Origin: a virus
Virus record (IMG/VR): IMGVR_UViG_3300035670_000147
Coordinates: 1-64,000 of that record
Reading direction: 5' to 3' (one strand)
Length of the DNA stretch: 64,000 nucleotides
Shown: in pieces, positions 1 to 64,000 of the stretch
Layout of the letters: each line of letters starts with the position of its first letter
How positions within the stretch are numbered: position 1 is the first letter of the stretch
Notes under the pieces: model-generated
Database searches by the model: none
What the model saw: only the letters and a program-made list of their open reading frames with translations
Told to the model about the DNA's origin: nothing
Position numbers and translations under genes: made by a program

Positions 1-189
1 CGCCAGCATTTACACGAAAACAACATGACCTATTGGCAGCATTTCTTTTTTGCTGCGAAACATGGCCTCGGGTGTTTACTGGCTGGTTTCTACCTGATTT
101 GTCACGCGATCTGCCCCGCGCTATTTTCGACGGCCGGCTCAGACTTATTACAGCGATTAGACCGGGTTTTCAGCCGCCACCCCAATTAA
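1..189 (+). CDS. partial small membrane protein, DUF6356-like (5' truncated)
   Basis: Frame 1 reads RQHLHENNMTYWQHFFFAAKHGLGCLLAGFYLICHAICPALFSTAGS...PN*; the H-x-x-E-x-x-M-T-Y-x-Q-H / HA-x-x-P-x-LF pattern resembles DUF6356 (from memory). Confidence 0.55.
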   Translation, partial: RQHLHENNMTYWQHFFFAAKHGLGCLLAGFYLICHAICPALFSTAGSDLLQRLDRVFSRHPN

Positions 190-205
190 CAAAGCGCACC
201 AGACC

Positions 206-2545
206 ATGCCGTTTAAGTCAGAAAAACAACGCCGCTACCTCTGGGCCGAACATCCCGAGATTGCCAAAGAATGGGCTGATAAATATCCCGAATCCAACAA
301 GAACCTGCCGATGTACGCGAACAAAAAGAAATCTCCCGGCGCGCATATCCCCGAGTCTCAAACCAAATCGGCTAGTATTAACATATCTAATCTTGTTAAC
401 AGATATGTGAATAATTGTAAACAACACGGTATTACAACGGCTAATACTACCATGAGCAAAACTGATAAGACTGCGGACTCCAAGCAGGAACGCGTCGATA
501 TTCCGCATAGTTCCCAGCCGGTTTATGCAGGGGAAGAGCGCGAAAAAGGAAAGATTGAGGGCGAAATTCCTACAGGCATGAACGTCGGCGAGTCCTGTGA
601 ACAAAAGCCAAAAAACGCCATAAATGAACTGTTAACAAAACTTTCTGTCGTGCTTTCGCCGCATATTGAACAAACGATGGAAAATCTGGAGGCTGAGCGG
701 GAGGGACGTGTGCCGCGCAGAATCGCCAAAAACCGCGGCGTCAAACAATACCCCTGTGGCGGTATTAACATCATGCCGCCGATGGGATTAGCGCAAAACC
801 CGCAGCAAAACCAGCAATCCCAGCCGAATAACCAGTATCCGTCGCGACCTGTAGGCGGCGGGTCTCATCCCCAGTTCAATCCGATTCAGGCGTTCGGGGC
901 GCTTTCGGTCAAGGGCGAGATCAATGGCAATGCAGCGTTCGGCGCCAAGAATAGCCCAGACAGTTCCAAGATTGCTGCGATAATCAAGCGCGCCAACCGC
1001 AGTGAGGCGCTCGGCAAAGTGCTTGATATTAATACCGTCGACCCGGATGATATCGAGTATTACGACGAAGAATATGTCGAGGAACTTAGCCAGCGAAAAG
1101 CCGCCAGCGAAAGCGAAGACGCGCTGGAACACGACCTGCCCCCAGAGAAAAAACCCGAGGTCCAATCGCCTTCTTTACTCACTGCGGGGCTCGTTGGCGC
1201 CGGCGCAGGACTGAGCGCGTTCGGCCTGAGCAAAGCCCTCGACGCCTACGGGATTTCGCCCAGCAAACTGATCCAACCCCATCTTCCCGACGCACCCGAC
1301 TGGCTCAAGAATCTGGGCGGCAAACAGGCCAGTTGGAACCTGTTATTTAAAAGCCTCCGCGGCGCCGGAGCGATGCGGCGGTTCGTGGCGCCGGCCGCCC
1401 AAGCCGCCGCCCGAGGAACCGCGACGGCTACCACGAGCACCCCGGCCGCCGTGCTGGGCCAATTGCTGACGCGCGGAGTAGACGGGCTGGCGCTGCGAAT
1501 GCACGGAAAAACCATGAGCGTGCCCAAAATTATGCAGCGCTACGGCGAGGCATTGGCGCGCGCGCAAGCCGGCAAAAAACTTACGCCCCGGCTGGAAAAA
1601 TACATGCAATTGGGCGACCGCCTGCGCGCGGGAAAGATTAAATTAAAGGGCTTGCCGTCCGGGTTTTTTGACGACGAGCCTGCGCTTTCTACAAACACAT
1701 ACATCCACCAAATGTTCACGGGGCGGCTGGCTAACGCGTTTCAGAACGCGCACAAAACGCCGCTCGCAAGGAAACCCGGGAAACTCATCGCAGGAACTCG
1801 CCCGCCATTTGCTGTCCCCACGCCCCCAGAGAGCCCCTACATGTCTACGCCGATGCCACCCAAAACCGCCCGGGCCGCCATTGAGAAATGGGCCCAAAAA
1901 GAAGACCACAAAGATAACAACGACACGCCCTGCTCATGTGGCTGCGGCGACACTGTGCGTACATGCAAATGCGCCCAGTCCTGCTCGTGCCGAAAGCCCG
2001 GAGGCTCGTGCTACAAGAGCGAAAAGAAAGTTGCCGTCATGGAAAAGTACAGCGCGGCATATGTCATGAAAATCGCCCGTTGCTGGGCCGGATACGAGCC
2101 AGTGCCGGGCAAAAAACCTTATAGCGAAGACTCGTGCCGGCCTGTTGGCTCGGGCAAAAAGAAGAAGAAGAATGACTCGGGCAAGAGCGAAAAGAAAGCC
2201 GGCAGTACCCCCGCGTGGCAGCGCAGCGAGGGAAAAAATAGCGAAGGCGGGCTTAATGCCAAGGGCCGCGCGAGTTACAATAAAGCGACGGGCGGTAACT
2301 TAAAAGCGCCCGTGACTGAGTCTAATCCCAAAGGGAAACGAGCCAAACGGCAGAACTCTTTTTGTGCAAGGATGTGTGGCATGAAGCGTGTGAATACAGG
2401 TGCCAAGACTAAGTCCGACCCCGATTCGCGCATTAACAAGTCCCTGCGCAAGTGGAACTGCAAGTGCTCCAGCGCGATGGAGTTCGGGGTGAAGTTAGCC
2501 GGCGGTGACGTACTCGGCCACTTCATGGGCACCGGAAATAGATAA
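206..2545 (+). CDS. modular putative virion (head-internal) protein/polyprotein
   Basis: 779 aa ORF. N-terminal MPFKSEKQRRYLWA module, Cys-rich module, CWxGYEPVPGKxPYSExSCRP module, C-terminal AWQRSEGKNSEGGLNAKGRASYN (DUF6321-like) module; modules are separated by K-x-A motifs. Confidence 0.7.
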   Translation: MPFKSEKQRRYLWAEHPEIAKEWADKYPESNKNLPMYANKKKSPGAHIPESQTKSASINISNLVNRYVNNCKQHGITTANTTMSKTDKTADSKQERVDIPHSSQPVYAGEEREKGKIEGEIPTGMNVGESCEQKPKNAINELLTKLSVVLSPHIEQTMENLEAEREGRVPRRIAKNRGVKQYPCGGINIMPPMGLAQNPQQNQQSQPNNQYPSRPVGGGSHPQFNPIQAFGALSVKGEINGNAAFGAKNSPDSSKIAAIIKRANRSEALGKVLDINTVDPDDIEYYDEEYVEELSQRKAASESEDALEHDLPPEKKPEVQSPSLLTAGLVGAGAGLSAFGLSKALDAYGISPSKLIQPHLPDAPDWLKNLGGKQASWNLLFKSLRGAGAMRRFVAPAAQAAARGTATATTSTPAAVLGQLLTRGVDGLALRMHGKTMSVPKIMQRYGEALARAQAGKKLTPRLEKYMQLGDRLRAGKIKLKGLPSGFFDDEPALSTNTYIHQMFTGRLANAFQNAHKTPLARKPGKLIAGTRPPFAVPTPPESPYMSTPMPPKTARAAIEKWAQKEDHKDNNDTPCSCGCGDTVRTCKCAQSCSCRKPGGSCYKSEKKVAVMEKYSAAYVMKIARCWAGYEPVPGKKPYSEDSCRPVGSGKKKKKNDSGKSEKKAGSTPAWQRSEGKNSEGGLNAKGRASYNKATGGNLKAPVTESNPKGKRAKRQNSFCARMCGMKRVNTGAKTKSDPDSRINKSLRKWNCKCSSAMEFGVKLAGGDVLGHFMGTGNR

Positions 2546-2625
2546 CAAATCACACCTGCCAATACGGCACAAAGCAAAGCCGCGTGCCAATTAGGCAGGG
2601 ACGTCAACTTCAAGGAGTTCAAGCA

Positions 2626-3066
2626 ATGGCTTTTGATAACAACAAAACCGCGGCACACATGTTCGGCGAGTATGTGGCCAACACTGTGAGTACGACTGAG
2701 AAACAGGCGAATCCGTTGGCCGCGGCGACGATCGGCGGCAAAGTCATCCCGTGGCTGGCGAAGGCTGTCGGCGCTACTGGCCGCGTGGCGCCAAAACTCA
2801 CGACCGGCGAGACCGCGCTGATGAAGGCTATGAACAGCGTCGGCCGCGGCTTTACGTTGTCGAAAGCCACTACTTCAACGCCCACATGGCTGCGGGCGGC
2901 CCGGGAAGCCGGAAACCAAGCCCTGTTGGCCGGCAAGGGCACGGTCGACGATCTGCAACGCATGCTCGGCGGGAGTTTTAAAGAACACGCCGCGCGCCAA
3001 AGTATTGCTGACCGCATGGCTGCCGGCACATACCCGATGCCCAAGATTCCCTTTTTGGGCAAGTAG
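2626..3066 (+). CDS. putative head-internal protein with FG leader and EKQA motif
   Basis: AAGGAG RBS at 2612; MAFDNNKTAAHMFGEYVAN...EKQA. Confidence 0.65.
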   Translation: MAFDNNKTAAHMFGEYVANTVSTTEKQANPLAAATIGGKVIPWLAKAVGATGRVAPKLTTGETALMKAMNSVGRGFTLSKATTSTPTWLRAAREAGNQALLAGKGTVDDLQRMLGGSFKEHAARQSIADRMAAGTYPMPKIPFLGK

Positions 3067-3080
3067 CCCGCGAGCGCACT

Positions 3081-3512
3081 ATGCCGCTTTCTGGTAGCAA
3101 AAAAAATGCGGCGCGGTTGTTTGGCGAAAAGGTCGCTGCGGACGTTGCGCCGCCGAAGCCGCTGACCATGGCCCGCGTGCAAGCAGACGACGCAGCAGCC
3201 AAGGCCAAGGGCTTTGGTGGTTCTGTGTCGAGCATGTTTGTGCACGACCCGAAAGACTGGCAAGTCACAACGCCGCGAGTGCTAACGCCCGGACCAGCGC
3301 GTCAAGCCAAGCCCTACACGCCGCCCACCGCAGAGCAAGCGCAGCAGCAGACAGCCGTAGCGCAACTTCAGCCGCAGTTCGGACAGGGTGACATTCAAGA
3401 TATCATGAGCCTGAACGCCCAAGGCCGCGGCGGTGATATGGCGAAGTTTATTCGAAACACCACCACGCACTACCGACAACATCCGCACCGGGCCGCGAAT
3501 TATGGGCGTTAA
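3081..3512 (+). CDS. putative head-internal protein
   Basis: N-terminal NAARLFGEKVAA leader. Confidence 0.65.
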   Translation: MPLSGSKKNAARLFGEKVAADVAPPKPLTMARVQADDAAAKAKGFGGSVSSMFVHDPKDWQVTTPRVLTPGPARQAKPYTPPTAEQAQQQTAVAQLQPQFGQGDIQDIMSLNAQGRGGDMAKFIRNTTTHYRQHPHRAANYGR

Positions 3513-3921
3513 CTCTCCAGAAAACGCCGCTTATCGCTTTGGCGAAAAGGTCGCGGCGAGCCTGCTCAACGAAAAGGTCGCGGCGCTGTCGCCGTTTGAC
3601 GTGCCGCGCATCTTGGCTGGGTTGTTCGATAATGCCGGAGCAGCCCGGTTGCCGGCGGACCAGAATGCGCTGCGCCAAGCCCTGATTGCCGCGAGCGTCG
3701 GCGGCACGATCGGCGGCGTTAAAGGTTATTTATTTCCCGGCTACGACGAGATATTAGACGACGACGGGCGTGTAATTTCCAAGAAAAAGATTAAACCGTG
3801 GCGGGGTGCATTACAGCAGGGAAGTATCGGCGCCGGCACGGGTGCGCTGGCGAACTATGCGGGCCAAGTGGTCTCGCGTTATAATCCAGAGATCGATAAG
3901 ATTCTCTTCGGCAAGAGTTAA
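3502..3921 (+). CDS. putative head-internal glycine-zipper protein
   Basis: NAAYRFGEKVAA leader; Gly-rich hydrophobic segments flanking PGYDE...KKK. Confidence 0.65.
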   Translation: MGVNSPENAAYRFGEKVAASLLNEKVAALSPFDVPRILAGLFDNAGAARLPADQNALRQALIAASVGGTIGGVKGYLFPGYDEILDDDGRVISKKKIKPWRGALQQGSIGAGTGALANYAGQVVSRYNPEIDKILFGKS

Positions 3922-3972
3922 AGATATCGCAACTCTGCCGCCTGTTTTGCAGCCATGGACGGCGCAATAAAT

Positions 3973-6303
3973 ATGAGCACACACCATAAGACTGCGAATA
4001 CGCCTGATGTCGCCGCGCACCGGGAACTTTCTCCCGACGAAGAGCGCGCCTTGGAAACCGGGAAGTCTCGCTGGCTGCCGCGTATCTTTCAGAGTTACGG
4101 CACGCCGATTCCTGAACTTATGGCGAGCCCCTTGAAGACCGGCCTGATCTTTGGCGTCCCCGCGGGCTTGATCGGCGCTGGGTTGGGCAGCGCGATTGGC
4201 GGAGCGGCGCACGGCGCGAACGGCAAAGGCTACTCGGGGATGGGCGCGCTGCTCGGGGGTTTAGGTGCCGGAGGCTTAGCCGCCTTGGCCGCCGGCATGG
4301 ACCGCGAAGCCAAGAACGAAGGCTTGGAAGAACTCATGCGGCGCATGCCCGAAGGCGCGGCGAAGCGAGATTTGCTCGCCGACCCGCAGTACCAAGCCGA
4401 CTTTCTGGGCTGGGATAATAACAAGATTGTCGCGACGGCTCGGGCTCGCTATTACAGGCCCACGGAGCGATTTAGCAAGCGAACGGAAGACATGCGAGAC
4501 GCCCGGGCTCGCTATAATGAACGCAACAAAACTTCTAGTGTTAACAAGGATGTTTCCATGAGTAAGAACGAGCCGCGTACGCATTTTGTCGCGACGCCTG
4601 CTGCCCAAGCGGCCCGCACGCTGTTAGAAAATAACAACCTGACGCTCTCGGAAAAGATGGCGCAGTACAAAGCCTTGCTCCAGAAGCAGGCGTACGACAG
4701 CCCGACGATGGGCGCGAGCATTCCGCCGATGGCTGGGCCGGCGATGAGCCCGCCGCCGGGCTTCGACCCGTCGAACATGAAGATGCCAGTCTCGCCGACG
4801 ACGGGCTTGCCGATCAATAATCCCGACGCGCCCGCACTGCCCAGTAAGCCGGCCGCTCCGAAGTACACTGGCTCGGCGGACATGGGCGACTACACCGGCG
4901 TCGGCAAGATCGTCGACTCCGAGTTTCTCAAGCATTTATTTGGCGTTGGCGACCGCCGCTCGACACTGTACGACAAGACGTTCGCGCCAATTGGCCGCGG
5001 AATTTCGTCGGGCTTGGGAGCCACGGGTGACTTTCTGGGCAGCATGGGCAGCGCCGGTTTAAACGCCGGCAAATCGTTCGGCAAGTGGCTGAAGCCGGAC
5101 GCGCCTCCGCCTCCGACGCTGTTAGAACAACTCAAGCCGTACGCACCGGCGGCCGCGATTGGCGCTGGCGGTCTGGGCGCGATCGCCTTGGCCGATTACT
5201 TATCCCGGCGCAACAAGAAGAAGAAGAAGCGCCCGCAACAAACTGAAGATGAAGACGCAGGAGAATATTCTATGCCCAAGGCTGCAAATGTTAATTGGTA
5301 CGCGCTGGCCCGACACCGCCAGAAGCAGGCGAACGCGCTAAGTTTGGCGCGCACCGGGACGGGTTTGATCCCATACAGCCGCGTGGGTGCCGGCCTGTCA
5401 CACCTGCGCAGCATGTTGCGAGGCGCCGCTCCGTACGTCGATCCGTTTAATAAAAAGTCGCTGCCGTTCTACGCGGGCAGCCTGTTCGGCGGTGTCAACG
5501 AAGCGACGGGTGGCTTCGGGGTTCGCCCTGCGATCGCCAGCATGTTCAAGGGCAAAGACCCGTCGATGCTCCAGCAGGTCATGAACTCGAAGTACACGCC
5601 CTATGCCGCGGCTGGTTTAGCCGGCGCGGGCTTACTGGGTGGCGCTGCGTACATGGGCAATCGCGCGGGCAAGAATGACGCCAAGAAAAAGAAGAAGCCT
5701 GAAGGAAAGAACGAAAAGCAGTCGAACTTAGGCGGCGCTGGTCTGGGCGCTGGTGCCGGCGCTGGTCTGGGCGGGTTAGCCGGCGGCCTGTACGGCGCGC
5801 TGGCTCCGGGCTACGAAGAAGACCCGATGACCGGGCGTCGTCGTCGGCGGTCCCGGCTGACCGCCGCGCTGCGCGGACTGGCGGGTGGCGCGGCCCTCGG
5901 CGGCCTCGGTGGCGGCGCGGCCGGCTACTTCGCCGGCGACAAAAATATCAAGTCGGTGCTGGAGAAGTTCTTGGCCAACAAGTCGCAGGACGCAGGCCCT
6001 GACGCCGCCGCTGGTATTCGCACAGACGCGACGATGCAGCCTGATCCGGTGGAAGTAGCGAAGCAGGAAGCCTCGCAACCGCCGCCGGCCAGCGCATCCC
6101 CCGCGATTCCGCAAGGGCCGCAAGACGCGAACGCCACGATGGGCGGACAACCAGCGGCGCCGATGGCTCCGCCGGCAATGAGCATGCCACCGCAATCGCC
6201 GGCGCCTCCGGCTGGCGTGCCGCAGTCGCCCGTGATTCCGCAGGGCCCGCAGACCGCGAGCGCCACGATGGGCGCGATGCCGCAGCAGCAGCCCATGATG
6301 TAA
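3973..6303 (+). CDS. large Gly-zipper/Pro-rich putative virion polyprotein
   Basis: Long ORF (upstream ATG at 3955); several GxxxG-rich hydrophobic segments followed by basic tracts; QKQA, EKQS and PKAA motifs. Confidence 0.7.
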   Translation: MSTHHKTANTPDVAAHRELSPDEERALETGKSRWLPRIFQSYGTPIPELMASPLKTGLIFGVPAGLIGAGLGSAIGGAAHGANGKGYSGMGALLGGLGAGGLAALAAGMDREAKNEGLEELMRRMPEGAAKRDLLADPQYQADFLGWDNNKIVATARARYYRPTERFSKRTEDMRDARARYNERNKTSSVNKDVSMSKNEPRTHFVATPAAQAARTLLENNNLTLSEKMAQYKALLQKQAYDSPTMGASIPPMAGPAMSPPPGFDPSNMKMPVSPTTGLPINNPDAPALPSKPAAPKYTGSADMGDYTGVGKIVDSEFLKHLFGVGDRRSTLYDKTFAPIGRGISSGLGATGDFLGSMGSAGLNAGKSFGKWLKPDAPPPPTLLEQLKPYAPAAAIGAGGLGAIALADYLSRRNKKKKKRPQQTEDEDAGEYSMPKAANVNWYALARHRQKQANALSLARTGTGLIPYSRVGAGLSHLRSMLRGAAPYVDPFNKKSLPFYAGSLFGGVNEATGGFGVRPAIASMFKGKDPSMLQQVMNSKYTPYAAAGLAGAGLLGGAAYMGNRAGKNDAKKKKKPEGKNEKQSNLGGAGLGAGAGAGLGGLAGGLYGALAPGYEEDPMTGRRRRRSRLTAALRGLAGGAALGGLGGGAAGYFAGDKNIKSVLEKFLANKSQDAGPDAAAGIRTDATMQPDPVEVAKQEASQPPPASASPAIPQGPQDANATMGGQPAAPMAPPAMSMPPQSPAPPAGVPQSPVIPQGPQTASATMGAMPQQQPMM

Positions 6304-6350
6304 CGACCGCACTTTAACAACACTAGTTATCCCGACAAGGAACTATAGCC

Positions 6351-7142
6351 ATGAGCGACGAGATGAAGAGCCACTGTCCGCCGGAAACCACCGCCCCGAA
6401 GATGCACGCGCACGAGGCGACGGAGAAGACAGAAGATATCAAGCCGAAGTTAATTTCGACGGCGCACAAGCGGCTCAGCCAAGATGAGTTTCAGCGCAAA
6501 GTTGCCATGGTGGCTCGTTTGCATGCAGGAGATAATGGTCTTGAAAAAGAAGCGTACGGCGCGCTTGCCCGCGGCCTGTGGGCACTCGGCGGCAAGTCCT
6601 TAGTAAGCAACGCCAACAAACTCTGGCAGGGCACCAAGGCTGTTGCGAGCACCGGGATTCTGCCCAGCGTCGCCAACACCGCGACGAAGACATGGAAGAA
6701 CCTGCCGGCGCGTATGCTCGTCGGCCAAAAGGGTGTTGGCTCATACTTGATGCACCCGGTCGGCATCGCCTCGACGCTCGCCGGCGCGGCGGCTCCGGCT
6801 GTGCCGTACGTCGGCGGCGCGTTGCAACGGCTGGGCGGCGCCCTCGGCGGCTCGGTTGGCGCTGGCCAGAATGCCCAAGGGTTCGGGGGCGCGGTCGGCG
6901 GTGGCTTGCTAGGCGCGGGGCTGGGTGCCGTGGGCGGCGCGTTGATGCCCGGCGAAGAAGAGTACGAAGACGAGAACGGCAACATCCGCAAGCGTCGGCG
7001 CGGCATGCTCTCGGGCGCGTTGCGCGGCGCCGGTATGGGCGGTATCGCTGGCGGTGTGGGCGGCGCGGCCATGGATTATTTCGGGAAACAGAGCGCGGCG
7101 CAGGAATTCGGCGCGGCGCTCGCCCGCCAATCCCGAGCCTAA
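6351..7142 (+). CDS. glycine-zipper putative virion protein
   Basis: AAGGA RBS; LEKEAY motif; Gly-rich segments around PGEEEYEDENG-RKRRR. Confidence 0.7.
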   Translation: MSDEMKSHCPPETTAPKMHAHEATEKTEDIKPKLISTAHKRLSQDEFQRKVAMVARLHAGDNGLEKEAYGALARGLWALGGKSLVSNANKLWQGTKAVASTGILPSVANTATKTWKNLPARMLVGQKGVGSYLMHPVGIASTLAGAAAPAVPYVGGALQRLGGALGGSVGAGQNAQGFGGAVGGGLLGAGLGAVGGALMPGEEEYEDENGNIRKRRRGMLSGALRGAGMGGIAGGVGGAAMDYFGKQSAAQEFGAALARQSRA

Positions 7143-7224
7143 CGTCGCAAAAGTTAACAGATCGCTGGTGTGCCGGAGTAAAATAAACGGCGGGACCCAT
7201 GGCTTTTACACATGGAGATGTCGC

Positions 7225-8091
7225 ATGTTTATTCGCGCACTATTGACAACGCTGTTGGTGTTGGTCTCGGCGGCTGATTCTTTGCGGGCCGGAACCCGCG
7301 ACCCGAACACCCCGGACCAGAAGTATCTAGAATTTGGCAAGCAGTTTCCGTGGGTGGCGCGCTTCCGGGCGGTCACCGAAATCACGGATAAAAAGACGGG
7401 CGAGAAGCGGCCGACCTTTCAATACGGGTCGGCCGTTATCATTAGGCCCAACTGGGCGCTCACGGCCGCGCATCTGGTCCACAACGCTACGGACCACACG
7501 ATTTTGCGCGACGACGGGACCGAACACGCGCTTCCGGCCGCGATCATTCCCAAAGAGTACGACAGCGAGAACATCGGGTATTACGACCTCGCGCTCTGCT
7601 ACTCGCCCACGGATTTTAAACTCAAATTTTACACGCCCCTGTACGCCGAGCAGGACGAAGTCGGCAAAGCGATTACGATTGCGGGCTACGGCATTACCGG
7701 CACATTTCACACCGGTTGCGCCCTGTCCGACGGCAAAAAACGGGCGGGCCACAACAAGATCGACAGCCACGAGCGGGCGGTGTTAATTTGCTCGCCGTCT
7801 TCGGGCATGACGCGCCTGCCGCTGGAGTTTATGATCGCACCCGGCGACTCTGGGGGCGGCATGTTTATCGGCAATGCGCTGGCCGGAATTAACTCATTTG
7901 TGATGGCCGCCGATAAAAATCCCGACAGCACTTACGGCGACGAAAGCGCATTTACCCGTATCAGTTTGTACATAAATTGGATAGAATCACAGATCGAGCA
8001 GTACGAGCGCGCCCTTGCGGCCCGGGCCACGATGAACGGCACGCTGGACTTCCAAATTCTGGCGGTCGACCTGCCGAGCGAGCACGAATAA
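7225..8091 (+). CDS. trypsin-like (S1) serine protease with signal peptide
   Basis: Catalytic motifs WALTAAH, YDLAL, GDSGGG; hydrophobic N-terminus; GGAG RBS. Confidence 0.9.
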   Translation: MFIRALLTTLLVLVSAADSLRAGTRDPNTPDQKYLEFGKQFPWVARFRAVTEITDKKTGEKRPTFQYGSAVIIRPNWALTAAHLVHNATDHTILRDDGTEHALPAAIIPKEYDSENIGYYDLALCYSPTDFKLKFYTPLYAEQDEVGKAITIAGYGITGTFHTGCALSDGKKRAGHNKIDSHERAVLICSPSSGMTRLPLEFMIAPGDSGGGMFIGNALAGINSFVMAADKNPDSTYGDESAFTRISLYINWIESQIEQYERALAARATMNGTLDFQILAVDLPSEHE

Positions 8092-8115
8092 CCAGCAGTA
8101 TCGTCGAGCCGCCCG

Positions 8116-8211
8116 ATGAAACATATCAACACGTTTTTATTCACCATGATCACGCTCGCAACCGTGCTGGCGACGGGGCTGGCATGGGCGCTGTTATATC
8201 TGCGAGGTTAG
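8116..8211 (+). CDS. 31-aa single-pass membrane peptide
   Basis: MKHINTFLFTMITLATVLATGLAWALLYLRG*, fills the gap between genes. Confidence 0.4.
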   Translation: MKHINTFLFTMITLATVLATGLAWALLYLRG

Positions 8212-8213
8212 TC

Positions 8214-8459
8214 ATGGAGAGTCTGGCGTTTCTAATTTTTTTATTGTGGTCGGCGGTGTTTCTGGGCGGGCCTGTGGCGTATCTGCTCGCGCTGTATAAG
8301 TGGAACATGCTGGCGCTCTTGGCCGCGTGCACGTCGATTTGGCTGGGCGTGTTCTGGTTTGCCACGATCTACACCGGCTGGAAATATCTGGGCCTGCTCT
8401 CGGCGCTGTTGGGGTTGCTGGCGCTGCTCAAAGTGACGGAAAACTTTTATGACAAGTAG
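8214..8459 (+). CDS. small multi-pass membrane protein
   Basis: About three hydrophobic helices; GAGG RBS. Confidence 0.6.
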   Translation: MESLAFLIFLLWSAVFLGGPVAYLLALYKWNMLALLAACTSIWLGVFWFATIYTGWKYLGLLSALLGLLALLKVTENFYDK

Positions 8460-10497
8460 GCGCCCCAGCAAATCGATTCTGGACGAGGACTATCTGCCGG
8501 CTGCTATCGTGAAGACCGCCGCGGAGAAGGTGCGGGCGCTCGACGAAGCCTTTGCCCCCGACTACACGCCGGAACAGTTAGAAAATCTCGGCGTGTACGA
8601 CGCGCTCTATCGGGGCCAAGGACCGCGCTTAGCCAGCCTCGGCGAATGGAAACCGGAGTGGGTGTCTGAGCACGACCCCAAGGGCTGGGCGCAGTGGTAC
8701 AAACGTTACACGGCCGGCCGCAGAATTCCCGACGAAGACGCCCGCCAGATCAAACGCTGGCTGAACTTTAAGTCACGCCACGGCGGGCCATTCAAAAAGA
8801 ACCCCACGGCTCGACGTGGCTGGGCGTTACGCAACTGGGCGATCGACCCGGCGAAACTCGTGACGCCCGAACAGGCCAACCGCGTCGCCGAGATGCTGGA
8901 CGAGTACAAGACCAAGGCGACGCAAAGATATCTTCAGGCGCGCGAGAAGCAGGCCGACCTGATTCCCGAACTCCGACTCCAAGAGCACCAGCAGCGCATT
9001 GCCGACCGCGCCTCGGAAGAAGACCCGCGGCTCTTGGTGTATCACGGCTTAGGCTCGGGAAAATCGCTCTCGGCTTTGGCTGCCGCAGAGGTTGCCAAGA
9101 AGAAACACGGCGATACCTATGGGATCGTGGTGCCGGCCAGCCTGCGCGGGAACTTTCAGAAAGAAGTGGCGAAATTTACCCGCAACTCAGACCCGGAGAT
9201 CATGAGTTATACGGGGCTGGGCATGGGGAAGAAATTTAAAACGCCGCCCGACACGTTGATCATGGACGAGGCTGCCCGCCTGCGCAATCCCCAAGCCGCC
9301 AGCACCCGGGCCGCCACCGAAGCCGCGCGCCAAGCCAAGCGCTTGCTCCTGCTCACCGGCACGCCGATCACAAACGAGCCGAGCGACTTAGCCAGCCTGT
9401 TGTCCATGCTGCACAACAAGCCGATTTCGCCCGACCAGTTCGACGAGAAATACGTGGGCTATAAAAAAGTCCGTCCGGGTTGGTTGGGCTGGCTCAAAGG
9501 CGTCAAGCCGGGTGAAAAGCCGCAGGTCAAAAACGAAGCCGAGTTGCGTGAGTTGCTCAAGGGCAAAGTCGACTATCAACCGAGCAAGACTCCAGAAGGC
9601 GTAAACGTCAATGAAGAAGTCGTGCGCGTTCCGTTGTCGCCGGCGCAGCAGAAAATTCAAAACGCCATCCGCACCAAAATTCCACCGGGCTTCTTGTGGA
9701 AACTCGATCAAGAGTTTCCGTTGTCGCGCGACGAACTGGCGAAACTTAATTCGTTCTTGACCGGGCTGCGCCAAGTGAGTTTAAGCACGCAGCCGTTTCG
9801 GAAAGATAAAGACGTGCTCAAGGCATTCGACCAGTCGAGCAAATTGCAGAAAGCCTATGCCGACCTGCAGCAAGTCTTACAGGAAGACCCGCGCAAGAAG
9901 GCGATTATCTATTCGAACTTCATTGATTCGGGCTTGAAACCGTATGCCGCCGCGCTGGAACGAGCCAAGGTGCCGTACGGTATTTTTCACGGCAGCATTC
10001 CGGTGAAAACCCGGCTGCAGGCGTTGAAAGATTACAACGAAGGGCGGCTGCGGGCGTTGTTATTGGGCCCCGCGGCGGCTGAGGGAATTAGCACGAAGGG
10101 CACGAGTTTAATTCAACTCTTGGACCCGCACTGGAACGAGTCGCGGTTGCAGCAAGCCCGGGGTCGCGGCCTGCGCTTTGACAGCCACGCCGGCCTGCCC
10201 GAAGACCTGAAAAACGTGCTCGTGCGCCGGTATCTCACGCAATCGGAAGAGCCGGGCCTTGTAGGAAAATATTTATTGGGCCGGCAACGGCAGCGCACCG
10301 GTGACGAAGTGCTGGAGCGCCTGACCGCCGAAAAAGAAGAGATTAACGAGGCATTTCGGCGCATTCTCCGCGAAGAGGGTGGTGCTCCCCCGCCCGAGGG
10401 CCCCAGCGTAAAGATATCAAGTATTCTGGACGACCCGCCGGAACCGCCGCTCAACCCTGCTGCAAAAGCATGGTTACAAGCGCAATTTGGTGCCTAA
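8449..10497 (+). CDS. SNF2/SF2 helicase fused to an N-terminal DPxGWxQWY domain
   Basis: HGLGSGKS (motif I), IMDEAA (II), LTGTP (III), AAEGIS, QARGRGLR (VI); N-domain HDPKGWAQWYKRYTAGRR..RQIKRW; EKQA at the junction. Confidence 0.85.
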   Translation: MTSRRPSKSILDEDYLPAAIVKTAAEKVRALDEAFAPDYTPEQLENLGVYDALYRGQGPRLASLGEWKPEWVSEHDPKGWAQWYKRYTAGRRIPDEDARQIKRWLNFKSRHGGPFKKNPTARRGWALRNWAIDPAKLVTPEQANRVAEMLDEYKTKATQRYLQAREKQADLIPELRLQEHQQRIADRASEEDPRLLVYHGLGSGKSLSALAAAEVAKKKHGDTYGIVVPASLRGNFQKEVAKFTRNSDPEIMSYTGLGMGKKFKTPPDTLIMDEAARLRNPQAASTRAATEAARQAKRLLLLTGTPITNEPSDLASLLSMLHNKPISPDQFDEKYVGYKKVRPGWLGWLKGVKPGEKPQVKNEAELRELLKGKVDYQPSKTPEGVNVNEEVVRVPLSPAQQKIQNAIRTKIPPGFLWKLDQEFPLSRDELAKLNSFLTGLRQVSLSTQPFRKDKDVLKAFDQSSKLQKAYADLQQVLQEDPRKKAIIYSNFIDSGLKPYAAALERAKVPYGIFHGSIPVKTRLQALKDYNEGRLRALLLGPAAAEGISTKGTSLIQLLDPHWNESRLQQARGRGLRFDSHAGLPEDLKNVLVRRYLTQSEEPGLVGKYLLGRQRQRTGDEVLERLTAEKEEINEAFRRILREEGGAPPPEGPSVKISSILDDPPEPPLNPAAKAWLQAQFGA

Positions 10498-10572
10498 AAA
10501 TAGCGTTCGTCGTGGCTTTCGCGGCCTGATACAATCGTCTCATTGGCAAGGATGCCTTCTGGAGACGTGAGC

Positions 10573-10920
10573 ATGGCGGCTCGATTTAAACAGTACCAGT
10601 CTCTCTTGCGGATGCTTAAGAAGGAGTTGCCGGCTGCGTTTCCGGTCAGCGTCCGCCGCGTAAAACTTGCCCGCGTGGAAGGCCGGTGCTGGAAGCACGG
10701 CAAAAAGTTCCACATTCAGGTCGACAGCACGATCGACGAGCACCGGGCGATGGACACGCTTCTGCACGAATGGGCGCACGCCCGCGCGTGGAACCACCGG
10801 CTCGACGCCGCGACCACGGACGACGAATTCAATAAGTTAGCCCATGACGCGGCGTGGGGCGTGGCATTTGCAGAAATTTATTCACTGTATGAGCAGCGAT
10901 TCACCACGGCCAGCATGTAA
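10573..10920 (+). CDS. small HExxH metallopeptidase-like protein
   Basis: DTLLHEWAH motif plus downstream H-D-x-x-W; GGAG RBS. Confidence 0.65.
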   Translation: MAARFKQYQSLLRMLKKELPAAFPVSVRRVKLARVEGRCWKHGKKFHIQVDSTIDEHRAMDTLLHEWAHARAWNHRLDAATTDDEFNKLAHDAAWGVAFAEIYSLYEQRFTTASM

Positions 10921-11167
10921 ACCCTTAGCGCGCGAGGTGTTGTTATCCGCGGGAAAATGTTGCGGCAACGGCTGTGTAAACTGTCCGTATTGGCCGCGCC
11001 ATCATCGAGGCAGCACGGAGTATGTTACAATGAAAACCTGCTGGGTATGTGGCGGCACACTGCTTGATATTCGCGGCAAATTGGTGTGCAATGCCTGTCG
11101 TACCGTGAACGAAACCTGCTGCGACGGCGGCCAGCAATGCCCCGCGACGCTAGAGAAAAAACAATGA
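10889..11167 (+). CDS. Cys-rich small metal-binding protein
   Basis: CCGNGCVNCPY (DUF5522-like) plus CxxC..CxxC zinc ribbon; a second start is possible at 11030. Confidence 0.5.
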   Translation: MSSDSPRPACKPLAREVLLSAGKCCGNGCVNCPYWPRHHRGSTEYVTMKTCWVCGGTLLDIRGKLVCNACRTVNETCCDGGQQCPATLEKKQ

Positions 11168-11832
11168 ACGCAAAACAATTTGGCCTGTTGTTGCGCCAAA
11201 AAATTGCCGCGGCCCCGCCGGACAACGTCGTGCCGCCGAATTCGCCGGCCACCCGCGATCCAGACTGGCAGGCTATCCGGACTAATTTGGCAAATGCCAA
11301 CCTACCGGCGGCGGCGTGGCAGCACGCCGGGTTACCGGCGATGACGGCAGAGCAATTGAACAATGCCAGCACGCGCGACATCTGGCACGTCAGCCAGCAA
11401 CTGGCGAAAGCCCCGCGGGCTACCTATCGGCGCGGCAGCGACCCGCGACAAGTTAACGCGTTTAACGCGCTCAGAGGCAAATCCATCGGTCTTGGCAAAC
11501 AATACAGCCCCGTGTTTGCGGGAGAGGGGAAGCCGGGCTACAAGCCGCCGCTGTCGTCTATCCCCGGCTTACCGCCACCCGCGGCAGCCGCGCCTCAACA
11601 GCGACAACCGCCAGCGCCCGCTCCTGTTCCGCCGCAGCCGCCTCGTGTTCCCGCGCCGCCGCCGCCTCCTCGCCGCCAGCCGCCGCAGCACGCCGTACCC
11701 GGCTTTCAGGTGGGACAGCCGGTTCCCGCTGGGCACGTACTGAACGACCAAAATATTTTAGTGCGAGACGTAACAAAGCAGCGGCCTCCGGCGCAAGCCG
11801 TGCCCCGGTTGCCCGCGCCGCCCCGCCAGTAA
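11164..11832 (+). CDS. Pro-rich putative head-internal protein
   Basis: MNAKQFGLLLRQKIAA leader; Pro-rich C-terminus. Confidence 0.6.
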   Translation: MNAKQFGLLLRQKIAAAPPDNVVPPNSPATRDPDWQAIRTNLANANLPAAAWQHAGLPAMTAEQLNNASTRDIWHVSQQLAKAPRATYRRGSDPRQVNAFNALRGKSIGLGKQYSPVFAGEGKPGYKPPLSSIPGLPPPAAAAPQQRQPPAPAPVPPQPPRVPAPPPPPRRQPPQHAVPGFQVGQPVPAGHVLNDQNILVRDVTKQRPPAQAVPRLPAPPRQ

Positions 11833-11841
11833 GAAAGGCTG

Positions 11842-13947
11842 ATGATGACACTTCCGCGCAACTTTCGTGCGACGCTGAACAAGTATGCGTTTAACGTGAA
11901 GACGCCGGCGGGCGGAAAACCGCCGGCAGCCTCGGCTCCTGCTGCGGCGCCCTCTTCCGTCCCGAAAGGACTGACGGAGCAGGCGCAGGACTTCTGGGCG
12001 AGCCCGGCCGCGAAAGGCGCAACCCCGAAACCGGCAAAACTCTTAGAGCCTGCCGGCCCGTCGATCGGTGCGGGCCCGAAGCCCGTCGGCAACAATGTTA
12101 TTTTTGCGAATCAAAACGCAGCCGCCCAGACCCCGCAACCAGCCGCCGCGGCACCCGCGGGTCGTGGCGGCGGCGCCGCATTACCGTCGCATCTGCGTAA
12201 TACGTCCCCGCGAAGCGCCCCGCCGCCGCAAGCAGCGCCGCGTGTGCCCGGCACTTATCGCGAAGGCGAGACGCCGGCCAGCCACACGGGTCTCGGCTCT
12301 TATGTTGACGTGTTAGATCGGTGGTACAACCCGTGGACGACGCAGACCGGCTCAGAGCGTGGCGAAGAAAGTTTGAAAGGCTGGGGCCAGACGGCCATGG
12401 GAGTCGCGGGTGGCGCAGCCGCTACGGCCGCGGCTGTTCCCGTGGCCGCCGCCGCGGGTATGACGGCAGCCGGTGGCGGGGCGATGACGGCCGGCGGAAC
12501 GGCGACTACGATCGGGTCGCAGGCTGTGCTCCCCGCAGCCATAGAAGGGGCGCGGCAATTAACGGAACCCACTACGCCGCCGGCACCCTCTCCTGAACAG
12601 GCCGCGCCGCAAACGCAACAAACGCAGCAAACGCAGCAAACGCAACCGGGCGCGCAGCCGGCGCCCGACGCAGCAACAGCGGCGAAGCCGGCAGCACCAA
12701 TGACGCCCGAGCAAAAGCAGCAGGCGAACACGGACGTCATGGCGAAGTTAAACAGCGACATGCCCGACGCCGAGAAGAAGCAACTGGCGCAGCAGCACGT
12801 GCAGCAGATGCTTGACAGCAATCCGGAAATGAAACAAGGCATGGCTGATTTGCACGCCGGCAAAGACACGCCGCAAGCCAAAGCGTTTCAGGCAGAAGTT
12901 GATAAAGCCGGAAACGCGTATATCCGGGAAGAGTTTGCCAAGTTACGGCAGCAGAATCCGGGTGCCGGGCCGCAAGAACAAGGCGGCATGTTAAACAGCG
13001 TGATGCAGGGTTGGCAAAACATGCCCGAGCCGATGAAGTGGATGATGGGCATTGGCTTGGGCGGCGGTCTTCTGGGCGTGCTTGGGAGCATGTTCGGTGG
13101 TGGCGGGGGCATGGGTATGTTGGGGCTGTTAGGTTTAGGCGCCGCGGGCTTAGCCGGCGCGGCCGGCGGCATGTTCGGTTCGGGCGCGCAAGACGCGTTG
13201 GGCGGCATGGTCGGCCAACTGGGGCAAGCAACCGGCATGATTCCAAAAGACATGGACTTGTCGGCATTGAAGGGGGAAGACGCTGTGCAGCGCGCGACAG
13301 CGGACGCTTCTGGCGGCGGTATTTGGGGCGGCATCAAAGCGTACTTCAACCCCGAAGGCGAGGCGAAGAACGTGCAAGGCAAACTCGATCAGGCCAACCA
13401 ATTGGAGCGCCTGATGATGGTGCCCGAAGGCATGCGCTCGGGCTTGATGCGGCAGATCAGCCCGAACTCGTCGCCGGAAGAAATTCAGCAAATGTTAAAT
13501 AACGCCAAACAAATGCATGGCGCAATGAACGATCCAAAACATCAACTCGGGCAGCAGATGCAGAAGGGGCGCGCGTTTGTGAGCGACCCGACGAAGTACG
13601 TGAACGACGCCGCGTCCGAATATTACAACCCGGCGAAGTGGGATGTGATGCCGTGGAATTGGGGCGGCAAGACAAGTGCCGACCGCGGCGCGCTCCTCGC
13701 GAAACATTGGGCGAAAGAAGCACGCTGCTGGAAGGGTTACGAGCCTGTACCGGGCAAGGCGCCATATAGCGAAAACTCGTGCCGCCCGATCGGCAGCAAG
13801 AAGAAGAAAAAGAAGACCGAGAAAGCCGAGAAGCGCGCGGAAGAAATTATTGACGAGTGGCTGAAAAAATATCGGGCTCGCGGCCAAAAGGGGCGCTGGG
13901 TTAACACCCGCCGCGGCAGCAAAACCGAACTTAAAATGGCGCACTAA
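11842..13947 (+). CDS. large low-complexity putative virion polyprotein
   Basis: 701 aa; NKYA, GKTSA and AKEAR motifs; Gly zippers; second copy of the CWxGYEPVPGK module. Confidence 0.7.
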   Translation: MMTLPRNFRATLNKYAFNVKTPAGGKPPAASAPAAAPSSVPKGLTEQAQDFWASPAAKGATPKPAKLLEPAGPSIGAGPKPVGNNVIFANQNAAAQTPQPAAAAPAGRGGGAALPSHLRNTSPRSAPPPQAAPRVPGTYREGETPASHTGLGSYVDVLDRWYNPWTTQTGSERGEESLKGWGQTAMGVAGGAAATAAAVPVAAAAGMTAAGGGAMTAGGTATTIGSQAVLPAAIEGARQLTEPTTPPAPSPEQAAPQTQQTQQTQQTQPGAQPAPDAATAAKPAAPMTPEQKQQANTDVMAKLNSDMPDAEKKQLAQQHVQQMLDSNPEMKQGMADLHAGKDTPQAKAFQAEVDKAGNAYIREEFAKLRQQNPGAGPQEQGGMLNSVMQGWQNMPEPMKWMMGIGLGGGLLGVLGSMFGGGGGMGMLGLLGLGAAGLAGAAGGMFGSGAQDALGGMVGQLGQATGMIPKDMDLSALKGEDAVQRATADASGGGIWGGIKAYFNPEGEAKNVQGKLDQANQLERLMMVPEGMRSGLMRQISPNSSPEEIQQMLNNAKQMHGAMNDPKHQLGQQMQKGRAFVSDPTKYVNDAASEYYNPAKWDVMPWNWGGKTSADRGALLAKHWAKEARCWKGYEPVPGKAPYSENSCRPIGSKKKKKKTEKAEKRAEEIIDEWLKKYRARGQKGRWVNTRRGSKTELKMAH

Positions 13948-14016
13948 CAGCGAAAATGCTGTTTACAGACCCGCGCAGACCCGCTACAGTACTAACTCCC
14001 TCGCAGGAGTTGTCCC

Positions 14017-14916
14017 TTGAAGCGGGTCTTGTTTTTTATTGAGAACAACTGGGTCTTCGGAAAGATATTCAATGAACTCTCCAAGCACATTTACCCACTC
14101 TACGATTGCGACATATTCGATTGGGGCAAGGTCCAAGAAAAAGAAAACACGGACCGGATGCAGCAAAAGTACGATTTATTCTTCTCCACACCCGTGGGAT
14201 GTTTTTTCCTGCACGACACCTACGGAATCCCGCTGGAACGATGCTATGGTCACGCCCACAGTGACTTTGACATCGTGGACGCCCGCAGACGATTTCCGCC
14301 CGAATACTTCGACCGACTGCGCGGCTATGGCGTAGTGTCGTCGCCCCTGCGTTATGTTTCTTTTTCGCACGGCGTTCGTCGCGTGCCCGCAGTGTTACCC
14401 GCCGGCGTAACGTGCGCAAACTATCAACGGACGCCGCCTGCAAAAATAGCGCGGCTGGGTTACTTCGGGCGGATGACGCGCAAAGACGGCAATTTTGATA
14501 TCAAACGCGGTTATCTCGCCCAGACTGTCGCAGAAAAAACACAACTTGAATTCTGGAACCGCGAGCACGTGCCGTTCTTCGTCGCCGACCGGCTGTATCA
14601 CGAAGTTGATCTAGTTATGTTTTGTTCGCTCGTTGAAGGCAATCCGTACGTGGCGATCGAAGCCTGTGCCGCCGGAATTCCGACGCTCGGAACCGCTGCG
14701 GGTATTTTTCCTGACATCGCCAATATGGGCGCCGGAATTTTACTTCCCATGGAAGAAGATGCTTTCGTTGCTAGCGCCGTAAAAACAATTTCGACTTTAC
14801 AAAACGAGCCGGCGCTGTACGCTCGTATGTGTGAAAACGCCGCAGAGGTCGGCAAGACGTTCGATTGGTCCGTCATTAAAAACACGTGGATCGCTGAGTT
14901 TCAGCGCGTGACATAA
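14017..14916 (+). CDS. glycosyltransferase family 4 (GT-B)
   Basis: GYFGR, K-R-G, SLVEGNPYVAIEACAAGIP (ExxxxxxxE) motif. Confidence 0.85.
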   Translation: MKRVLFFIENNWVFGKIFNELSKHIYPLYDCDIFDWGKVQEKENTDRMQQKYDLFFSTPVGCFFLHDTYGIPLERCYGHAHSDFDIVDARRRFPPEYFDRLRGYGVVSSPLRYVSFSHGVRRVPAVLPAGVTCANYQRTPPAKIARLGYFGRMTRKDGNFDIKRGYLAQTVAEKTQLEFWNREHVPFFVADRLYHEVDLVMFCSLVEGNPYVAIEACAAGIPTLGTAAGIFPDIANMGAGILLPMEEDAFVASAVKTISTLQNEPALYARMCENAAEVGKTFDWSVIKNTWIAEFQRVT

Positions 14917-14955
14917 ACGCCCCGCGCACGGATGCCCCAACGCGAAAGGATTCGC

Positions 14956-15591
14956 ATGGCCCAAAAACTAATAGAGATCGTCCCGACGAAACGCCAGATT
15001 CAACGCGCCCGCGACCGTGAAGAGGAAATGACCGCGCTGTTTACGGCACGCTACGGACGCAGCCACTTGAACAACTCGATTCTTGAAGGCGAAGGCATGT
15101 TCGCCGGCTTATTGGGTGAAGACCTGTTTCGCGATTATTACGGGTTTGTCCGGTCTTCTGGCGAAGCCATCTTTCATTACGACCTGCTAGACTCGGTGAT
15201 TCTCGGGAAGATCGAGGTCAAAACCAAACGTTGCACGTCGGCGCCCAAGGAGCATTACAACTGCTCGATCGCGGCGAGCAACGCCGAGCAGCAGTGCAAT
15301 TACTACGCTTTTGTTCGCGTGCTCAATGATTTCTCGCGCGCGTGGATTCTGGGTTTAATGCCCAAAGACGATTTTTTTGAAAAAGCGCTGTTCTTCAAGC
15401 GCGGCCAGACTGATCCGGCTGGTTTTGGTGGCTGGCGGTTTAAGTGGGACTGCTTCAACCTGCCGATTAAAGATTTATTGGCCCCGCCGCTAGTCACCCG
15501 CGGCTTTGACGATTATGATTATCGCCCGGCGCGGCATCCAGAGTTCACCCCCGAAATTGAAACTCGTAACCCCGAGGAGTTTGAAGCATGA
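14956..15591 (+). CDS. putative PD-(D/E)XK nuclease-like protein
   Basis: GE...YD...IEVKTK motif. Confidence 0.55.
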   Translation: MAQKLIEIVPTKRQIQRARDREEEMTALFTARYGRSHLNNSILEGEGMFAGLLGEDLFRDYYGFVRSSGEAIFHYDLLDSVILGKIEVKTKRCTSAPKEHYNCSIAASNAEQQCNYYAFVRVLNDFSRAWILGLMPKDDFFEKALFFKRGQTDPAGFGGWRFKWDCFNLPIKDLLAPPLVTRGFDDYDYRPARHPEFTPEIETRNPEEFEA

Positions 15592-16130
15592 CATTATCTG
15601 ATTCCGGCCCGAAAGGCCCGCTCGGCGAACCGGGCCTGACGCTGCAGTCGTTTCTGGAGTTCATGAACAATGACCTGCAGAACGAGTGGACGCATTTAAA
15701 GTTTTATTTGTACCACTCGGCGCTGATTGCGGGGCTGCACTCCGCCGAGTACCGCGAGTTCTTTACTGACGCGGCCAAGGGCGAAATGGAGCATGTGCAA
15801 GCGTTCATGGACCGGCTGCTGGGGCTGAACTACTCCAACCCGACGCAGACATCGGCCGCGTTTTCAACGTTCTCGCACCCCGCGGACGCGATTACGCACG
15901 CCATCGAGTTAGAAATGCATGTTGTTGAAAACTACATTCAGCGATTGAAGCAGTTGGAGCATCTTTCTGCGGCCCACCCGGTAACCGCCCGGTATTTAAC
16001 TGTGTTCTATGAAGATCAACTCAAGGACAGTTACGAGGACTGCGAGCGGATGCGCCGGATTATGTCGGACGACCTGCGGCAGATTTTGCGCAACACCCGG
16101 CACGACCCGCACAAGTTTTTAGCCAAGTAA
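15588..16130 (+). CDS. ferritin/bacterioferritin-like protein
   Basis: E..H.(Y)...E-x-x-H (GEMEH), AIELE, Y di-iron four-helix pattern. Confidence 0.8.
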   Translation: MTLSDSGPKGPLGEPGLTLQSFLEFMNNDLQNEWTHLKFYLYHSALIAGLHSAEYREFFTDAAKGEMEHVQAFMDRLLGLNYSNPTQTSAAFSTFSHPADAITHAIELEMHVVENYIQRLKQLEHLSAAHPVTARYLTVFYEDQLKDSYEDCERMRRIMSDDLRQILRNTRHDPHKFLAK

Positions 16131-16227
16131 TGTCATGACGGAGATACTGTGGTGTGTTGCGGTCGCATTGATGCTGCACTTGCTTACTCGCGCCGGCGGC
16201 AACACGACGGACACGGGGCCAAGGTGA

Positions 16228-16299
16228 TGCCCGGTAGCACAATGGTAGTGCACGGCACTGTTAATGCTGGGGTTGTAAGTTCGAGTCTTACCCGGGCAG
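16228..16299 (+). tRNA. tRNA-Asn(GTT)
   Basis: Acceptor TGCCCGG/CCGGGCA plus G discriminator; D-loop TGGTA; anticodon arm CGGCA-CTGTTAA-TGCTG; T-arm GTAAG-TTCGAGT-CTTAC; CCA not encoded. Confidence 0.92.
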
Positions 16300-16307
16300 T
16301 TTGAGCG

Positions 16308-16853
16308 ATGATTGTTGAGATCGGCACCTGCGACTTCGAAACCCAAGCCGGAGTTGCCGACGGATTGTTTATCGAACCGGTCAAGTATTATTTCGACCGG
16401 CTCCCGCCGTGCCGCAAAGAAAATGTGGCGGTATCCAACTACACCGGCGAAATTGATATCTATTACGTGGACCCCGACGAGATCGCCGCCCGGGGGCTCG
16501 ATACGTGGCTCCGCGGCTGCAACTCAGTGGTTCGGCCACACATGCAGCACGCCCGCCTGCCGCCGGAAATCGTACGAAAAGATACGGTGCCGGTTGTGCG
16601 GATCAAATCACTGCTCGATAAATACGAAATTACCGAGATTGACACATTAAAAATCGACACCGAGGGGCACGACGCGATAATTTTGAACGATTTTTTAAGT
16701 ACGACCAGCATCCGCCCGCGGGAAATTATGTTTGAAAATAACGGGCTTGTTCCGCGCGCAGACATTAAATTGCTGGCAACGCGCTTGCAAACTTTGGGTT
16801 ATGCTGTCACGATTACGGATGGCGCCGGGTACGCCCTGCGGCCTAGTACTTAA
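16308..16853 (+). CDS. FkbM-family methyltransferase
   Basis: VEIG, IEP, ENVAVS and IDTLKIDTEGHD motifs. Confidence 0.85.
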   Translation: MIVEIGTCDFETQAGVADGLFIEPVKYYFDRLPPCRKENVAVSNYTGEIDIYYVDPDEIAARGLDTWLRGCNSVVRPHMQHARLPPEIVRKDTVPVVRIKSLLDKYEITEIDTLKIDTEGHDAIILNDFLSTTSIRPREIMFENNGLVPRADIKLLATRLQTLGYAVTITDGAGYALRPST

Positions 16854-16868
16854 TACAGGAGACGCGCA

Positions 16869-17078
16869 ATGGATCGGTTTGAGTTAGAGCAGGCGATCGT
16901 GGCCTGCGGCAACGTGGCAGACGACCTCGATATGCTGCTGGAGACGATCTTAGAAGACAACATCGACCCCGACCGGATTGCGAACGCGCTGCTGGGCGCC
17001 CGCGAACTGCACGAGATGCGCTGCAAAAAAGCATTTGATATTTTTTCGCACATGATTCAGACGGGCCACATTTCGTAA
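16869..17078 (+). CDS. hypothetical phage protein
   Basis: AGGAG RBS, 69 aa helical ORF. Confidence 0.7.
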   Translation: MDRFELEQAIVACGNVADDLDMLLETILEDNIDPDRIANALLGARELHEMRCKKAFDIFSHMIQTGHIS

Positions 17079-17089
17079 AGTTGCGGCTT

Positions 17090-17350
17090 ATGGAAGAGTT
17101 TAGTTGGTACACCGCCGCGACCGTGTTCGTGGTGTACGTGTTCTTCGACATTCTGTACGCGCTGTATGTAATTTGCGTCAGCCGCCAACAGGCCCTTACA
17201 GCGAGCGGCATCAGCGCCGTGCTATACAGCCTCGGAGCGTACGGCGTGATGAACTACTTGCATAATCCGTGGTATTTAATTCCGCTCGCGATCGGTGCTT
17301 TTATCGGCACCTACATCGCCGTGAAGTACATGGGCAACTGGCACGCATGA
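17090..17350 (+). CDS. small membrane protein
   Basis: Three hydrophobic segments. Confidence 0.65.
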
Positions 17351-17757
17351 CGCCGTACCGGTATACGACGATCGCCATTGACTTCGACCGGACCTTTACC
17401 AGCGACGTCGAATTCTGGCGCTTTTTTATTCGCCACGCGGTCAAACGCGGGCATAAAGTTATTTGTGTCACCGGCCGGACGGAAACTCCTTTTTCGCGGA
17501 TGGAGTTGTTGCACACGTTTGGCGAGCAGACTTACAAACTGCTGGCGGACTGTATTTTTTGCAACCACTCCCCGAAACGTGACCGGACGCTCGCGCTGGG
17601 CTATAAAATCGACATCTGGATCGACGATATGCCCGAAGGAATAGGCGCGACAGATGCGGCGGTGTTTCGTAAGTTGGAAGATATGTTCCCGGTCTGCGAA
17701 ACGTTGCCGGTGTTTGTAAAAAAAGCCGTAGACCCCGTGAAAGTGTGGGCGCCATGA
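17347..17757 (+). CDS. HAD-superfamily hydrolase-like protein
   Basis: IAIDFDRT (motif I), VTGR (II), K, IWIDD (IV). Confidence 0.8.
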
Positions 17758-18023
17758 CACTCCCCTACGAACGAACGCGGGCTGTCATTCACGCCGTCGA
17801 TTTTTTGACGCGGCTTGTGAGTCCGTACAACGAGCGCGGCATCAAAAAGATACCGAAAGAGGTGCGGCAAGAAGCCCTGCGGGTGTTGCGGCACTTTCCC
17901 CGGCCCTACGACTTATACGAAGCCGCGAAAGCCGCCCCTGATGTGTTCGACTCTCAAGAATTATTACGCTATGACGAAGAGCAACAACAAAAATGGCTCG
18001 TTAAACAACCGCATGAAACGTAA
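17754..18023 (+). CDS. BPSL0761-like small phage protein
   Basis: [11 protein letters not shown]...LRHFP pattern. Confidence 0.65.
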
Positions 18024-18052
18024 GGTATACTTAAGTTTCACGCGGAGGAGTT

Positions 18053-18418
18053 ATGGATATTTATGACATCTTGGCTGTCGTTTTTGTCGTTGTATTTGGC
18101 GCTGGTTTTCTTGGCGGTTATCTTTGCGCACGCCTTGATTACCTCTATGTCCGTCTCCGGGAGTGGCACGAAGGCGCCAGTCAAATTCCGCAAGCGACGG
18201 GATTCTTCTCGGAGCGCGCCAGTTCGTCCTCGCGGCAAGCCAAAACCCAAGCCCGCGCGGTTGCAGAAAAAATCGACATCGACACGCGCACGGTCGTCAC
18301 GGAAATCAACACGGCGGGCATCCAAAAAGGCTCAGAAGTAGAAATGGGCAAAACGACCGCAGCGCAAGATACAATTAACGAGTCAGTTTCTCGGCTGGCG
18401 CAATTAAAAGGAAAATAG
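18053..18418 (+). CDS. N-terminally membrane-anchored protein (possible actin partner)
   Basis: GGAGGAG RBS; N-terminal TM helix; two genes upstream of the actin-like gene. Confidence 0.65.
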   Translation: MDIYDILAVVFVVVFGAGFLGGYLCARLDYLYVRLREWHEGASQIPQATGFFSERASSSSRQAKTQARAVAEKIDIDTRTVVTEINTAGIQKGSEVEMGKTTAAQDTINESVSRLAQLKGK

Positions 18419-18419
18419 A

Positions 18420-18563
18420 TTGAGTACGCCGCTGCTCGCCGCCGTTGGACTAGTGTATTTCTACGTCGCCTGCGAGCAGTGGTGGAAGGGCAATACGGCC
18501 GGCTTTGCGCTGTTCATGAATTACGGCTGTGCCAATATCGCATTAATCTGGTATATGAAATAG
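18420..18563 (+). CDS. 47-aa membrane protein
   Basis: TTG start; MSTPLLAAVGLVYFYVACEQWWKG...YMK*. Confidence 0.5.
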   Translation: MSTPLLAAVGLVYFYVACEQWWKGNTAGFALFMNYGCANIALIWYMK

Positions 18564-18572
18564 GAGAGCATC

Positions 18573-19607
18573 ATGGCTAAAGGACTCGACGTCGGAACTT
18601 CTTTTATCGTGCTGGCCTCGGACTCAGACGCCCCGATTAGTTACACCAGCGACGACAAGTTCGGGTACGTCAAATACACCGATTTCCGCGACGCCTTTTT
18701 CGTCATTAAGCCTACGACGCCAGTCGCCACGAAGATGATTGAAAAGGGCTTGCAGGGAAAAGTGTTCGTGAAAGACACGGACGGCTCATTTATCATTCTC
18801 GGTCAAGACGCGATCGAAAAAGCCATCGAGCGTAACGAGTCGGCCAAGCGCCCCATGTATCGCGGCGTTGTAAGCCCCAAAGAAAAAGAAGCGAAGCGCG
18901 TGCTGGCCTACATTCTCCAGCAGGTGTGCGGCCAAGCCAGCGAGCCGGACGAAAAGTTGGTGTTCTGTATTCCGGCCCAGCCCGTCGATCAAGAAGACGA
19001 CGAGTTTGATGTCGGATATCACGAAGATGTGGTCAAAACCGTGCTGCAGGGCCAAGGGTACAGCGCGCGGGCGATCAACGAGGCGGAAGCCCTGTGCTAC
19101 TCGGAGTTGGAGAACGACGATTACACTGGCGTGGCGCTGTCGTGGGGCGCCGGCATGGTGAACTGCTGCGTCATGCTCAACGGCGAGCCCACGGTGACGT
19201 TCTCGACCACGAAATCGGGCGACTGGATCGACCGCATGTCGGGCATTGCGACGGGCGAGCCGGATAGCGTCGTGCAGGCCGAGAAAGAAAATGGCGAGTT
19301 CGTAATTGGCGAACAGAATGACAATCCGGTTCTCGCCGCGGTCAGCGCCTACTATGAGCGGCTGATCGACTACACCACGAAGCAATTGGCAAATGCGCTC
19401 CGCGGGCACAAAGCCTTGCCCAAGTTCAAGAGTCCTTTGCTCGTCGCGTTAGCCGGCGGAACAACGCAGGCGCAGGGTTTTGTGGCGATGTTTGAAAAGA
19501 AACTGGCGGAGAATGAGTTTCCGTTGCCGGTCAAAGAAGTGCGCCACGCCGCAGACCCTTTACACGCAGTTGCCCGCGGTTGTTTGATTGCTGCCAAAGT
19601 GCTCTGA
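18573..19607 (+). CDS. actin-like ATPase (MreB/ParM/FtsA superfamily)
   Basis: Phosphate-1 GLDVGTS, connect NEAEA, phosphate-2 LSWGAG, adenosine LAGGT, C-terminal AVARG. Confidence 0.85.
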   Translation: MAKGLDVGTSFIVLASDSDAPISYTSDDKFGYVKYTDFRDAFFVIKPTTPVATKMIEKGLQGKVFVKDTDGSFIILGQDAIEKAIERNESAKRPMYRGVVSPKEKEAKRVLAYILQQVCGQASEPDEKLVFCIPAQPVDQEDDEFDVGYHEDVVKTVLQGQGYSARAINEAEALCYSELENDDYTGVALSWGAGMVNCCVMLNGEPTVTFSTTKSGDWIDRMSGIATGEPDSVVQAEKENGEFVIGEQNDNPVLAAVSAYYERLIDYTTKQLANALRGHKALPKFKSPLLVALAGGTTQAQGFVAMFEKKLAENEFPLPVKEVRHAADPLHAVARGCLIAAKVL

Positions 19608-19691
19608 TTTTTGCCACGCAGATAGACGCGCCCATCGACCCTTGGTACGATGGGCGCTTTCTTTTTTGAGGCGCGGAGCAAGGACGGCGTT

Positions 19692-20147
19692 ATGCGCAAG
19701 CAGGCTTTTGATGGAATTATTATTGCACACCTTGGCAACACAGATGGGCGGCAACCGGAGTTAGAAAACACGCTGCCGTATATTCAAAAAGCGTTAAAAG
19801 AAGGCTGGCACGTTTGCGTCGATGTCGTATTTAAATACGGGCAATTTCTGTTACCGCACGCCCGCGGCCACTATGCCGCCCCGCCGGCCCTGCTTTCTAA
19901 GCAGCGTGTTTGGAGCCGCGCCTTTGACGCCGACACCGTCGACGCGTTGTGCAACATTGGCGCCCATTGTTTTTTACATAGCGACAATTTTATGTCGTTA
20001 ACAAGCGCGCAGTTTATTTTTACATTGCCGCCACATGTGCTTTCACCCCGATCGATCGCTATGTTTCCGGAAACAACTAGCGACGACTGGTTAAAAAATT
20101 TTGAGCCAGCGGGGCTATGCAGCAACGAGCCGCGCCGGTATATCTAG
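19692..20147 (+). CDS. glycerophosphodiester phosphodiesterase-like protein
   Basis: IIAHLGN...ENT...ALKEGWHVCVDV pattern. Confidence 0.6.
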   Translation: MRKQAFDGIIIAHLGNTDGRQPELENTLPYIQKALKEGWHVCVDVVFKYGQFLLPHARGHYAAPPALLSKQRVWSRAFDADTVDALCNIGAHCFLHSDNFMSLTSAQFIFTLPPHVLSPRSIAMFPETTSDDWLKNFEPAGLCSNEPRRYI

Positions 20148-20208
20148 TCTCGTTCTTTGACAATTTGCCCGCACACGCTACCGGTCAAACCCCGGTAGTT
20201 TGTATAAT

Positions 20209-20442
20209 TGGTGTGTACCGTAAGTTGACCGTGGTGGTCGGTCGGTTAGGGTTGGAGCCAACGCAGGGATGCGGCAGCGACAACATGGTTTCGTGGTCAG
20301 GTTTAGTCGTGAACACGATCGGAGGCGCGGCGAATACCACACAGGGCGAAATTCCTTGCCCTCGAAAGTTGCCGTGAAGCCTTGATTTTTATCAAGGTCG
20401 GACCCGCGGAAAGGGGATCGCGGGGGCTTGCGGTACACACCA
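20209..20442 (+). ncRNA. candidate structured ncRNA (about 230 nt), family unknown
   Basis: 18-bp closing stem 20209-20226/20425-20442 with G-U pairs, many internal hairpins, TATAAT just upstream, T-run downstream. Confidence 0.6.
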
Positions 20443-20481
20443 TTTTTGACAAAAGAAACGACATTTACTGGTTTACGGTCT

Positions 20482-20847
20482 ATGCTCGATGATTTTATTG
20501 CATCTTTATCCGTGTTTGCGGCCTCGTTCGGCGTTTCGGCGTTCGCGGGGTTGGCGACCCTTTTGCGTTTCAGCCGCAAACTTTCTAAACTAGCGATTAC
20601 CAGCGCAATGCTGAATTCGGGGTTTATGGGCCTCGCCATTTCGTTGATTTGGTACCAAAACTACCGAGAAGCCGCGAACATTCATGGGTTAATTGGTATT
20701 TGTGTCCTTGCCGGCATGGGTGGTTCCACGCTGACCGACGTTTTAATTTCTGTGCTGTCGGGCGCCGGCATCAAAGTCGTCATTAATCACGAGAGGGACC
20801 GCGATGAACTCCACTGCCCCCACGACAGCGAGCGATCCAATGATTGA
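20482..20847 (+). CDS. putative holin (LydA-like)
   Basis: Three TM segments, GLAxLLR and LAGMGG patterns, charged C-terminus. Confidence 0.6.
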   Translation: MLDDFIASLSVFAASFGVSAFAGLATLLRFSRKLSKLAITSAMLNSGFMGLAISLIWYQNYREAANIHGLIGICVLAGMGGSTLTDVLISVLSGAGIKVVINHERDRDELHCPHDSERSND

Positions 20848-21007
20848 CCAACACGTGCGCAATCAGATGAGTTTAATGGCGTGGGTAATGACATTTTTGT
20901 GCGGGTGGGTTATGTTTCTTTCAGCGTACGTGTGTGTAGCATGCCACCGAGCCGAGGCTAACGATACCGCAACGACAAAAACGACCGCCGTGACAGCCCG
21001 GCACTAA
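20804..21007 (+). CDS. small single-pass membrane protein
   Basis: One TM segment; overlaps the end of the holin gene. Confidence 0.5.
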   Translation: MNSTAPTTASDPMIDQHVRNQMSLMAWVMTFLCGWVMFLSAYVCVACHRAEANDTATTKTTAVTARH

Positions 21008-21025
21008 AACTTTTGCGGGTTTGCC

Positions 21026-22948
21026 ATGGATGGCTTCTCTATTCTTGACGGCGTGTGGCGGAAACCGCTGACGAGCCAGCGCGAATACCACGTCGGCAAC
21101 GCGATTGGGTGGCTGGCGCGCACAGAAAAACAAGCCGCCACGCAACACGCCCTCGCCGGCCGGCTGTATGTGGCGAAAAGCGGCTGGCTACTCCTCTCGG
21201 TTCCGAACGCGCTGGTCCGGGGCGTCTACGACGCGATGACCGCCCCCGGCGCCGAACTTCCGCTGGCGGGCACTATGAATGTGCCCAACGTAGCCAGCGA
21301 TGTCTTGAACGCGCATATTTCGGTCATGACCGCCGAAGAAGTCAAAAAGATCGGCGCTGAAAATATCAATGAGCGCGGGCACATGGTCGGCTACTCGCTG
21401 GGCCACCTAAAAGAAATCACGCCGAGGAACGTTGCCGGCGTGAGCAAGGTCTGGGCGCTGCAGGTCTCGTCGCCCATGCTCTCGGCGATTCGTAAAAGTT
21501 ACGGGCTACAGCCGTTCGTAAATGGCCACCCGTTCCACATTACCGTTGCCGTGCGCCGGAAAAACGTGCTGCAGGCCAATAGCACGCGCAAAGCCGCGGC
21601 GGCCGCTAAAAGCCCGCAGCCCCGTGTGCGCGTCGTCGTGCCGTACAAAGACCAGTATTTGATGGAAACGCTCAATAACTCGAAGTGGCCTGAAAATATC
21701 GGCAAACGGCGATTTATCGGTGGCGGTATCGAAACGGGCGAAACACCAGAACAGGCCGCTGCGCGTGAGTTATTCGAAGAACTCGGCGTGAAGATCAAAC
21801 CGACCGCTTTTCGCGCTTTAGGTAACGATCCGCGCGAAGGATGGCAGCACGAGCATTATCTGGAACTGCCCAAGCACAAACTCAAGCCCGGAAATTTTAA
21901 CGCTACCGTTGGTTCTGACGCCGTGGTCACGCTTTCGCACGGGCTGCCCGAAGGCGACGATTATATGGGGCCAGACATCAAAAAACTGCTTGCTCCTGTT
22001 TTGAAGAAGGCAAATGACCTGCTTCACGGCGGCGCGGCAGACAATATGTCCGACAGTAAATTTCCCAAAGAAGAACTTGCCGAAGGAGCAGAGCATGAGC
22101 GCGAGCACACCGACAATGACCAAATCGCCAAAGAAATTGCCAAAGATCATCTGCAAGAAGACCCGGCCTACTACAAAAAAGTAGAGGCGATTGAAAAAGA
22201 CGCGGCTACAGCAGTGGTGCCGGTACCGCAGCCGCCGAAGCCGCCAGAAATGCGGGAAGATGTAACCGCCCCGCCTGAGATGCCCCCGCCCCCGACAGCC
22301 GACGTCGCGTTTGGTGTTGTCCCGCCGCCGGCTCTCCCGCCATCCGGGCAGCAACTCCAAAGCCCGCAGCAGACCCCAGAGCAAGAAGAGCAAGATAAAC
22401 AAGCAGAGTCTAAGGCGCTCTTGTTAGCCGAACTTCAAGCGGCAAAAGAGCACTCAGATAACAAGCGGTACGAACTAAAAACGCAAATTTTGCGGCGATT
22501 AATGCAACAATCGCCGCAAGACTGGCGTGTAGACGATCCAAAACCCTACCACAAAGGCATTACGCACGGGCCGACCAAGTTTAAGTTTCACGTCGAGCCG
22601 ACAGCGATTCCGGCGTCCGTAAAAGCCGCGGCCCGCCAGCCGCGCAGCGCGTACATGTCGGCGCTCTATAACTCGTACGGTCTGCATCGACCAATTACGT
22701 ACAACTACAACAAAACAGTTGCCGAAAACATTCAGGATCAAATGATGATGGTAAAGCAGCGCGGCGACTTCATGCGCAACGCTAAAATTAATCATCAGCG
22801 ATACATGGCCACGCTCGACCCCAAATACCGGTATGAGTTAGCAATGAAAGCCATGAATAACGAACTCGAAGAAGAGCCGATGGTCGACAAAATGATCGGG
22901 CGGTATGGCGATAGTTTTATGAACACGATTTTTGGGAGGCCGAAATGA
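21026..22948 (+). CDS. multidomain protein: 2H phosphoesterase + Nudix hydrolase + DUF5661-like + others
   Basis: HISV/HITV pair; Nudix box GGGIETGETPEQAAARELFEELG; GAEHEREHT...AKDHL.EDP.YY; domains separated by EKQA, RKAA, KKAN, EKDA, DKQA, VKAA. Confidence 0.8.
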   Translation: MDGFSILDGVWRKPLTSQREYHVGNAIGWLARTEKQAATQHALAGRLYVAKSGWLLLSVPNALVRGVYDAMTAPGAELPLAGTMNVPNVASDVLNAHISVMTAEEVKKIGAENINERGHMVGYSLGHLKEITPRNVAGVSKVWALQVSSPMLSAIRKSYGLQPFVNGHPFHITVAVRRKNVLQANSTRKAAAAAKSPQPRVRVVVPYKDQYLMETLNNSKWPENIGKRRFIGGGIETGETPEQAAARELFEELGVKIKPTAFRALGNDPREGWQHEHYLELPKHKLKPGNFNATVGSDAVVTLSHGLPEGDDYMGPDIKKLLAPVLKKANDLLHGGAADNMSDSKFPKEELAEGAEHEREHTDNDQIAKEIAKDHLQEDPAYYKKVEAIEKDAATAVVPVPQPPKPPEMREDVTAPPEMPPPPTADVAFGVVPPPALPPSGQQLQSPQQTPEQEEQDKQAESKALLLAELQAAKEHSDNKRYELKTQILRRLMQQSPQDWRVDDPKPYHKGITHGPTKFKFHVEPTAIPASVKAAARQPRSAYMSALYNSYGLHRPITYNYNKTVAENIQDQMMMVKQRGDFMRNAKINHQRYMATLDPKYRYELAMKAMNNELEEEPMVDKMIGRYGDSFMNTIFGRPK

Positions 22949-23190
22949 GTTGGCTACCCGACTGGCTCACCCGCCCAAAACCGTCGACACCCAACGTGCC
23001 GATAGATGAACCGGGCCGCACGCCGTGGTTGCGCGTGTGGCGGCTACTTCGCGACGTAAACTTAAAAGATTTGTGGCCGGTTGTTATTAGCGTACCAACG
23101 ATTGTTTTTTTTGCTATCAGCGGTTTTATCGCGTGGGTGTATCTTCTGCTGCGCGCCGTAGTGCTTTTTGTGCGCAAACTCTTTAGGTAA
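22945..23190 (+). CDS. small membrane protein
   Basis: C-terminal TM helix. Confidence 0.6.
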   Translation: MSWLPDWLTRPKPSTPNVPIDEPGRTPWLRVWRLLRDVNLKDLWPVVISVPTIVFFAISGFIAWVYLLLRAVVLFVRKLFR

Positions 23191-23213
23191 CGAAACAGCG
23201 GGGACACGGGATA

Positions 23214-24302
23214 ATGATTGATGTTTCTTTATGGCGGGCTGTTCCAGAGCGCGTTGCGGACTTATTGCCGCGCGCGATAGAAATTGGCCACGCCTACATT
23301 AAAGTTGCCGAACAAACCGGCGACCTCGCCGGCAGCACGGCGACGTGGCTCGTCGATGAAGACGTGCTTGTGTGCTACCGCCCGAACGCGAAACGCGCGG
23401 TCAAATTTGGGCATCTCGATAATGGGCGGTGTTTCCGCATCCGCGATATTAACGACAAACCGGATGTCGAAAAAGAAATTCTGATTAAGAAAGCCGCGCT
23501 GCCCGGCGTCAGCCATGTTTGGGATTTTGCGAACAAAGCCCTGCTCGGCCCAACGCCCCTGTCGAACGCGATTGTGTCCGGTTTAATGCTCGGCGGTTTG
23601 GGTTACGGCGCCGGCACGCTCGCTGAAAACTTGTTTCCGGAAAGATATTTAGAGCGGGGCAAGTTTCGCCGAACGCTTGGGCTGCTCGGCGCTGGCGCGG
23701 GTTTGGGCCTTGGCGCAATGAATGCGCACGCGAACGGCCGCCGTACCGGAAAAGGTTTTTGGTCCGGCCTGATTACGCGCAACGATTCAGATGTGTCGCA
23801 GTACACGCCTGAATCTCGGATTGCAGCCCGCGGCCTAAACGCGCGCGAGCGCCTTGGAATTGCCAAACAGCCGGCCGTAAAAACAAGCGCCGCAGAAACG
23901 GTGAAAGAAAGTTTTCAGCAGTTCCCGTCGCAGTTGCGGCAGCCCGGGCTGTTTGCGCCGATCGTTAACGTGCCGCAATTTAATCAGGCCGCGTGGGGCG
24001 ACGTGCAACGCGGTATGCACACTAATAATTTTCAAAATTACACGCCGCCGCAGTTCGCCGCGGCGACGACCGGTTTAATGACGGGAATTAGCGCGGCACA
24101 ACGGTCGCCGATTATTCGGCCGGTTGACGTCATTCGCGGCATTGCGTCGGCGGGCGTTGGGCTCGCCACGGCGAATCTTGCTGGCCGCACGTTATCGGCG
24201 CTGGCGGGTTTAACACCGGCGGGACAAGAAAAATTACAGGATATGGGGCTGTGGGGTGGTATGATGCATGCTGTCGTACCCGCAATGTTTGGCAATCGTT
24301 AA
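23214..24302 (+). CDS. Gly-zipper putative virion protein
   Basis: IKKAA and VKTSA motifs; Gly-rich hydrophobic segments. Confidence 0.65.
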   Translation: MIDVSLWRAVPERVADLLPRAIEIGHAYIKVAEQTGDLAGSTATWLVDEDVLVCYRPNAKRAVKFGHLDNGRCFRIRDINDKPDVEKEILIKKAALPGVSHVWDFANKALLGPTPLSNAIVSGLMLGGLGYGAGTLAENLFPERYLERGKFRRTLGLLGAGAGLGLGAMNAHANGRRTGKGFWSGLITRNDSDVSQYTPESRIAARGLNARERLGIAKQPAVKTSAAETVKESFQQFPSQLRQPGLFAPIVNVPQFNQAAWGDVQRGMHTNNFQNYTPPQFAAATTGLMTGISAAQRSPIIRPVDVIRGIASAGVGLATANLAGRTLSALAGLTPAGQEKLQDMGLWGGMMHAVVPAMFGNR

Positions 24303-24312
24303 AGGAGCCGTT

Positions 24313-24687
24313 ATGACTACGTCAAAGAAAAGTGTGGCAACTAAAGTAGAAGAATTGCGCTCATTCGGCGAAGCCGCCGAAGGCACCGCGCTCGAAGGGC
24401 TTGATAAGTGGCTCACGCCAGAGTTTTGGACAATGGCGCTCACCGCGGCTTCTAACATTATTGCCGTACTGGCGCTCGTTGGCTGGCTCGACCACTCTCA
24501 AGTTGAAACTGTAACCAAAGCCGTCACGGCCTTAATTGGCGCCGTTGAGGTTATTTTGATCAACGGGTTGCTGGTCTGGAAGTACCTGTCCGGCCGACAG
24601 GAGATCGCGAAGCAAATTATGGCGTCGCGGTTGCGGATTCGCGAAGAAGTTGAGTACGCAAAATTGCAAGCGTTAAAATCTAGGTGA
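24313..24687 (+). CDS. two-TM membrane protein (holin-like)
   Basis: AAGGAG RBS; two TM helices. Confidence 0.6.
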   Translation: MTTSKKSVATKVEELRSFGEAAEGTALEGLDKWLTPEFWTMALTAASNIIAVLALVGWLDHSQVETVTKAVTALIGAVEVILINGLLVWKYLSGRQEIAKQIMASRLRIREEVEYAKLQALKSR

Positions 24688-24690
24688 TTT

Positions 24691-25104
24691 ATGGACGAGG
24701 GCGCTCTTGCAGACCGGATCAAAGCATCTCCGGCGTTGTCAGCGTTACACGACGACATTGCCAGAGAATTAGCCTTTCATTCGGAACACAGTGTGCAATT
24801 TGATCCGATTACGATCATCATGATTATTTCAATCGTGGTGCAAGTAATCATTCACTGCCGCAACAAGCGCAGTGACGAGCAAATTGCGCAAGATATTCGC
24901 GACATTAGAACGCTTCCGCCGCGCCAATTAATGCGGCTCCGACGGCGTTTAAACAGATTGTGGCGAGACCGTTGCGGGGGTTACGACGCGAGCCCGAACG
25001 CAACGAATCCGCTAATCACTGCGTTGTACGAAGTAAGCGAGCGCGCAGACGACGAAACTATTAGTGAACTTTTACTGCTGGCGCGTCAGAATGAAAATGG
25101 GTAA
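24691..25104 (+). CDS. membrane-associated hypothetical protein
   Basis: FDPITIIMIISIVVQVIIHC hydrophobic segment. Confidence 0.65.
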   Translation: MDEGALADRIKASPALSALHDDIARELAFHSEHSVQFDPITIIMIISIVVQVIIHCRNKRSDEQIAQDIRDIRTLPPRQLMRLRRRLNRLWRDRCGGYDASPNATNPLITALYEVSERADDETISELLLLARQNENG

Positions 25105-25109
25105 GAAAT

Positions 25110-25937
25110 ATGGCACGGAAGCCGAAACAGACAACTGAAAGCAAAAACGTCATTCCAACGAGTCAGGCGTTAAAGTATTTGTTCAACCTTGGATATTTCG
25201 GAAAAGACCCGTGGTCGAAGGTTCGGTCAATACGCGGCAAGGAACTGGAAAAGGCCATTGCTGCGTATCAAGAGTTTAACGGGATTGAGCCGTGCGGGTG
25301 TGTAAACGACGTGACGGCCCACCGATTCAATCGGCGGCGGTGCGGGCTGCCGGACTTCGGGCTCACAGACCCGAACGGCGAGCCGTGCAAGTGGCCGATG
25401 AAAAACATTACGTACTATCACGAAATTAAAATGCCGGGATTGAGCGACGAGCAGGTTCGTGAGGCGTATGACGTCGCGTTCAGTCAGTGGGCCGAGGTTT
25501 GCAACATTGAACCGACCCGCGTTGACAGCCCGGCTCGTGCCAACATTTATGCGCGTTCCGGGACCGGCCGAAAAAATCATCTCGATAATCGCGGCGGCAC
25601 ATTAGCGTGGAGTGAGTTACCGTGCGGCGTTCATGAAACTATTCAGTTAGACCAGATGTACGACGAGGCTGAGCCGTGGTCGTTTAACATGGCTATCGCA
25701 GTGATGTGTCACGAACTCGGACACGCGCTTGGCCTGCCGCATTTAAACGATGGTAATTTAATGGCCCCGTACTACGACCCGAATGTGACGGCGCCGCAGA
25801 AAGATGATATTAAAGAAATCGTAAAGTTATACGGGAAACGCGCGCAAAAGTACCCCATTACGAAAGACGCGTCGCTAAAAATTGGCGGCACAATCGTAAT
25901 TAACGGTCGCCCGTATGTACTCGTGCCAAAAACCTGA
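25110..25937 (+). CDS. matrixin-family (M10) metalloprotease with PG-binding-like prodomain
   Basis: AIAAYQEFNGI..G (PGBD-like), cysteine switch RRCGLPD, HELGHALGLPH, Met-turn LMAPYY. Confidence 0.9.
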   Translation: MARKPKQTTESKNVIPTSQALKYLFNLGYFGKDPWSKVRSIRGKELEKAIAAYQEFNGIEPCGCVNDVTAHRFNRRRCGLPDFGLTDPNGEPCKWPMKNITYYHEIKMPGLSDEQVREAYDVAFSQWAEVCNIEPTRVDSPARANIYARSGTGRKNHLDNRGGTLAWSELPCGVHETIQLDQMYDEAEPWSFNMAIAVMCHELGHALGLPHLNDGNLMAPYYDPNVTAPQKDDIKEIVKLYGKRAQKYPITKDASLKIGGTIVINGRPYVLVPKT

Positions 25938-25969
25938 TAGAATCATACGCGTCTTGCAAGGAGATAATT

Positions 25970-26251
25970 ATGACCCAGTTTCAAATGCTTGCACTTGGTT
26001 TATTTCTCGGCGTCACGGCTGTCGCCTACCGTAAAGAACTTGTTTCTTTGGCGAAAGCCCTGCTGAAGCGCGGCGGCGTTGAAACCCCCGCTGTACAGCA
26101 GTCGATCGCCGTGACGATCGTCGACGATCTTGTGTCTGTAACCGAACTCCGCGACAAATTGGCCGCAGAGGATTGCCCGCAGGGTGTTGAGGCGTGCACA
26201 AATTTACTGCGCGTAATCGTCGAACACATCCCGCCGGCAAAAACCGTCTGA
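25970..26251 (+). CDS. N-anchored small protein
   Basis: GGAG RBS; N-terminal TM. Confidence 0.65.
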   Translation: MTQFQMLALGLFLGVTAVAYRKELVSLAKALLKRGGVETPAVQQSIAVTIVDDLVSVTELRDKLAAEDCPQGVEACTNLLRVIVEHIPPAKTV

Positions 26252-26275
26252 TAACCCCGATCGGGAGTAATTTCA

Positions 26276-26725
26276 ATGAAAAAGTTAGTTTGGGTCGCCG
26301 GTTTGTTGCTTATTGTGGCGCTCTTATACCCGAACGGGATTTCTCTGCCGACGCCGTCTCCGGAGCCCGTACCCGTTCCGGCGCCGGACGACGTTGTTGA
26401 CACGAATCCCGAAATTGTTTCTCTCCTCGCCAACGCGACAGCGGAAGATAAGCAACGCATCGCCGGCACGTACGAGGGTATGCTTCGGGTTTTTACGCGC
26501 GACAAAGGCACCCGCGTGAAGACGACCGAGCAGTGGGCCGATTTTCAGGCAAACACATTGCAGTTAGCGATTGATACGCCCGGTAAATATCCGGGACTAG
26601 ACGTTGCGATTGAAAATGTGTTTAAGACACAACTTGGCACAGACGATGTGCTGCCGACAAATCCTGAAACGCAACAGCAGATTAACAAGGCTTGCCGAAT
26701 TATTATCGCTTCGGCGCGTAAATGA
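26276..26725 (+). CDS. exported/membrane-anchored protein with Pro linker
   Basis: Signal/TM segment followed by PTPSPEPVPVPAP. Confidence 0.7.
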   Translation: MKKLVWVAGLLLIVALLYPNGISLPTPSPEPVPVPAPDDVVDTNPEIVSLLANATAEDKQRIAGTYEGMLRVFTRDKGTRVKTTEQWADFQANTLQLAIDTPGKYPGLDVAIENVFKTQLGTDDVLPTNPETQQQINKACRIIIASARK

Positions 26726-26895
26726 TTTGGTGGCACACATTTGCGATAGGTGGTTCCATGACTGGGATCGATCCCTTTCTGGCAGCATTTGTTATTTTGT
26801 GGTGCCTGTTTCTTTTTTTTGTTATCATAGGCAGTGTGTTGCCGCAGCGTCCTCTAACGCCGCGGTTGTCTGTTTTTGAGCAAAGGAGAGAGTCT

Positions 26896-27276
26896 ATGGC
26901 TGACGTTTTAACTTACGCTGTTTCTGCCGCACCGGTCGCTGAAGGCGACGTTGTGACCCGCGAACTCAGCGTGGTTATCAACGGAGTGGAACAACCTGTT
27001 GTTTCTTTTCCGGGTTACGCGGTCGATCTCGGCACCGTGGAGGCGCCGCAGGATTCTGAAGTAGTATTACGGCTTGTCGACGTCGATGACGCCGGCAACC
27101 GATCCGAACCGGCTGAAGTAACGTTCGTCGCTGTCGATACGCTGCCGCCGTCCGTTCCGGGCGCGCTCGGCGTGGCGCTGGTCGGCGAAAAGACAGTCGC
27201 TGACGAGGTCGTCGATGAAGTTGTCGACGAAGTCGTGGACGGCGAAGAGTCGAACGAAGACGTTACGGGTGCGTGA
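26896..27276 (+). CDS. Fn3/Ig-like acidic protein
   Basis: AAGGAG RBS; VDDAGNRS...DTLPPSVPG motif; an in-frame upstream extension with a TM segment starts at 26722. Confidence 0.6.
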   Translation: MADVLTYAVSAAPVAEGDVVTRELSVVINGVEQPVVSFPGYAVDLGTVEAPQDSEVVLRLVDVDDAGNRSEPAEVTFVAVDTLPPSVPGALGVALVGEKTVADEVVDEVVDEVVDGEESNEDVTGA

Positions 27277-27294
27277 CGATTAAAATCGGTTAAC

Positions 27295-27322
27295 GCCCCT
27301 GCCGCCGAAAGGCGGCGGGGGC
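27295..27322 (+). terminator. strong GC hairpin with GAAA loop (terminator or stabiliser)
   Basis: GCCCCTGCCGCC-GAAA-GGCGGCGGGGGC; weak U-tract. Confidence 0.45.
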
Positions 27323-27345
27323 TTAACCCCAACCACAATCTACTT

Positions 27346-28371
27346 ATGGCTGACGAAGAACTGTTTTTTGAAAACGTATACGACGTTGTCGAGGCGTACG
27401 AAAAAGGGTTTATCGGCGCCTACAACGACCCCGAAGCCGACGCCCAATTGTGGGCAGAAGTCCGGGCCGCCGGCGGCATCCCAGACGGCGCGATGGCTTG
27501 CCAAGCCTACGGGCTCGAAAATAGCGGCAAAGGCAAACTCAGTTTGCCGGTACTAGAAATTGAAGCGCTGTACCCCAGTTGTTTGCCCGGCGGCGCACAA
27601 GGCCGCGGCGACTGCGTCAGTTGGTCGACGCGGAATGCCTGTCTCGGCACAATGTGCTGCGAGATTACAAGCGGCAAGCCGGACGAAGTTAGCGGCCGGC
27701 TGGAGGGCGCTCCGGAAGTCAGCGACGTCGCGCGCTTAAACGGCGTTTTATCGACGGAAGCGTTTTACAATTGGCGCCGGCACGGCGGCGACGGCTGGAC
27801 ATGTTCGGCCGCGGCCCGAGTGGCGTTAAAAGAGTCTGGCTTGTGGCTGCGCAAGAAGTACGAATCTATTAACGTCGATATGACGCAGTATTCGTCGCGC
27901 AACGCCGGCATTTACGGCCGGACTACGCCGCCCGAGTCGTGGCTTGAGATCGGCAAAGACCATTTGGTGCGCACCGCGACGGACGTCGAAGACTTTGAAC
28001 AACTCCGCGATTTGTTAGCCAATGGTTACTGTGTAAGTTCGTGCGGCTCGGAAGGATTTTCCAGTCAACGCAATGAGCATGGCGTCAGTTCGCGTAAGGG
28101 GTCTTGGGCGCACGCGATGGCCTATCTGGGCGTAGATGATCGCGACGCTATTAAAGCCATTTACAACGAGCCGCTCGTGTTAGTCCAGAATTCATGGGGC
28201 CAGTGGAATGACGGGCCTCGGCGAATTTTGGGTACGAATATCGACATTCCCGTTGGTTCGTTCTGGGCTCGCTGGTCAGATATTAAGAATCGGTCGATGA
28301 TCGCGTTCTCTGGCGTAAATGGCTGGCCGCCCAAGAAACTGAAGTCATATGGTGCGTTAGGTAACATTTAG
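27346..28371 (+). CDS. papain-like (C1) cysteine protease
   Basis: QGRGDCVSW (Gln/Cys), WAHAM (His), QNSWG (Asn). Confidence 0.85.
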   Translation: MADEELFFENVYDVVEAYEKGFIGAYNDPEADAQLWAEVRAAGGIPDGAMACQAYGLENSGKGKLSLPVLEIEALYPSCLPGGAQGRGDCVSWSTRNACLGTMCCEITSGKPDEVSGRLEGAPEVSDVARLNGVLSTEAFYNWRRHGGDGWTCSAAARVALKESGLWLRKKYESINVDMTQYSSRNAGIYGRTTPPESWLEIGKDHLVRTATDVEDFEQLRDLLANGYCVSSCGSEGFSSQRNEHGVSSRKGSWAHAMAYLGVDDRDAIKAIYNEPLVLVQNSWGQWNDGPRRILGTNIDIPVGSFWARWSDIKNRSMIAFSGVNGWPPKKLKSYGALGNI

Positions 28372-28461
28372 CGACATATCAGTTTTGATTTGTCGCGCGG
28401 AACGACATAAAAAACTTGTGTCATTCCGCGCAGACGTTCAAATACTTTAGAGGTTTGTGCC

Positions 28462-28737
28462 ATGCTTAACTGGTTATTAGCATTTTTTACCTCGCTTTTT
28501 TCTTGGGGTGGCGTGCAGCAAGCCGAGCCGCCGCAGAAAGATTATGTCGGGTATGTGGCGGCTGAGGCGGCATATTCGGCGCTAATTCCCGTAGCAGAGC
28601 CCACCAAGCCGAAAGTGCCCACAAAAGATTGCACGACCTGTAGGGGCACTGGCCGCGTCCGCACAGGCGACGATCAGGGCTGGACAAAATGCCCGGATTG
28701 CGAGGGTTTGCCGCCGAGTGACGCTATTTCGCAATAA
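28462..28737 (+). CDS. exported protein with CxxCxGxG zinc finger
   Basis: Signal peptide; CTTCRGTG...CPDC. Confidence 0.7.
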   Translation: MLNWLLAFFTSLFSWGGVQQAEPPQKDYVGYVAAEAAYSALIPVAEPTKPKVPTKDCTTCRGTGRVRTGDDQGWTKCPDCEGLPPSDAISQ

Positions 28738-28850
28738 TTGCTCGTCAGCCAATAATTGCGAAATAGAATACCGTTGCCGAAATTCGTAATGTTCGATATA
28801 CAAAACATTACGGAGGCTGACGTTCGATATATGCTACGTAAGGTGCAAGG

Positions 28851-29351
28851 ATGCCCGATCTGAAAAAAGTCACAGGGAAGTGCTATACGTTCCGCGGCCT
28901 CAAGTTTTATGCTGAAAACGGCTTTATCTGCCTGCACGACGAGGATACGGGCGAATTTTACGTCCTGACGCGCAAAGAATTCTTGCTGCGCGCTCAGGCG
29001 CTCTCCGAAGAAGCCGCCCGTCTTCGTCACGTTGCCGCCGCGAACCCCGATAAAGCGTCGTGGCTCTCCGCTGACCGCTCTGAGTTAATTCGCGCGATCG
29101 AGGAGATGATTGCCTGTACTAATGAGGCAAAAGAGCAGGGCGACCGTACAGACCCCGCCGTCGATGCTTGGTTTATGAAGCACCGACCCTCTCGCAAAAG
29201 CAGAATTTCGTTGGTAAGTGCTGCAGATTTTAAGACTGCAATGCCCGGCGCCCTTCCTTTAGGCCGAGATACTGGAAAACATGTCGCTCCAGACTTTACA
29301 ATGGGGGCTAAGCCAAATACCCCTAAAAAGTTAATTCTGCCGGGAGAGTGA
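28851..29351 (+). CDS. hypothetical phage protein
   Basis: 166 aa ORF in operon context. Confidence 0.7.
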   Translation: MPDLKKVTGKCYTFRGLKFYAENGFICLHDEDTGEFYVLTRKEFLLRAQALSEEAARLRHVAAANPDKASWLSADRSELIRAIEEMIACTNEAKEQGDRTDPAVDAWFMKHRPSRKSRISLVSAADFKTAMPGALPLGRDTGKHVAPDFTMGAKPNTPKKLILPGE

Positions 29352-29352
29352 C

Positions 29353-29871
29353 ATGGATTTAGATAGCATTGACGAAAAGACGGCGTTTAAGTTGGGTTTT
29401 GCCACGCGCTGCTTTGAAATGGGCCTCGAACCCGCGCAGGTCAAAGAAGCATTCGAAAAAAGCGCACTTCTTCCTACATTTCTCGGCGGTACCGGCACTG
29501 GAATATTAAGCCGCTTGGCGCCCGGATTAGCCGCCCGCCTCGCCCCGATTGCCGCGCGCACCGGACCTTGGGGTAAATGGATGGCTGGCGGCGCTGCTGC
29601 GGCCGGACTTCCCGCTGCTGGCTTTTTCGCAAGCGGCGCGCCGCTGCAGGCCATAAAAGACATGGGTCTGCTTGGCATCGGCCTCGGGGGCGGCGCGGGC
29701 TTACTGGGCGGCGCAGCGCTCGGCTACGGCAAGGCCAAGTTAGACGAGGAGCCGGTCGATGAGGACGAAATCAAGTCCAAGGAACTCTCAGATACTTATA
29801 AGGCGTACACGGCCCGATTGAAGTCTCAGCGGGCCTATCAGCAGTACCGCAAAGCGCGCGAAAGCGCCTAA
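29353..29871 (+). CDS. Gly-zipper putative virion protein
   Basis: AFKLGF leader, FEKSA motif, Gly-rich TM-like segments. Confidence 0.65.
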   Translation: MDLDSIDEKTAFKLGFATRCFEMGLEPAQVKEAFEKSALLPTFLGGTGTGILSRLAPGLAARLAPIAARTGPWGKWMAGGAAAAGLPAAGFFASGAPLQAIKDMGLLGIGLGGGAGLLGGAALGYGKAKLDEEPVDEDEIKSKELSDTYKAYTARLKSQRAYQQYRKARESA

Positions 29872-29886
29872 CCACGGAAGGGTCTT

Positions 29887-30234
29887 GTGAGTACACGGAA
29901 GTATTTTCAAGAGATAGCAGGCCAGCAGCACGGAAACCATCGCCTTTACTGGCCCGGCACGCCAGAAGGTTTTCCTGTAATCGCGCCGCCGGGAACCGCT
30001 CCAAACCTCAAACAAGAGGAAATGGAGAACATCGACTTCCGGCTCGATTTCAAGTCCAAAATGTTTGAATTGTGGGATACGGCGCAAAAAGCCGAATTTG
30101 ACGACATCAATGATAAAATAGTCAACGGTTGGTACATGCTGCAAAAGCGGTCTGACCACTGGGACGACGAGCACAAACACTTTCGAATCTGGCTGGAGTG
30201 GTGCCAAGTTTACGGCATGATTCCGCCCAAATAA
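29887..30234 (+). CDS. hypothetical phage protein
   Basis: 115 aa ORF, GTG start. Confidence 0.7.
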   Translation: MSTRKYFQEIAGQQHGNHRLYWPGTPEGFPVIAPPGTAPNLKQEEMENIDFRLDFKSKMFELWDTAQKAEFDDINDKIVNGWYMLQKRSDHWDDEHKHFRIWLEWCQVYGMIPPK

Positions 30235-30246
30235 CGGCAGGCGATT

Positions 30247-31263
30247 ATGGGCTACGCAGAAGACGGCAAAGAAATCATAAATAACATTGTGTTGGGCACC
30301 GGAGTCGGGGCCTCGGCGACGGGGCTGTATTATCTGGCCAAGAAACTGCGGAAGCGGTTTGAAGAGCAGTTGGCTAAGAATGCGCCCAATACGCCGGACT
30401 ATCACGACGTAGCCCTCGACGTGCCGAAACTCGAATCGCCTGCCCAGCCGAAGTTAGCATTTGACGCTTACAGTGTCGCGACACCTCTGGCTACTGGCGG
30501 TGCGAGCGCAATTCTGGCGGCGGCCCTGTCGAACAAAAAAAATAAACTTCGTAACGCCGCTATTGCAGGCGCGCTGGGTGCCGGCGCCGGCGCTGGTTTG
30601 AACACCAAGCCCGTGCACGAGTTTGTCGGTAAAAATATCCCCAGTTCTATCTTCCCGTTTCTCGAACCAGTTATGGGCGGCTCGTGGTTTGACCGCGGCT
30701 CTGGTTACAACGCTTGGAACGCCGCTTTGAATGTAGGTGGCGCCGGCCTTGGACTCGCAGGCGGAAAAGCCCTATACGACATGTCGGTCGCTCCGCAACT
30801 TGAGGTCGAGAAAAAGAAGGAGCACTACAACAGCGTAAACGACGCCCGTAAAAAATACTTTGACGCACTGCTGCGTGACGAAGACGACGACAAGAAGAGC
30901 GACAAGAAAGCCTCGGTAAACGACGCGCTCGAAGCCGCGTACACAGCCTACGCCGAAAAGAAAGCCGACTGGAAGGACTACATCAATCCGCTCAAACTGC
31001 CGCTATTAAAGCAGGTCTTTTACGACTTGCCCAACATGTACGCGGCGGCTGGCGTGGGCGCGACATTAGGTGGCGGCCTAATCGGCGGCAAATACATGTA
31101 CGACAAGACGATGGCGGCGTCAAAAGCCAAGAACTTGGCGAAAGCCCTCGCCGCCAAGGAGCGAATGAAAGATGCGCTGCCAGTGTGGGTCGACCCGCAA
31201 GAACTGGCGCAAATTAAAGACGTAGCCGCCGAGAAGGGCCTAGCCGCTGATCAAGGGGTGTGA
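30247..31263 (+). CDS. Gly-zipper putative virion protein
   Basis: PKLA, DKKAS and EKKAD motifs; repeated Gly-rich helices. Confidence 0.65.
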   Translation: MGYAEDGKEIINNIVLGTGVGASATGLYYLAKKLRKRFEEQLAKNAPNTPDYHDVALDVPKLESPAQPKLAFDAYSVATPLATGGASAILAAALSNKKNKLRNAAIAGALGAGAGAGLNTKPVHEFVGKNIPSSIFPFLEPVMGGSWFDRGSGYNAWNAALNVGGAGLGLAGGKALYDMSVAPQLEVEKKKEHYNSVNDARKKYFDALLRDEDDDKKSDKKASVNDALEAAYTAYAEKKADWKDYINPLKLPLLKQVFYDLPNMYAAAGVGATLGGGLIGGKYMYDKTMAASKAKNLAKALAAKERMKDALPVWVDPQELAQIKDVAAEKGLAADQGV

Positions 31264-31265
31264 CC

Positions 31266-34200
31266 ATGTCAGACCCGCTGCCCCCGCTGCGCGCCCCCGC
31301 TCCGTTTCCTCCCGCTCCAGCGCTCCCGCAGCCGACACCGCCACAAACGCGCGCATTCGGTGATGTTGGGGCTCTGCGCGACAGCATTTTTAACGAGGCG
31401 CTCCGCTCGGCGTCAGGGATCGAGCCGATTCAGAACGACCTGTATACGTTAAAGTTAACCAACGTCGCGTATACGGGTCCGGAACGCTACTCCCGTAAAG
31501 ACCAAAAGAAAGCGGTGTTAACTCGCGGCTCGTTGGCGCGAAAGTTAACAGGAACGTGGACTTTAATAGAAAATGGCTCGGAAAAGCCTGTCGCTACGCG
31601 ACAGGCTACTATAGCAAACGTGCCATATCTGACCGACTCGGGTACGTTTGTAAACAAAGGTGTCGAATACACGCTGGCACACCAACTCCGACTTCGGCCG
31701 GGCGTGTTCACGCGCGAAAAAGATAACGGCGAACTGGAGTCGCACGTTAACACGCTGCCGGGCAAGGGCCGCTCGCACCGGTATTACATGGACCCCAAAA
31801 CCGGCGAGTTTCAAATCCAAATCGGGCAGGCCAAGATTCCGCTGATGCCGCTGCTGAAGACGCTCGGCGTGCAGGAAAAGCAGATACGGGAAGCGTGGGG
31901 CAACGAGATCGCCTCTGTAAACATGCAGAAGGGCGATGCGGGCACGCTGGATAAACTTTACAGCCGCCTCGTGTTCAAGCCAGACCCCGCCGCAGATCAG
32001 TTAGCCAAGATCAAGGCTATCGCCGCGGAGTTCGCAAAAACAGAGTTAGACGAAGAGGTCACGAAACGAACGCTGGGCAAGCCGTACAAAAATCTCACGC
32101 CGGAAGCGATTCTCGACATCACCAAAAAACTCATCGCTGTTAATCGAAAAGAAGCCGACAGTGATGACCGAGACAGCATGACGTTTCAGCAAGTCTTTGG
32201 GCCGGAGGATTTGATATCAGAACGGTTTGTGAAAGATAAGACCGCGTTGCGTCAATTGTTGTGGAAAGCGACCGCAAAGAAGTCGCTCGACCATATTCCC
32301 AGCGGCGTATTTAACAAAGCCATTACCGCTGCGCTAATTGGCTCTGGGCTGGGTTCATCGCTCGAAGAAATTAATCCGGCAGAAATCTTTGACCATCAAA
32401 CGCGGGTCACCCGCCTTGGTGAGGGCGGCATTGGTTCGATGGACGCCGTACCGGCGGAATCGCGCAGCGTCCAGCCCAGCCATTTCGGGTTTATCGACTA
32501 CCTGCGCACGCCCGAGTCTGGCAAGGTGGGCGTCGACATGCGCTTCGCGTCGGGCGCCCGCAAGTTAGGTAATAACTTGCACACGTTTGTCGTGCCCGTC
32601 AAGAACGCTAACACTGGCGAGACAGAATATAAAACCCCGCAAGAACTGTCGGACATGCCGCTCATGTTTCCGGGCGAAGAGAAGTCCGACCTGCCGATGG
32701 TTGCGGCGCTTGTTAACGGCAAGATCAAATACGTGCCACGCAAGGACGCGCAGTACACCGTGCCGAACATGGACAACACTTTTTCGTCGCTGACAAACAT
32801 GGTGCCGATGAAAAGCATGGTAAAAGGCCAGCGCGTCATCATGGGCAGCCGCATGTTTACGCAGGCGCTTCCGCTTGAAAATGCTGAAGCCCCGTTTGTG
32901 CAGTCCGCTAAGTTTGATAGCGACGGGTCTATATCGCACGAAGACGAAATGGGCGAAAAGTTAGGCGCGATTAAAGCCCAAGTTGGCGGGCAGGTTCTGT
33001 CTGTCACGCCAGACGACATGGTTATTCGCGACAAGGACGGGCAAAAACACACGATAGACCTGTACAACGACATGCCGTTCAACCGAAAGACGTTTTGGAC
33101 GCAGACGCCGACAGTCAAGCCCGGCGATACGGTGCAGCCCGGCCAACTTATTGCCACAAGCAACTTTACTGACAAAAGCGGCTCGGCCGCGCTGGGGCTG
33201 AACTTGCGCGTAGGCTACACGCCGTTTCGTGGTCGGAACTATGAAGACGCGGTTGTGATATCTGAATCGGCGGCCAAGAAACTTACTAGCCAGCACATGT
33301 ATCAGCACGAAGCCGAGTGGGACGACAACACGCACGTCGGAAAAAAGTCTTTTTTGAGTTTGTTTCCCGCCGAATATGACAAGAAGGTGCTAGAAAACTT
33401 TGACGACAACGGCGCAATTAAAAAGGGTTCAATCGTAAACTTCGGTGATCCGCTTGTGCTCGTCGCCAAGAAGCGCGATCAGGTGTACGGCAAAGTACAC
33501 CGCGGCCGAGCGGGTGCTTTTGCAAATGAAACAATTACGTGGGAACATCATTCTCCGGGCGTTGTGACTGACGTTGAGCACACAAAAAAGGGCGTATCGG
33601 TCGTCGTGAAGTCGCAGGCGCAGATGGAGGTTGGCGATAAAATTACGGGTCGTTTCGGCGATAAGGGCGTTGTGTCTGAAATTGTGCCGGACGACCAGAT
33701 GCCGCAGGACGCGAAGGGTCGCCCGCTTGAAATTCTGGTCAGTCCGCTCGGCCTTATAAACCGCGTAAACCCGGCGCAAATTATTGAAGCGGCTCTCGGA
33801 AAAGTTGCCGAAAAAACTGGCAAGCCGTTCAAAATCAAAGACTTCGACAACGACAATGATTTGATCGAAATGGCGATGGCTGAGTTGACTAAAAACGGTC
33901 TGACAGACACCGAAGACCTGATAGACCCCGAGACTGGGCGCAAGATTCGCGGCGTGCTGACTGGCAATCGTTTCTTTATGAAACTGCACCATACGGCAGA
34001 GTCGAAGGGGCAGGGGCGGTCTATTGGTGGTTACACGGCAGAAGGCACGCCGGCAAAAGGCGGCAGCGAAGGCGCCAAGCGTGTCGGCATGTTGGAACTG
34101 GGTGCGCTTCTTTCGCACGGTGCCGGCAAAGTAGTCCGCGACGCCAAAATGGTGCGCGGACAGGCTAACCCTGAGTATTGGACGCAGTTCATGGCCGGTT

Positions 34201-35696
34201 ACGACCCGCCGCTGCCCAAGGTGCCGCACGTCTACGAAAAGTTTGTGAATCAATTGCGAGGCGCCGGCGTTAACGCAGTTCGGACCGGTACGAAAACGCA
34301 CATCATGGCGCTGACCGACAAGAACATCGACGAGTTAGCGGGCGACCGTGAAATCCAGAACGCCGAAACCGTGGATTGGAAGGGCAACCTTAAGCCCGTA
34401 AAGGGCGGGTTGTTTGACGAAACACTCACCGGCGGGCATAACGGCAATCGCTGGTCAAAAATAACATTGCACGAACCGATGCCGAATCCAATCATGGAAG
34501 AACCAATTCGGCGTACGCTTGGGCTGACAGAAAAGAAATTTCGCGCGATACTCGCCGGGCAAGAAAAACTGGGCGACAAAACTGGCCCGACAGCAATTCA
34601 CGAAGCGTTGAAAGCCGTTAACCTGCCGCGCGCAATCGAACAAGCGCGTGCTGATATTAAGTCTGGTCGCCGCACACTGCGCGACGCGGCGGTGCGTCGC
34701 TTGGCGTTTTTGAAGGGCGCCGAAGCAACGGGCGTGCACCCCAAAGACTGGATGCAAACAAAGGTAGGCGTCTTGCCGCCGGCATTTCGCCCCGTGTCGA
34801 CGATGGGCGCAAAAAGAATGCAACTTATCGACGACGCAAACTATTTGTACAAAGAACTGCTTGATTCAAATAACGTGCTGAAAGAAGCGTCTGGATTACT
34901 GTCGGATGTGGGCAACGAGCGGCTGTCGCTGTACGACTCGATGAAAGCCGTCTCAGGTTTAGGCGACCCGCAGCACCCGAAAAACGTCGAGCGAAATGTC
35001 CGCGGATTTTTGTCAAAGATATTTGGTGATAGCCCCAAGTTCGGCACGATGCAGCGCAAGTTGTTGTCGAGCACCGTCGATCTTGTAGGTCGTGCGGTAA
35101 TTTCGCCCAACCCAGACCTCGACATGGACGAGGTAGCGCTGCCCGAAGACAAGGCGTGGGAGATTTACAAGCCGTTCGTGGTTCGCGGCCTTATTCGGCG
35201 CGGAATGCCGCGCATGAACGCGCTGCGCGCCGTTGAAGAACGCAACAAAGAAGCGTTTGCTGAGTTAAATACGCAGATGGGGTCGAAACCAATTGTTATT
35301 AACCGCGCTCCGGTGCTGCATCGATACGGCGTAATGGCGTTTTACCCGCGTCTTACCAAGAACAAAGTCATGGAAGTCAACCCGGTTATTACCAAGGGGT
35401 TCGGGGCCGATTTCGACGGCGACGCGATGCAATATCACGTCCCCAGCACCGACGATGCCGCGAAAGAAGCCATAGAAAAAATGCTGCCTAGCCGCAATTT
35501 GTTTGCGGCGTCCAACTTTAAAGCGCATTACGTGCCCAACAAAGATTACCAAACTGGTGTATACTTAGCGTCCAGCAAGATTAATAGCAAATCAAAACCG
35601 CGCGTATATCGCACCAAAAAAGACGCTCTCGCGGCCTACCGCCGCGGTGACATCGATGTAGACACGCCGGTACATATTGTGGAAGATAAAGCCTGA
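31266..35696 (+). CDS. rpoB: DNA-directed RNA polymerase beta fused to the N-terminal half of beta'
   Basis: Beta motifs TPESGKVG, MGSRMFTQA, NYEDAVVIS, GDKITGRFGDKGV, RVGMLELGAL; then beta' motifs GGLFD, VLPPAFRP, VDLVGRAVI, NRAPVLHR and catalytic GADFDGD. Confidence 0.95.
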   Translation: MSDPLPPLRAPAPFPPAPALPQPTPPQTRAFGDVGALRDSIFNEALRSASGIEPIQNDLYTLKLTNVAYTGPERYSRKDQKKAVLTRGSLARKLTGTWTLIENGSEKPVATRQATIANVPYLTDSGTFVNKGVEYTLAHQLRLRPGVFTREKDNGELESHVNTLPGKGRSHRYYMDPKTGEFQIQIGQAKIPLMPLLKTLGVQEKQIREAWGNEIASVNMQKGDAGTLDKLYSRLVFKPDPAADQLAKIKAIAAEFAKTELDEEVTKRTLGKPYKNLTPEAILDITKKLIAVNRKEADSDDRDSMTFQQVFGPEDLISERFVKDKTALRQLLWKATAKKSLDHIPSGVFNKAITAALIGSGLGSSLEEINPAEIFDHQTRVTRLGEGGIGSMDAVPAESRSVQPSHFGFIDYLRTPESGKVGVDMRFASGARKLGNNLHTFVVPVKNANTGETEYKTPQELSDMPLMFPGEEKSDLPMVAALVNGKIKYVPRKDAQYTVPNMDNTFSSLTNMVPMKSMVKGQRVIMGSRMFTQALPLENAEAPFVQSAKFDSDGSISHEDEMGEKLGAIKAQVGGQVLSVTPDDMVIRDKDGQKHTIDLYNDMPFNRKTFWTQTPTVKPGDTVQPGQLIATSNFTDKSGSAALGLNLRVGYTPFRGRNYEDAVVISESAAKKLTSQHMYQHEAEWDDNTHVGKKSFLSLFPAEYDKKVLENFDDNGAIKKGSIVNFGDPLVLVAKKRDQVYGKVHRGRAGAFANETITWEHHSPGVVTDVEHTKKGVSVVVKSQAQMEVGDKITGRFGDKGVVSEIVPDDQMPQDAKGRPLEILVSPLGLINRVNPAQIIEAALGKVAEKTGKPFKIKDFDNDNDLIEMAMAELTKNGLTDTEDLIDPETGRKIRGVLTGNRFFMKLHHTAESKGQGRSIGGYTAEGTPAKGGSEGAKRVGMLELGALLSHGAGKVVRDAKMVRGQANPEYWTQFMAGYDPPLPKVPHVYEKFVNQLRGAGVNAVRTGTKTHIMALTDKNIDELAGDREIQNAETVDWKGNLKPVKGGLFDETLTGGHNGNRWSKITLHEPMPNPIMEEPIRRTLGLTEKKFRAILAGQEKLGDKTGPTAIHEALKAVNLPRAIEQARADIKSGRRTLRDAAVRRLAFLKGAEATGVHPKDWMQTKVGVLPPAFRPVSTMGAKRMQLIDDANYLYKELLDSNNVLKEASGLLSDVGNERLSLYDSMKAVSGLGDPQHPKNVERNVRGFLSKIFGDSPKFGTMQRKLLSSTVDLVGRAVISPNPDLDMDEVALPEDKAWEIYKPFVVRGLIRRGMPRMNALRAVEERNKEAFAELNTQMGSKPIVINRAPVLHRYGVMAFYPRLTKNKVMEVNPVITKGFGADFDGDAMQYHVPSTDDAAKEAIEKMLPSRNLFAASNFKAHYVPNKDYQTGVYLASSKINSKSKPRVYRTKKDALAAYRRGDIDVDTPVHIVEDKA

Positions 35697-35716
35697 TTGT
35701 TCACACGGAGGTAAAC

Positions 35717-36448
35717 ATGGATTACACGGTAAATCCGGAACTGCTCGCGCTTGCGAACCGGCGCGTATTCGAAAAATCGGCGGTAGTGCCTCCGCAGGGC
35801 GGCATGGGTGTCGACCAGTCGCAGCAACTCGGTATGGCGCCCCCGACCCCGGACGCAATGGGCGCGCAACAGCCGGTTGACCCGGCACAGGCCGCCGCCG
35901 CTGCTGGCGGCGCGCCCCCAGCCGCTCCTCCCGGCATGATGGACCCGGCTATGTTGGGCGCGTTGCCACCCGCCACTCCGACCGCGCCGGCTCCCGGCGC
36001 CGCAGGGCAAAAATTGAAGCCCGAGCAGATGATGCAAATGCTCGATTATCGGCTGTACAACATGCAGCAGCAACTCACGGCGATTATGAACGCTATGGGC
36101 GTGCAAGTCGCGCCGGAGTCGCTTGTGTTGCCTCCCGGCACTACTGGCGCGCCGCCCGCAGAAACTGCGCTTCCGGGCGGCCCCATGGCCCCGCCGCCGG
36201 CACCAGAAGGCGCGGCCGGCCCGCAACCCCCCGGCGGGCCCATGCCTCCCGGAGGTCCGCTGCCTCCGGGCGCACCGCCTGCAGACCCGGCAGCCGGTAA
36301 GCAAGCGAACTGGTGGGAGCGCGTCGAGGCGCACGCCGTTAGCCGCGTAGGCCGCCCCGTAAGCCCCGACATTGTGACCATTGATCTGCAAGCGAAAGTC
36401 GGCGCCGCGAAGGCGTTGCACCGGAGTTTAGCGGACGATGCTCGTTAA
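35717..36448 (+). CDS. Pro/Gly-rich putative virion protein
   Basis: GGAGG RBS; FEKSA and GKQA motifs. Confidence 0.7.
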   Translation: MDYTVNPELLALANRRVFEKSAVVPPQGGMGVDQSQQLGMAPPTPDAMGAQQPVDPAQAAAAAGGAPPAAPPGMMDPAMLGALPPATPTAPAPGAAGQKLKPEQMMQMLDYRLYNMQQQLTAIMNAMGVQVAPESLVLPPGTTGAPPAETALPGGPMAPPPAPEGAAGPQPPGGPMPPGGPLPPGAPPADPAAGKQANWWERVEAHAVSRVGRPVSPDIVTIDLQAKVGAAKALHRSLADDAR

Positions 36449-36653
36449 AACTCAGCACAACTTAATGCCGGCGGAGCAGAAAGCCCACAGCGTTGTCGTT
36501 GAAGACGATTTAGGTAATCCTATTTTTGTCGCAACGCATTTGGTGGACGGCATTCTGTACTCAGCCGTCGGGGATAAAGATTTTAAGGCTGTGCTCAACA
36601 TGGTCGGGCTGACGAATGCGCCCGAAGTTAAAGAATTACCGCCGCCGAAGTGA
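36438..36653 (+). CDS. hypothetical phage protein
   Basis: 71 aa ORF between the RNAP genes. Confidence 0.65.
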   Translation: MLVKTQHNLMPAEQKAHSVVVEDDLGNPIFVATHLVDGILYSAVGDKDFKAVLNMVGLTNAPEVKELPPPK

Positions 36654-36659
36654 TATATC

Positions 36660-38612
36660 GTGCTAAAAACCACCCTCGGCCAGTTAATGATTAACGAAGC
36701 GCTTCCTGAAGACATGCGCGATTACGAGCGCGTGTTGGACAAGAAGACTATGGGCGCGCTGGCGACTGATCTGGCAAAACGATATCCGGATCGTTATCGC
36801 GAGGTGATGAAAAAAATTCACGACGTCTCTCGCGACGTGGCATACACGACGGGCGGTCTTTCGATGGGCTTGAAGGACATTCGCCCCACGTTTGCCAGCC
36901 AACACGCGCAAATTAAAGTGCGCAAAGAACTGCGGCAGATTCTGGCAGACACGAGTTTGTCAGACAAAGAACGCGAGTTGCGAATCCTCAAACTCGCCGC
37001 CGAGACGCAGCAGAAACTTGTCGAAGACGTATTTAACGAAGCCCGCGACGCGAATAACCCGCTTGCCCATCAAGTGCTGGCCGGCGCGACTGGTAACAAA
37101 TTCATGTTAAATTCGCTACTGGGCGCCGACCTGCAATACGTAGACCACCGCGACCAGCCGATTCCGCTGCCCGTAATGCGGAGTTACAGTCGGGGCTTAA
37201 CTCCTGCAGAGTACTTCGCGGCGTCTTTCGGCACGCGTAAGGGTGTTATTGACGTAAAGACTGCCACAGCAGACGCCGGATTTTACGGCAAGCAACTAAC
37301 GCAGATGGCGCACCGTTTACTCGTTACAGCCGACGATGACGACGACGAAGACAGGCTTAGAACTGCGCACAATCGCGGCCTGCCGTCCGACGTCGACGAT
37401 CCGGACAACGAAGGCGCTTTTTTAGCGCGACCTGTGGGGCCATACAAGCGAAACACTGTACTGACGCCCAAAATTCTCAAAGATATCAAAGCGATGGGCG
37501 TAAAAGATATTTTAGTGAGAAGCCCGCTCGTCGGTGGGCCAGAAGATGGCGGCGTGTACGCCAAAGACGTCGGATACCGCGAAAAAAGTCGGGTGCCGCC
37601 GGTCGGCGATTATGTCGGCATTGCCGCTGCGCAAGCGCTGTCTGAGCCAGTCTCGCAATCGCAACTATCGTCTAAGCACTCGGGCGGTGTTGGCGGCGCA
37701 AAGTCTATTTCTGGCTTCAAGGCTATCAACGCGCTAGTACAAGTGCCGCGCAAATATCCTGACGGCGCGACGCACGCTCAGCGCGAGGGTCGCGTGCAGG
37801 AAATACGCCCGGCGGCGCAGGGCGGATTTTATGTCACGGTAGACGGCGAAGATCATTACGTCCCGGCCGACCGGCAGGTCTCCGTAAAAAAAGGCGACGT
37901 GCTGGAGGCCGGCGACGTGCTGTCCGACGGCATGCCAAACCCGGCCGAAATTGTTAAGCACAAAGGCGTCGGCGAGGGCCGTAAATACTTTGTGCAGGCA
38001 ATGCGCCAAGTTTTAGGCAACTCAGGTATCACCGCTCAGCGCCGAAACATTGAACTCGTGGCGCGGGGTTTGATTAATCACGTTCGGCTGACCGACGAAT
38101 ATGGCGATTACGCTCCGGACGACATTATTCCGTATTCCATGCTTGAGCGCTCGTGGCGCCCGCGCTCCGGAGCCGTGGCGTCAGCGCCCAGCGCGCTTGT
38201 AAATCATTATTTGGAAGAACCCGTACTGCACTACTCGGTCGGCACAAAAATAACAAAAAGCGTCGCTGACAATTTAAAGAAGTACGGTATTGCAACAGTG
38301 CAGGCTCACAAGCAGCCGCCGCCGTTCGAGTCAGAGATGGTGCGCGGCATGGCGAATATATCGAACGACCCCGACTGGATGACCCGCATGCTGGGTTCTT
38401 ATCAGGAGCGCGGGTTTTTAAACAGTGTTCACCGCGGACTGGCCAGCGACACGGCCGGCAGCAGTTACGTTCCGGCGCTGGCACGAGGCGAAGAATTTGG
38501 CAATTCTGGCCCCACAAGCGGCTGGAAACCTGCGCCGCCCTCCGGTAGCATATTGCAGCCCGTCCCCAAGCCCCCGACAAGTCCGCTAGGCTCTGAGCCA
38601 AAAACACTGTAA
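36660..38612 (+). CDS. rpoC: RNA polymerase beta' C-terminal subunit
   Basis: TTLGQL..N, GLTPAEYF..GTRKG..TADAG (bridge helix), VGIAAAQALSEP.SQ.QL..KHSGG (trigger loop). Confidence 0.92.
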   Translation: MLKTTLGQLMINEALPEDMRDYERVLDKKTMGALATDLAKRYPDRYREVMKKIHDVSRDVAYTTGGLSMGLKDIRPTFASQHAQIKVRKELRQILADTSLSDKERELRILKLAAETQQKLVEDVFNEARDANNPLAHQVLAGATGNKFMLNSLLGADLQYVDHRDQPIPLPVMRSYSRGLTPAEYFAASFGTRKGVIDVKTATADAGFYGKQLTQMAHRLLVTADDDDDEDRLRTAHNRGLPSDVDDPDNEGAFLARPVGPYKRNTVLTPKILKDIKAMGVKDILVRSPLVGGPEDGGVYAKDVGYREKSRVPPVGDYVGIAAAQALSEPVSQSQLSSKHSGGVGGAKSISGFKAINALVQVPRKYPDGATHAQREGRVQEIRPAAQGGFYVTVDGEDHYVPADRQVSVKKGDVLEAGDVLSDGMPNPAEIVKHKGVGEGRKYFVQAMRQVLGNSGITAQRRNIELVARGLINHVRLTDEYGDYAPDDIIPYSMLERSWRPRSGAVASAPSALVNHYLEEPVLHYSVGTKITKSVADNLKKYGIATVQAHKQPPPFESEMVRGMANISNDPDWMTRMLGSYQERGFLNSVHRGLASDTAGSSYVPALARGEEFGNSGPTSGWKPAPPSGSILQPVPKPPTSPLGSEPKTL

Positions 38613-38658
38613 ATTATTAGAGTTGCGAGTTTATATTTGCCGCATGGAGGTGGCGCAC

Positions 38659-41061
38659 GTGTATAACAAAAAGCAAAAAGAAGCGTCGGGAAAGCACTGG
38701 TTAAACGTTGTCCGGTCATATGACCGCACCCGCACCAAATCTGCCGAACTCGGCGGCCGCGGAGACGACGTAGCGTTTGAACAGGCTTTTTCGAACCTTG
38801 CGCACGCCTATCTCCGCGACGGCGCGCCGAAGTTGATGGACCACGAAATCGGTTTCCAACTTCTCGACCGCAACCGAGAAAACACAAAAGCCGTCGGCGT
38901 TTTTGCGTTTAAAGTCGGTTCCATGTGGTTGTACGCCCCGGTGTTCTTTTTGAACGGCGACCTCAAGGGCCACGAACTCCTGTACATCAAGAATCAGGAC
39001 ATGTTCGTGCCGCTTAAGGAAAATTGGGTGAATTACCTTGTGAACCGCAAACCCAGCATTTTGGGGAGCGGCATCGACAAGAATTTAACGCAATTTGGGC
39101 AGCGGCAGCCGGACTTCACGCAACTCTCGCGGAGCCCGGCCAAGTTCGGGTCCGCCCAGCCAACGCTGAAAGAGATGATGACCGCCGTGATGCCGACACT
39201 GGCCAAGACCGCCACGATGAACACCAAGTTGGCATTTGAAGAACTTGGTCACAAATTGAATCTCAAAGAGTTTTTGAAGCAGGCGGGGCTGGAAACAATT
39301 TCGGCGCTGGTGAAGACCTGCCAGTACGCGCCGCATCTCGCCGAGGCAATCGATGAATTTCACGGTTTAGATATTATTAGCGAAGCGATTAGCGCCGCGA
39401 ACGCCCGCACCGCCGCCGCTAATCAAAAAGTTGCCAGCGTTTTGTCCGAGGCGCCCGATACGCCCAAGGCCATGGCGACATTAAAAGTCATTACGTACGA
39501 CGCAACAATGCAGACGGCGCTTCCTCCCGGGTATAGCGAGGAAGATCAAGAAAAATTATTGCGCGACGGAATTCTGATCAAGGACATCCGCGATCGCGAT
39601 AACGTTTCTGTGCCGTACAACATTCAGGTCGAAAAGAAGTTGTTCAACCCGACCGACAGCGGCCTCTACATGGTGCTAGTCAAGCCGGGCGACGTCGAAA
39701 AATGCTACATCGCCGTACACCCGATGGGGTCGTGCAAGCGGAGCGACTTTGTCACCGTCGTGCGCACCGAAGGCACGCCCGAGTGGATCAACATTCGAGC
39801 CGACCGCGTGTTCTGTTTAAGCCGGGTCGAGGGCGACGAGTTCGATTCTTGGTACAACGGGCTCCCCGACGCCGACAGCGTATCAAAGAGCGGGCGCTAT
39901 ATGGCAATTCACAAATGCGGCGACACCACAGTGCCGTTCCGCGTTTTGCGCGAATACGGCGACACAGAGTTTGGCGGCAACGCTTACGAAGTCCACATGG
40001 AAGATCGCTCTGATTTCCCGCCCAAAGGCCACATTAGCGGCTGCGGCTACACCGACGCATTAAACTACGACAAGTATCGCGACGGGGTGCGTGTCCACTT
40101 AAAAGGCAAGGGCGGCTCTAAACTTCGCGTCAGCATGGGCGACGTCTTTGTGCCGGAAGGCTATAAGTTACTGAAATGCGCCCCCGGCGAAGACGATCAG
40201 ACAAGCGCTGACGGCCAAGAGGCGTGCGGCTGTGGCGAGAGCAAAAACCCGCCGCTGATGCCGGGCAACCTCGCGGACGCGCAGTTGTCGCTCATGCAAA
40301 AATTAGGCAGTGTCACGATTTATCACAACGGCACGGCCGTAGAAATTCATAGCCCCAAAAAGCAACTCGTTGAAAAAGAACTGTCGGAGAAGCAGGCGTT
40401 GGCGTCTCTGGTCGAGCGCCACGGGTTACGCGAAGAAGCCGCCCGAACGTTGCTCGACAACGCAAAAGCCCGCCGTAAGTTTTCTTGTCACATCAAGTAC
40501 GCCAATCCGTACGGCAGCCCGATGATGATTCAAAACGCCCCAACAGCCCCGGCCGACCCCGGCCCGGTTATGGGCGGCGAAACTATCATGGGAACCAGCG
40601 TGCCGACACAACTTGGCATCGATGTCGGCGTGCCGGTGCCGGGGATGTCCGCCAGCCAAACAGATCGCAGCGTGTATAACCCGAATACAGAGTTAGATCA
40701 AAACTCCGTGAAACAGGTTCTTGACGCGGCGCAAACCGGTCAGCGCGAAGTATTTGATACTGCGATGATCGGTACGATGCTGCGCGCCGTGCGGGACGAC
40801 GGCCTTGTTGACCGTTATATGGGCGAGTTGACGAAGGGCCTCGATAAGTTGGGCCGCATTTTGTTTATGTTTTACTGGCACGGCGACCGGTTTGCCGATC
40901 GCTACGGCAAGGCTGACATGCCGGAATTAGAGGATTCGTTGCGCAACGCGTTTGAAATGTTGGGCGACGTAATTTTGTTCCTCAAGCAAAAGACGATCGA
41001 ACCGTACCCTGAAGAAGAGTCGCAAGACGTCGATCTCGGCGCCGCGGCTGGCGCATCGTAA
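38659..41061 (+). CDS. large putative head/core structural protein
   Basis: GGAGG RBS with GTG start; TKSA, LKQA, QKVA and IKYA motifs; lies upstream of the head module. Confidence 0.6.
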   Translation: MYNKKQKEASGKHWLNVVRSYDRTRTKSAELGGRGDDVAFEQAFSNLAHAYLRDGAPKLMDHEIGFQLLDRNRENTKAVGVFAFKVGSMWLYAPVFFLNGDLKGHELLYIKNQDMFVPLKENWVNYLVNRKPSILGSGIDKNLTQFGQRQPDFTQLSRSPAKFGSAQPTLKEMMTAVMPTLAKTATMNTKLAFEELGHKLNLKEFLKQAGLETISALVKTCQYAPHLAEAIDEFHGLDIISEAISAANARTAAANQKVASVLSEAPDTPKAMATLKVITYDATMQTALPPGYSEEDQEKLLRDGILIKDIRDRDNVSVPYNIQVEKKLFNPTDSGLYMVLVKPGDVEKCYIAVHPMGSCKRSDFVTVVRTEGTPEWINIRADRVFCLSRVEGDEFDSWYNGLPDADSVSKSGRYMAIHKCGDTTVPFRVLREYGDTEFGGNAYEVHMEDRSDFPPKGHISGCGYTDALNYDKYRDGVRVHLKGKGGSKLRVSMGDVFVPEGYKLLKCAPGEDDQTSADGQEACGCGESKNPPLMPGNLADAQLSLMQKLGSVTIYHNGTAVEIHSPKKQLVEKELSEKQALASLVERHGLREEAARTLLDNAKARRKFSCHIKYANPYGSPMMIQNAPTAPADPGPVMGGETIMGTSVPTQLGIDVGVPVPGMSASQTDRSVYNPNTELDQNSVKQVLDAAQTGQREVFDTAMIGTMLRAVRDDGLVDRYMGELTKGLDKLGRILFMFYWHGDRFADRYGKADMPELEDSLRNAFEMLGDVILFLKQKTIEPYPEEESQDVDLGAAAGAS

Positions 41062-41071
41062 TAGGTGAAAA

Positions 41072-41470
41072 ATGGCAAATACAGTCTGGTCCGGTAAAAA
41101 AGAATTTACAGCAGTTAGCGGCGCCGAGACGGTAGTTTCCGTGCCGGCGCCTGCCCGCGGAGAACTGCGCGGCTACACGCTTGTGCAGTTAGACGGTGCG
41201 GCCGCGGGTATTACGGCGTCGCTGTATACCAGCACAAAATCCCCTGAAGAGATTTATCATTTAGTTAATCTCAGCACGGCGGCTACTGTAACTTCTGATT
41301 CTGATGTCGTGGCTATCTTAGAAAACAATAGCCTCTCTATTGCTTATCAAAATCGTGACGGAACGCCGTCGCTGCATCAGCGGTATTTGTACCTCAAAAT
41401 TACACCCGCGGGCACCGGCACAAAGTCTTTTGTGCTGTCGATTACGGTGGAAGATTCGCGGGTTAAGTAA
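41072..41470 (+). CDS. beta-rich putative structural protein
   Basis: 132 aa, Thr/Ser/Val-rich. Confidence 0.6.
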   Translation: MANTVWSGKKEFTAVSGAETVVSVPAPARGELRGYTLVQLDGAAAGITASLYTSTKSPEEIYHLVNLSTAATVTSDSDVVAILENNSLSIAYQNRDGTPSLHQRYLYLKITPAGTGTKSFVLSITVEDSRVK

Positions 41471-41491
41471 TACTGGCTTGGCAACAGCGCT

Positions 41492-42439
41492 ATGTCGGCG
41501 TCGCACATTTTAAACCCCTCGTTTCGCGACAATCCGTGCCGCGCCCCGCACTGGAAGTGGCTTCGCGTACAAGAAATTGACGCCGGCGGTCAGCGGGCGA
41601 CCCGCGCCATCGACGGCCCCGACGGATTTACGTGGATTCGGCGGGCCGTGCGAATGAAGCGGCGTTACGAGCGCGCGGGTAATCGCCGAGACGCGATGCA
41701 CGCGCTCATTCTGCGCGATAAAGAGTTATTCTGGGCGCACTCGATCTGGCTGGCCGAAAAGAATCCCGTGCGCTGGGGTATCGAGGCGCGCGTACTGGCC
41801 GGCGAAACAAACGAAGAAATTGCCAAAAAGGTTGGGACGGACCCGGGCGTAATTGACGCTTACATAAGCGTGTTTTTCGACGTCCGGGACCGGCTGCAGA
41901 ATCTTGATTATGTGCAAAACGTGATTATGGCGGATGCCGTGACGCGGGGGCTTCAGGAGCGGCACTACGACCTACTTTGGAAACTGCTCGGGTTTAAGGG
42001 CGGGCAGCATGTACTTGACGCCGTTATTAACCGCGGCACAGACGTCGCCAAGCCAACTTCGTCAGACGGCGTAGGTACGTTTTTCCAAGACTTTGCAATT
42101 AGTTCTATGAAGTACAAAGCAGCCTTGGCGAGCCTGACGGTACAGGTCAACACTCACACGCAACTGCCGCTTATTGAGTCGTTTGTGAAGTACGTTGAAA
42201 TCGAGAAAAACAGCGATAACGCAATGAAAGCCCAGTCGTCAATCGTCGATAACATCGGCGTAATGTTGACGTCTTTGCCGTTCAAAATTGGCACAAAACT
42301 GGATTCCGAGGGTGCAAAAATGTTACCCTTTGATAACGGCGCAGCAGAATTGCGCGGCGACGAAATGCTGGTTATTTCTGCCGGCGGGCAACTTGAGAAT
42401 ACCGCCGATATCCAAAAATTAAGTTTCCCGGGAGATTAA
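41492..42439 (+). CDS. hypothetical phage protein
   Basis: 315 aa ORF in the morphogenesis operon. Confidence 0.7.
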   Translation: MSASHILNPSFRDNPCRAPHWKWLRVQEIDAGGQRATRAIDGPDGFTWIRRAVRMKRRYERAGNRRDAMHALILRDKELFWAHSIWLAEKNPVRWGIEARVLAGETNEEIAKKVGTDPGVIDAYISVFFDVRDRLQNLDYVQNVIMADAVTRGLQERHYDLLWKLLGFKGGQHVLDAVINRGTDVAKPTSSDGVGTFFQDFAISSMKYKAALASLTVQVNTHTQLPLIESFVKYVEIEKNSDNAMKAQSSIVDNIGVMLTSLPFKIGTKLDSEGAKMLPFDNGAAELRGDEMLVISAGGQLENTADIQKLSFPGD

Positions 42440-42440
42440 C

Positions 42441-44375
42441 ATGCGTTCACTCAGCAAGGAAGCCGAGCAAAAATTAATTGGCGCGATCGAAAAGGCCGCC
42501 ACGCTCGTTAACGAAGGCGCGACCCCGACAGACGCAATTATCAAAAGCGCGCGCGAACACGATATTCCGTCGGGCCACATTAACCTTATGGTGCACGCTT
42601 ACAACACCGGGCGCACCACGACGCAACGAGAAAAAGGAGAAAGCACGCTGGAAAAAGCGGCGGAATTTCCGTTGGCAGACGTTAAAGACGTGTTAAACGC
42701 CCTGTATCCCGAAACGGTAAAGTCCTCGTCTGAGATTAAGCGCGCAGAGGCGGTCTCCACGGAGTATGCGCTGCCAGTCGCTGGCATGCTGGCCCGCCGG
42801 CGCGGAGAGATGCAAAAGGCCGCTGCGGCTCAAGTCGCGCTGCCAGAAAAGACTTGGACGCCGCCACCGCGCGACGCCCACGCGGCTGTCATGCGCGCGC
42901 AAAGCGAAAAAGTTGCGGCGCAGCGGGCGGAAGAAGAAAAACGGCGGCAAGCGTCAGCGGCGTACAGCAAGGCCGCCGCCGCCATGGATGAAATAAATAT
43001 TTATTTCAGGACGCCCGGCAACATGCTATTCGGCGACGCTGTCCGAGAAGTTGGCTTACGGTTCGGCGACCCGGGTGTTTCAGTGCTGCAAAAAGTTGCG
43101 GCCGTATACCCGCACTTTACGAAACAGGCAGATAGCAAGAAAGCGCACTTTGGCGCAGACCCTGTTTACGAGTTGGTGCAAAATGTTCTGGACGCGGTAG
43201 GTGCGTATAACAGCGCGCAAGGAGCCGTAGTCACAAAAAAATCTGAAGCGGTCAGTAAGAAAACCGCACCAGAATTTCTTACAGGCTCGATCCTGACAGC
43301 GATTCAAGAAGCGCCGCTGACATTAAAAGCCGCCGAAAGAAAAGGCGGCCCGGGAACGAACCCGCTCGGCGACCGAGCCAAGAACACGAACAAGCAGCCG
43401 CCAAAAGACAAGACGCCCCATATACCCTCGTTAAAGTCTACTCCCAAGCGTGAAGAGCCAGAGCCCGCCCCCGGCCCGGCACCGTCAGCGAATATTGACC
43501 CTCGCACAGCCGTTGACGGCCCGGATGACTGGGACGTGGGACCGACCCCCGAATTAGACGCGGCACTCGAAGAAATATCTTTTGGAGAGCAGTTAGACCG
43601 GAATAGGGCCGACGCAGCCGCGCGCAACCAAGAATACGCGCGGCAAAAAATGCTTGACGAAGCCAGCGAATACGAACGCGCCGAAAAAGAAAAACTGCAA
43701 GACGCTTTATTTAACGAAAGCGAAACAAAGCGTGTGCAGCAAGAGCGGGACGAGGCGTATGCCAGAAAACTTCGGGACGAAGACTTGGCCGACGACGCCG
43801 CGGCCGCAGAACAACTGAAAGCCGAGCAAGCACAAGCCGCCGAAACAAAGAAACAACGGCAAGAAACTTGGAGCAAAGGTAAAGACATCGGCAAAAACTT
43901 TGGCGAAGGTGTTAGCAAAACCATTAAAGACACGGTCGGCGAGCCGCTGACCGGGCCGGCAAAATTTATTGGACAACTGCTCGGGGCGAAGGACCTGAGC
44001 GCCCTATCACCCATTAAAGATAAAGACCCGAAAAGCATGCTGCGCGAGCAGTATCAACAACTCACTGATCCAAGCCACGAAAATGCTCTCAAGACAATTC
44101 GCGCAAAAAGCATTGTCCACGACATGGTGCTAAACGACCCAGTTATCTCGGGTTACGACCCGCAAGACGTCGCGATGGCATTTAACGAGATTGCGGAGTT
44201 GGCTCCGAGCCTCATTGACGCCCCGGGCATGATCCGCCCGCTGCTGCGTAAGCGCTTAGAGTCGGGACAGTTGGCCGACTTTGACGTTAAGCAAATTTTG
44301 GAGATGGACAAACTCCGGGCCGACCGCGATAAGACTTTGATGGACGTCAAAGACAAAACTCTCAACCTGCTGTAG
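42441..44375 (+). CDS. putative head/core protein rich in K-x-A motifs
   Basis: IEKAA, IKSA, LEKAA, QKAA, QKVA, TKQA, LKAA; coiled-coil middle region. Confidence 0.6.
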   Translation: MRSLSKEAEQKLIGAIEKAATLVNEGATPTDAIIKSAREHDIPSGHINLMVHAYNTGRTTTQREKGESTLEKAAEFPLADVKDVLNALYPETVKSSSEIKRAEAVSTEYALPVAGMLARRRGEMQKAAAAQVALPEKTWTPPPRDAHAAVMRAQSEKVAAQRAEEEKRRQASAAYSKAAAAMDEINIYFRTPGNMLFGDAVREVGLRFGDPGVSVLQKVAAVYPHFTKQADSKKAHFGADPVYELVQNVLDAVGAYNSAQGAVVTKKSEAVSKKTAPEFLTGSILTAIQEAPLTLKAAERKGGPGTNPLGDRAKNTNKQPPKDKTPHIPSLKSTPKREEPEPAPGPAPSANIDPRTAVDGPDDWDVGPTPELDAALEEISFGEQLDRNRADAAARNQEYARQKMLDEASEYERAEKEKLQDALFNESETKRVQQERDEAYARKLRDEDLADDAAAAEQLKAEQAQAAETKKQRQETWSKGKDIGKNFGEGVSKTIKDTVGEPLTGPAKFIGQLLGAKDLSALSPIKDKDPKSMLREQYQQLTDPSHENALKTIRAKSIVHDMVLNDPVISGYDPQDVAMAFNEIAELAPSLIDAPGMIRPLLRKRLESGQLADFDVKQILEMDKLRADRDKTLMDVKDKTLNLL

Positions 44376-44383
44376 GGCTAACT

Positions 44384-45841
44384 ATGAGCATGATTAAAGT
44401 CATTCAGCCGCACTCGCAAGAGTTTAGCGAGCCGGTCGCCGCGCTGATTAAAGTTTCAAGTCGGGGCATTATTGGCCACGACAAGCAAGCGTTTGTAAAG
44501 CGCGCCGGGGCAGAGTTCGTCGAAAAAGTATCGCACATTAAATTCGCAAAAGATGAAGTTCCTGTGCACCTGATCGCTATCGGCGCCACTGAAGATTACG
44601 GGCCCAACCGCAACGGCGACGGGTTTAGCCGAGACACTTGCAAAAAAGATCATCATACGTTTGAGAAGTTAGCGCGGTTTTATCGTGACCACGCCAACAA
44701 AAACCCGGCTAAAAGTTTCGGGATTGTAAAGGCGTCGTACTACAACGAGCCAATGAAGCGCATCGAATTGATCTGCGCGCTAAACGGGTCAAAAGAGGCC
44801 GCCGATCGAAACGGCGGACTTCTTGCCGACAAAGAGATGGAAAAACTCTCGTCAGGCAAGGACATCCCCGTGTCCATGGCTTGCAAAATTCCTTTTGATA
44901 TTTGCTCGGCCTGCGGCAATAAAGCCCGGACGCGCGCCGAATACTGCGACTCGATTGAAAACGGCGGACACTGTAAGGCGGGCGGGTTAAAACACAATAT
45001 GGGTCGTGTGCTGGAAGACGGCCACATCCTTCACGCCGACAACATTAAATGCGCTTTTTTCGACATCTCTCACGTTTTCAGGCCCGCCGACCGGATCGCG
45101 TATGTATCAGGCCGGCTGGAAAAGGCGGCCTCAGCAGGGATCATTTCCGGCGCAGAACTTGCCGAGCAAATGGGGGTCACGATGCCGTTTGGGCTCGACT
45201 CTGCCGCGGCGTCGAAACAGGCAGCGAGGCAATTTAACGCGCTGCAGCAACTGGCCCAAGCCGAGCAAGAAGGCGTTAACAACTCGGCCGGCTGGACGCA
45301 GGCTGCGCTTGCCAGTCACCCAGCCGTGCAACCCCCGCTCGATGTAAATTCGTGCCCGTTTGCTAAAATGGCCGAAGTGCTGCGAGGACTTGCCGACGCT
45401 GGCGTGATCTTGTCAGTGCGGGATTTCTTGGCACTTACGGTAAAATCTGCTAATGTAAAACTTGTTGATGCAGTGACTTATGCGCTGCCCAACATTTTTT
45501 CCAAACTTGCGGCAGAAGAAGATATCGGTTCATTACTCGAAAACAACAAGTTCTATCCGGCAGAAGGGGCGTCAGAGTCCGTACGACTTTGGGCCGAAAA
45601 GGTCGCGACCACACACAGCGCGCTAACCCCTAATGTCGAAAAACGAGCGTATTTGGCCGCAATTCGCAACGTTAAACCTGTAAAACCAGAAATAGAAAAG
45701 CGGGCGAGCACCAACGCAGAAATTGCACTTGCGAAGCATTACGCTTTGTATAAGATTGCTGCATTCGCTGCCGCCGGCGAAAAATATCAGAATAACTTGT
45801 TGACAGCAAACCACTGTGTAATGCAAAATTATGTCACGTGA
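44384..45841 (+). CDS. prohead maturation protease (HK97/assemblin-like fold)
   Basis: N.NGDGF, FYRDH (His), PVSMAC (Ser), FFDISHVFRPAD motifs; directly upstream of the scaffold and capsid genes. Confidence 0.75.
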   Translation: MSMIKVIQPHSQEFSEPVAALIKVSSRGIIGHDKQAFVKRAGAEFVEKVSHIKFAKDEVPVHLIAIGATEDYGPNRNGDGFSRDTCKKDHHTFEKLARFYRDHANKNPAKSFGIVKASYYNEPMKRIELICALNGSKEAADRNGGLLADKEMEKLSSGKDIPVSMACKIPFDICSACGNKARTRAEYCDSIENGGHCKAGGLKHNMGRVLEDGHILHADNIKCAFFDISHVFRPADRIAYVSGRLEKAASAGIISGAELAEQMGVTMPFGLDSAAASKQAARQFNALQQLAQAEQEGVNNSAGWTQAALASHPAVQPPLDVNSCPFAKMAEVLRGLADAGVILSVRDFLALTVKSANVKLVDAVTYALPNIFSKLAAEEDIGSLLENNKFYPAEGASESVRLWAEKVATTHSALTPNVEKRAYLAAIRNVKPVKPEIEKRASTNAEIALAKHYALYKIAAFAAAGEKYQNNLLTANHCVMQNYVT

Positions 45842-45888
45842 ACAAGACGCTAACTGCTAATAACAGTTAGGCCTTAAAGGAGATAAAC

Positions 45889-47187
45889 ATGGCACGGATG
45901 CAACGTTCCCTCTTCGCTCAACTTAACGCTCTCGCGGAAGAAATTTCGCAGAGTTCGGTAAAGGCCGCCGCCGAAAAGAAGGCTGGTCCTGTTCCTTCTG
46001 ACCCGGGCGGGTATCAAGGCGCTTCGACGCATCCGTCTGTCAGCGTAGGGAACGACGTGCAGGATGCCCCCTCCGGCGATCGTGCTCGCGAGTACGAAGC
46101 CGACATCAAAAAGCAGCAGGGCGCGGTTTCCGTAGACAGCGCCCCCGAGATGTCGCAAGAGGGCCGGCAGGACGATGTCCAGTTGAACATCGGCACAAAC
46201 GCCGCGGCCACCGGAGAAGACCCGGCTGCTGAAAAAGATTACAAGGGCACCAAAGACGACCCGGGCACCTCTTCGCCCGTTAAAGCCGACGACGGCGAAA
46301 AGTATTCGTCGGTAACGTTTAAGCAGGCGCGCGACGCCTGCAGCACCCTTGGCAACGATATCTTGGCGAACCTGATTAATTTCGGCACGTCGAATCTCAA
46401 GCAGGCCGAAATGCCGGCAGGTTTGGCGAAGGCGCTGCACGAAAAGAAAGAATCGCCCGCCGAAGAAAAAAGCGAACACAAGGGCGAGTTAAAGGGCGAC
46501 CAGCATAAACTTGACGTCGACGACGACGGCAAGATCGAGGGCTCTGACCTCGCCGCCCTTCGCGCCGGCAAGGAAGCCGCTTACGAAGCCGGTTACGAAC
46601 TGGCCGCGGCGCTGGGTGTCGAAAAAGACGCCGCCGAAGCCGCAGTGCGCGAGGTTTGTGCCAGCACAATCCGAGAAGCCGACGAGATGGCTGACTTGTT
46701 AATCGGTTTTTTAACGGCTAAGCAGGCCGGAGCCGATGTTATGGACGAGGCAGCCGCGGGTGAAGATCATGGCGTGCCGGCCGATGCCGCCTCCGGCGCT
46801 AACGACGCGCCCCCGACGGGTGGCGGGCTTGAAGAAATGATGGCCGCTGGACCGGAAGGTGAGGCGGGCGGCGAGATGGGCGGCGAGATGGGCGGCGAGC
46901 CGAGCGACGAGGAAGCCGTGCAAGAACTGGCCATGGCGCTCGAAGAACTTGGAATCCCGCCGGAAGCGCTGCTGCAGGCCGTAGCCGAAGGCGGTGGCGG
47001 CGAAATGGGTGGCGGCGAAGCCGAGGCACCCAAAATGGCCGCCGCGGCCGATCTTAACGCGATCGGGCGTGCTGTTGTGAATTTTAAGCGTGCCGGAAAG
47101 TTTCAGGTCAAGGAAGCGCGCACCAAGCGTTCGCGCCAACTCCGCGACGTCATGAAGCAGCACGTGCTGGAACTCGTTAACCGATAA
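45889..47187 (+). CDS. putative scaffolding/core protein
   Basis: Acidic, low-complexity, many K-x-A motifs, between protease and MCP; AAGGAG RBS. Confidence 0.6.
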   Translation: MARMQRSLFAQLNALAEEISQSSVKAAAEKKAGPVPSDPGGYQGASTHPSVSVGNDVQDAPSGDRAREYEADIKKQQGAVSVDSAPEMSQEGRQDDVQLNIGTNAAATGEDPAAEKDYKGTKDDPGTSSPVKADDGEKYSSVTFKQARDACSTLGNDILANLINFGTSNLKQAEMPAGLAKALHEKKESPAEEKSEHKGELKGDQHKLDVDDDGKIEGSDLAALRAGKEAAYEAGYELAAALGVEKDAAEAAVREVCASTIREADEMADLLIGFLTAKQAGADVMDEAAAGEDHGVPADAASGANDAPPTGGGLEEMMAAGPEGEAGGEMGGEMGGEPSDEEAVQELAMALEELGIPPEALLQAVAEGGGGEMGGGEAEAPKMAAAADLNAIGRAVVNFKRAGKFQVKEARTKRSRQLRDVMKQHVLELVNR

Positions 47188-47204
47188 GTCACGGAGGTTT
47201 ACTA

Positions 47205-47630
47205 ATGTCCGATACGAACACGCTTGTACAGAAAGTCATCGACTACATCGGTTATTCCGATGCCGCGCTGACCAAGGCTGCTGCGGCGATCAAGGCGCAG
47301 GAAGAGCAGGCCGAAAAGTTGGCCGCGCTTATTCCGGCCGCGGTCGAAGCCTGCGTTGAACACGAACGTATTGAAGCCCACCAGAAAGAGGCGCTTGAGA
47401 AGGCGCTTCACGATCCGGTGCGCACAATGGAACTTGTCGTCAAACTCGCCGGCCACAAGAACGCCGCCGAGATGGCGCGACTCGGCACACCTGTGGGTCA
47501 GCAGAAGTCCGCTTCTTACGACCCCGATAAAAGTTTGACGAGCGGGTATGTGGGTGCCCGCGATGGTCGCCTCAAGGCCAGCGACATTAAGTTGTTTACT
47601 GGTCTTGGTCTCAATCCGCCCACTACCTGA
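47205..47630 (+). CDS. head-associated helical protein
   Basis: GGAGG RBS; TKAA, EKLA and QKSAS motifs. Confidence 0.6.
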   Translation: MSDTNTLVQKVIDYIGYSDAALTKAAAAIKAQEEQAEKLAALIPAAVEACVEHERIEAHQKEALEKALHDPVRTMELVVKLAGHKNAAEMARLGTPVGQQKSASYDPDKSLTSGYVGARDGRLKASDIKLFTGLGLNPPTT

Positions 47631-47666
47631 TAGATACAATAACTTTTTAGACATGGAGGTCTAACA

Positions 47667-48260
47667 ATGCCTGCTCCTGAGCAAATGTTTACTCACGGCC
47701 TTGACGTAAAGAAGGGCTGGTTCGACATGGCTTCGCTGGATTACGCAGCGAAGTTGTCGCCCGACGTAGAATTCGTTGTAAAGCGCGGTCGCGTTGTGCA
47801 CGTCGATACGAACGGCGATTTTGTCCCCGGCGTGCACCAAACGAACGTCGCCATCTTCCTGCTCAACGGCAGCGAAGACGCTGACGTCAGCAACCCGGGT
47901 TGGGGTCAGGGTCAGGGTGCCGGCGGCTCGAACGCCACCCAGACCGCTGCTAACTTCATGCACATTGCCGTCGCCCCGACTGGCAAGATGTCTGGCCTCG
48001 TGGCTACCGGCGGTTACGAAATCTCGTCGACCGAATTCGTCGAGACCGGAACTGCTTACGTGCCGGGCCAACTTTTGACTGCGACGACAACGGCTACGCC
48101 GGCTGCTGGTGACGGCCGCCTGACGAACGCCTCTGTCACGCAGTTTGAAACGCCGGTTGTCGGTGTGGTGTCCAGCGGTGTTGCTACGAACCACAATGGA
48201 ATTGCGGCCCTCTCGTTCTGGTGTGTCTGGCTCCCGGGCAGCACCGAATGGGCGGCTTGA
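47667..48260 (+). CDS. putative head decoration/cement protein
   Basis: Beta-rich, immediately upstream of the MCP; GGAGG RBS. Confidence 0.6.
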   Translation: MPAPEQMFTHGLDVKKGWFDMASLDYAAKLSPDVEFVVKRGRVVHVDTNGDFVPGVHQTNVAIFLLNGSEDADVSNPGWGQGQGAGGSNATQTAANFMHIAVAPTGKMSGLVATGGYEISSTEFVETGTAYVPGQLLTATTTATPAAGDGRLTNASVTQFETPVVGVVSSGVATNHNGIAALSFWCVWLPGSTEWAA

Positions 48261-48298
48261 ACTAATCAACCCTAATAGAAGACATGGAGGTCTTTAAA

Positions 48299-49225
48299 AT
48301 GCCCACTCAGCAAGAAGTTCAACTGCTCAACGAGACGCTTTTTGAGCAACTTGACACCCCCGGCATGCAGAAGCAGGCCATTGACGCGGTTAACGACTTC
48401 ACGCGCACCAAAATGCGTGAAGACGGGTTCTACCGGCGGATTATGCCGCCGCTGACCATCACCAACGACGAACTGGACCGTCAGGTTGACACTGACAAGC
48501 CGGTCAAGGTGGTGGACAAGGAGCCCGATTCCCCGGCGGCTGTGTCGCTCCCGTTTGCGACACTCCCGATCAACTTCTACATCCGTGGCCCGCGCTACCG
48601 CGTCATGTTTGACCGGATCGTGTCGCCCCGCGCTGTGAAGGACGTCGACGAACTCCGGACGTATGTCATCGACATCCGTCAGGTGCTCAGCGACAACATG
48701 ATCAAGGACATGCTCGCCGAGGAGGACTCCAAGTTCATCAACGCGATGGACGCCGCGGTTGGCGCCGCGGACACGAACAACGCGTTGTCTGGCGTTCCGC
48801 AGAACGTCACGATCTCGGGCGGAATCACCCGCGAGACGATCGTTGACGCGCTGAAGGTCATGCCGTCGACTCCCAGCCACTTCGAGGTGGAGACTTGCTT
48901 GGTGAACAACATCACCATCAAGGAACTGCTGAAGTTCGGCCGCGACGAGATGGGCGGTGACTTCTCGCAGGACATCATCAAGAACGGTTGGGCGGAGACC
49001 AACTTCCTCAACTGCCGCTGGATTGTCACGATCAAGCGGAATCTTGTGCCGAACGATGTACTGTACATGTTCGCCTCGCCGAAGTTTATCGGCAAGAACT
49101 ACGAGTTGGAGCCCACCACGATGTACATCCGTCGCGAGGCTTACATGCTTGAGTACTTTGCGTACAACACGCAGGGCGGCTCGTTCGGTCACACGAACGG
49201 TCTGGCCAAGGTAACGTTTGTCTGA
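48299..49225 (+). CDS. major capsid protein (HK97 fold)
   Basis: About 308 aa; REDGFYRRIMPP and DMLAEEDSKF backbone-helix pattern; strong codon bias; position after protease, scaffold and decoration genes. Confidence 0.75.
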   Translation: MPTQQEVQLLNETLFEQLDTPGMQKQAIDAVNDFTRTKMREDGFYRRIMPPLTITNDELDRQVDTDKPVKVVDKEPDSPAAVSLPFATLPINFYIRGPRYRVMFDRIVSPRAVKDVDELRTYVIDIRQVLSDNMIKDMLAEEDSKFINAMDAAVGAADTNNALSGVPQNVTISGGITRETIVDALKVMPSTPSHFEVETCLVNNITIKELLKFGRDEMGGDFSQDIIKNGWAETNFLNCRWIVTIKRNLVPNDVLYMFASPKFIGKNYELEPTTMYIRREAYMLEYFAYNTQGGSFGHTNGLAKVTFV

Positions 49226-49256
49226 GCCGTATAAATAACAAAGGAGCACCATCACC

Positions 49257-49649
49257 ATGTCCGAGAACATTAAGGAAGCGGCAGAGCAGGCTTACGCCAC
49301 AGTTGTGACGCAACTTGCTGCGCCATATTTCTTCGAAAAACTCGCCGCGCACGGCATTACGCCGGGCTCGGAGGGTGAAGCCGCAGAAATGTGGACTGCC
49401 GCGCAGAAATTGCACGTGCTCTATACGGCGGAACAGGAAAAAACCGCTGCGGCAAGGCACAGTGGTCTGGCTGCTGTAAATCAGCAACTGGATGCGGTGC
49501 TTGCGGCGGCGACGGGCACCGACGGCGGCGACGAGAAGCAGGCTGCGTTTTATGACGTAGCCGCTCTCGCCGCAGGCCGGCCCGAAATTGCCGATGCTGT
49601 ATTAACCCTGCAAGCCGCCGCTGCTGCGGCCATGCAATCCGCAGAGTAA
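49257..49649 (+). CDS. Ala-rich head-associated protein
   Basis: AAGGAG RBS; FEKLA, EKTAA and EKQAA motifs. Confidence 0.65.
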   Translation: MSENIKEAAEQAYATVVTQLAAPYFFEKLAAHGITPGSEGEAAEMWTAAQKLHVLYTAEQEKTAAARHSGLAAVNQQLDAVLAAATGTDGGDEKQAAFYDVAALAAGRPEIADAVLTLQAAAAAAMQSAE

Positions 49650-49660
49650 CGGAGTCAAAA

Positions 49661-50047
49661 ATGTCCATCACTTCTTCTGATCTTTATACTGTTGTAAAGA
49701 ACGTTTCGGGCAAGACCCTGACGTTCGGTTTTCTGGGGGCGCACGGCAAGACGCTGGAAAGCAACGCTACGTTCACCGTCCCCGGCGACCTTGTAACGAA
49801 ACTGGGCGCGCAACGCAGCCAGCGGAAGTTCAAGGCGCTGGAGCGCGCGCTGACAGAAAATTTGTTGGAAATTGTCAGGTCTCCGTCGGTCTACTTGCTC
49901 AGCGAGTCTGGCAACGTAACCCGCGAACTGGCGATGGCGTCGACGAAAGAACTCGGCACAACTGCCCCGTCTTACAAGGGTGGCGGCGACTTTGTCGAGG
50001 GCGATCTTGACGCCAACGAACCCGAGCCTGTGCCCGAAGGCGCCTGA
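49661..50047 (+). CDS. putative structural protein
   Basis: 128 aa; last gene before a terminator. Confidence 0.65.
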   Translation: MSITSSDLYTVVKNVSGKTLTFGFLGAHGKTLESNATFTVPGDLVTKLGAQRSQRKFKALERALTENLLEIVRSPSVYLLSESGNVTRELAMASTKELGTTAPSYKGGGDFVEGDLDANEPEPVPEGA

Positions 50048-50072
50048 TAACAAAAACAGTCGCAATAAAATG

Positions 50073-50103
50073 AGGCTGACCGATTCGTCGGTCAGCCTTT
50101 TTT
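50073..50103 (+). terminator. Rho-independent terminator
   Basis: AGGCTGACCGA-TTCG-TCGGTCAGCCT followed by a T tract. Confidence 0.9.
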
Positions 50104-50138
50104 ATTTGTATACTAAGACGTAAATACAGGAGCAATTT

Positions 50139-51128
50139 ATGGCCGTCATTGCCACGCCTACGTCTCACGCGCTCGAACAATGCTGTGACAACCGCAATAC
50201 GGCGCCCGTTTTGACGCCTGTTTCGTGCGCGGGGCAAAGCATAGTTAGCGCCCCGATCTCTGAGCAAAACGGCCAGCCCGTCCTGACGCGAATGCGGGCT
50301 ATTTCGATTACACAAGGCCAGTGCGCCACAATTACGTGGCAAATGCACGATAAAGACGGCTTGCCGGTCGACATGTCGGCGTGCAACGAACTGCCGCTAA
50401 AAGTCGTATTGCGCCTGCGCGAACAAATTGCGCTCAGCCACACGTCGCCAACAGTGCAGGTCGACGCGACAGTAACGGACGCAGCGACAGGCAAGATCGA
50501 AGTACAACTAACTAAAAATATGGTCGGAATACCGGGAATCTTTTATGGCGAAATGGCGTTAATCAACATTCCGGCCGAAGAAGCCGGGCTGCCATGCGTC
50601 GTATTCTCGAACACTTTTTACGTAATTATTAACCGCAGCGCTTTTGATGCGCGCGGCGGGCTGAATAGCGGGCCACCGAGTGTTGCCGAGATCAGGCTGC
50701 ATTTACGAGATTCAGCGCCGAATGAAAGTTATCTGTTAGAACATTTAATGTTTGATGACGCGGAAATCGCGCTCGCCATCGGCCGCCCAGTTATGTACTG
50801 GAACGAGACGCCGCCTCCGCTGCGCACATTCAGCACACAAAACTTTCCGTTCAGATATCATTGGCTTGAAGGCATTTGCGCCAATTTATTCATGATGGTA
50901 GCCGAGCAGTTTCGGCGTAATCAGTTGACTTACTCTGCCGGCGGAATTCAAGTAGACGACCAAAACAAAGAATCGTCGTACGAACGCGCGGGTCAGGCGC
51001 GCTGGCAGGCTTACCGCGAATGGGTCAGAGCCACGAAAGCCAGCATCAACCTCGAAAGTTGCTATGGTGAGGTGTCGTCGAACTACAAATACAGCGCCTA
51101 CACCGACGCGATCAGGATTCGGTACTAG
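50139..51128 (+). CDS. putative head-tail adaptor/neck protein
   Basis: N-terminal Ig-like part plus EIRLHLRD..FDDAEI helical adaptor-like part; follows the MCP. Confidence 0.55.
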   Translation: MAVIATPTSHALEQCCDNRNTAPVLTPVSCAGQSIVSAPISEQNGQPVLTRMRAISITQGQCATITWQMHDKDGLPVDMSACNELPLKVVLRLREQIALSHTSPTVQVDATVTDAATGKIEVQLTKNMVGIPGIFYGEMALINIPAEEAGLPCVVFSNTFYVIINRSAFDARGGLNSGPPSVAEIRLHLRDSAPNESYLLEHLMFDDAEIALAIGRPVMYWNETPPPLRTFSTQNFPFRYHWLEGICANLFMMVAEQFRRNQLTYSAGGIQVDDQNKESSYERAGQARWQAYREWVRATKASINLESCYGEVSSNYKYSAYTDAIRIRY

Positions 51129-51154
51129 TATCGCATTCTAGAATTTGGAATATT

Positions 51155-51238
51155 CGCCGTAAGTCGTTTATTTTCAAACACTTACGACGTCAGGGTATTG
51201 CTTGCGCGCCGTAAGTCGTTTATTTTCAAACACTTACG
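51155..51238. repeat. two identical 32-bp direct repeats, each with inverted ends CGTAAGT...ACTTACG
   Basis: CGCCGTAAGTCGTTTATTTTCAAACACTTACG at 51155-51186 and 51207-51238. Confidence 0.9.
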
Positions 51239-51415
51239 CAATTCGCGAATAGCGAACGTGTTACGGAACGTAGGTCGAAATTTTTTTTGACCGAGGTTTT
51301 GTAACACCTAAATATCCGGCAAAAACGCGGCATATTTGGTAGTGCACGTTTTTTATTGCCGGTCGAACGCGCATTCTCCGGCAATTTCCTTCCACTGCGC
51401 GGTGGAGAATACCAA

Positions 51416-51949
51416 ATGAAGAGCGTGAGTTTAGCCACTCAGGACGTTTTGGCTCAGTTTCGCAAAAAGGCGGCTGATTTGCCGTACGAGTCCCACCCTT
51501 ACGCGAACGCCGCACGCGGTCGCGACAATCTCGGTCTTTCCGAGTGGACCGAGGAGCACCGCCACGACGCCACGATGGCGATGGCTATGTGGGTGACCAT
51601 GATCGTCGGCCAGTCGATTGCGTCGACGCTGAACGAAATGGTGGCGCTCATGAAAATCGCCTGCGAAACGGGCGACGAAGAGCATAAGAAGGCCGCCGAC
51701 GAACTCGCGGGGTCTATGACGTTTGTTGAGAACGTTTTTAAGACTTTTATGTGCTCTATCGATTTTGAGCACGTCGCTGAGCAATTGTTTGCGGACGGCG
51801 AAAAGATGGAGAAAGAGCGTCGCGAAGAATTCGCGGCGGCGGAGGCGGCGAAGGCAAAGGTTGCGAAGTCAAATATCGACAACCCAACCCCGAGCCCGGC
51901 GCCCCTGAGCGGCACCGTTCACCGGCGCTGGGAGCCGAGCCAGAACTAA
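51416..51949 (+). CDS. hypothetical protein
   Basis: GGAG RBS; helical 177 aa. Confidence 0.7.
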   Translation: MKSVSLATQDVLAQFRKKAADLPYESHPYANAARGRDNLGLSEWTEEHRHDATMAMAMWVTMIVGQSIASTLNEMVALMKIACETGDEEHKKAADELAGSMTFVENVFKTFMCSIDFEHVAEQLFADGEKMEKERREEFAAAEAAKAKVAKSNIDNPTPSPAPLSGTVHRRWEPSQN

Positions 51950-51971
51950 CGCAACAGCGTTAGCGGCCGAG

Positions 51972-52018
51972 AAAGAGCCACCCCAGAATGCAGTCTCTGG
52001 GGTGGCTCTTTTATTTTT
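51972..52018 (+). terminator. Rho-independent terminator
   Basis: AAAGAGCCACCCCAGA...TCTGGGGTGGCTCTTT followed by T-rich sequence. Confidence 0.8.
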
Positions 52019-52036
52019 GACTGCGCAGGAGCAAAC

Positions 52037-52867
52037 ATGTCCGCTTCCGTTGAAACGCTGCTGCCCGGCTATCACGCGCGGCGGCGTGAAAGTTTGGCCG
52101 CCAAGTTGTTGGCGCTCGTCACCGACACGGTTCGTGCCGCACTCCTTGTCGGGGCTCCCGGTACCGGAAAGACTTTCTTTGCCGAGTGCTTTGCGCGCGG
52201 CAGGAAGGCTAAACACTACTTCATTCCGTGCCATCCTTGGTTGACCAACGAAGAGGTTAATCAGGGCGTGGATATCGGCAAGGTGGCGGTCGGCGTCGCG
52301 CACGCAGATGAGGCGTATCTTGACGGCCAGTTGCTGCGCGCGGTCAAAGCAACGGCACATCACGACGTCGTCATCACGCTCGACGAGGTGGAGAAGGCCG
52401 GCAGTCGGTTCTACCCGCTTATTCTGGACTTTCTCCAGCACGGGCGGGTGCCAGACGCGCGACACCACATGCACCAAGCCGACCTGAAACGACTCTTTAT
52501 CGTGCTTACCGCGAACGAAGAGACGGACTTGCCCGAAGCCGTGAAGCGTCGATGTTTTCGCGTGATCATGGAATTCCTTCCTGAGCACATCGAGGTCGAC
52601 GTCTTACGGAAATCGACCGGCGCGCCGGGAGGGGCTTGTCGGCTGGCGGTGCGCATGGCGAACGCCATTCGCACCCGCGGCGAATCCAAGCCGAGCCTTC
52701 AGGAGTTGCGTGAACTTCTGCGGTCTCGTGTTTTGGTGGAATCCGCGGCGGACACAGACGCGCTGATTGACGGGTTTCTCGTAAAGGACCCGAAGGACCG
52801 CGCCGCAATCGAACGTGAAATTCGTTCGCCCGGCGCAGTCTTGTTCGGCGAGTTCGGGAGGAAGTAG
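52037..52867 (+). CDS. MoxR-like AAA+ ATPase
   Basis: Walker A GAPGTGKT, Walker B TLDEVEK, sensor LTAN, L-x-x-A-x-x-RR. Confidence 0.88.
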   Translation: MSASVETLLPGYHARRRESLAAKLLALVTDTVRAALLVGAPGTGKTFFAECFARGRKAKHYFIPCHPWLTNEEVNQGVDIGKVAVGVAHADEAYLDGQLLRAVKATAHHDVVITLDEVEKAGSRFYPLILDFLQHGRVPDARHHMHQADLKRLFIVLTANEETDLPEAVKRRCFRVIMEFLPEHIEVDVLRKSTGAPGGACRLAVRMANAIRTRGESKPSLQELRELLRSRVLVESAADTDALIDGFLVKDPKDRAAIEREIRSPGAVLFGEFGRK

Positions 52868-52937
52868 TCAACGGGGCGCGACTCTGTGGCGGGAGTCGCG
52901 CCCCGTACACCCACGCCACGAAAGGAGGTTGCAAATC

Positions 52938-54389
52938 ATGGCTATAACACTTCGTGAAATGCAGAAGTTTTTGAGCCTGTCGCGGCGCGACGGGGTGGTG
53001 GATTCTGCGCTATACCCGTGGCGCAAAACCGTAGCGCGATTTGCCAATTTCGTGGCGGGGCATAAGCGCTTTCGTAGAGTAGTACTTGACCGCGGATTAA
53101 TTGTAAACACGTGCACTTGCAACGAATGCGTGTTTGCCGGGCGGACAACCAACCCGCAGTCGCTTGTCGACTCGTTAACGCGACGCTACGGTCCTTATGC
53201 CGATCTTGATGACGTTTTGAACGATCTGGAGCGAGCGGCCGCCGAAAAGCAGCCGCAGCAACCCCAGCAAAACGAGCAAAGTCAGCACGAGCAGCCGGCG
53301 CAGGAGCAGGAGCCGCAAAACCAGCAATCGCAGGGCGGTCAGGGTTCGGACAGCGATCAGGACGGCGATCCCGACCCCGACGGGGCGGGAGAACCTGACG
53401 CGCAGTCTCAGCCCCAGCCGGGACAATCTCGCGCGCAGCCAACCGGTTCTGCGCCTGAGTCGTCTCAGCAGCCGCACCCGCAGCAGGTGTTGCAGCAGAT
53501 GAAAGAGGCTTTTCGCGAGGCAGTTCGGACGGCGCAACGGCAGCCCAACTGCCCCGTTGCCGCGAATAACCTCCGGCAGGCAAAGAAGTTGTTGCGAGAA
53601 ACTCGTAAGCGGGTATCGGTTAAACCGAGACCTGTGCGCGAGGGTCCTTCGCTCTCCGCTCGGAAACACCTGACAACTTCCCACGGGAGGTTGCGGCGTG
53701 TGCCGCAAAATTTGCGGAGTCAGATGGCCGAACTGATTAATCGGCTAGTCTTACAGGCCGGGACATCAGGTTCCCAACTGGGTCCTATTCCTGTATTGAG
53801 CCCGCGTAAACTTGTAAATAGGATGCTTGTCCAGCGTCCGTTACAAAACGCACTCAAGGAAGACAGCGTCAGCGGACGTCCGGTTACGCTGTTTCTTCCA
53901 GACATTTCGCCGAGTTGCGAGGCGCAGGCTCAGATCGCCTGCGACCTTGCAAACGCGGCAGGGTACGCCGGAATCTCAGGTTCCGACGTGTTGGTTTTTC
54001 CGCACTGCAACGGCGAAGTGTCCGCGCACGAGGACTACTTTCCGTGGCTTAACGGGAAGCCAGTTACCGACGCCGTCCGCGAGATTCCCAAACTCTACGA
54101 GGACGTTTGCACCGGTCACAGTCGTTTTAAGGTTCGTGTTGTCGTCTTACTAGGCGACCACGACGCGGTTCATCATTACGAGAAAATCGCGGCACTCAAG
54201 ACGGTGCTCCGAGTCGTCTGGCTGCATAACTACCGGTCCTCGTCGGACCGGCGTGACGCGGCGCTGGAGGAATCCAGTTCTTTCCTCGCCCCGGGCTGGT
54301 CTACCGAGGTGATGGAAAAGTTGTCGTTGGTGTCTGGCTGCACCACGACGACAACAATGCTTCGCGGCTTTGGTTTGGCCGTGAAGTAA
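52938..54389 (+). CDS. VWA-like (MIDAS) partner protein with Gln/Pro-rich linker
   Basis: AAGGAGG RBS; LFLPDISPS (DxSxS) and VVLLGD; follows the MoxR ATPase. Confidence 0.7.
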   Translation: MAITLREMQKFLSLSRRDGVVDSALYPWRKTVARFANFVAGHKRFRRVVLDRGLIVNTCTCNECVFAGRTTNPQSLVDSLTRRYGPYADLDDVLNDLERAAAEKQPQQPQQNEQSQHEQPAQEQEPQNQQSQGGQGSDSDQDGDPDPDGAGEPDAQSQPQPGQSRAQPTGSAPESSQQPHPQQVLQQMKEAFREAVRTAQRQPNCPVAANNLRQAKKLLRETRKRVSVKPRPVREGPSLSARKHLTTSHGRLRRVPQNLRSQMAELINRLVLQAGTSGSQLGPIPVLSPRKLVNRMLVQRPLQNALKEDSVSGRPVTLFLPDISPSCEAQAQIACDLANAAGYAGISGSDVLVFPHCNGEVSAHEDYFPWLNGKPVTDAVREIPKLYEDVCTGHSRFKVRVVVLLGDHDAVHHYEKIAALKTVLRVVWLHNYRSSSDRRDAALEESSSFLAPGWSTEVMEKLSLVSGCTTTTTMLRGFGLAVK

Positions 54390-54424
54390 ACGCAGCAACC
54401 GCAGCGCAGAAGGGAGGTAATAAG

Positions 54425-54986
54425 GTGTTTACGTAAATACGGCCCGCGGAGTTAACAACTCGCGCGGGCAATCTATTTTGCGCATTTTAGTTCGTTGGCG
54501 CAGAGTAGACGTAGGACGAAACTAACGAGCACAGGCGAGCGAAAAGTCGCCCGGGGACAAAAGTCGCGACCTCGTCGGTTGCGATACTTTTCGGGGTGGT
54601 TGGTCCTGCACCCATAGAGATACCAGAGAGATAGCCGGGACGTCGCGCAAGCGAAACGCCGGCGACTCGTCTCTGTAAGGCACAGTACCCCGGATTTGTA
54701 GTGGGGCGCGCAAAATGGATAGGCAGGCGCGTTTTATGTAAAATCCGGAGCGCCTGCGGGCGCTTATACGCCACGTCTGAAGGGCCTAGTCCCCGCAGAC
54801 ATGTTTCCTCGTTGTACCTTTCGGCCGCGATAATAATAACTAACGCGCGCCGGTTGTTGCCGCCATGGCCGGTGAACAACGAGCCAGTTAACGCGCGAGC
54901 CCGCGTAAGCGGGTCGTTAACGGGGGACGCCGGGTGGGAGAGTTGCTAGCCTCTCCCACCCGGCGCACATCGCACTTCTTTTTTTT
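54425..54986 (+). ncRNA. candidate large structured ncRNA (about 550 nt), family unknown
   Basis: Dense hairpins, long-range helix, predicted pseudoknot, terminal 16-bp hairpin and T-run; no credible ORF. Confidence 0.55.
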
Positions 54987-55004
54987 AGATATCAGACGCC
55001 GGGG

Positions 55005-55010
55005 TATAAT
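55005..55010 (+). promoter_or_regulatory. -10 box (TATAAT), probably driving a leaderless mRNA
   Basis: TATAAT ends 6 nt before ATG 55017; no SD sequence. Confidence 0.5.
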
Positions 55011-55016
55011 TACGCT

Positions 55017-56306
55017 ATGAGCCAACCACGCATTTTTCCGTTCCGCCGCGTATCTGTCGACCACATGACCCGCGGCGTTTCGCGTGTCTGGTGGCAATTA
55101 GACCGCCTTTTTCGCGACGAGGGTCCGTACTCTTTTCAATTGCAGTACGGCCGCACGGGCGTCCGCGACGCCGCTGACTGGACAAATATCGGGGCGCCCG
55201 TCGTTAATTCATACTTCGCGCTCGACCCAGAGTGGCGCGAAAGCGGCTACGATATAACCTCGCATTATCGTGTCGTTTTAACTACTCCGAACGGTCGCTA
55301 TGTTTCTCAGGCAGCCAGTTGCTTTGGCGAGTTAACCGAAAAAGACTGGTTACTTGCCCGAGAGATTATTCGCAAGGAGCAGTTGCGCAACCGGCTCGTA
55401 TCAATTCCCGGTTATTTGATTAAGCCACTGCGGTACGGTACACCCTGCAAACGGTGCCGCGACCAGTTAACTGACGAAATCTCAGACGCTGATTGCCCGC
55501 TCTGTAGCGGCACCGGTTTCGAGACTGGATACCATACCCCCGTCCCGCTGCAGTGTTGGGATTTGTCGCCGCAAGTTATTCAAGAACAAATCGATAATAA
55601 CATCAAAGGCAATACGCGAGAAAACCCATACGTTAATGCACGCGTAATCGGCTTCCCGGCGTTAAACAAGTACGATATCTGGGCCAACGGCTCGTCCGAC
55701 GAGCGCTGGATGATCGATACAATACAGGTAACAGCCGCCTTGCGGGGCGTGCCGATTATCTATCAAGTGCGCATGGGATTATTACCGTTTAGTAACGCCG
55801 TATACGCAATCGAGATTGGCGGAGAACCAGCCGCTCGCCGCGGGCCCACCCTGCCGATAGAAGGTTGCGGCGACGTTATTGTAGACCACGATTACACGGG
55901 TATTGATGCTTTAATTTATACAACGGCTGCCGGCTGCCCTGTAGAAGGTGCTGATGTTTACTTGTTTACAAAAGAGTCCTTTGACGCGCACGGATTAAAT
56001 ATTGACCGAAGTTTGGCGGCTGGTAAAACAAAAACACGGGTTAACGGGCGCTGGTTACAGTCGCTAAAACTCGACGCGGGCGATTATGTTATCTTGTACG
56101 AGAAGGTCGGCGAGTACGGACCGGACACGCAAGAAATAACCGTCGCGCCTCCCGAGGCCCCGCTGCCAATGTCATATCCGCCGGTTATGGGTTCTCACGA
56201 ACCGCCGCCGGCGCACCAATTACCGGTCGGACGGAAAATACGTACTGTTGTGCCCGGCCGCCCGTCGCCGCCCGATCAGACCGAAAAAGGTTTCTGGGAT
56301 ATATGA
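55017..56306 (+). CDS. putative neck/head-closure protein
   Basis: CxxC...CPLCSGTGF.GY motif; lies between the head and tail genes. Confidence 0.55.
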   Translation: MSQPRIFPFRRVSVDHMTRGVSRVWWQLDRLFRDEGPYSFQLQYGRTGVRDAADWTNIGAPVVNSYFALDPEWRESGYDITSHYRVVLTTPNGRYVSQAASCFGELTEKDWLLAREIIRKEQLRNRLVSIPGYLIKPLRYGTPCKRCRDQLTDEISDADCPLCSGTGFETGYHTPVPLQCWDLSPQVIQEQIDNNIKGNTRENPYVNARVIGFPALNKYDIWANGSSDERWMIDTIQVTAALRGVPIIYQVRMGLLPFSNAVYAIEIGGEPAARRGPTLPIEGCGDVIVDHDYTGIDALIYTTAAGCPVEGADVYLFTKESFDAHGLNIDRSLAAGKTKTRVNGRWLQSLKLDAGDYVILYEKVGEYGPDTQEITVAPPEAPLPMSYPPVMGSHEPPPAHQLPVGRKIRTVVPGRPSPPDQTEKGFWDI

Positions 56307-56470
56307 AAGACCAGCAATTATCGCCGGACAAAGTGAAACTGTTCGAAAAGCCGATTAAACTGTTCTCGAAAATCAGCCTGTTTGGCGACGATAAAGAAGT
56401 CAAAATACTCCCGAAAATAGATTTGCGGCGGGAAAAGGAACAAGAAAATGACCGACTGCCCGAATCCTGA
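56303..56470 (+). CDS. 55-aa hypothetical protein
   Basis: ATGA-coupled ORF MKDQQLSPDK...LPES*. Confidence 0.4.
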   Translation: MKDQQLSPDKVKLFEKPIKLFSKISLFGDDKEVKILPKIDLRREKEQENDRLPES

Positions 56471-57164
56471 GCAAGACAACACCCCGTTTGAAGACCAGTT
56501 TCCGCCCGGGAGTGGTCCGGAAAACAAGGTAGCAAAGGTCAGCGCGCTGTGTTCGTATGGAATGCGGCCGCACGTAATGACCGGATTTCTGCGGCAACTA
56601 TTAATCGGCCACTTCTCTGACCCCGAAAACATTGAAGAGCCGCGTATACGCCGCCACATTCAAGAAATCGGAACATGGCAACCGTCGCAAAACGGTTTGA
56701 ACTCGGGCGGGATTTTGATAGAAAGTATTACTAGATGGGCGCCAAATACCGCCGATAAACGTCCGGCCATACTAATTAAAAGAAATGGCTGGCAGTGGTC
56801 TTCGCGAGTAATTGGTGACAGGTCCGTTGAAAATCTTTATACTGGAGAGACAGGTTACGTAGGTTTCTGGGAAGGCAGCCATACACTATTCTGCCTCGCC
56901 CAAAACGGTGCCGAAGCCGAGTTTTTATCCACGGAGGTGTTCAAGTTTTTAATACTTTTCTCGCCAATGATTAGGGAACAAATGGATTTGTTTAAATTCA
57001 TGCCCACCCAAGTCGGCGGTGTTGGGGAAGTACAAGAGGTGATGCAGGGGTATGCCGTCCCGATCACTGTGACGTATGTGGCCGAGGAAGCGTGGTCGCT
57101 CCAGCCGTACGTCCCGCGGCTTAAGCGGATTGTCTTTAAGGCATCAGATTTGTTGTCAGGTTAA
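56448..57164 (+). CDS. putative tail terminator/completion protein
   Basis: RPAILIKR motif; directly upstream of the sheath gene. Confidence 0.55.
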   Translation: MTDCPNPEQDNTPFEDQFPPGSGPENKVAKVSALCSYGMRPHVMTGFLRQLLIGHFSDPENIEEPRIRRHIQEIGTWQPSQNGLNSGGILIESITRWAPNTADKRPAILIKRNGWQWSSRVIGDRSVENLYTGETGYVGFWEGSHTLFCLAQNGAEAEFLSTEVFKFLILFSPMIREQMDLFKFMPTQVGGVGEVQEVMQGYAVPITVTYVAEEAWSLQPYVPRLKRIVFKASDLLSG

Positions 57165-57263
57165 ATTTTGTCGCGAGGTGTTTTTTTCAAGCATGAGTGG
57201 TTGTGTATACTACTCGCTAAGCACTTGACCGCACACAAATAACTGAGGCACGGAGGCCTTCGC

Positions 57264-60200
57264 ATGTCGAGTTATATCAAGCCACAAGTATTAGTCTTCC
57301 AAGAGTTCCGGATCGTCCCGACGGAGATCACGGAACCGCTGCGCGCCCACATCGCCGGCCCGCACGCCATCCTTCACCGCTACAGCGATCTTGACGAGAA
57401 GAAGACCATTCTTCTTGGGCAATATGATCGGCTGAACGACATTTGCTATCTGTGGCCGTCGCGTCGGCCCGGTTCGATCGTCGACCTGCCGTACACGAAG
57501 GTGTATATGGACGACGCGCTGCTGAAGTATTTCGACCACGTACTTCAGAGCACGTACACCACGATCACCGCGGTAGACGGCAAGTTCAACTGGATTCAAT
57601 CGGACGATCTTTCGTTTAAGTCCAACACGTCGGCTTATCCGCGCAGCAGCGACTTCCTCGACCGCGACGTGGCGGTTGGCGACGTCGCTTACCTGCGCAC
57701 GGTGTATGACCGCGACGACGAGTGCCGCGAAATCGAACTGTGGACTGAAGTTGTTGGCTTTGCTAGCGACCTCGTCGACTCTTTGATCAAGCCCGCCGAA
57801 AACGACGAAGACAATCAGCCCAACACGCTGGCTTACTGCGGTATCCCGAACCCGGCCGTGGGCGACGATGGGCAGCCCGATGCTGACAACAACTATTTGC
57901 AAGTTGCCGGCAAAGAAAACTGCGTCAAACTCGTCGAACTTGACGGCGCTGCTTACAACGGCCTCGCCAGCGGCGATGTCGAAGAAGAGTACACTATTCA
58001 AGTTATTAAGAGCACCGTGTCGGGGTGCAACGCCGCGCGTCTGCGCGTGCGCAGCGCCAGCGGCCGCGACGATCAAGAAGAAGTTGTGCCGAACGACATG
58101 GGCCAGTGGACCGAAATCGGCACCCGCGGCTTGAAGGTCAAGTTTAACGTGCTTGACACCGAAGCCTGCATCGACGCCTCGGTGGCGAACGACGTTGTTT
58201 ATGATAACTTTGTCACCGGCCAGAAGTGGGTCGTGGCCGTGGCGCAAGAGTTTTACGCCGCAGACGCCGACTCGGCTGCTGACGGGCAGTTCACGGTGCA
58301 GTTGGACGGCGACATTGCCGGCGCTTACAACGGCGCTAAGAACGACGTTTACATTGTTGAGGTCACGAAGGGCGGCGCGTTGGACGCCGTGGTCGCCGAT
58401 ACGCTCGGCTTCCCGGAAATCACCGTACGCACCGTCAAAGGTCTCGACATGTCGGGCCCCACGGAGGTTGTGGAAAACGGCGGCGAAATCGGCATCGGTA
58501 CCAATGGCGTAAAGGTCATCCTGTCCGTCCCCGGTCCGGTGTCCGCGCTTGAGTTGCAAAACGGCGGCAGCACGTACACCACGGCTCCCACCGTGACGAT
58601 CGTCCCGCAGCCCGGCGAGCCGGGACAGGGCGCGACGGCTACGTGCACTATTAATGACGACGGCGTCGTCGACAGCATCACCCTGACAAACGCGGGCAGC
58701 GGTTACTTGAATCCGCCGCAAGTCGTGTTTACTGGCGGCGGCGGGACGGGCGCTTCGGCGCAGGCCTCGCTGAACGTCGGACTCCGGAAGGGTGACAAGT
58801 TCTACGTCGCGGTCGTTTCCAGCAAGGCTGGTCCGGTGCGCAAACTCATCCTTCGCGACGACCTGCCCAGCGAAATGCGCGACACCTACGTGCGCGCTTC
58901 GACTGTTAAGCAGTCGGTCAAGGTGGTTGCCGACGCGAACATCACGTTGGAAGGCCTGCAGACAATCGACGAAGTCGAACTGGAAGCCGGAGAACGCGTG
59001 CTCGTAGTCGACCAAGATGACGCGACCGAAAACGGGGTTTACGTTGTTAGCGCCGAGGCGTGGACTCGCGCCACCGATTTCGACGAAACATCCGAAATCT
59101 CGAAAAACGTTTACGTTCCGGTACTGTCCGGCGACACTTATGCCGGTTCGGGCTGGGTCGTGACGAACAGCGGCACGGTCGCCGTTGGTGAATCTGTTAT
59201 TAACTTTGTGCGCGACGACGAGGCGAACACAGATCGCCCCGTGCCGCTCGACCTGAAGTTGTTCATTAAGGACGACATCCAGATTTCGCGCGTCCGTCCG
59301 GAGACTTATGCTCTGACGAACTACTGGTTCGAAGACACGCAAATCTGCATTCAGGAAGGCATCACTGCCTATCATCCTGACTGGACGGCGACGGGCGTCG
59401 AGCAGCCGCTTCCCGTTGAAGCGGGCAAGGTGTACGTCGAGTACCGCGAATGGCTGGCCGAGTTCGCTGACGAAGTAAATTCGATCAGCGACGTCGCCGA
59501 TCTTGACGATCTTGCCGGGCAACTTCACCCGGATAACCCGCTGAAGTGGGGCGTGTACAAGGCGCTCTCCAACAGCAACGGTACGGTTGTGAAGTACACC
59601 GCGGTTGCCCACCCTGAAGAGTTCGATGAGACCGGGAAAATCCTCGGCCCCGACCTCGACAGTTGGGTACAGGTGCTTGAGCGCATCAAGGGTCGCGACG
59701 ATATGTACAACCTCGTACCGATGACGTTTGACCGCAGGGTGCAAAACCTGTGGGCTGCGCACATCGGCGCCGAGTCGAACGAGATCGCCAACAACTGGAA
59801 GGCCGGCTTCTTCTCCCTTAAGGCCGAGCCGAAGCAACTGGTTGTCGGCGAGGGCGCCCTTATCAAGGGCGTGCTTGGCGAAGTTATGGAGCCGATGCTT
59901 GCTACGCTGAAGGACGACCCGAACGCTACGGGCCAGCAGTACACGTTGCTGCAGGTTCCGCAGGGTACGACTTTCGCTAAGGGCTACTTCATCACCAATG
60001 AGGTGCAGCCGGGCGACATCGTGCGCTACAACTTCTCGGTCGACCAATACGGCGAGGAGCAGTACGAAGAGTATGTTGTCGATCAGGTTCTGTCGGAAAA
60101 CTCGCTGCGGCTGTTCACCGGCGCTGACGCGCCCGTGACGCAGGAACAGCGGTTTGAAATCTGGCACAACCGGAACCGCAACGAGATCGCGGAGGACATT

Positions 60201-60821
60201 GCGCAGCAAGCCGGTTCGCTTTCGAACCGCCGTATCTGCGCCGTGTGGCCCGATCAGGTAGGCGAGGCTGGCACGAGCCAGCCCGGCTACTACCTCGCCG
60301 CTGCGCTCGCTGGTCTCGTCTCCGGCGTGGTGCCTCACCAGCCGCTGACGAACGTTGAGGTCGCCGGTTTCGACGACTTCACGCGGTCCTACAAGTATTT
60401 CAATGAAACGCAACTGAACCGCATGGCGGAAGCCGGCGTGTGGATCGTCACGGAAGACCGCGACGGCACCCCGCACACCCGGCACGCTCTGACGACGGAC
60501 AACCTCGACCTGAATCGTCGGGAAGAGATGATCCGCCGCAATGTGGACTCGATGTCGTACCTGTTCCTGCGTCGGCTGCGTCCGTTCATCGGCCGCACCA
60601 ACGTGCAGCCCGGCATGTTGCGTCGTCTGAAGTTCGAGGTCGAAACAATCATCAACTTCCTGTCTAACAACGGCAACACGGAAGAACTGGGCTCGCAGTT
60701 AATCTCCGGCGAAATCCGGAAACTGCAAGTGCATCCGCTGCTGAAGGACCGGATTGAGATTGTGCTGGACCTCGTTGTTCCGGCGCCGCTCAACAACATC
60801 GAACTGCACTTGGTCGTCTGA
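57264..60821 (+). CDS. contractile tail sheath protein with inserted domains
   Basis: N-terminal YIKPQVLVFQEF; C-terminal AAALAGL..PHQPLTN, EEMIRRNVD..FIGR, VPAPLNNIELHL; 1185 aa. Confidence 0.85.
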   Translation: MSSYIKPQVLVFQEFRIVPTEITEPLRAHIAGPHAILHRYSDLDEKKTILLGQYDRLNDICYLWPSRRPGSIVDLPYTKVYMDDALLKYFDHVLQSTYTTITAVDGKFNWIQSDDLSFKSNTSAYPRSSDFLDRDVAVGDVAYLRTVYDRDDECREIELWTEVVGFASDLVDSLIKPAENDEDNQPNTLAYCGIPNPAVGDDGQPDADNNYLQVAGKENCVKLVELDGAAYNGLASGDVEEEYTIQVIKSTVSGCNAARLRVRSASGRDDQEEVVPNDMGQWTEIGTRGLKVKFNVLDTEACIDASVANDVVYDNFVTGQKWVVAVAQEFYAADADSAADGQFTVQLDGDIAGAYNGAKNDVYIVEVTKGGALDAVVADTLGFPEITVRTVKGLDMSGPTEVVENGGEIGIGTNGVKVILSVPGPVSALELQNGGSTYTTAPTVTIVPQPGEPGQGATATCTINDDGVVDSITLTNAGSGYLNPPQVVFTGGGGTGASAQASLNVGLRKGDKFYVAVVSSKAGPVRKLILRDDLPSEMRDTYVRASTVKQSVKVVADANITLEGLQTIDEVELEAGERVLVVDQDDATENGVYVVSAEAWTRATDFDETSEISKNVYVPVLSGDTYAGSGWVVTNSGTVAVGESVINFVRDDEANTDRPVPLDLKLFIKDDIQISRVRPETYALTNYWFEDTQICIQEGITAYHPDWTATGVEQPLPVEAGKVYVEYREWLAEFADEVNSISDVADLDDLAGQLHPDNPLKWGVYKALSNSNGTVVKYTAVAHPEEFDETGKILGPDLDSWVQVLERIKGRDDMYNLVPMTFDRRVQNLWAAHIGAESNEIANNWKAGFFSLKAEPKQLVVGEGALIKGVLGEVMEPMLATLKDDPNATGQQYTLLQVPQGTTFAKGYFITNEVQPGDIVRYNFSVDQYGEEQYEEYVVDQVLSENSLRLFTGADAPVTQEQRFEIWHNRNRNEIAEDIAQQAGSLSNRRICAVWPDQVGEAGTSQPGYYLAAALAGLVSGVVPHQPLTNVEVAGFDDFTRSYKYFNETQLNRMAEAGVWIVTEDRDGTPHTRHALTTDNLDLNRREEMIRRNVDSMSYLFLRRLRPFIGRTNVQPGMLRRLKFEVETIINFLSNNGNTEELGSQLISGEIRKLQVHPLLKDRIEIVLDLVVPAPLNNIELHLVV

Positions 60822-60855
60822 CAAACAAATTAGAGTTCAAAGGAGTTAACAAACT

Positions 60856-61317
60856 ATGCCATCGGTCTTTCAAGGTACAAGTCAGGCGCTCAACGGCGTC
60901 ATCCGGGCTGAGGACGTTAAACTCACGTTCCCGGGTGCCGCCGGCGGGGCCGACGGGGCTCTTGTTCAGCAGGCGCAAATCACCTGCGAGCGCACCGTCA
61001 ACATGATTTATGAAATCGGCTCGTCGAAAGTTTATTACGTCGGCGACCGTCGTCGTGGCACTGCGCAGTTCAGCCGAGTTGTCGGCGGTTCGGCGTCGTT
61101 CAAGGCGATGATTGCTCAGTTCGGCGACATCTGCAAAGCGCCCGACAACCACATCGACATGGAAGTTGGGTCGAGTTCTTGCGGCGGTACCAACGGCACC
61201 ATGAACTACAAGATGATGTCGGCGACGTTAAACTCGCTGGGGGCGTCTGTGACGGCCCAAGACATCGTCGTAACGGAGAGCATGGGCTTCATGTTCGTCG
61301 ACCTCGAATACGTCTGA
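60856..61317 (+). CDS. tail tube protein
   Basis: Follows the sheath gene; AAGGAG RBS; IYEIGS motif; beta-rich 153 aa. Confidence 0.75.
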   Translation: MPSVFQGTSQALNGVIRAEDVKLTFPGAAGGADGALVQQAQITCERTVNMIYEIGSSKVYYVGDRRRGTAQFSRVVGGSASFKAMIAQFGDICKAPDNHIDMEVGSSSCGGTNGTMNYKMMSATLNSLGASVTAQDIVVTESMGFMFVDLEYV

Positions 61318-61343
61318 TTCGTTTAATATTGGCTTATACCGAA

Positions 61344-61376
61344 AAACGGCGGTTGCGGTTTCCGCAGCCGCCGTTT
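61344..61376 (+). terminator. terminator-like hairpin after the tube gene
   Basis: AAACGGCGGTTGCGG-TTT-CCGCAGCCGCCGTTT. Confidence 0.7.
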
Positions 61377-61440
61377 AAGGTATATGGGCTTCGGCCCGGG
61401 GTCTTTTTGACCCGTAACCGCACCTTAACTGGTGGATAAA

Positions 61441-64000
61441 ATGGCAGAAAATGGCGATAATTCCGCCGGGCAATCCGGCGGCAAAACTTCTTTTGGCGTC
61501 GACGTTCCGTCCGCCATGAACGCGGCCGCAAACATCGCCAACGCGATGATTGGCGGCGGAAAAACCACCAACGCGGTCGGGGGCATTGCTTTAGGCGGGA
61601 TAGCCGCGGTGGCGAACGCGGCGACTGGCGGCGCGATGAGCCAGACGCATAAGGGCACAGGCGTCGGTTCCAGCCCCACAACTCAGACACAGTATTTTCA
61701 CGACCCGTCAGCGGCCGCGCGCAGTGTATTGAGACAAATCGTAGGCCGCGGCGTTCTCGGCGACTACGGCTCCAATCTAGCCTCAGTAGCCGACCCATTT
61801 CTTAACATGGTCGGGTACAAAACGGGCTTTCAGGACACCGGCCGAATCTTAACGGGGATTATTCACGACGGGACGCCGATCGCGAATAACTATATTGTGC
61901 ACCCCGACCACGGGCACAATCCCGTCATCGCCGTAGCCATGACGCACACAAGTTCCGCTGCGTTCGGAGTGACGGAATTAAACACGTATATTCCCGGCAC
62001 CCGCGTCATTGTCATGATTCAAGACAAGGACTATCGGGGCGTCATTCTCGGAGCAATTCCGCACACCTTGGAGTGCGGCAAACGCGCCTTTCAAGATTAC
62101 TACTCGCAAGCCAGCCGAAATCGCGTAGATGACTGCCAGAAAAAGCACATCAAGCAAGAAAAAAGTTCGAACATGGCTGACTACGCCAATTGGCGGCCAT
62201 ATGACGCGACATTAGCCGGCGAGTGGGGCGCGATTTCATCGACAGGCGCGAGAATTACTCTGGACGATTTTATGTTCCAGACCGCCGTGAATGAGTTTTG
62301 CGGCGTGTACGGCTTTTATCACGACAGCCTGCTCCGGATTGCCGGTTACAACATGCAGGTTTGGACCGCCGGCAGCGAACGCGACGCCTACATGGATCAG
62401 GCTGAGTGCAACGACTCGCAGGGTTACACGCCGTATCCGTGGGAAGGTATGGGTGTACTCATTCCGGGTCCGCCTATTATCGAGGAGTATGAGCCGGGCT
62501 GTTATCACTGTTTTGAGCAAAAGCCGTACTACTCACGCTGGGAAAATAAACACGAATTTGCGCAGCCTTATCACCGCTCGCAAATTTTCTACGGTTATCT
62601 CGGGCAGGGGATGCGGCAACTTGTACACGCCCCGCCGCCCGGAAAAGAGCGCTGGACGTACAAGGGCGTTCCGGGCCCAACCGGCGATACGCCGTTTGAT
62701 TCCAAGGTCGAGCCCCGGCGTAACGGCGGTACGCTTAGTTACAACTGCGAAGGCGGCCCCGATAAAGATAAAGACCACCAAGAAGAGCCAGTATACGGCC
62801 TGAGCGAAGAAAACAAAGCGCTCGATGGTCGGTTGTTTCTGGCGTCGGCTAAGGGTGTGCATATCTCGAAGCGCATTTTGTTGCCGTTTCCGCAGCGCAT
62901 CAAGCGACCAGAAGATTACAAAAACGGCGACGAAGCAGAGAAAAACTACAAGGCTGCTAGCAAGTACGGTTCCGGGCCTGAGCACGACATAACTGGCACT
63001 ATTAAGACCACAGACGATCAGTATCCAAATTTTCAGCGTGCGGCCGCGCTACTGGACCTGCACGGTTACCTGTACAACTACGCCGGATTACACGCGTTCT
63101 ACTGGCATGAAAAAGACTATAAGACGTGGGAACAGCAAGACCTGCCGTACGCCAAAACTAATCAAAAAATCCCGAAGTTCAATCGGCTGCTGGGCAAGAT
63201 GTATCTGAAAGAAGAAATCCCAGTCAACTTTAAAATCGACCACCGTTACGACAAAAAAGGCGAGCAAAAATTCTACGAGACTGAGTCTTTTGTGTCCCTG
63301 CTCGAAGACGGCGGCATAGTTATCGGCGACGGGTACGGCGGCGAAATTCGGATGACCGGTGGCTGTGTTTTTATCTCGGCTCCGGGTGACATTTGGCTGA
63401 AGGGCGGGCGAGACGTACAGACGTGGGCCGGCAACGACGTTATTGCGCGAGCAAACAAAACTGTCGATATATCGGCTACGGAGAAAAATGTCCGCATCAA
63501 AGCCGAGCGCAACGTGTTGGTGCTCGCGGGCAACGAGACGTCGGATCGCGAGGGCGGCATTCTGCTTGAGAGCCGCAGTAAAACGACAATTTACGACTTT
63601 GAAAAGTGCGGCGACGAGATTTTATTCGGGGGCGTGGTTATGCGCGCGCCAAAGTCGAATGTCGTGGCGCTGGCCAAAGATATCTATTTGCGGACTGGAG
63701 GCGGCGAGGTCGAAAAGGGCGACATTTACATCGACGCGTCAGTGGGCGAAAAAGACATTATCACCAAGTCTAATGACATACATCATTTCGTAAAAGAAGA
63801 AGGGCGTATTTACCAGTACTTTGGCGGGCAAGAAGTTGGCGGGGCAACGAAAGCCAACATGTTTTCAAAAAATATCAACCTGCTGTGCGACGACACAAGC
63901 ATCGGCGGCAATGCTTTTATCAACGGATTTGTGCTCTGCAACCGCGATATCTTTGTGCATGACGGGCATATCTTCACCAAAGACGCCGAGCAAACGCCAA
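61441..64000 (+). CDS. baseplate hub/central spike protein (gp5/VgrG-like), 3' truncated
   Basis: Reads open from ATG 61441 to the window end in the stretches translated (absent from the ORF track, consistent with no stop); OB-like YIPGTRVIV..GVILGAIP and repetitive beta-strand spike region (IVIGDGYGGEIRM..VFISAPGDIWLK). Confidence 0.65.
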   Translation, partial: MAENGDNSAGQSGGKTSFGVDVPSAMNAAANIANAMIGGGKTTNAVGGIALGGIAAVANAATGGAMSQTHKGTGVGSSPTTQTQYFHDPSAAARSVLRQIVGRGVLGDYGSNLASVADPFLNMVGYKTGFQDTGRILTGIIHDGTPIANNYIVHPDHGHNPVIAVAMTHTSSAAFGVTELNTYIPGTRVIVMIQDKDYRGVILGAIPHTLECGKRAFQDYYSQASRNRVDDCQKKHIKQEKSSNMADYANWRPYDATLAGEWGAISSTGARITLDDFMFQTAVNEFCGVYGFYHDSLLRIAGYNMQVWTAGSERDAYMDQAECNDSQGYTPYPWEGMGVLIPGPPIIEEYEPGCYHCFEQKPYYSRWENKHEFAQPYHRSQIFYGYLGQGMRQLVHAPPPGKERWTYKGVPGPTGDTPFDSKVEPRRNGGTLSYNCEGGPDKDKDHQEEPVYGLSEENKALDGRLFLASAKGVHISKRILLPFPQRIKRPEDYKNGDEAEKNYKAASKYGSGPEHDITGTIKTTDDQYPNFQRAAALLDLHGYLYNYAGLHAFYWHEKDYKTWEQQDLPYAKTNQKIPKFNRLLGKMYLKEEIPVNFKIDHRYDKKGEQKFYETESFVSLLEDGGIVIGDGYGGEIRMTGGCVFISAPGDIWLKGGRDVQTWAGNDVIARANKTVDISATEKNVRIKAERNVLVLAGNETSDREGGILLESRSKTTIYDFEKCGDEILFGGVVMRAPKSNVVALAKDIYLRTGGGEVEKGDIYIDASVGEKDIITKSNDIHHFVKEEGRIYQYFGGQEVGGATKANMFSKNINLLCDDTSIGGNAFINGFVLCNRDIFVHDGHIFTKDAEQTP

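Follow-up and report, generated by a model that had tools for sequence, protein, structure and literature searches.

Shine-Dalgarno hairpins of CsrA-site geometry and a putative phage-encoded CsrA regulon in a family of uncultured phages

Genes and start-site hairpins of the window

The stretch of DNA analysed here (the window) comprises 64,000 nt and corresponds to positions 1 to 64,000 of IMG/VR virus record IMGVR_UViG_3300035670_000147, a 73,293-nt, 36% complete fragment with 72 to 73 called genes, all on the + strand. It contains the capsid gene (MCP), for which 65 related loci with identities of 54% to 99% were found, and a tail sheath gene whose product matches PHROG tail sheath families at approximately residues 950 to 1105 and Ig-like/decoration families at residues 390 to 650 (Table 1). 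The 197-aa gene starting at 47667 sits immediately upstream of the capsid gene, and its earlier label, "decoration," is without family support.

The original prediction, that CsrA/RsmA-type ANGGAN hairpins sit on translation starts across the phage, was based on ten sequences, and all ten were found at their positions in the window. Six of these hairpins are real (14942, 35698, 38638, 47647, 48278, and 57245), and 10545 turned out to be the apex of a larger conserved hairpin, but the stems at 3952, 4543, and 21023 are at chance level. The MCP hairpin is the predicted minimum-free-energy fold (-5.4 kcal/mol, 79% of the ensemble), and it shares AGACATGGAGGTCT with the hairpin at 47647, so that the two may not be independent. 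The hairpin at 38638 is unchanged in the closest complete relative, G001, and has a cagc/gctg stem in another relative, G003. In the window, the minimum-free-energy fold differs from the imperfect hairpin at 35698, which is absent from G003 but has a counterpart in G001 with a perfect 6-bp stem (gtttac-ATGGAG-gtaaat). The hairpin at 14942 is identical in G001 and therefore provides no covariation evidence. In the longer structure at 10536, which has two GGA sites, the 3' arm pairs with the real Shine-Dalgarno (SD) sequence (GGAG) of the gene starting at 10573; its minimum free energy of -13.6 kcal/mol (z of -2.47) was reached by 1 of 200 shuffles, and its consensus structure is retained in G001 and G003, with two pairs altered on both sides.

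The supported SD-adjacent loops read A[CT]GGAG, with AAGGAT at 14942 and in the apical loop of 10545 as exceptions, and the loops of the three chance-level sites contain GGAT or GGAC. As start-site hairpins, 3952 and 4543 are not supported: at 3952, the ATG of the window is ACG in G001; at 4543, the coding score still climbs upstream of the in-frame ATG 4558, and the 80 residues from that ATG had no tblastn match among seven relatives. At 21023, G003 has GCT-ATGGAC-AGC, a single compensatory change (GCT/AGC) that is suggestive only.

Table 1. Hairpins and associated genes in the window (all on the + strand)
Feature	Coordinates	Originally listed position	Sequence or product	Adjacent gene and remarks
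Hairpin	48278..48295	48279	gaagac-ATGGAG-gtcttt	Stem end 3 nt upstream of MCP ATG (48299)
Hairpin	47647..47664	47647	ttagac-ATGGAG-gtctaa	Stem end 2 nt upstream of ATG 47667, 197-aa gene
Hairpin	57245..57260	57245	gaggc-ACGGAG-gcctt	Stem end 3 nt upstream of sheath ATG (57264)
Hairpin	38638..38655	38639	tgccgc-ATGGAG-gtggcg	Stem end 3 nt upstream of GTG 38659, 800-aa gene, family unknown; 4 Watson-Crick and 2 G-U pairs; minimum free energy -9.7 kcal/mol
Imperfect hairpin	35698..35717	35698	TGTTCAC-ACGGAG-GTAAACA	Adjoins ATG 35717, 243-aa gene; 7 pairs, one mismatch
Hairpin	14942..14955	14942	gcga-AAGGAT-tcgc	Adjoins ATG 14956, 211-aa gene
Longer hairpin	10536..10567	10545 (apex)	GGC-AAGGAT-GCC (apical)	3-bp apical stem
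3-bp stem	3952..3963	3952	GCC-ATGGAC-GGC	Unsupported
3-bp stem	4543..4554	4543	AAC-AAGGAT-GTT	Unsupported; within 782-aa ORF 3955-6303
3-bp stem	21023..21034	21023	GCC-ATGGAT-GGC	Start codon inside loop; uncertain
MCP gene	48299..49225		308 aa	phrog_2522 major head protein, E 2.4e-5
Tail sheath gene	57264..60821		1185 aa	Inserted Ig-like domains

Hairpin excess, stem covariation, and loop geometry

Genome-wide, the + strand carries 227 ANGGAN hexamers, 17 of which are flanked by at least three Watson-Crick pairs (approximately 3.9 expected from a positional background of 1.7%), and the - strand carries 90, of which 1 is flanked in this way. ANGGAN ranks first among the 256 XNYZWN loop classes (binomial p 5e-7). 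The 27 SD-positioned sites of the window, defined by a loop start 8 to 25 nt upstream of the start codon, include 4 with at least four Watson-Crick pairs, compared with 0.14 to 0.30 expected under SD-preserving nulls (P ≤ 5e-5), and 5 with at least four pairs when G-U is allowed, compared with null means of 0.66 to 0.82; the sites that pass are 47647, 48279, 38639, 57245, and 14942. In the nulls, either the 5' flank alone was shuffled or the 5' flanks were permuted among genes, with SD, spacer, and start preserved, and P ranged from 0/20000 up to 4.5e-4. For the core set of hairpins, the scan that had been proposed as a check on the prediction rejects SD composition alone as the source. Single-sequence folding energies are ordinary (z of -0.7 to +0.5), the structure at 10536 aside.

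In the MCP and sheath leaders of approximately 60 related phage records, mostly of 100 to 235 kb, the hairpin is retained through compensatory stem changes. The covariation score of the MCP leader was 0.380, versus 0.136 after shuffling (0 of 500 shuffles as high), with 33 double-changed cells versus 13.5 ± 3.1. Similarly, the sheath leader, represented by 28 distinct sequences from the window and its relatives, scored 0.392 versus 0.148 (0 of 500 shuffles as high), with 25 double-changed cells versus 13.1 ± 2.8. Stems in the orthologous leaders of the 197-aa gene include agac/gtct, taagac/gtctta, aaac/gttt, agcat/gtgct, gaat/gttc, gtgaac/gttcac, and ttgtc/gacaa. The earlier remark that stem sequences differ while the loop is kept is borne out at the MCP and sheath leaders, where the stems covary and the loops are constant. 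The restriction to the sense strand and the presence of G-U pairs, such as those at 38638, indicate an RNA rather than a DNA element.

Of 36 loop registers around the SD-positioned GGA, only that with 2 nt before and 1 nt after it is directly enriched, and the increase at the 3/2 and 4/3 registers comes solely from these hairpins when their inner pairs are opened. Among 63 hairpins in four relatives, loop position 1 is A in 57 (90%), the closing pair is C-G in 37, and the stem ends 0 to 5 nt upstream of the start in 59. Position 1 is A at 47 of 52 hairpin SDs, compared with 166 of 360 non-hairpin SDs (p 4e-10). As far as the available parts of the sources describe them, the RsmE consensus, (A/U)CANGGANG(U/A) (PMC6849547), and the SELEX consensus, RUACARGGAUGU with the GGA in a hairpin loop (PMC4347634), agree with the geometry of the phage hairpins, a match that is partly forced by the SD itself (GGAGG). 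A second GGA 10 to 45 nt away, which is common in CsrA targets, is not enriched at the hairpin SD sites (34 of 52, versus 244 of 360 non-hairpin sites). The existence of the hairpins, their conservation, and their hexaloop geometry are shown; with the GGA in the loop and the loop overlapping the SD, the hairpins qualify as predicted CsrA-type sites, as originally proposed.

csrA in the phage family

The original prediction came with the suggestion to look for csrA elsewhere in the genome. The 73,293-nt record of the window, which is 36% complete, contains no match to PF02599, but among the 20 relatives with a completeness of at least 90%, 17 encode a protein that scores against PF02599 above the curated threshold (5/5 and 12/15). 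In G001, CsrA scores 55.7 bits against PF02599, and its gene lies outside the part syntenic with the window record. By contrast, a tblastn search with a phage CsrA detected csrA in only 84 of 50,697 phage records. In the C-terminal V-x-R-x-E segment, which binds RNA in CsrA proteins, Arg and Glu are conserved across full-length family sequences. Over its whole length, the phage CsrA aligns with E. coli CsrA and with the RsmE chain of the RNA complex 2jpp (E 1.9e-16), and both the N-terminal MLxLxR and the C-terminal V-x-R-x-E segments are present in the alignments to 2jpp, 2bti, 1y00, and 1t3o and in the family sequences. In addition, CsrA of the shallow clade has a conserved C-terminal G-L-E-R-P tail. 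A whole-genome Rfam scan of G001 at gathering thresholds returned only tmRNA and tRNAs and no sRNA of the CsrB/RsmY/Z type, and FliW (PF02623) was found in 0 of 5 phage genomes.

Four complete csrA-bearing relatives have 15, 14, 10, and 24 hairpins, compared with 1.1 to 3.6 expected (0 of 3000 permutations as high), whereas three complete relatives lacking csrA have 2, 1, and 1 (P 0.8 to 0.9) despite 210 to 291 GGA SD sites, and no stem is present in their orthologous leaders of MCP, its neighbour, and the sheath. An annotation-free count of ANGGAG hexamers on the strand holding most of them gave a stem of at least 4 bp for 7% to 13% in csrA-bearing genomes and for 0% to 1.8% in genomes without csrA, with a background of 1.3% to 2.2%. 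A single branch of the MCP tree separates the genomes lacking csrA from the others, and thus the association of csrA with hairpins amounts to one evolutionary contrast. Phage csrA alone does not predict such hairpins: the unrelated csrA-bearing phages Providencia PSTCR8lys, Vibrio VvAW1, and Pseudomonas phi297 have 0, 0, and 1, compared with 0.5 to 0.8 expected. The SD of csrA itself lies in such a hairpin in 4 of 25 csrA genes (G004, G021 twice, and G023), with stems that all differ, and the majority of csrA genes in the shallow clade have no hairpin of their own. The hairpins are not limited to the virion genes that the original prediction placed under a phage-wide regulon, since those of G001 also precede a glycosyltransferase gene and many unannotated genes.

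A putative CsrA regulon and known systems

The explanation that we favor, with some reserve, is that the hairpins are putative sites bound by the CsrA that the phage itself encodes and form a translational regulon, an idea with strong circumstantial support from stem covariation, hairpin geometry, the csrA genes of 17 of 20 near-complete relatives, and the lack of the hairpins in the three relatives without csrA. In this family, a subset of mRNAs, among them those of MCP, the gene upstream of it, the tail sheath, and approximately 10 to 25 other genes per genome, has the SD held in a hairpin consisting of a 4- to 8-bp stem of free sequence and an A-N-G-G-A-G hexaloop, usually C-G closed, 0 to 5 nt before the start. 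These hairpins may be operators for the phage-encoded CsrA-family protein, whose binding would hold the hairpin closed across the SD in competition with the 30S subunit, as is the case for canonical CsrA/RsmE. The outcome would be a post-transcriptional regulon over the phage's own genes, with repression assumed and its timing presumed. Counting against this proposal, repression of the proteins needed in the largest amounts is not an obvious strategy.

A considerably less probable alternative is that the hairpin acts in cis without a dedicated protein, exposing a strong SD in its loop and shielding it from distant pairing partners in long late transcripts, tuning initiation, or protecting against nucleases, while the phage CsrA targets host mRNAs. 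It would suit a loop that is the SD itself and a stem that ends next to the start, the lack of enrichment for a second GGA, the unrelated csrA-bearing phages without such hairpins, and the single evolutionary contrast, and the available parts of PMC8450108 and PMC11879866 propose host manipulation for phage CsrA. However, display or stability does not obviously call for the 1-in-36 register, the A at position 1 (90% versus 46%), or the C-G closure, all of which are CsrA/RsmE recognition features and count against a purely cis-acting element. Moreover, sister phages with equally SD-rich leaders manage without hairpins, and the SD is partly paired (G-U after GGAG), which should hinder 30S binding.

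It is quite unlikely that host CsrA is the partner, with late phage mRNAs throttled by it or titrating it and phage csrA serving as a spare or competitor. The geometry suits a generic CsrA/RsmE, and the presence of csrA in phage and host is reported to be correlated in the available part of PMC8450108, but within the family the hairpins follow the phage's own csrA, the sole hint to a host is a MAG-binned contig, and the many GGA sites per RNA that a sponge should hold are not seen. Chance or the composition of SD-rich leaders, or protein-binding palindromes at the DNA level, is highly improbable as a general account. Ordinary folding-energy z-scores and the background frequency of 3-bp stems at three of the ten listed sites agree with chance, and chance holds for 3952 and 4543; for the core set, it is rejected by SD-preserving nulls in five genomes and by stem covariation at two leaders, and a DNA palindrome fits poorly with constant loops on varying stems, G-U pairs, and sense-strand restriction. 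An improbable extension of the regulon, drawn by analogy with the flagellin CsrA-FliW switch, is an assembly checkpoint. CsrA would silence the capsid, sheath, and neighbouring mRNAs until it was removed by a factor, either a phage protein that monitors assembly or a phage RNA that has escaped recognition, which may dock on the G-L-E-R-P tail, so that translation of abundant virion proteins would track the progress of morphogenesis. If true, this would be the first virus to control its own structural genes through a CsrA circuit.

Phage csrA of the same PF02599 family has been reported in 30 of 2517 phages (PMC7366521) and in PMC8450108 and PMC11879866. In their available parts, these reports let phage csrA act on the host or leave its role open and mention no matching sites in the genes of the phages themselves, and PMC11879866 states that the role of phage CsrA in the phage lifecycle had previously not been tested. 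CsrA-shaped operators on a phage's own genes were not found in the openly accessible article texts searched. Unlike the csrA phages reported, three of which are without hairpins, a whole family of uncultured phages of approximately 200 kb combines csrA with CsrA-shaped putative operators on its own ribosome-binding sites. Phage CsrA thereby gains a concrete, testable function with a defined putative RNA ligand, and the protein/hairpin pair may be a compact, portable tool for translational control.

With the SD hairpins of CsrA/RsmE systems (RsmE-hcnA, PDB 2jpp; E. coli targets), the phage elements share the C-G-closed GGA hexaloop A-N-G-G-A-N and the SD overlap, and the putative regulator is likewise a PF02599 protein that aligns over its full length with RsmE and CsrA. 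Unlike in those systems, the putative regulator and its targets, including capsid and sheath genes, both reside in a lytic-type phage of approximately 200 kb, the leaders mostly have one site each, and a sponge RNA was not found in G001. In Bacillus subtilis, CsrA acts on the SD hairpin of flagellin (hag) mRNA and FliW is the partner in the switch. The phage likewise has a predicted CsrA site at the SD of an abundant self-assembling structural protein, but no FliW homologue was found in the five phage genomes searched. In MS2 and PP7, the coat protein binds a small operator hairpin over the translation start; the phage hairpins share the sequence-specific loop, the free stem, and the coverage of the start, whereas MS2 and PP7 are RNA phages that use a different protein and a single operator per genome. 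RegA is encoded by T4 and represses a group of T4 mRNAs in the region of translation initiation. Its fold is unrelated to that of CsrA, its sites are not GGA hairpins, and it acts on early genes; if the predicted binding is true, CsrA would be, like RegA, a phage protein that regulates the translation of phage genes.

ANGGAN hairpins in the window

Short stems closing an ANGGAN hexaloop over the Shine-Dalgarno (SD) sequence are genuine RNA structures under selection in this phage. They have the geometry of CsrA operators, and the genes whose SDs carry them include those for the main virion proteins. The original prediction had listed ten such hairpins, and all ten sequences are present at the coordinates it gave. 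At least three Watson-Crick pairs directly flank 17 of the 227 ANGGAN hexamers on the plus strand (positional background, 1.7%) and 1 of the 90 on the minus strand, and ANGGAN ranks first among 256 XNYZWN loop classes (P = 5e-7). For the 27 ANGGAN sites located 8 to 25 nt before a called start, null sets were generated by shuffling the 5' flanks or permuting them among genes, with SD, spacer, and start unchanged. The predicted enrichment held against these SD-preserving nulls: at least four Watson-Crick pairs occurred at 4 of the 27 sites compared with 0.14 and 0.30 expected (0/20,000 and P = 5e-5, respectively), which rejects SD composition alone. When the 5' flank was slid by 1 to 10 nt, zero sites had at least four pairs. 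The stems are almost all on SDs of the A[CT]GGAG-G type, and every AAGGAG SD in the window lacks one.

Six of the listed hairpins are supported, and all six recur at the orthologous genes of the closest complete relative (G001). The sites at 3952, 4543, and 21023 have only 3-bp stems at background frequency; site 4543 is inside a gene, and the ATG at 3952 reads ACG in the nearest relative. Among coding-internal ANGGAN hexamers, 3-bp stems were found at 6 of 123 in frame 0 and 3 of 18 in frame 2. Folding-energy z-scores of single leaders were ordinary, with the exception of 10545, and thermodynamics alone would have missed these hairpins. The leader at 7206-7224, ahead of a protease-like gene, reads ACA-CATGGAGA-TGT, with a 3-bp stem and an 8-nt loop round GGAG, and is possibly a relaxed form of the same element.

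The record and its relatives

The window forms the first 64 kb of an IMG/VR virus record (73,293 nt) that is 36% complete according to CheckV, and the plus strand carries every called gene, 72 to 73 in number.

Genes in the window discussed in the text
Gene	Position	Strand	PHROG	Remark
Protease-like	7225-8091		phrog_9683	behind leader 7206-7224
Multisubunit RNA polymerase	31266-35696	+		
Multisubunit RNA polymerase	36660-38612	+		
Major capsid protein	48299-49225	+	phrog_2522	
Tail sheath	57264-60821	+		1185 aa, Ig-like inserts

The sheath protein is unusually long, its Ig-like/decoration-type domains (residues about 390 to 650) preceding the sheath core as an insertion. The RNA polymerase pieces are a 1476-aa protein combining Rpb2 domain 6/3 with Rpb1 domains 1/2, i.e., a beta/beta'-N fusion, and a 650-aa protein with Rpb1 domain 5, both encoded amid virion-module genes.

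With the capsid region as query, megablast matched no cultured phage, and the best cultured capsid match by tblastn has 28% identity (Vibrio phages D69, D181, and D148 and Salmonella phage Arash). A capsid protein scan of IMG/VR retrieved 65 loci with 54 to 99% identity, many on records of 190 to 235 kb. Over 93% of its length, the record aligns collinearly with G001, at 78% nucleotide identity. G001 also encodes a full-length tmRNA (L097:7246-7602, minus strand; Rfam, 125.6 bits) whose tag, GASAPALAA, is unusual. The tmRNA gene adjoins a tRNA gene cluster, and Rfam identifies 9 tRNAs genome-wide. A 67% identical capsid protein lies on a 15.7-kb contig (L171) binned into an uncultured Nannocystaceae metagenome-assembled genome (MAG), and another MAG has two contigs with fragments at 92 to 97% identity; these binned contigs are a weak hint to the host. 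Most of the window is present in three DNA runs of one subsurface-metagenome study, any one of which may be where it came from, and about half of it in one marine-metagenome run.

Covariation of hairpins and their association with csrA

In the capsid leaders of relatives, the hairpin is kept while the stem changes (variants among others: gaagac/gtcttt, agaac/gttct, ggaac/gttcc, ggac/gtcc, aaac/gttt, gcac/gtgc, taac/gtta, and cgatc/gatcg), and all the loops read A[CT]GGAG. An alignment of all 38 distinct leaders, stemless ones included, contained 33 double-changed cells compared with 13.5 ± 3.1 after shuffling. The covariation score was 0.380 versus 0.136 for shuffled leaders (0/500), and it reached at most 0.204 when the partner was slid. 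The sheath leader was found in 33 of 35 records, and its 28 distinct versions gave a score of 0.392 versus 0.148 (0/500; at most 0.233 when slid); a sheath N-terminus scan for related loci matched G001 only, and the other orthologues were located by genome search. The leader of the 197-aa gene just upstream of the capsid gene shows a similar pattern by inspection rather than formal count; the "decoration" label originally given to this gene was not borne out by PHROGs or Pfam. Just upstream of the capsid hairpin, runs of a TAACTAA-type repeat are common in relatives (L013:2951-2984 and others). This spacer is A/T-rich with stops in all frames and may signal processing or ribosome release. Two RNA-library runs of one freshwater study cover small portions of the window. 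Their contigs include a relative's capsid leader GGAAC-ATGGAG-GTTCC and span the gene junction, but they are uninformative on processing or level because contigs do not reveal where transcripts end and some of the sequence may stem from carried-over DNA.

The prediction had named a host- or phage-encoded CsrA as the regulator. The window's own record contains no CsrA match, but csrA is a near-universal gene of the family, being present in 17 of the 20 relatives at least 90% complete. PF02599 matched above the curated cutoff in all 5 complete relatives and in 20 of 40 further records; of the 15 in this second set with a completeness of 90% or more, 12 matched. Using one family CsrA as the tblastn query, csrA was found in only 84 of 50,697 phage records at large; a published survey reports it in 30 of 2517 phages (PMC7366521). 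The part of G001 that is syntenic with the window's record does not include csrA, which is found at about 156 kb; the G001 CsrA is more divergent (Pfam, 55.7 bits), with the C-terminal V-x-R-x-E segment kept. The CsrA of another relative, G005, aligns end to end with the RsmE of the RsmE-RNA complex 2jpp (E value, 1.9e-16) and with Escherichia coli CsrA.

Four of 25 csrA genes have a hairpin in their own leader, each with a different stem. One relative, G004, encodes a 163-aa protein in which a second CsrA domain follows the first (L067:1165-1653, minus strand); it would form in one chain the fold that normally takes a homodimer. Its leader carries the hairpin atcga-AAGGAG-tcgat, 1 nt from the ATG. 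Another, G021, has two separate csrA genes. Many shallow-clade CsrAs (loci L070, L073, L075, L081-L083, L088, L089, and others) share a conserved C-terminal G-L-E-R-P/Q after a basic stretch, in place of which others have a 40-aa Ser/Thr-rich tail. The conserved motif might serve to dock a partner.

Four complete csrA-bearing genomes were compared with three csrA-lacking relatives (90 to 100% complete) by counting stems of at least 4 pairs at each SD-positioned GGA in 36 loop registers (0 to 5 nt before and after GGA). The hexaloop with 2 nt before and 1 nt after was the sole register standing out, and only in the csrA-bearing genomes. These had 15, 14, 10, and 24 such hairpins, compared with 2, 1, and 1 in the csrA-lacking genomes; the 10 in G004 (69% G+C), where the simple gene caller assigns strands poorly, is an underestimate because the annotation-free count places 34 hairpins on the strand that the caller took for antisense. 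Permutation nulls expect 1.1 to 3.6 for the csrA-bearing genomes, with the observed value reached in 0/3000 for each, whereas P was 0.8 to 0.9 for the csrA-lacking ones despite 210 to 291 SD-positioned GGA sites. When ANGGAG hexamers were counted without annotation on the strand carrying most of them, 7 to 13% had stems of at least 4 bp in csrA-bearing genomes versus 0 to 1.8% in csrA-lacking ones (background, 1.3 to 2.2%). In the capsid tree, a single well-supported branch separates the three csrA-lacking genomes from the rest, so the association represents one contrast, not three. Three unrelated, smaller csrA-bearing phages showed no enrichment, with 0, 0, and 1 hairpins (0.5 to 0.8 expected).

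Candidate partners of the hairpins

The 63 hairpins pooled from the four csrA-bearing genomes have stems of 4 to 8 bp, with A at loop position 1 in 57 and a C-G closing pair in 37, and 59 end 0 to 5 nt before the start. In the same genomes, A occupies position 1 in 47 of 52 hairpin SDs and 166 of 360 non-hairpin SDs (P = 4e-10), so SD pairing alone is an insufficient explanation. No excess of a second GGA site was found at hairpin genes, and searches for Csr/Rsm small RNA (sponge RNA) families in G001 and for FliW in five genomes found none. Codon-usage scores per codon did not differ between hairpin and other genes (Mann-Whitney P = 0.12 to 0.82 in four genomes). With PHROGs and Pfam, most hairpin genes received no annotation, and the predicted "virion" regulon could not be demonstrated for the set.

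The phage CsrA probably binds these hairpins and blocks initiation; by occupying the SD hairpins, it would keep translation from starting. A less likely reading is that the hairpins act in cis only and the phage CsrA is aimed at the host; in its favor, the csrA contrast is a single event, and the smaller csrA-bearing phages have no hairpin excess. It appears improbable that host CsrA is the partner, the hairpins being at background level in the relatives lacking csrA. Chance, or a role of the hairpins at the DNA level, is very improbable beside the shuffling results and the covariation of the capsid and sheath stems.

In the literature searched, nothing relevant was found on regulation of a phage's genes by a phage CsrA. 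Portions of PMC7366521, PMC8450108, and PMC11879866 propose host-directed action for phage csrA genes or call their role untested, and the csrA-phage lists of PMC7366521 and PMC8450108 may already include members of this phage family. The loop, closing-pair, and stem features of the hairpins are those of the CsrA/RsmE consensus, as described in parts of PMC4347634 and PMC6849547.

Follow-up and report, generated by a model that had tools for sequence, protein, structure and literature searches.

What occupies the 334-nt gap between a 165-aa open reading frame (ORF) and the 121-aa ORF downstream of it in a virus whose long ORFs lie nearly all on the + strand? We addressed this question in a window of 64,000 nt taken from the start of an IMG/VR virus record of 73,293 bases (completeness, 36% according to CheckV). 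From the letters of the DNA, the initial annotation had proposed that the gap encodes a multibranched RNA that is either a novel phage noncoding RNA or a cis regulator of lysis timing. The description as a structured RNA holds: strong covariation, lack of coding potential, residence in a phage record, and lack of any Rfam match together define a real, new, and clearly characterized structured RNA family of ~200-kb phages. That the RNA resides in a phage follows from the nature of the IMG/VR virus record and from its relatives, whose complete genomes measure 198 to 205 kb, with direct terminal repeats in two of them. The principal features of the locus and its surroundings are as follows.

20209..20442, + strand: structured RNA of 234 nt, supported by folding energy, a covariance model, and covariation
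19650-20147: 165-aa ORF upstream of the RNA (phrog_34507, function not assigned)
20482..20847, + strand: gene for a 121-aa protein with three TM segments (3-TM protein), holin-like as a lead only
16228-16299: tRNA-Asn, 4 kb from the RNA, found both as an Rfam gathering-threshold match and by ARAGORN

The + strand of the region folds with an energy of -107.5 kcal/mol, compared with a mean of -82.7 for shuffled sequences (z = -5.67), and none of 200 shuffles is as good. The - strand likewise beats its shuffles (-87.8 kcal/mol; z = -5.40); the + strand is ~20 kcal/mol more stable on account of its G-U pairs, three of which lie in the stem that closes the structure (P1). These G-U pairs, together with G-U intermediates, make the structure strand specific. 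The minimum-free-energy structure contains the 18-bp pairing of the two ends, with three G-U pairs, that had been read from the sequence by eye (20209-20226 with 20425-20442).

Homologs were first reached via the flanking proteins and then with nhmmer, and IMG/VR was afterward scanned with four degenerate patterns derived from conserved stretches, which returned 14, 13, 21, and 49 loci. Not counting the window's own record, 51 different viral contigs carry a homolog. A covariance model (R1; 233 positions, 63 pairs) matches 19 of the 19 loci of the first set, two of which are cut by contig ends, and 30 of 30 further loci with scores of 164 to 244 bits; a match at positions 6447-6484 of L047 (11.7 bits, E = 0.097) was judged a chance one and kept out of the alignments. 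The RNA is present in all five related records tested, four of which are 97 to 100% complete, and occurs once in each of them as well as in the window's own record. All the homologous loci belong to a single syntenic clade. A distant-mode DNA similarity search with 351 nt against 50,697 phage records produced no match. Outside the viral contigs, a 20-base pattern matched five times in the genomes of 185,579 species and eight times in JGI metagenomes. Of these 13 matches, only two (L033 and L035) belong to the family; the remaining 11 are chance occurrences of the pattern inside unrelated, apparently coding sequence, for which nhmmer at best aligned 45 to 53 nt (E = 0.008 to 0.013), and the covariance model found nothing in the seven of them to which it was applied. 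Accordingly, these matches place the RNA in no bacterial genome.

We then counted covariation for a structure set by hand, with 70 pairs and a pseudoknot among them, on an alignment of 31 distinct full-length sequences from which identical copies had been removed (A7). Paired combinations fill 95.8% of the cells (82.7% in shuffles and 35 to 46% in slid controls), two-sided changes occur in 49 of the 70 pairs (31.3 in shuffles and 15 to 21 in slid controls), and the covariation score is 0.509 as against 0.242 in shuffles; none of 500 shuffles attains the observed values, which lean toward the structure because this alignment was fitted to the model. The outcome with a 17-sequence alignment was similar, and RNAalifold, given 11 sequences aligned with MAFFT alone, returned 71 pairs, 26 of them with compensatory changes. 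The comparison thus supports a predicted fold in which P1, of 14 to 21 bp, closes a domain of six inner helices (P2 to P7) and a 5-bp pseudoknot between a hairpin loop and an internal loop:

20209-20225 / 20426-20442, + strand: P1, the closing stem
20226-20231 / 20239-20244, + strand: P2 hairpin (6 pairs, 3 two-sided, 100% paired)
20234-20238 (P2 loop) with 20336-20340 (ACCAC, P5 internal loop), + strand: pseudoknot (5 pairs, 100% paired)
20251..20284, + strand: P3 hairpin, with outer stem 20251-20258 / 20277-20284
20262-20265 / 20270-20273, + strand: P3 tip, with a near-invariant GGGA loop (UGGA in 3 of 31 sequences)
20291-20295 / 20314-20318, + strand: P4, a 5-bp stem with a nearly invariant 18-nt loop
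20327-20333 / 20369-20375, + strand: P5, which encloses P5a (7 pairs, 6 two-sided, 100% paired)
20343-20348 / 20357-20362, + strand: P5a (6 pairs, 5 two-sided, 98.4% paired)
20379..20398, + strand: P6 hairpin (7 pairs, 7/7 two-sided, 94.8% paired)
20403..20424, + strand: P7 hairpin, whose 8-nt loop is purine rich and conserved (7 pairs, 100% paired)

In P1, 12 of the 15 pairs counted show two-sided changes and 99.1% of cells are paired; its length falls within the above-mentioned range in 29 of 31 sequences by script, with L040 measured at 18 bp by hand and L055 left uncounted. P2 (GACCG/CGGTC), the P3 tip (CGC-AGGGAT-GCG), P5a (AGGGC/GCCCT), P6 (CCTTGAT/ATCAAGG), and P7 (CCCGCG/CGCGGG) had all been picked out in the initial annotation, and each is borne out by covariation in the 31 sequences. 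One helix proposed there, CGGCAGC (20272) with GTTGCCG (20368), gains no support: just 59.1% of its cells are paired, 488 of 500 shuffles score as high, and a single pair changes on both sides. Its GTTGCCG strand in fact pairs with 20327-20333 to form P5, and 20272-20278 is a part of P3. The P3 segment folds as the same long hairpin in 18 of 18 sequences, and its inner and middle parts are 90 to 94% paired with two-sided changes; the outer four pairs reach only 57% because groups of sequences are aligned one column out of register. The five pairs of P4 are 100% paired, with the closing pair occurring as CG in 16, UA in 13, and UG in 2 sequences and a second varying pair as UA in 28 and CG in 3. 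In P7, two pairs change on both sides (CG to UA in 13/31 and 14/31). Within the pseudoknot, one pair is UA in 14, CG in 9, and UG in 8 sequences, and another is UA in 28, CG in 2, and UG in 1; we propose that this contact, which ties the P2 loop to the internal loop of P5, holds the fold in place. The strands that join the helices are near-invariant in all 31 sequences, as is typical of a binding core, and with the covarying helices around them they give the RNA the aspect of an aptamer. A scan of all column pairs for additional tertiary contacts recovered mostly differences that split the first group of sequences from the second. Two candidates from it, columns 99/162 of A7 (G-C in 12, A-U in 18) and columns 104/109 within the P4 loop, were dropped as inseparable from phylogeny.

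Does this fold belong to a known class? Against the 4,227 models of Rfam 15, the region from 20100 to 20550 gave no match at E ≤ 10, and at the Rfam gathering thresholds, the whole window gave only the tRNA; we therefore regard the RNA as a new family. The models include RNase P, tmRNA, 6S, SRP, riboswitches, self-cleaving ribozymes, group I/II introns, GOLLD, ROOL, HEARO, and Y RNA. A tRNA or tmRNA is further rejected in that an ARAGORN search of the window returned the tRNA-Asn alone. Among the flanking ORFs scanned, we found neither a reverse transcriptase domain, which a retron msr-msd would have next to it, nor a recognizable nuclease.

The region might instead be no RNA gene but a DNA element, such as an origin or a MITE-like element with terminal inverted repeats, or a small protein gene. 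Its ends are indeed inverted repeats, two ORFs overlap it in the window (86 aa, 20117-20377 on the + strand, and 153 aa, 20178-20639 on the - strand), and the - strand, as noted above, also surpasses its shuffles. Nevertheless, a MITE or other dispersed repeat is at odds with exactly one match in each of the five related records and the source record, and an origin is at odds with the cumulative GC skew, which climbs steadily through the window without a switch. A coding role is contradicted by the homologs: no frame is open in all 17 of those compared, their lengths (231 to 235 nt) do not differ by multiples of 3, and the variable columns are spread evenly over the three positions (42, 46, and 46 of 78 each), which signifies no codon periodicity. 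Together with the G-U pairs and intermediates that make the structure specific to one strand, copy number, the coding test, and covariation thus essentially exclude the non-RNA readings.

We next considered how the RNA might be produced. The segment between it and the 165-aa ORF holds three elements:

20153..20164, + strand: conserved box TTCTTTGACAAT, which includes a -35-like TTGACA; no role assigned
20177..20199, + strand: hairpin of variable sequence, between box and hexamer, with an 8-bp stem in the window
20203..20208, + strand: TATAAT, a -10-like hexamer adjoining P1

The hexamer lies where the initial annotation had seen it, and a TAnnnT (TATAAT, TAAAAT, TACAAT, or TAAACT; read by eye) stands 0 to 5 nt ahead of P1 in all 31 homologs, in 19 of them preceded by the TGn of an extended -10 form. 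A sigma-70 scan calls no promoter at the RNA, since no -35 lies at 16 to 18 nt. The TTGACA box occurs 33 to 91 nt upstream of P1 in 30 of the 31 distinct homologs and accompanies the RNA even at loci with a different upstream gene. The gap from the box to the hexamer is not constant between loci, and as the -35 of a normal promoter the box fails, no TAnnnT following at 15 to 19 nt in 28 of 30 loci. Elsewhere in the window, the box has nine matches at ≤2 mismatches, all with two mismatches and eight on the - strand. Similar -10-like boxes follow terminator hairpins before other genes of the window (e.g., near 50106 and 55001). A repeated phage promoter was rejected, as neither the A/T box nor the TTGACA box recurs before other genes in the window. 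A hairpin of differing sequence is found at the equivalent place in most relatives (none in L060); taken alone, this segment folds no better than shuffles (z = -1.03), and it is possibly the terminator of the upstream gene. The P1 pairs covary to within 1 to 3 nt of the hexamer (L040, L004, L021, and L073), which does not fit a start 7 nt past a -10 box; hence, the RNA may arise from a start farther upstream, with processing of its 5' end. The alternative is an unusual transcription start, as the phage encodes its own polymerase: the product of 31260-35696 has the Rpb2 domain 6 (1e-49) and Rpb1 domain 2 (7e-23) of a multisubunit RNA polymerase.

The gene order around the RNA is usually a volactin-like actin homolog (PF25216, 2e-58), the 165-aa ORF, the RNA, the 3-TM protein, a small TM ORF, and a 2H-SAK/NUDIX/DUF5661 protein. 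On the upstream side it differs in four of the 10 loci examined, the 165-aa gene being missing from L060 and L055 and additional ORFs lying there in L073 and L071. With the volactin-like protein as the query, two uncultured huge-phage records alone were matched, at 32 to 36% identity. Purely as context for the 2H/NUDIX gene, viral 2H phosphoesterases are linked to RNA repair (PMC9503650).

On the downstream side, all 31 loci have the 3-TM gene next after the RNA and in the same orientation, separated from it by 9 to 57 nt; its start codon was read from the sequence in six of them, and the 9 nt of L060 extend to the first ATG, the homologous start being at 21 nt. The RNA is accordingly placed as a same-strand 5' leader at every locus, in the manner of a riboswitch, within a single syntenic clade, and this common descent makes the linkage weak evidence for a functional connection. 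The spacer of 9 to 21 nt in several loci leaves no room for a separate promoter, implying that there the RNA is physically part of the mRNA leader of the downstream gene. The spacer varies in both length and sequence, and we found no conserved helix in it in the 31 loci. Immediately behind P1 is the T run that had been reported downstream of the RNA:

20443..20447, + strand: TTTTT, directly 3' of P1

Counted from the third-last pair of P1, the following 12 nt contain a mean of 5.3 T, against the ~2.3 expected in a window with 19.5% T, and a run of at least three T's lies behind P1 in 27 of 31 sequences and one of at least four in 13. With a U-rich tract adjoining it, P1 itself could be a terminator stem.

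The initial annotation had called the downstream gene a holin. The adjoining ORF is there, at 20482 on the + strand; its identity as a holin is reduced to an ESM lead, for which Pfam and PHROGs offer no support. The nearest named ESM clusters have 10 to 50% of their members in Phage_holin_3 families (scores, 0.89 to 0.91), a language-model lead that is weak by the tool's own calibration and makes a holin possible. Searches with the 3-TM protein found no PHROGs family and no significant Pfam match (one below the cutoff, DUF6404, E = 0.16). It has 251 homologs in a collection of 5.8 billion proteins, and none of the 120 listed among these (≥64% identical) has a Pfam domain; a few of the 120 bear JGI automatic labels, such as "YccA/Bax inhibitor family." Another candidate for lysis lies 4.3 kb downstream of the RNA, where 25110-25937 codes for a Peptidase_M10 protein (6e-21) with a match to the peptidoglycan-binding domain PG_binding_1 below the cutoff (19 versus 23 bits); this peptidase could be an endolysin.

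Part of the stretch is also present in three RNA libraries from three studies (shares of 0.17, 0.07, and 0.07), as four short contigs of 197 to 254 nt from relatives 85 to 95% like the window. Including unaligned ends, they span about 20229-20439, 20231-20427, 20221-20477, and 20244-20483. None reaches upstream of about 20221, and thus none contains the upstream hairpin; two extend 36 to 42 nt beyond P1, and none enters the ORF. The contigs are assembled, with ends that may be assembly breaks and with flanks too diverged in these relatives to align at 80%, and DNA carry-over is possible in RNA libraries; they prove neither transcription nor true ends and hint weakly at an RNA that is short and abundant, with some transcripts reading through. 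The runs are labeled freshwater or metagenome, and as their contigs come from relatives at 85 to 95% identity, we draw from them no habitat for this phage.

From these observations, we tentatively favor, with somewhat less than even confidence, a cis-acting, promoter-proximal leader that controls whether transcription continues into the operon behind it. This reading is drawn from the invariant adjacency to the 3-TM gene, the lack of space for a second promoter, the hexamer, the U tract, and the aptamer-like core. The RNA would be the leader of an operon starting with the 3-TM, holin-like gene, with transcription beginning at or just past the conserved TAnnnT hexamer; the folded core would draw the two arms of P1 together, and P1 with the U-rich tract behind it would form a terminator-like roadblock, so that the majority of transcripts would stop as a short, stable RNA. 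The fraction reading through would be set by whatever binds the core, be it a small ligand, a protein of the phage or its host, or the RNA polymerase. It is consistent with such a leader that the downstream neighbor is fixed while the upstream one differs, and that the RNA library contigs start no further upstream than about 20221, with two passing P1. Conversely, P1 is very stable, and there is no conserved alternative helix or expression platform (in known riboswitches, the switchable P1 is far shorter and less stable); the absence of a sigma-70 promoter call, covariation of P1 up to the hexamer, and a U tract that reaches at least four U's in just 13 of 31 sequences also count against it.

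Several of the same observations can be read as those of a stable RNA that stands alone and acts in trans (as the scaffold of an RNP, as a decoy or sponge, or as an assembly of RNA only), that is cut from, or terminated within, a longer transcript and whose place before the 3-TM gene is mere operon architecture, as with the tRNAs of phage operons. Stable RNAs typically have their 5' and 3' ends brought together in a long, blunt stem, and P1 is of this kind; the missing expression platform is then expected, the RNA is single copy and present in every related record tested, and the RNA library contigs, comprising the RNA plus ≤42 nt, suggest accumulation above the neighboring mRNAs. The conserved A/U-rich box by P1 could be a processing site, and the pairing of P1 up to it agrees with a 5' end made by processing. 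The volactin-like, 165-aa, 3-TM, and 2H/NUDIX neighbors, however, include no identifiable partner protein, and both the cramped spacers of some loci and the constancy of the downstream as opposed to the upstream side speak for a tie to the gene that follows; we consider a trans-acting RNA the main rival, somewhat less probable than the cis-acting leader. Processing could alternatively be the function itself, if P1 were an RNase III-type site, of the sort present in phage T7 and in rRNA operons, or the core a new self-cleaving ribozyme, either of which would free or stabilize the downstream mRNA. A P1 of such length, closing a large domain next to the ribosome-binding region of the following gene (spacer, 9 to 21 nt), might serve in this way, and the invariant core nucleotides would be compatible with catalysis. 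Yet none of the known families of self-cleaving ribozymes matches, six conserved inner helices with a pseudoknot would be superfluous in a simple RNase III site, and the RNA library contigs keep the 3' arm of P1 intact and run past it in two of four cases; this explanation is accordingly quite improbable.

Returning to the cis-acting leader, we compared it with the systems that its arrangement most resembles. In phage lambda, the PR' promoter, the 6S leader transcript, and the terminator tR' precede the lysis genes S, R, and Rz, of which S encodes the holin. The resemblance would lie in a ~200-nt promoter-proximal transcript that stops at a terminator just ahead of a holin gene, in the accumulation of a short RNA, and in the need of late or lysis expression for read-through. 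The lambda leader, however, is without a conserved multihelix fold and pseudoknot and is controlled at the promoter by the Q protein, whereas for the RNA described here, no antiterminator was identified, the holin identity is a lead, and the terminator stem would be the long-range P1 that closes a 200-nt domain. With the lysine, FMN, and cobalamin riboswitches it shares the position of a same-strand 5' leader, a closing P1, near-invariant junction strands, tertiary pairs between loops or between a loop and an internal loop, and a size of 150 to 230 nt, but it matches none of their models at E ≤ 10, its P1 has 14 to 21 bp rather than a few switchable pairs, it is without a conserved expression platform, and its downstream gene is not of a known metabolic or transport class. 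The put RNA of HK022 and the EAR element of Bacillus, the latter an Rfam family, are structured RNAs that closely follow the promoter of a long phage or bacterial operon, as is proposed here, and need no expression platform of their own; they differ in being smaller (about 70 to 120 nt) and unrelated in sequence, and Rfam gave no match here. GOLLD and ROOL are comparable as large, ornate, strongly covarying phage or prophage RNAs without known function, and a tRNA gene lies within 4 kb of the present RNA. They are two to four times longer, their models do not match, and the RNA of these phages is, in contrast, always tied to one downstream gene. It thus belongs to none of the lambda-type, riboswitch, or put/EAR systems and has a fold of its own.

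We also entertained a more specific and, in our estimation, unlikely form of the cis-acting leader, in which a new large sensing RNA would decide between a stop at P1 and the U tract and read-through into the holin-like gene, thus acting as a gate for lysis. The binding partner of the conserved seven-way junction would be a metabolite, a nucleotide signal, or the RNA polymerase, and the genes behind the holin-like one would include the 2H/NUDIX enzyme and the putative peptidoglycan-binding metallopeptidase. This idea of lysis timing, already raised in the initial annotation, depends on the putative holin assignment and on the M10 peptidase with its subthreshold peptidoglycan-binding match.

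We encountered no description of such an RNA in Rfam 15 or in the titles and abstract openings of the literature retrieved. To our knowledge, few large, intricate RNA families have come from phages, and none upstream of a lysis-type gene. The clean comparative signal, the defined pseudoknot, and the fixed genomic setting make the proposed functions directly testable. From this family, a new mechanism of RNA regulation or RNA structure could emerge in jumbo phages equipped with a multisubunit RNA polymerase of their own, and if the lysis gate were true, the RNA would time lysis or late gene expression in these ~200-kb phages.

The structured 234-nt RNA of the window is accompanied by a conserved upstream sequence and lies among the following features.

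20153-20164, conserved box TTCTTTGACAAT, upstream of the RNA
16228-16299, tRNA-Asn (GTT), the sole known RNA gene of the window
18573-19607, phage-encoded actin homologue (Pfam Volactin, full length, 2.2e-58)
21026-22948, 640-aa protein joining 2H-SAK phosphoesterase, NUDIX, and DUF5661 domains
25110-25937, protein carrying a Peptidase_M10 (matrixin) domain (6e-21) and a subthreshold PG_binding_1 match
31260-35696, 1,478-aa ORF with Rpb2 (beta) and Rpb1 (beta') domains
36660-38612, second polymerase-like ORF, after the 1,478-aa ORF

The box is strongly conserved and occupies the same place in 30 of the 31 related loci (distinct full-length homologues of the RNA from relatives among IMG/VR phage contigs), 33 to 91 nt 5' of the RNA, which it accompanies even at loci with another upstream gene. 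No further copies of it were found elsewhere in the window. Its interpretation as the -35 element of a normally spaced promoter was rejected. Sigma-70-type -10 boxes were detected 5' of genes at about 55001-55016 and at 50100-50138, behind terminator-like hairpins. At the former, TATAAT lies 8 nt 5' of the ATG at 55017, suggesting a leaderless mRNA; at the latter, TTTGTATACT precedes the gene at 50139, after a hairpin and T-run. The 311-nt intergenic region at 54390-54700 possibly represents another structured RNA, as its predicted fold, computed from the window sequence alone, beats those of shuffled sequences (z, -3.63; 0/100 as good).

Among the neighboring protein genes, the Volactin-like protein matched, in a search of 50,697 phage records, only two uncultured huge phages (32 to 36% identity). 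The 640-aa protein is possibly an RNA-repair or nucleotide-signal-degrading enzyme. Its gene shares an operon with the RNA.

The Peptidase_M10 protein is a candidate endolysin, encoded 4.3 kb 3' of the holin-like gene, i.e., that of the three-transmembrane (3-TM) protein directly downstream of the RNA. At one of the 31 loci (L060, positions 5755-5780), an extra N-terminal M-R-R-Q precedes the usual start methionine of the 3-TM protein and could constitute a lambda-S-like dual-start (holin/antiholin) arrangement. L060 is also the most diverged relative.

The co-occurrence of Rpb2 and Rpb1 domains in the single 1,478-aa ORF, followed by the polymerase-like ORF, indicates that the phage encodes its own multisubunit RNA polymerase, whose subunits are apparently fused.

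What the first reader, a model, noticed from the sequence alone, without database searches (positions are those of the whole stretch)
21026..22948. 2H phosphoesterase + Nudix hydrolase on one cleavable chain: candidate injected anti-defence nucleotide-signal degrader
Seen: two H-x-[ST]-hydrophobic motifs (HISV ~21314, HITV ~21536), a canonical Nudix box and a DUF5661-like module, each bounded by K-x-A. Known: the phage anti-CBASS protein Acb1 is a 2H phosphodiesterase, and Nudix enzymes hydrolyse nucleotide alarmones, ADP-ribose derivatives and RNA caps. Inference: enzymes pre-loaded in the capsid that destroy immune second messengers from the moment of injection.
Basis: partly seen in the sequence, partly recalled or inferred. 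Interest (0 to 1): 0.75.

Follow-up and report, generated by a model that had tools for sequence, protein, structure and literature searches.

The report
Modular phage 2H–Nudix polyvalent protein
A core gene of an uncultivated ~200-kb phage strings an intact 2H phosphoesterase, a Nudix hydrolase and several small modules into one protein joined by conserved Lys-x-Ala joints; it fits the already published class of phage "polyvalent" proteins thought to be injected with the DNA, but neither packaging, cutting nor its target has been shown.

Summary
ORF 21026-22948 (+, 640 aa) carries a 2H-SAK phosphoesterase (HISV, HITV), a canonical Nudix box and DUF5661, all above Pfam cut-offs, then a Pro-rich spacer and a conserved two-part C-terminal module. 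K-x-A is not more frequent than chance (6 seen, 5.1 expected). However, 5 of the 6 sites lie in predicted linkers and they are positionally conserved across homologues.

The contig is a 36%-complete fragment of an uncultivated ~200-kb phage clade in which the gene is syntenic and single-copy. Relatives fuse the same 2H clade to a Mu-type portal, to GNAT+InPase+SNF2, or to kinase, LigD phosphoesterase and ligase. DUF5661 and C-terminal module A are fused elsewhere to homologues of the window's RNA polymerase β'-like subunit and helicase, whose phage Arash counterparts are found in virions.

So this is a phage-type polyvalent protein (Iyer et al. 2017). Injection and signal degradation are that class's published, untested hypothesis. 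Support for packaging is circumstantial: the fusions, shared K-x-A enrichment in head-module proteins, and absence of cysteine, as in the RNAP subunits. The 2H fold is confirmed, but Acb1 only ties with other 2H enzymes. RNA-end healing is a serious rival. Earlier scan reports reached the same reading on orthologues in other genomes.

The parts
21026..22948 (+). Whole ORF, 640 aa plus stop; no cysteine; its stop overlaps the ATG of the next gene (ATGA).
21026..21136 (+). N-terminal leader, residues 1-37, ending in K35-Q-A37. Low-confidence structure but conserved sequence (M1, Y21, G24, A26, L30 invariant). Candidate propeptide or targeting segment (inference).
21149..21565 (+). 2H phosphoesterase domain (2H-SAK clade), residues ~42-180; catalytic H97-I-S-V (nt 21314-21325) and H171-I-T-V (nt 21536-21547).
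21590..21598 (+). Junction K189-A-A after the 2H domain. K189 is invariant in both alignments, and homologues often add a second copy of the joint (RGELKAA).
21620..22003 (+). Nudix hydrolase domain, residues ~199-326; Nudix box at nt 21722-21790; pLDDT 82-91 over most of the domain.
22004..22012 (+). Junction K327-K-A after the Nudix domain; K-x-A is present here in 43 of 44 homologues.
22013..22204 (+). DUF5661 three-helix module, residues 330-393, with an H-E-R-E-H string (nt 22094-22108) whose first His is not invariant; ends in K391-D-A.
22205..22375 (+). Proline-rich, predicted disordered spacer, residues 394-450; absent from many homologues.
22376..22636 (+). C-terminal module A, residues ~451-537: two helices plus a three-strand meander, with conserved HSDNKRY / W-x-VDD / G-I-T-H-x-P-T-x-F-x-F-H. 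It is a mobile module found in many other multidomain phage proteins. Ends in K533-A-A (nt 22622-22630).
22637..22945 (+). C-terminal module B, residues 538-640: helical, conserved within the family, function unknown.
22945..23190 (+). Translationally coupled downstream gene (81 aa). Its sequence looks membrane-spanning by eye (no prediction was run). GGGAGG lies just upstream of its ATG inside the 640-aa ORF. Found next to the gene in 49 of 79 related loci.

Best explanation
This is a phage-type polyvalent protein, a core single-copy gene of an uncultivated clade of ~200-kb phages. One cysteine-free chain carries a catalytically intact 2H phosphoesterase, a canonical Nudix pyrophosphohydrolase, the small DUF5661 module and a two-part C-terminal module. 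The parts are joined by disordered linkers that each contain a conserved K-x-A(A/S) joint. The most likely course is as follows. The protein is made with the virion genes, loaded into the head together with the virion RNA polymerase, possibly cut at the K-x-A joints by the head-maturation protease, and delivered with the DNA. Its two phosphoesterases then hydrolyse nucleotide-derived small molecules of host defence: the 2H head acts on cyclic, 2',3'-cyclic or 2'-5' phosphodiester nucleotides, and the Nudix head acts on NDP-X compounds such as ADP-ribose derivatives. Shown: the domains, the active-site motifs, the folds, the conservation, the synteny, the modular shuffling and the position and conservation of the motif. 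Inferred: packaging, cleavage, delivery and the substrate class.
Confidence: 0.4

Rival explanations
1. The protein is an RNA-end healing enzyme of the 'Swiss-army-knife' RNA-repair type. The 2H head opens the 2',3'-cyclic phosphate ends left on tRNA or mRNA by host metal-independent ribonucleases (anticodon nucleases, HEPN effectors). The Nudix head trims 5' ends (triphosphate or NAD-type caps). Sealing is left to a host ligase. The protein could still be virion-delivered.
For: The Pfam model that matches is the 2H domain of 'Swiss Army Knife' proteins. Its origin in the RNA-repair survey of Burroughs & Aravind 2016 is recalled, because that paper is not held. PMC9503650 cites that survey for a 'Swiss-army-knife-like' phosphatase that processes RNA termini. 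Among 19 longer relatives, whose 2H domains are mostly 42-52% identical to this one, 8 carry LigD_N 3'-phosphoesterase, 3 a P-loop kinase and 2 an ATP-dependent ligase domain by the precomputed Pfam column. Rescans confirm 2H+kinase+ligase (P0134) and 2H+LigD_N+ligase (P0177, P0194); in P0137 the ligase match is below Pfam's cut-off (24.1 vs 26.2 bits). By my hand count, 7 of the 120 listed near-length homologues carry a kinase module. CPDase, LigT, CNPase and Usb1 tie with Acb1 in the fold search. RppH-type enzymes are among the Nudix matches.
Against: This protein has no kinase, 3'-phosphatase or ligase domain. The 4 complete related genomes have no PF09414, RtcB or PF01068 ligase. The PF09511 search was also empty, but its control rang nowhere, so it says nothing. 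NAD-dependent ligases were not searched. In polyvalent proteins, neighbouring domains need not share a pathway (abstract passage). Iyer et al. argued that the 2H versions of polyvalent proteins never associate with RNA ligases, but that statement does not hold for the relatives found here.
Confidence: 0.3
2. The protein is an ordinary intracellular, uncut multidomain enzyme that is not packaged. It is made during infection and works on nucleotide pools or on phage transcripts, perhaps tethered to the phage RNA polymerase or to nucleic acid by DUF5661 and module A. The K-x-A strings are then just a conserved feature of flexible Lys/Ala-rich linkers.
For: The K-x-A count is at chance. The gene sits among small membrane-protein genes and an actin-like gene, not in the head module. 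Module A and DUF5661 travel with nucleic-acid enzymes (RNAP beta'-like, SNF2 helicases, ligases), which fits a nucleic-acid- or polymerase-binding role as well as a packaging role. No MPTase or other processing peptidase is present in the protein, and no head protease was recognised.
Against: The K-x-A joints are positionally conserved across homologues whose linkers otherwise vary. The same motif is enriched and conserved in head-module proteins. A relative fuses this 2H clade to a portal protein. The protein is cysteine-free, as are the homologues of virion-detected enzymes.
Confidence: 0.2

Closest known systems
Phage-type polyvalent proteins (Iyer, Burroughs, Anand, de Souza, Aravind 2017, J Bacteriol; PMC5512222; section 20 and passages read)
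   Same: Several unrelated enzymatic domains sit in one phage polypeptide. The 2H domain, Nudix and, in relatives, InPase, SNF2, GNAT and portal fusions are the domains that paper describes. The functional proposal is also the same: delivered with the DNA, degrades defence nucleotides or acts as an RNase.
   Different: There is no zincin-like MPTase, the processing device proposed for the class. The joints instead carry a conserved K-x-A(A/S) motif shared with head-module proteins. The protein is a syntenic core gene of a ~200-kb clade rather than a variable accessory gene. DUF5661 and C-terminal modules A and B match none of the Pfam families in the scan. I could not see the paper's supplementary architecture lists, so this exact architecture may already be catalogued there.
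Acb1, phage anti-CBASS 2H nuclease (Hobbs et al. 2022, PMC9117128: search listing only; structures 7t26/7t27)
   Different: No sequence-level relationship was detected. The structural score ties with RNA-end and 2'-5' enzymes, and Foldseek ranks Acb1 31st. The solved Acb1 chain is only 140 residues; that it is a free-standing cytoplasmic protein is recalled. This one is the first module of a 640-aa chain.
T4 internal proteins and Alt with a capsid-targeting sequence cut by gp21; phiKZ-type head proteins cut by gp175 (T4 Alt packaging is stated in PMC5512222; the cleavage motifs are recalled)
   Same: The logic would be the same: enzymes loaded into the head, trimmed at a short motif by the maturation protease and ejected with the DNA. 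The N-terminal leader ending in K-x-A resembles a targeting propeptide.
   Different: The motif would be K-x-A, not L/I-x-E or S/A/G-x-E. Several enzymes are strung on one chain. Neither a protease nor cleavage has been identified here.
Swiss-army-knife RNA-repair proteins and the healing half of fungal/plant tRNA ligase (2H CPDase plus polynucleotide kinase); Burroughs & Aravind 2016 (recalled, not held)
   Same: It belongs to the same Pfam 2H clade (2H-SAK). Relatives combine that clade with kinase, 3'-phosphoesterase and ligase domains.
   Different: This protein pairs the 2H domain with Nudix only. No ligase of three testable families is encoded in 4 complete related genomes.
T4 NudE-type phage Nudix enzymes fused to head proteins (PMC9503650, section 3.5.2 passage)
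   Same: It is a phage Nudix domain in a context that suggests head packaging. A weak PHROG match to a portal-protein family covers the Nudix box (phrog_15528, E 0.0027).
   Different: The subfamily is unresolved. Within the family the Nudix module is optional: by my hand count of the Pfam column, 64 of the 120 listed homologues carry it. In some members it is replaced by a different Nudix type.

Membership tests
2H phosphoesterase superfamily | Two H-x-S/T-x motifs | tested here: met
   HISV at 97-100 and HITV at 171-174; H97, H171 and T173 are invariant in 44 and 56 sequences.
2H phosphoesterase superfamily | 2H fold with each motif on a beta-strand of one of two lobes | tested here: met
Acb1 anti-CBASS nuclease family | Specific sequence or structural relationship to Acb1 beyond the superfamily | tested here: inconclusive
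Acb1 anti-CBASS nuclease family | Hydrolysis of 3'3'-cGAMP, cA3 and related CBASS signals | not testable with these tools
   This needs enzyme assays.
Nudix hydrolase superfamily | Nudix box G-x5-E-x7-R-E-U-x-E-E-x-G-U | tested here: met
   Residues 233-255 match the box exactly; Pfam NUDIX E 3.6e-11.
Nudix hydrolase superfamily | Alpha/beta/alpha Nudix fold | tested here: met
   pLDDT is 82-91 over most of residues 200-326. There are 265 Foldseek matches at E<=1e-3, and every listed row is a Nudix enzyme.
Nudix subfamilies (ADPR pyrophosphatase, RppH, MutT, NudC) | Score above a curated subfamily cut-off | tested here: inconclusive
   All 17 NCBIfam hits are far below their cut-offs and cover only the box region.
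Phage-type polyvalent proteins (Iyer et al. 2017) | Two or more domains of disparate activity in one polypeptide of a phage | tested here: met
   2H + Nudix + DUF5661 + C-terminal modules, on a virus record with RNAP, capsid and sheath-like genes.
Phage-type polyvalent proteins (Iyer et al. 2017) | Shares domains and architectural syntax with recognised polyvalent proteins | tested here: met
   Relatives of this 2H clade carry InPase, SNF2, GNAT, SET, Hint-like and peptidase domains. [quoted passage not shown]
Phage-type polyvalent proteins (Iyer et al. 2017) | Fusion to, or neighbourhood with, portal, MuF or head genes | tested here: inconclusive
   One relative is a Portal_Mu-2H-SAK fusion (P0139). 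The window's own gene is not next to the head module, though it lies on the same strand about 8 kb upstream of the homologue of a virion RNAP subunit.
Phage-type polyvalent proteins (Iyer et al. 2017) | Zincin-like MPTase for processing (frequent, not obligatory) | tested here: not met
   No peptidase family appears in the Pfam scan at E<=1. The HEREH string in DUF5661 is not invariant: the first His is Asp in several members, and one member has D...Y.
Phage-type polyvalent proteins (Iyer et al. 2017) | Packaged in the virion and delivered to the host | not testable with these tools
   Only circumstantial evidence is available.
Swiss-army-knife RNA repair proteins | 2H-SAK domain together with kinase, phosphatase or ligase partners in the protein or the genome | tested here: not met
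   The 2H-SAK domain is present, but this protein has no such partner. The 4 complete related genomes have no PF09414, RtcB or PF01068 ligase. Partners are present in other relatives.

The most novel reading that the evidence does not exclude
K-x-A followed by A or S is the cutting motif of this clade's still unidentified head-maturation protease, a specificity I do not recall (no search was made) for any phage protease; in form it resembles the V/L-x-A|S sites of herpesvirus assemblin. The gene would then be a true cargo polyprotein. An N-terminal leader directs it into the prohead, the protease dices it into free 2H, Nudix, DUF5661 and C-terminal pieces, and these cysteine-free pieces are ejected with the virion RNA polymerase to disarm nucleotide-based defences before any phage gene is expressed. 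DUF5661 and module A, which are shared with the RNAP beta'-like subunit and the helicase in sister phages, would be the common tags or tethers of this ejected set.
Probability: 0.25. Interest if true: 0.65.

Novelty: new variant of a known kind. Interest (0 to 1): 0.45.

Why it matters
If the reading holds, a widespread freshwater-type clade of ~200-kb phages carries ready-made phosphoesterases into the cell, so that they act before transcription starts. That would be a concrete, testable case of the polyvalent-protein hypothesis, which still lacks experimental support for its 2H and Nudix members. The conserved K-x-A joints provide an unusually simple proteomic readout: neo-N-termini after K-x-A would show both packaging and processing. 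The absence of cysteine from this protein, the RNA polymerase subunits and the helicase suggests a sequence signature that might pick out ejected cargo in uncultivated phages. If the reading fails, the gene remains an ordinary, well-conserved multidomain phosphoesterase of an already described class. The scan has already reported orthologues of this gene several times in other genomes, so this window adds replication rather than a first sighting.

Tried and rejected
1. Cultured relatives of the gene. Megablast of window 18000-30000 and tblastn of the protein against 50,697 phage records gave no match. Only the RNAP, helicase, capsid and two structural proteins have distant cultured homologues, in phage Arash and Vibrio phages D69, D181 and D148.

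2. Sequence link to solved 2H structures. The profile of 44 homologues hit only Nudix chains, best E 0.0013.

3. Foldseek on the full model saw only the Nudix domain. On the 2H model nothing reached E<=1e-3.

4. Nudix subfamily. NCBIfam gave only sub-threshold hits in the box region.

5. C-terminal domain. The ESM Atlas gave no usable hit. The weak Pfam PDDEXK_7 hit (E 0.012, below its cut-off) was not pursued and is treated as noise. One hit of helical module B was a tape-measure protein (P0183), which I read as coiled-coil or compositional similarity.

6. DUF5661 as a zincin peptidase. I rejected this. The HExxH-like string is not invariant and the module is a three-helix unit of about 55 residues. 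'DUF5661' occurs in 0 papers of the library. A 'longer' search with residues 328-396 found nothing, which is weak evidence only.

7. Head protease. Pfam, PHROG and PDB-sequence searches of the head-module proteins found none.

8. Capsid N-terminal K-x-A (K30-Q-A). The capsid protein is 88-98% identical among the relatives, so conservation of the site carries no information.

9. RNA ligase PF09511. The search was empty, but its control rang nowhere, so it is uninformative.

10. Literature. Burroughs & Aravind 2016 is not held. 'BCSR5 phosphodiesterase' found 0 papers.

11. A large alignment of 60 module-A proteins failed internally. I scanned 9 and then 7 of the 79 hits of 350 aa or more individually instead.

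12. Not used: sequencing-run search, read laying and complex prediction. None would decide packaging or substrate.
Full report
**What is there.** Window 21026-22948 (+) is one 640-residue ORF starting at ATG. Its stop overlaps the ATG of an 81-aa gene (ATGA), which has a GGGAGG ribosome-binding site inside the ORF's end. Pfam finds three domains above their gathering cut-offs:
- 2H-SAK (PF22547): residues 95-180, E 5.1e-9.
- NUDIX (PF00293): residues 218-290, E 3.6e-11.
- DUF5661 (PF18905): residues 350-391, E 3.6e-9.

PHROGs recognises only the Nudix part. The two 2H motifs are HISV (97-100, nt 21314) and HITV (171-174, nt 21536). The Nudix box (233-255) fits the consensus exactly.

The protein collection's own call for this contig (P0004, 521 aa) starts at M120 and would remove the first H-x-S. 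Residues 1-119 are conserved in every homologue, so the long reading is the right one.

**Genome and family.** The window is the first 64 kb of a single 73,293-bp virus record that CheckV rates 36% complete.
- All large ORFs are on the + strand.
- The contig encodes a helicase, multisubunit RNA-polymerase beta- and beta'-like proteins, a weakly recognisable capsid protein and a sheath-like protein.
- The gene has no match among 50,697 cultured-phage records.
- It is common in metagenomes: 437 proteins at E<=1e-3 among the 8000 scored, and 285 relatives in IMG/VR, many on contigs of 193-205 kb, two with terminal repeats.
- In the 79 loci fetched, the neighbourhood is conserved. The upstream 139-aa gene is present in 79/79, the actin-like gene in 74/79, the downstream 362-aa gene in 69/79, the matrixin gene in 62/79 and the RNAP gene in 53/79; the lower figures partly reflect contig ends.
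- Each of 4 complete relatives has exactly one 2H-SAK gene.

**Anatomy.** An alignment of 44 full-length homologues and AlphaFold models give this order:
- a conserved but poorly modelled leader (residues 1-41);
- the 2H domain (~42-180);
- a linker, then Nudix (~199-326, pLDDT 82-91);
- a linker, then DUF5661 (three helices, 330-393);
- a proline-rich spacer (394-450);
- a C-terminal region made of module A (two helices plus three strands, ~451-537) and helical module B (538-640).

Modules come and go within the family. By my hand count of the Pfam column, 64 of the 120 listed homologues carry Nudix and 7 carry a P-loop kinase. Some members have a different Nudix type or a Cys-rich insert between 2H and Nudix.

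**The K-x-A joints.** The six K-x-A sites (K35, K189, K327, K391, K458, K533) are no more than composition predicts: 6 against 5.1 in shuffles, p=0.39. Their placement is not random.
- Five of the six overlap the low-confidence linkers of the model.
- They recur at the same alignment positions in 42/44, 21+23/44, 43/44, 30/44, 14/44 and 36+8/44 homologues.
- The K and A pair is retained in 53% of cells against 34% expected from other K and A residues.
- In 19 much longer and more distant relatives, a K-x-A(A/S) string again sits just before and just after the 2H domain in most cases (read by eye).
- In this phage the motif is over-represented against shuffles in six proteins around the capsid gene: g42441, g44384, g45889, g47205, g49257 and g51356, with p from <0.0005 to 0.036.
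- In two of those proteins the sites are retained above background in five relatives: 74% vs 32%, and 77% vs 51%. These five genomes are related to one another, so these are not independent events.

I conclude that K-x-A is a constrained short motif shared by this protein and head-region proteins. That it is a protease site is an inference. No head protease was found.

**Folds.**
- The full model matches only Nudix enzymes: 265 Foldseek matches at E<=1e-3, best MutT 3hhj at E 7e-6.
- The 2H model (pLDDT 65) has no Foldseek match at E<=1e-3, although its weak top rows are mostly 2H enzymes; Acb1 is rank 31.
The 2H fold is supported; a specific kinship to Acb1 is not.
- Sequence searches find no solved 2H relative, and the Nudix subfamily stays open.

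**What its relatives say.** Of the 19 longer proteins in the 'longer' search, 18 carry this 2H clade. By the precomputed Pfam column:
- 8 carry LigD 3'-phosphoesterase;
- 5 carry InPase;
- 3 carry a P-loop kinase;
- 2 carry an ATP-dependent ligase;
- 2 carry Nudix;
- 1 carries a Mu-type portal.

Rescans confirmed Portal_Mu+2H (P0139), 2H+GNAT+InPase+SNF2 (P0125), 2H+C39 peptidase+Nudix (P0123), 2H+kinase+ligase (P0134) and 2H+Hint+LigD_N+InPase (P0137; its ligase match is below the Pfam cut-off).

The C-terminal part alone finds 407 representative clusters at E<=1e-3. Its module A occurs at any position in proteins of 72 to 1715 residues. Of the 79 hits of 350 aa or more, I scanned 16:
- Three are RNAP beta'-like proteins (P0173, P0174, P0204). 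P0173 and P0174 are 51-52% identical over ~615 residues to the window's g36660 and also carry DUF5661.
- Four are SNF2 helicases. P0170 is 60% identical to the window's g8449 and ends in a Nudix domain.
- Two combine 2H, LigD_N and ligase.
- Two combine 2H and InPase.

This is the shuffling syntax of the polyvalent proteins of Iyer et al. 2017. That paper lists 2H and InPase among the domains found only in the phage type. It proposes that such 2H domains act as RNases or degrade defence nucleotides, and that the proteins travel with the DNA.

**Is it packaged?** There is no direct evidence. The indirect evidence is as follows.
- The nearest cultured phages are Salmonella phage Arash and three Vibrio phages (RNAP 32% identical, capsid 28%).
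- In the Arash paper (PMC10585845, passages read), virion mass spectrometry detects RNAP beta gp206 (the most abundant protein), beta' gp216 and helicase gp217.
- These map to the window's g31260, g36660 and g8449. The K-x-A-rich g44384 maps to the 'structural protein' gp222.
- So the two carrier proteins that sister phages fuse to DUF5661, module A and Nudix have virion-detected homologues.
- The Arash authors caution that abundant enzymes may be carried over; 116 proteins were detected.

A second line of evidence is cysteine (lead from the earlier scan report e1-5810920; tested here).
- At the contig's Cys frequency of 0.93%, this protein should have 5.9 cysteines. It has none.
- The same is true of RNAP beta (13.7 expected), beta' (6.0), the helicase (6.3), g42441, g3955, g30247 and g65969.
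- The capsid, sheath-like, g44384 and other large proteins have normal numbers.
- Within the family, 26 of 44 members are Cys-free, and most of the rest have cysteines almost only in the Cys-rich insert.
- Arash mirrors this only in part: gp206 has 1 Cys in 1525 residues and gp217 has 0 in 472, but gp216 has 4 in 606.

I read the shared absence of cysteine as a possible mark of proteins that must pass the tail and periplasm. This is an inference.

**What does it do?** There are two live readings.
- *Small-molecule degradation.* In favour: the class-level proposal in print; the company of Nudix and InPase; Acb1 and a poxvirus cGAMP PDE among the tied best folds; and the absence of any phage ligase of three testable families in 4 complete relatives (the PF09511 control was silent).
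- *RNA-end healing.* In favour: the Pfam clade itself, and the recurrent kinase, 3'-phosphoesterase and ligase partners in relatives.

I put the injected signal-degrader reading at 0.40, RNA-end healing at 0.30, and an unpackaged, uncut enzyme at 0.20.

**Comparison and novelty.** The protein is a member of a known kind, the phage-type polyvalent proteins. It has three variant features: no MPTase; conserved K-x-A joints shared with head-module proteins; and modules (DUF5661, A, B) that match no characterised family. 'DUF5661' occurs in 0 papers of the library. I could not see the supplementary lists of the 2017 paper, which may already contain this architecture.

Earlier reports of this scan on orthologues in other genomes reached the same reading. 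One further report describes a head protease fused to Nudix, DUF5661-like and 2H modules in another phage. I could not test that claim.

**Verdict.** This is a new variant of a known kind, of moderate interest.

Noticed in passing
window 18573-19607 (+): A 344-aa actin-like protein matches Pfam Volactin (PF25216) over its full length at E 2.2e-58. I recall (not checked) that this family was described from a haloarchaeal actin. The gene is conserved in 74 of 79 related phage loci at 76-94% identity in the 11 of 12 inspected loci that carry it.
   Followed up: partly
window 25110-25937 (+): A 275-aa matrixin-type zinc protease: Peptidase_M10 at E 6.1e-21, with HELGHALGLPH. It has a weak PG_binding_1-like N-terminal part and an RRCGLPD string that resembles the MMP cysteine switch (the switch motif is recalled). 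It is conserved in 62 of 79 loci. It could be a lysis, entry or processing enzyme.
   Followed up: partly
window 3955-6303, 8449-10497, 30247-31263, 31260-35696, 36660-38612, 42441-44375; contig 65969-70168: Seven further proteins of 338-1478 aa contain no cysteine although 3-14 are expected. They include both RNAP subunits and the helicase, whose Arash homologues are detected in virions. Other large proteins have normal cysteine counts. This may be a signature of ejected cargo.
   Followed up: partly
window 42441-47630, 49257-49649, 51356-51949: Six proteins around the capsid gene are enriched in K-x-A against composition-preserving shuffles. Several have a site within their first 35 residues, for example SVKAAAE at residue 25 and LTKAAAA at residue 24. 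None matches a known protease, scaffold or portal family.
   Followed up: partly
window 206-2545 (+): A 779-aa protein is enriched in K-x-A (15 against 8.0, p=0.011) and has 17 cysteines. Its C-terminal ~100 residues match several PHROGs of unknown function at E down to 2e-27.
   Followed up: no
homologues P0024, P0028, P0031, P0033, P0045, P0047 and others (alignment A1, columns ~336-366): A metallothionein-like Cys-rich insert (Y-D-C-x-C-x-G-x-C-x-C-P-x-T-C-x-C...) lies between the 2H and Nudix modules in many homologues and is itself bounded by K-A-A strings. It is absent from the window's protein.
   Followed up: partly
proteins P0173, P0174, P0204 (other phages): RNAP beta'-like subunits are extended in P0173 by DUF4269 and in P0173/P0174 by DUF5661, plus C-terminal module A of the protein studied here. 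Over their first ~615 residues P0173 and P0174 are 51-52% identical to window g36660.
   Followed up: partly
window 57291-60485 (-): A 1064-aa ORF lies antisense to the 1185-aa sheath-like gene at 57264-60821. It is most likely a shadow frame of a G+C-rich gene.
   Followed up: no
window 22945-27276 (+): A run of small proteins lies downstream of the gene. By eye from the translations, they have hydrophobic, Gly-rich or signal-like segments (81, 362, 139, 137, 93, 149 and 184 aa). They surround the matrixin gene and are conserved across the clade. They could form a lysis or an entry/ejection cluster.
   Followed up: no

Follow-up and report, generated by a model that had tools for sequence, protein, structure and literature searches.

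To our knowledge, all cellular RNA polymerases (RNAPs) need an alpha-like assembly platform and all carry structural zinc. In bacteria, alpha2 and omega serve in RNAP assembly. Helicobacter and Wolbachia have a cellular beta-beta' fusion in which beta' is whole, and in cyanobacteria and plastids beta' is split (gamma/beta') shortly after the catalytic barrel; the fused or split RNAPs of Helicobacter, Wolbachia and cyanobacteria keep their zinc sites, alpha and omega.

Phages of the phiKZ/AR9 type carry RNAP genes in two sets; their beta is split and not fused to beta', and a recognisable sigma is absent. In the available parts of two reports, these multisubunit enzymes have a virion form and a SNF2 helicase linked to the RNAP genes, and no alpha or omega gene is found (PMC7598289, PMC7824862). 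The available part of the first of these describes phiKZ-type cores without alpha and omega homologues, an AR9 non-virion core that is active without alpha, and a phiKZ-type beta' that is divided immediately past the catalytic barrel (PMC7598289). In the tailed phages of the mReC group, beta and beta' are recognisable by cellular profiles and form a clade apart from cells; the mReC screen (Weinheimer and Aylward, 2020) was defined by separate beta and beta' chains of at least 800 aa each with an NADxDGD motif, and mReC capsids match PF07068 (PMC7481178). Cobetia phage Carin-5 and the Rhizobium phages (Kleczkowskaviridae) carry bacterial-type beta and beta' genes in genomes of about 150 kb, with beta' unsplit (1083-1127 aa) and not joined to beta; the RNAP genes of Carin-5 are directly preceded by a sigma gene.

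We analysed a 64,000-nt window of the virus record IMGVR_UViG_3300035670_000147, which is itself a 73-kb fragment (36% complete) of a phage genome of about 200 kb. The RNAP of this phage links beta directly to beta', as in Helicobacter and Wolbachia, but unlike theirs its beta' is split. The split resembles that of cyanobacteria, where, however, beta is separate and the gamma chain extends about 65 residues beyond the point where the phage chain ends. Judged by the features of the mReC screen, the window phage falls outside that group: its chains are fused and split rather than separate and at least 800 aa long, its catalytic loop reads GADFDGD and its capsid protein has no Pfam match. Compared with the far more divergent phiKZ/AR9 enzymes, the window type has a single RNAP set, its beta is whole and joined to beta'N, and relatives carry a sigma-70-type factor. 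The original prediction that phiKZ-type RNAPs are split differently does not hold for beta', which likewise breaks after the catalytic barrel in the available text (PMC7598289). What distinguishes the window enzyme is therefore not the split but its beta-beta'N fusion, together with the single RNAP set and the sigma.

A beta-beta'N fusion and a separate beta'C chain

Beta and the front part of beta' are encoded on one chain and the back part of beta' on another, and we confirm that this layout is real. The features of the locus are listed in the table. Residues of the fusion are numbered from the alternative GTG start (1478 aa); the ATG gives the 1476-aa protein as on the record. Pfam matches to Rpb2_3 and Rpb2_6 of beta cover fusion residues 368-926 (E 1e-49), Rpb2_6 being the second catalytic barrel, and those to Rpb1_1 and Rpb1_2 of beta' cover residues 1153-1406 (E 7e-23). 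Solved beta chains align to residues ~110-1027 (E 6e-66) and solved beta' chains to residues 1081-1474. The last conserved beta helix stops at residue ~1011, and residue 1012 already corresponds to beta' residue about 5-10; the two parts meet without a linker, and the tail that beta has in bacteria is absent. Beta had been proposed to run without a stop into beta' near 34260-34310, and the junction lies within this interval.

Features of the RNAP locus and associated genes, in window coordinates
Feature	Coordinates	Strand	Basis or remark
SNF2-type helicase, 682 aa, 0 Cys	8449..10497	+	homologue of Arash virion protein gp217
beta-beta'N fusion gene	31266..35696	+	one open frame; Pfam and solved-chain matches; GTG start 31260
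fusion junction	34290..34295	+	alignment with bacterial beta and beta'
deleted beta' zinc ribbon site	34431..34448	+	GGHNGN (residues 1058-1063), alignment
beta' clamp-helix (coiled-coil) region, kept	34662..34793	+	alignment to B. subtilis beta' ~190-245
catalytic loop GADFDGD	35403..35423	+	residues 1382-1388
Pro/Ala-rich ORF, 243 aa, 0 Cys, conserved	35717..36448	+	
small beta-rich ORF, 71 aa, 0 Cys, conserved	36438..36653	+	
beta'C gene, 650 aa, beta' half with bridge helix and trigger loop	36660..38612	+	Rpb1_5
second beta' zinc site, Cys ligands replaced (SPLVGGPEDGGVYAKDVG)	37521..37574	+	alignment
trigger-loop tip QSQLSSKHSGG	37656..37688	+	alignment
major capsid homologue	48284..49225		

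Chain 1 ends about 90 residues past GADFDGD and the next RNAP gene opens VLKTTLGQ, which places the chain break before the TTxG motif, as had been noted. The beta'C gene follows the two intervening genes in the order first described, and its protein matches bacterial beta' from residues ~553-578 to ~1166. The beta' catalytic barrel with its DFDGD triad, the bridge helix and the trigger loop are all present (Rpb1_2, Rpb1_5). The top structural match of the predicted model is a cyanobacterial gamma chain; the first 90 residues of beta'C have no match to cyanobacterial chains. Together, beta and beta' amount to 2128 aa in the window phage versus roughly 2270-2760 aa in bacteria (19 rpoB/rpoC frame pairs used in the tree, stop to stop), which bears out the description of a streamlined enzyme of bacterial type. 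The RNAP genes are set among head and tail genes, with capsid and tail homologues flanking them in the window.

Neither intervening ORF has a match in Pfam or PHROGs or a homologue in the related phages D69 and Arash. An AlphaFold model of the 71-aa protein (pLDDT 74) has no PDB match at E <= 0.001, and its predicted complex with beta'C scored 0.00, which decides neither way. For the ORF upstream of the fusion, Pfam and PHROGs likewise gave no match and Atlas returned only unnamed viral clusters.

Catalytic motifs, zinc sites and cysteines

The catalytic loop GADFDGD is found at the predicted place, and its aspartates D1384, D1386 and D1388 are invariant among relatives. It is not a fixed trait: the first residue varies among 120 close homologues (G in 105, N in 13, A in 2) and the Vibrio phage D69 has AADYDGD. 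The trigger-loop tip aligns to Thermus TQLTMRTFHTGG with the His kept and three substitutions, Met to Leu, Arg to Ser and Phe to Lys, and is thus indeed a variant; the His is invariant among relatives. The trigger-loop Arg and the catalytic-loop Asn are residues that matter in E. coli. That their replacements by Ser and Gly are conserved argues for a functional enzyme, though not for full bacterial-like activity. The beta' clamp helices, which in bacteria are the docking place of sigma region 2, are retained.

The N-terminal Cys4 zinc domain of beta' is absent, as the original prediction held: GGHN-GN replaces about 27 bacterial residues that bear all four Cys. The identical deletion occurs in D69 and in Salmonella phage Arash, which both keep four Cys at the second zinc site and have 1-2 Cys in chain 1. 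In the window phage both bacterial zinc sites are gone and neither RNAP chain holds any Cys; the four ORFs formed by the two RNAP chains and the two intervening genes comprise 2442 aa with 0 Cys. The SNF2 helicase of the window and the sigma-like proteins of relatives are cysteine-free as well, and most other ORFs of the window contain 0.3-4% Cys. In addition to the ribbon, the clade of the window phage has lost the second zinc site together with all of its cysteines.

Conservation and phylogenetic position of the layout

Bacterial rpoB and rpoC adjoin, so that one lost stop codon could mimic a fusion. An assembly or frameshift artefact at the junction, as the original prediction allowed, or bacterial rpoBC DNA misjoined to a phage contig, had therefore to be considered. 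The junction is, however, crossed in all of the 150 best 50%-cluster representatives (44-61% identity) and is free of indels in contigs from three sequencing runs, and the complete isolate genomes of Arash and D69 have the identical layout. In an LG+G4 tree, which bears on the originally predicted independent acquisition only to this extent, the phage enzymes with the fusion group together as a single clade outside the sampled bacteria, set apart from all 25 bacterial rows with an SH-aLRT of 100, and their identity to bacterial rpoB-rpoC regions is only 23-29%. An artefact or misjoin is refuted by conservation, isolate genomes, run contigs and tree alike, and we give it practically no chance.

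A relative of about 95% identity from another study shows 39 listed differences, 36 of them at third codon positions of the fused frame, which points to purifying selection across the junction. None of 120 longer beta'C relatives includes any part of beta or beta'N, and in every case the start falls within beta'C residues 1-19. Beta'C lies downstream of the fusion at 32 of 36 viral loci, the contigs of the remaining four stopping too early. As far as sequence data tell, the fused-and-split layout is very widespread, and the phage group that bears it abounds in metagenomes from several habitats. A cluster look-up returned no named isolate for the close relatives.

The same layout is present in cultured phages, namely Arash and the Vibrio phages D69, D148 and D181. 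Arash (OQ632216.1) encodes a fusion of 1525 aa (gp206), a beta'C of 606 aa (gp216), a sigma (gp10) and a helicase (gp217) that adjoins beta'C. Arash and D69 share with the window phage the beta-beta'N fusion, a separate beta'C starting at TTxG, the trigger-loop K-H pair, the SNF2 helicase, the capsid protein and the placement of the RNAP genes among head genes, and their sigma is homologous to that of the window phage's relatives. The fusion is nevertheless only 32% identical, and beta'C 26-28%. The possibility that the architecture was already known is hence half right: it exists in cultured, sequenced phages, but our literature search found no description of a beta-beta'N fusion with a separate beta'C. 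In the available part of the Arash report, gp206 is called simply 'beta' and the fusion goes unmentioned (PMC10585845).

Sigma factor, and a proposed packaging and independence from alpha

Searches for sigma, alpha and omega found none in the 73-kb record, and alpha (PF01000) and omega (PF01192) were found in none of five records, with positive controls recovered in 14 of 14 cases. The statement that alpha and sigma genes are missing thus stands for the fragment and fails for the genome type, because a sigma-like ORF is present in two complete relatives, G001 and G002. That of G002 matches Sigma70_r3 at 36.8 bits (cut-off 25.3), with an additional near-threshold r4 match, and has 29% identity to Arash gp10 over 137 aa (E 9e-21). 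The companion genes are accordingly distributed, the helicase homologue lying in the window and the sigma homologue being found only in G001 and G002.

We favour, with a probability of about 0.7, a two-chain, sigma-dependent and alpha-independent core that is packed together with sigma and the SNF2 helicase and injected. The two genes would then supply the whole catalytic core, chain 1 comprising beta and the beta' part through the catalytic barrel and chain 2 the remainder of beta', and the covalent beta-beta' link would take over the assembly role of alpha2 and omega. Promoters would be chosen by a sigma-like protein of the phage, whose gene would lie at another place in the genome. Enzyme, sigma and helicase would be made late along with the structural proteins and packed in the head, and their injection with the DNA would allow phage transcription to start without the host polymerase. 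The loss of zinc sites and cysteines might suit passage through the tail and refolding free of metal or disulphide trouble. The anatomy, its conservation and the relatives' gene content are observed, whereas we infer enzyme activity, packaging and this reason for the cysteine loss. The N4-like virion RNAP is also termed 'cysteine-free' in the available text (PMC3821669). Arash and D69 retain the second zinc site and few Cys, so packaging would not depend strictly on a Cys-free enzyme.

Virion packaging, raised in the original prediction, is plausible by analogy with Arash, for which the available part of the report lists gp206, gp216, sigma gp10 and helicase gp217 in virion mass spectrometry, gp206 and gp216 being among the most abundant proteins (PMC10585845). 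The functional enzyme might instead stay out of the particle and be made after infection for middle or late genes, the Arash signal being carry-over; its authors allow that abundant enzymes may merely contaminate particles (PMC10585845). All three complete relatives have a single RNAP set, which fits such a role: unless the host enzyme does part of the transcribing, this one set has to handle at least two transcription classes. Yet gp206 has the most spectra of all Arash virion proteins in that report, with 100% coverage (PMC10585845), the RNAP genes sit in the structural module, and the cysteine-free composition is common to the RNAP, helicase and sigma-like proteins. We consider an unpackaged enzyme unlikely.

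Independence from alpha would likewise be at stake if the phage chains were only a partial core that assembles with host alpha2 (and omega) into a hybrid enzyme. The absence of alpha and omega from the five records and the alpha-like subunits of all cellular cores, as given in the available text (PMC7598289), speak for this. The AR9 and phiKZ-type cores described above, which work without alpha or have no alpha and omega homologues (PMC7598289), argue against it, as do the covalent fusion, which is an alternative assembly route, and the fact that an injected enzyme could meet host alpha only after entry. A hybrid appears distinctly improbable, and we infer that the two-chain core, probably packaged, is independent of alpha. 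More tentatively, and at somewhat less than even odds, two chains and a sigma-like factor may form a self-sufficient minimal RNAP without alpha, omega, zinc or Cys, packed with the helicase and independent of the host, in which the fusion replaces the alpha platform.

If this is true, a natural and abundant enzyme that does without these elements and is still recognisably bacterial with a sigma-70-type factor would reveal the true minimum of the machine, and it would join the N4 and phiKZ types as the third kind of phage polymerase that is injected. With Arash and Vibrio D69 in culture, reconstitution and cryo-EM are feasible.

A search among the listed sequencing runs for RNA data that contain this sequence returned none. 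A scan for sigma-70-like promoters between 27 and 47 kb returned 9 sites against 8.6 expected, that is, chance. By eye, candidate -10-like boxes (TATACT, TACAAT and TATAAT) can be seen in some intergenic regions.

Organisation of the fused gene and beta'C

The IMG/VR record comprises 73,293 bp and is 36% complete (CheckV), the window being its first 64 kb. As originally predicted, beta runs without a stop into beta' within a single ORF that carries beta and then beta' Pfam domains, and the rest of beta' is encoded by a separate gene, beta'C. Residues ~110-1027 of the fusion align with solved bacterial beta chains and residues 1081-1474 with solved beta' chains (B. subtilis beta' 142-539); together with beta'C, the fusion spans complete beta and beta' in 2128 aa. 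The junction, predicted at ~34260-34310, was located within this interval by aligning 14 fused phage proteins with the concatenated beta+beta' of bacterial loci. The final conserved beta helix stops at residue ~1011, and residue 1012 starts the segment equivalent to beta' residues ~5-10. The chain has neither a linker nor the variable acidic tail seen in bacterial beta. Modelled with AlphaFold, residues 931-1478 (pLDDT 78.8) gave beta' and cyanobacterial gamma chains as top structural matches (E 1e-26).

The two ORFs between the RNAP genes hold that place in 31 of the 32 loci reaching that far (related loci L004-L039); L036, a relative at 52% identity, retains only the core of the 243-aa ORF.

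Features of the window; residues are those of the fusion, numbered from the GTG
Feature	Position (nt)	Residues	Details
beta-beta'N fusion ORF	31260-35696	1-1478	GTG start, 1478 aa; the recorded protein starts at the ATG at 31266 (1476 aa)
beta domains Rpb2_3 + Rpb2_6		368-926	Pfam, E 1e-49
beta/beta' junction	34290-34295		alignment with bacterial beta+beta'
beta' domains Rpb1_1 + Rpb1_2		1153-1406	Pfam, E 7e-23
Catalytic loop GADFDGD	35403-35423	1382-1388
Two intervening ORFs	35717-36653		243 aa (Pro/Ala-rich) and 71 aa
beta'C ORF	36660-38612		650 aa; Rpb1_5 (Pfam); beta' from about 553-578 to ~1166
Helicase	8449-10497		matches Arash gp217, 35% identity
Major capsid	48284-49225		matches Arash gp226
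tRNA-Asn gene	16228-16299		(+)
Volactin (PF25216)	18573-19607		(+); 344 aa; Pfam E 2e-58, full length
Matrixin-type (M10) metallopeptidase	25110-25937		(+); with peptidoglycan-binding domain
ORFs with 0 Cys	2584-3921, 3955-6303, 8449-10497, 21026-22948, 30247-31263, 41072-41470, 42441-44375, 49257-50047

Conservation and origin of the layout

The fused-and-split layout is very widespread. A 779-aa query across the junction, scored against 1.84 billion cluster representatives, gave 1872 matches at E <= 1e-30. The 150 best of these (44-61% identity) all cross the junction in a single chain; 140 reach the N-terminal part of beta and the remaining 10 are fragments beginning inside beta. The junction is also indel-free in contigs of three sequencing runs, two of which may be the source of the window DNA. 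These two results contradict an assembly or frameshift artefact, the alternative raised with the original prediction. Of the 39 listed differences in the fused frame that separate the window from a ~95% relative of another study, 36 fall at codon position 3. From a word-indexed search, 120 fusion homologues with identities of 79-100% were listed; their contigs measure up to 212 kb. beta'C lies downstream on the same strand in 32 of 36 related viral loci, the other four contigs stopping too early. None of the 120 longer beta'C relatives listed carries beta or beta'N and all start at beta'C residues 1-19, so the split is as fixed as the fusion.

A tree was built from 40 rows and 1426 columns (LG+G4, short search), without an outgroup or a phiKZ-type sequence. 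Its bacterial rows are the top tblastn matches and come mainly from Patescibacteria, Actinomycetota and Chloroflexota. The tree separates the 14 fused phage proteins (SH-aLRT 100) from the 25 bacterial rows (SH-aLRT 100), with Salmonella phage Arash and Vibrio phage D69 sister to the 12 environmental sequences. This supports a single origin of the fused layout, and the tree shows no sign of recent capture from these sampled bacterial phyla. In a Candidatus Adlerbacteria contig (L065, 2710-7284), rpoB continues into rpoC without a stop codon for 1525+ aa, until the contig ends; this CPR bacterium may have a beta-beta' fusion of natural origin. Phage-type fused RNAPs also occur on short contigs filed under bacterial MAGs, L049 ('bacterium', 94% identity) and L050 ('uncultured Desulfovibrio', 35%); these contigs probably come from phages and were binned with bacteria.

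Many relatives (P0125-P0274) carry one to five insertions of ~330-520 aa in the fused gene, giving proteins of up to 3350 aa; the window's own gene has none. They recur at fusion residues ~420, 611, 660, 796, 836, 915, 940, 1062, 1256-1263 and, most commonly, ~1388-1390, directly after the catalytic DFDGD. Pfam confirmed intein and LAGLIDADG domains in the tested insertions (P0139, P0127, P0167).

Active site, zinc sites and cysteine content

Bacterial beta' carries four Cys in a stretch of ~27 residues between 'GLF..(I/L)FGP' and 'RMGHI', where the window has GGHN-GN alone, in agreement with the predicted absence of the beta' N-terminal Cys4 zinc-binding domain. Since D69 and Arash have the same deletion, it predates the window's own clade. 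At the second zinc site, in beta'C, the Cys ligands are substituted in the window; exactly four Cys are still there in Arash and D69. The alignment shows that the fusion retains the beta' clamp-helix region, in bacteria the docking place of sigma region 2. The predicted GADFDGD catalytic loop is present, but its first position varies among relatives: it is G in 105, N in 13 and A in 2 of the 120 listed homologues at >=79% identity, and D69 has AADYDGD. Its three Asp are invariant across 20 diverse relatives. The trigger loop of beta'C is likewise a variant one, its tip, aligned to Thermus TQLTMRTFHTGG, retaining the His with three substitutions (Met to Leu, Arg to Ser, Phe to Lys).

Cys is absent from all 2442 aa of the fusion, beta'C and their two intervening ORFs. 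Other long ORFs are Cys-free too, among them the one immediately upstream (30247-31263), that of the SNF2 helicase and that of a 640-aa Nudix-motif protein; several of the set exceed 600 aa, and Cys amounts to 0.3-4% in most other window ORFs. Among the 120 close fusion homologues listed, 111 are Cys-free, and the six that have 6-13 Cys are the longer forms of 1805-1878 aa, their added length fitting intein insertions. Arash gp10 and gp217 and the sigma-like proteins of G001 and G002, two complete relative genomes, are Cys-free too. The Cys-free ORFs of the window may mark proteins that travel with the DNA. A packaged polymerase without Cys has a precedent in the N4-like vRNAP, termed 'cysteine-free' in a passage of a paper on Alteromonas podoviruses (PMC3821669).

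Many beta'C relatives at ~50-54% identity (P0300-P0419) have C-terminal extensions of 500-1400 aa, usually Cys-free, unrelated to the window ORF downstream of beta'C and variable in domains (P-loop kinase-like AAA_18/AAA_33, acylphosphatase-like, DUF5661, DUF4269). They may be cargo carried with the polymerase.

Sigma, virion proteins and known phage RNAPs

Pfam models found neither alpha nor omega in five records (the window's record, the complete relative genomes G001, G002 and G003, and Arash), all 14 control genomes being positive; each of the five has one locus per catalytic barrel. Sigma70_r2 matches occur in G003, adjoining its RNAP genes, and in Arash, and sigma-like ORFs of 280 and 268 aa in G001 and G002. 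The G002 ORF matches Sigma70_r3 above the curated cut-off and r4 slightly below it; it shares 29% identity over 137 aa with Arash gp10 (E 9e-21) and shows no relation to gp196. The prediction that the window lacks sigma and alpha genes stands for the whole 73-kb record, where a missing sigma-like gene is expected because the record is a fragment.

By tblastn of 50,697 phage records, four cultured phages cover 96% of the fusion with the same layout: Arash (OQ632216.1) and the Vibrio phages D69, D148 and D181. The Arash fusion is 32% identical to that of the window, and its pair, gp206 (1525 aa) and gp216 (606 aa), recurs in D69. The Arash paper, which names gp206 'subunit beta', reports for it the top spectra count of all proteins in virion mass spectrometry, where gp216, sigma gp10 and helicase gp217 were likewise found; its authors note that abundant enzymes were possibly carried over into particles (PMC10585845). 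Further window ORFs match Arash structural proteins gp222, gp233, gp234 and gp236, which places the RNAP genes in a structural module, as in Arash. The window RNAP is most likely a sigma-dependent two-chain core, probably packed in the virion.

The possibility that this architecture was already described held in part: it is present in these cultured phages, but no describing paper was found. Full-text literature searches returned no description of a phage sigma alongside a beta-beta'N fusion, nor does one appear in the available text of jumbo-phage RNAP reviews. In these reviews each genome has two RNAP sets in which both beta and beta' are split, and sigma is lacking; the break in beta' comes 'following the DPBB domain', a position shared with cyanobacteria (PMC7598289, PMC7824862, PMC13282480). 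The mReC screen, in its stated criteria, took separate beta and beta' proteins with the NADxDGD motif and a length of 800 aa or more, and gp23-type capsids were found; most of the window's RNAP family would fail these filters (PMC7481178). Cobetia phage Carin-5 has unfused genes in the order sigma, beta', beta, and a Rhizobium phage has an unfused RNAP with unsplit beta'. Among phage multisubunit RNAPs, the fused-and-split form represents a new variant in architecture that occurs widely, cultured phages included.

Elsewhere, the window encodes a tRNA-Asn, a matrixin-type metallopeptidase and, in a phage genome, a match to the actin-fold protein Volactin.
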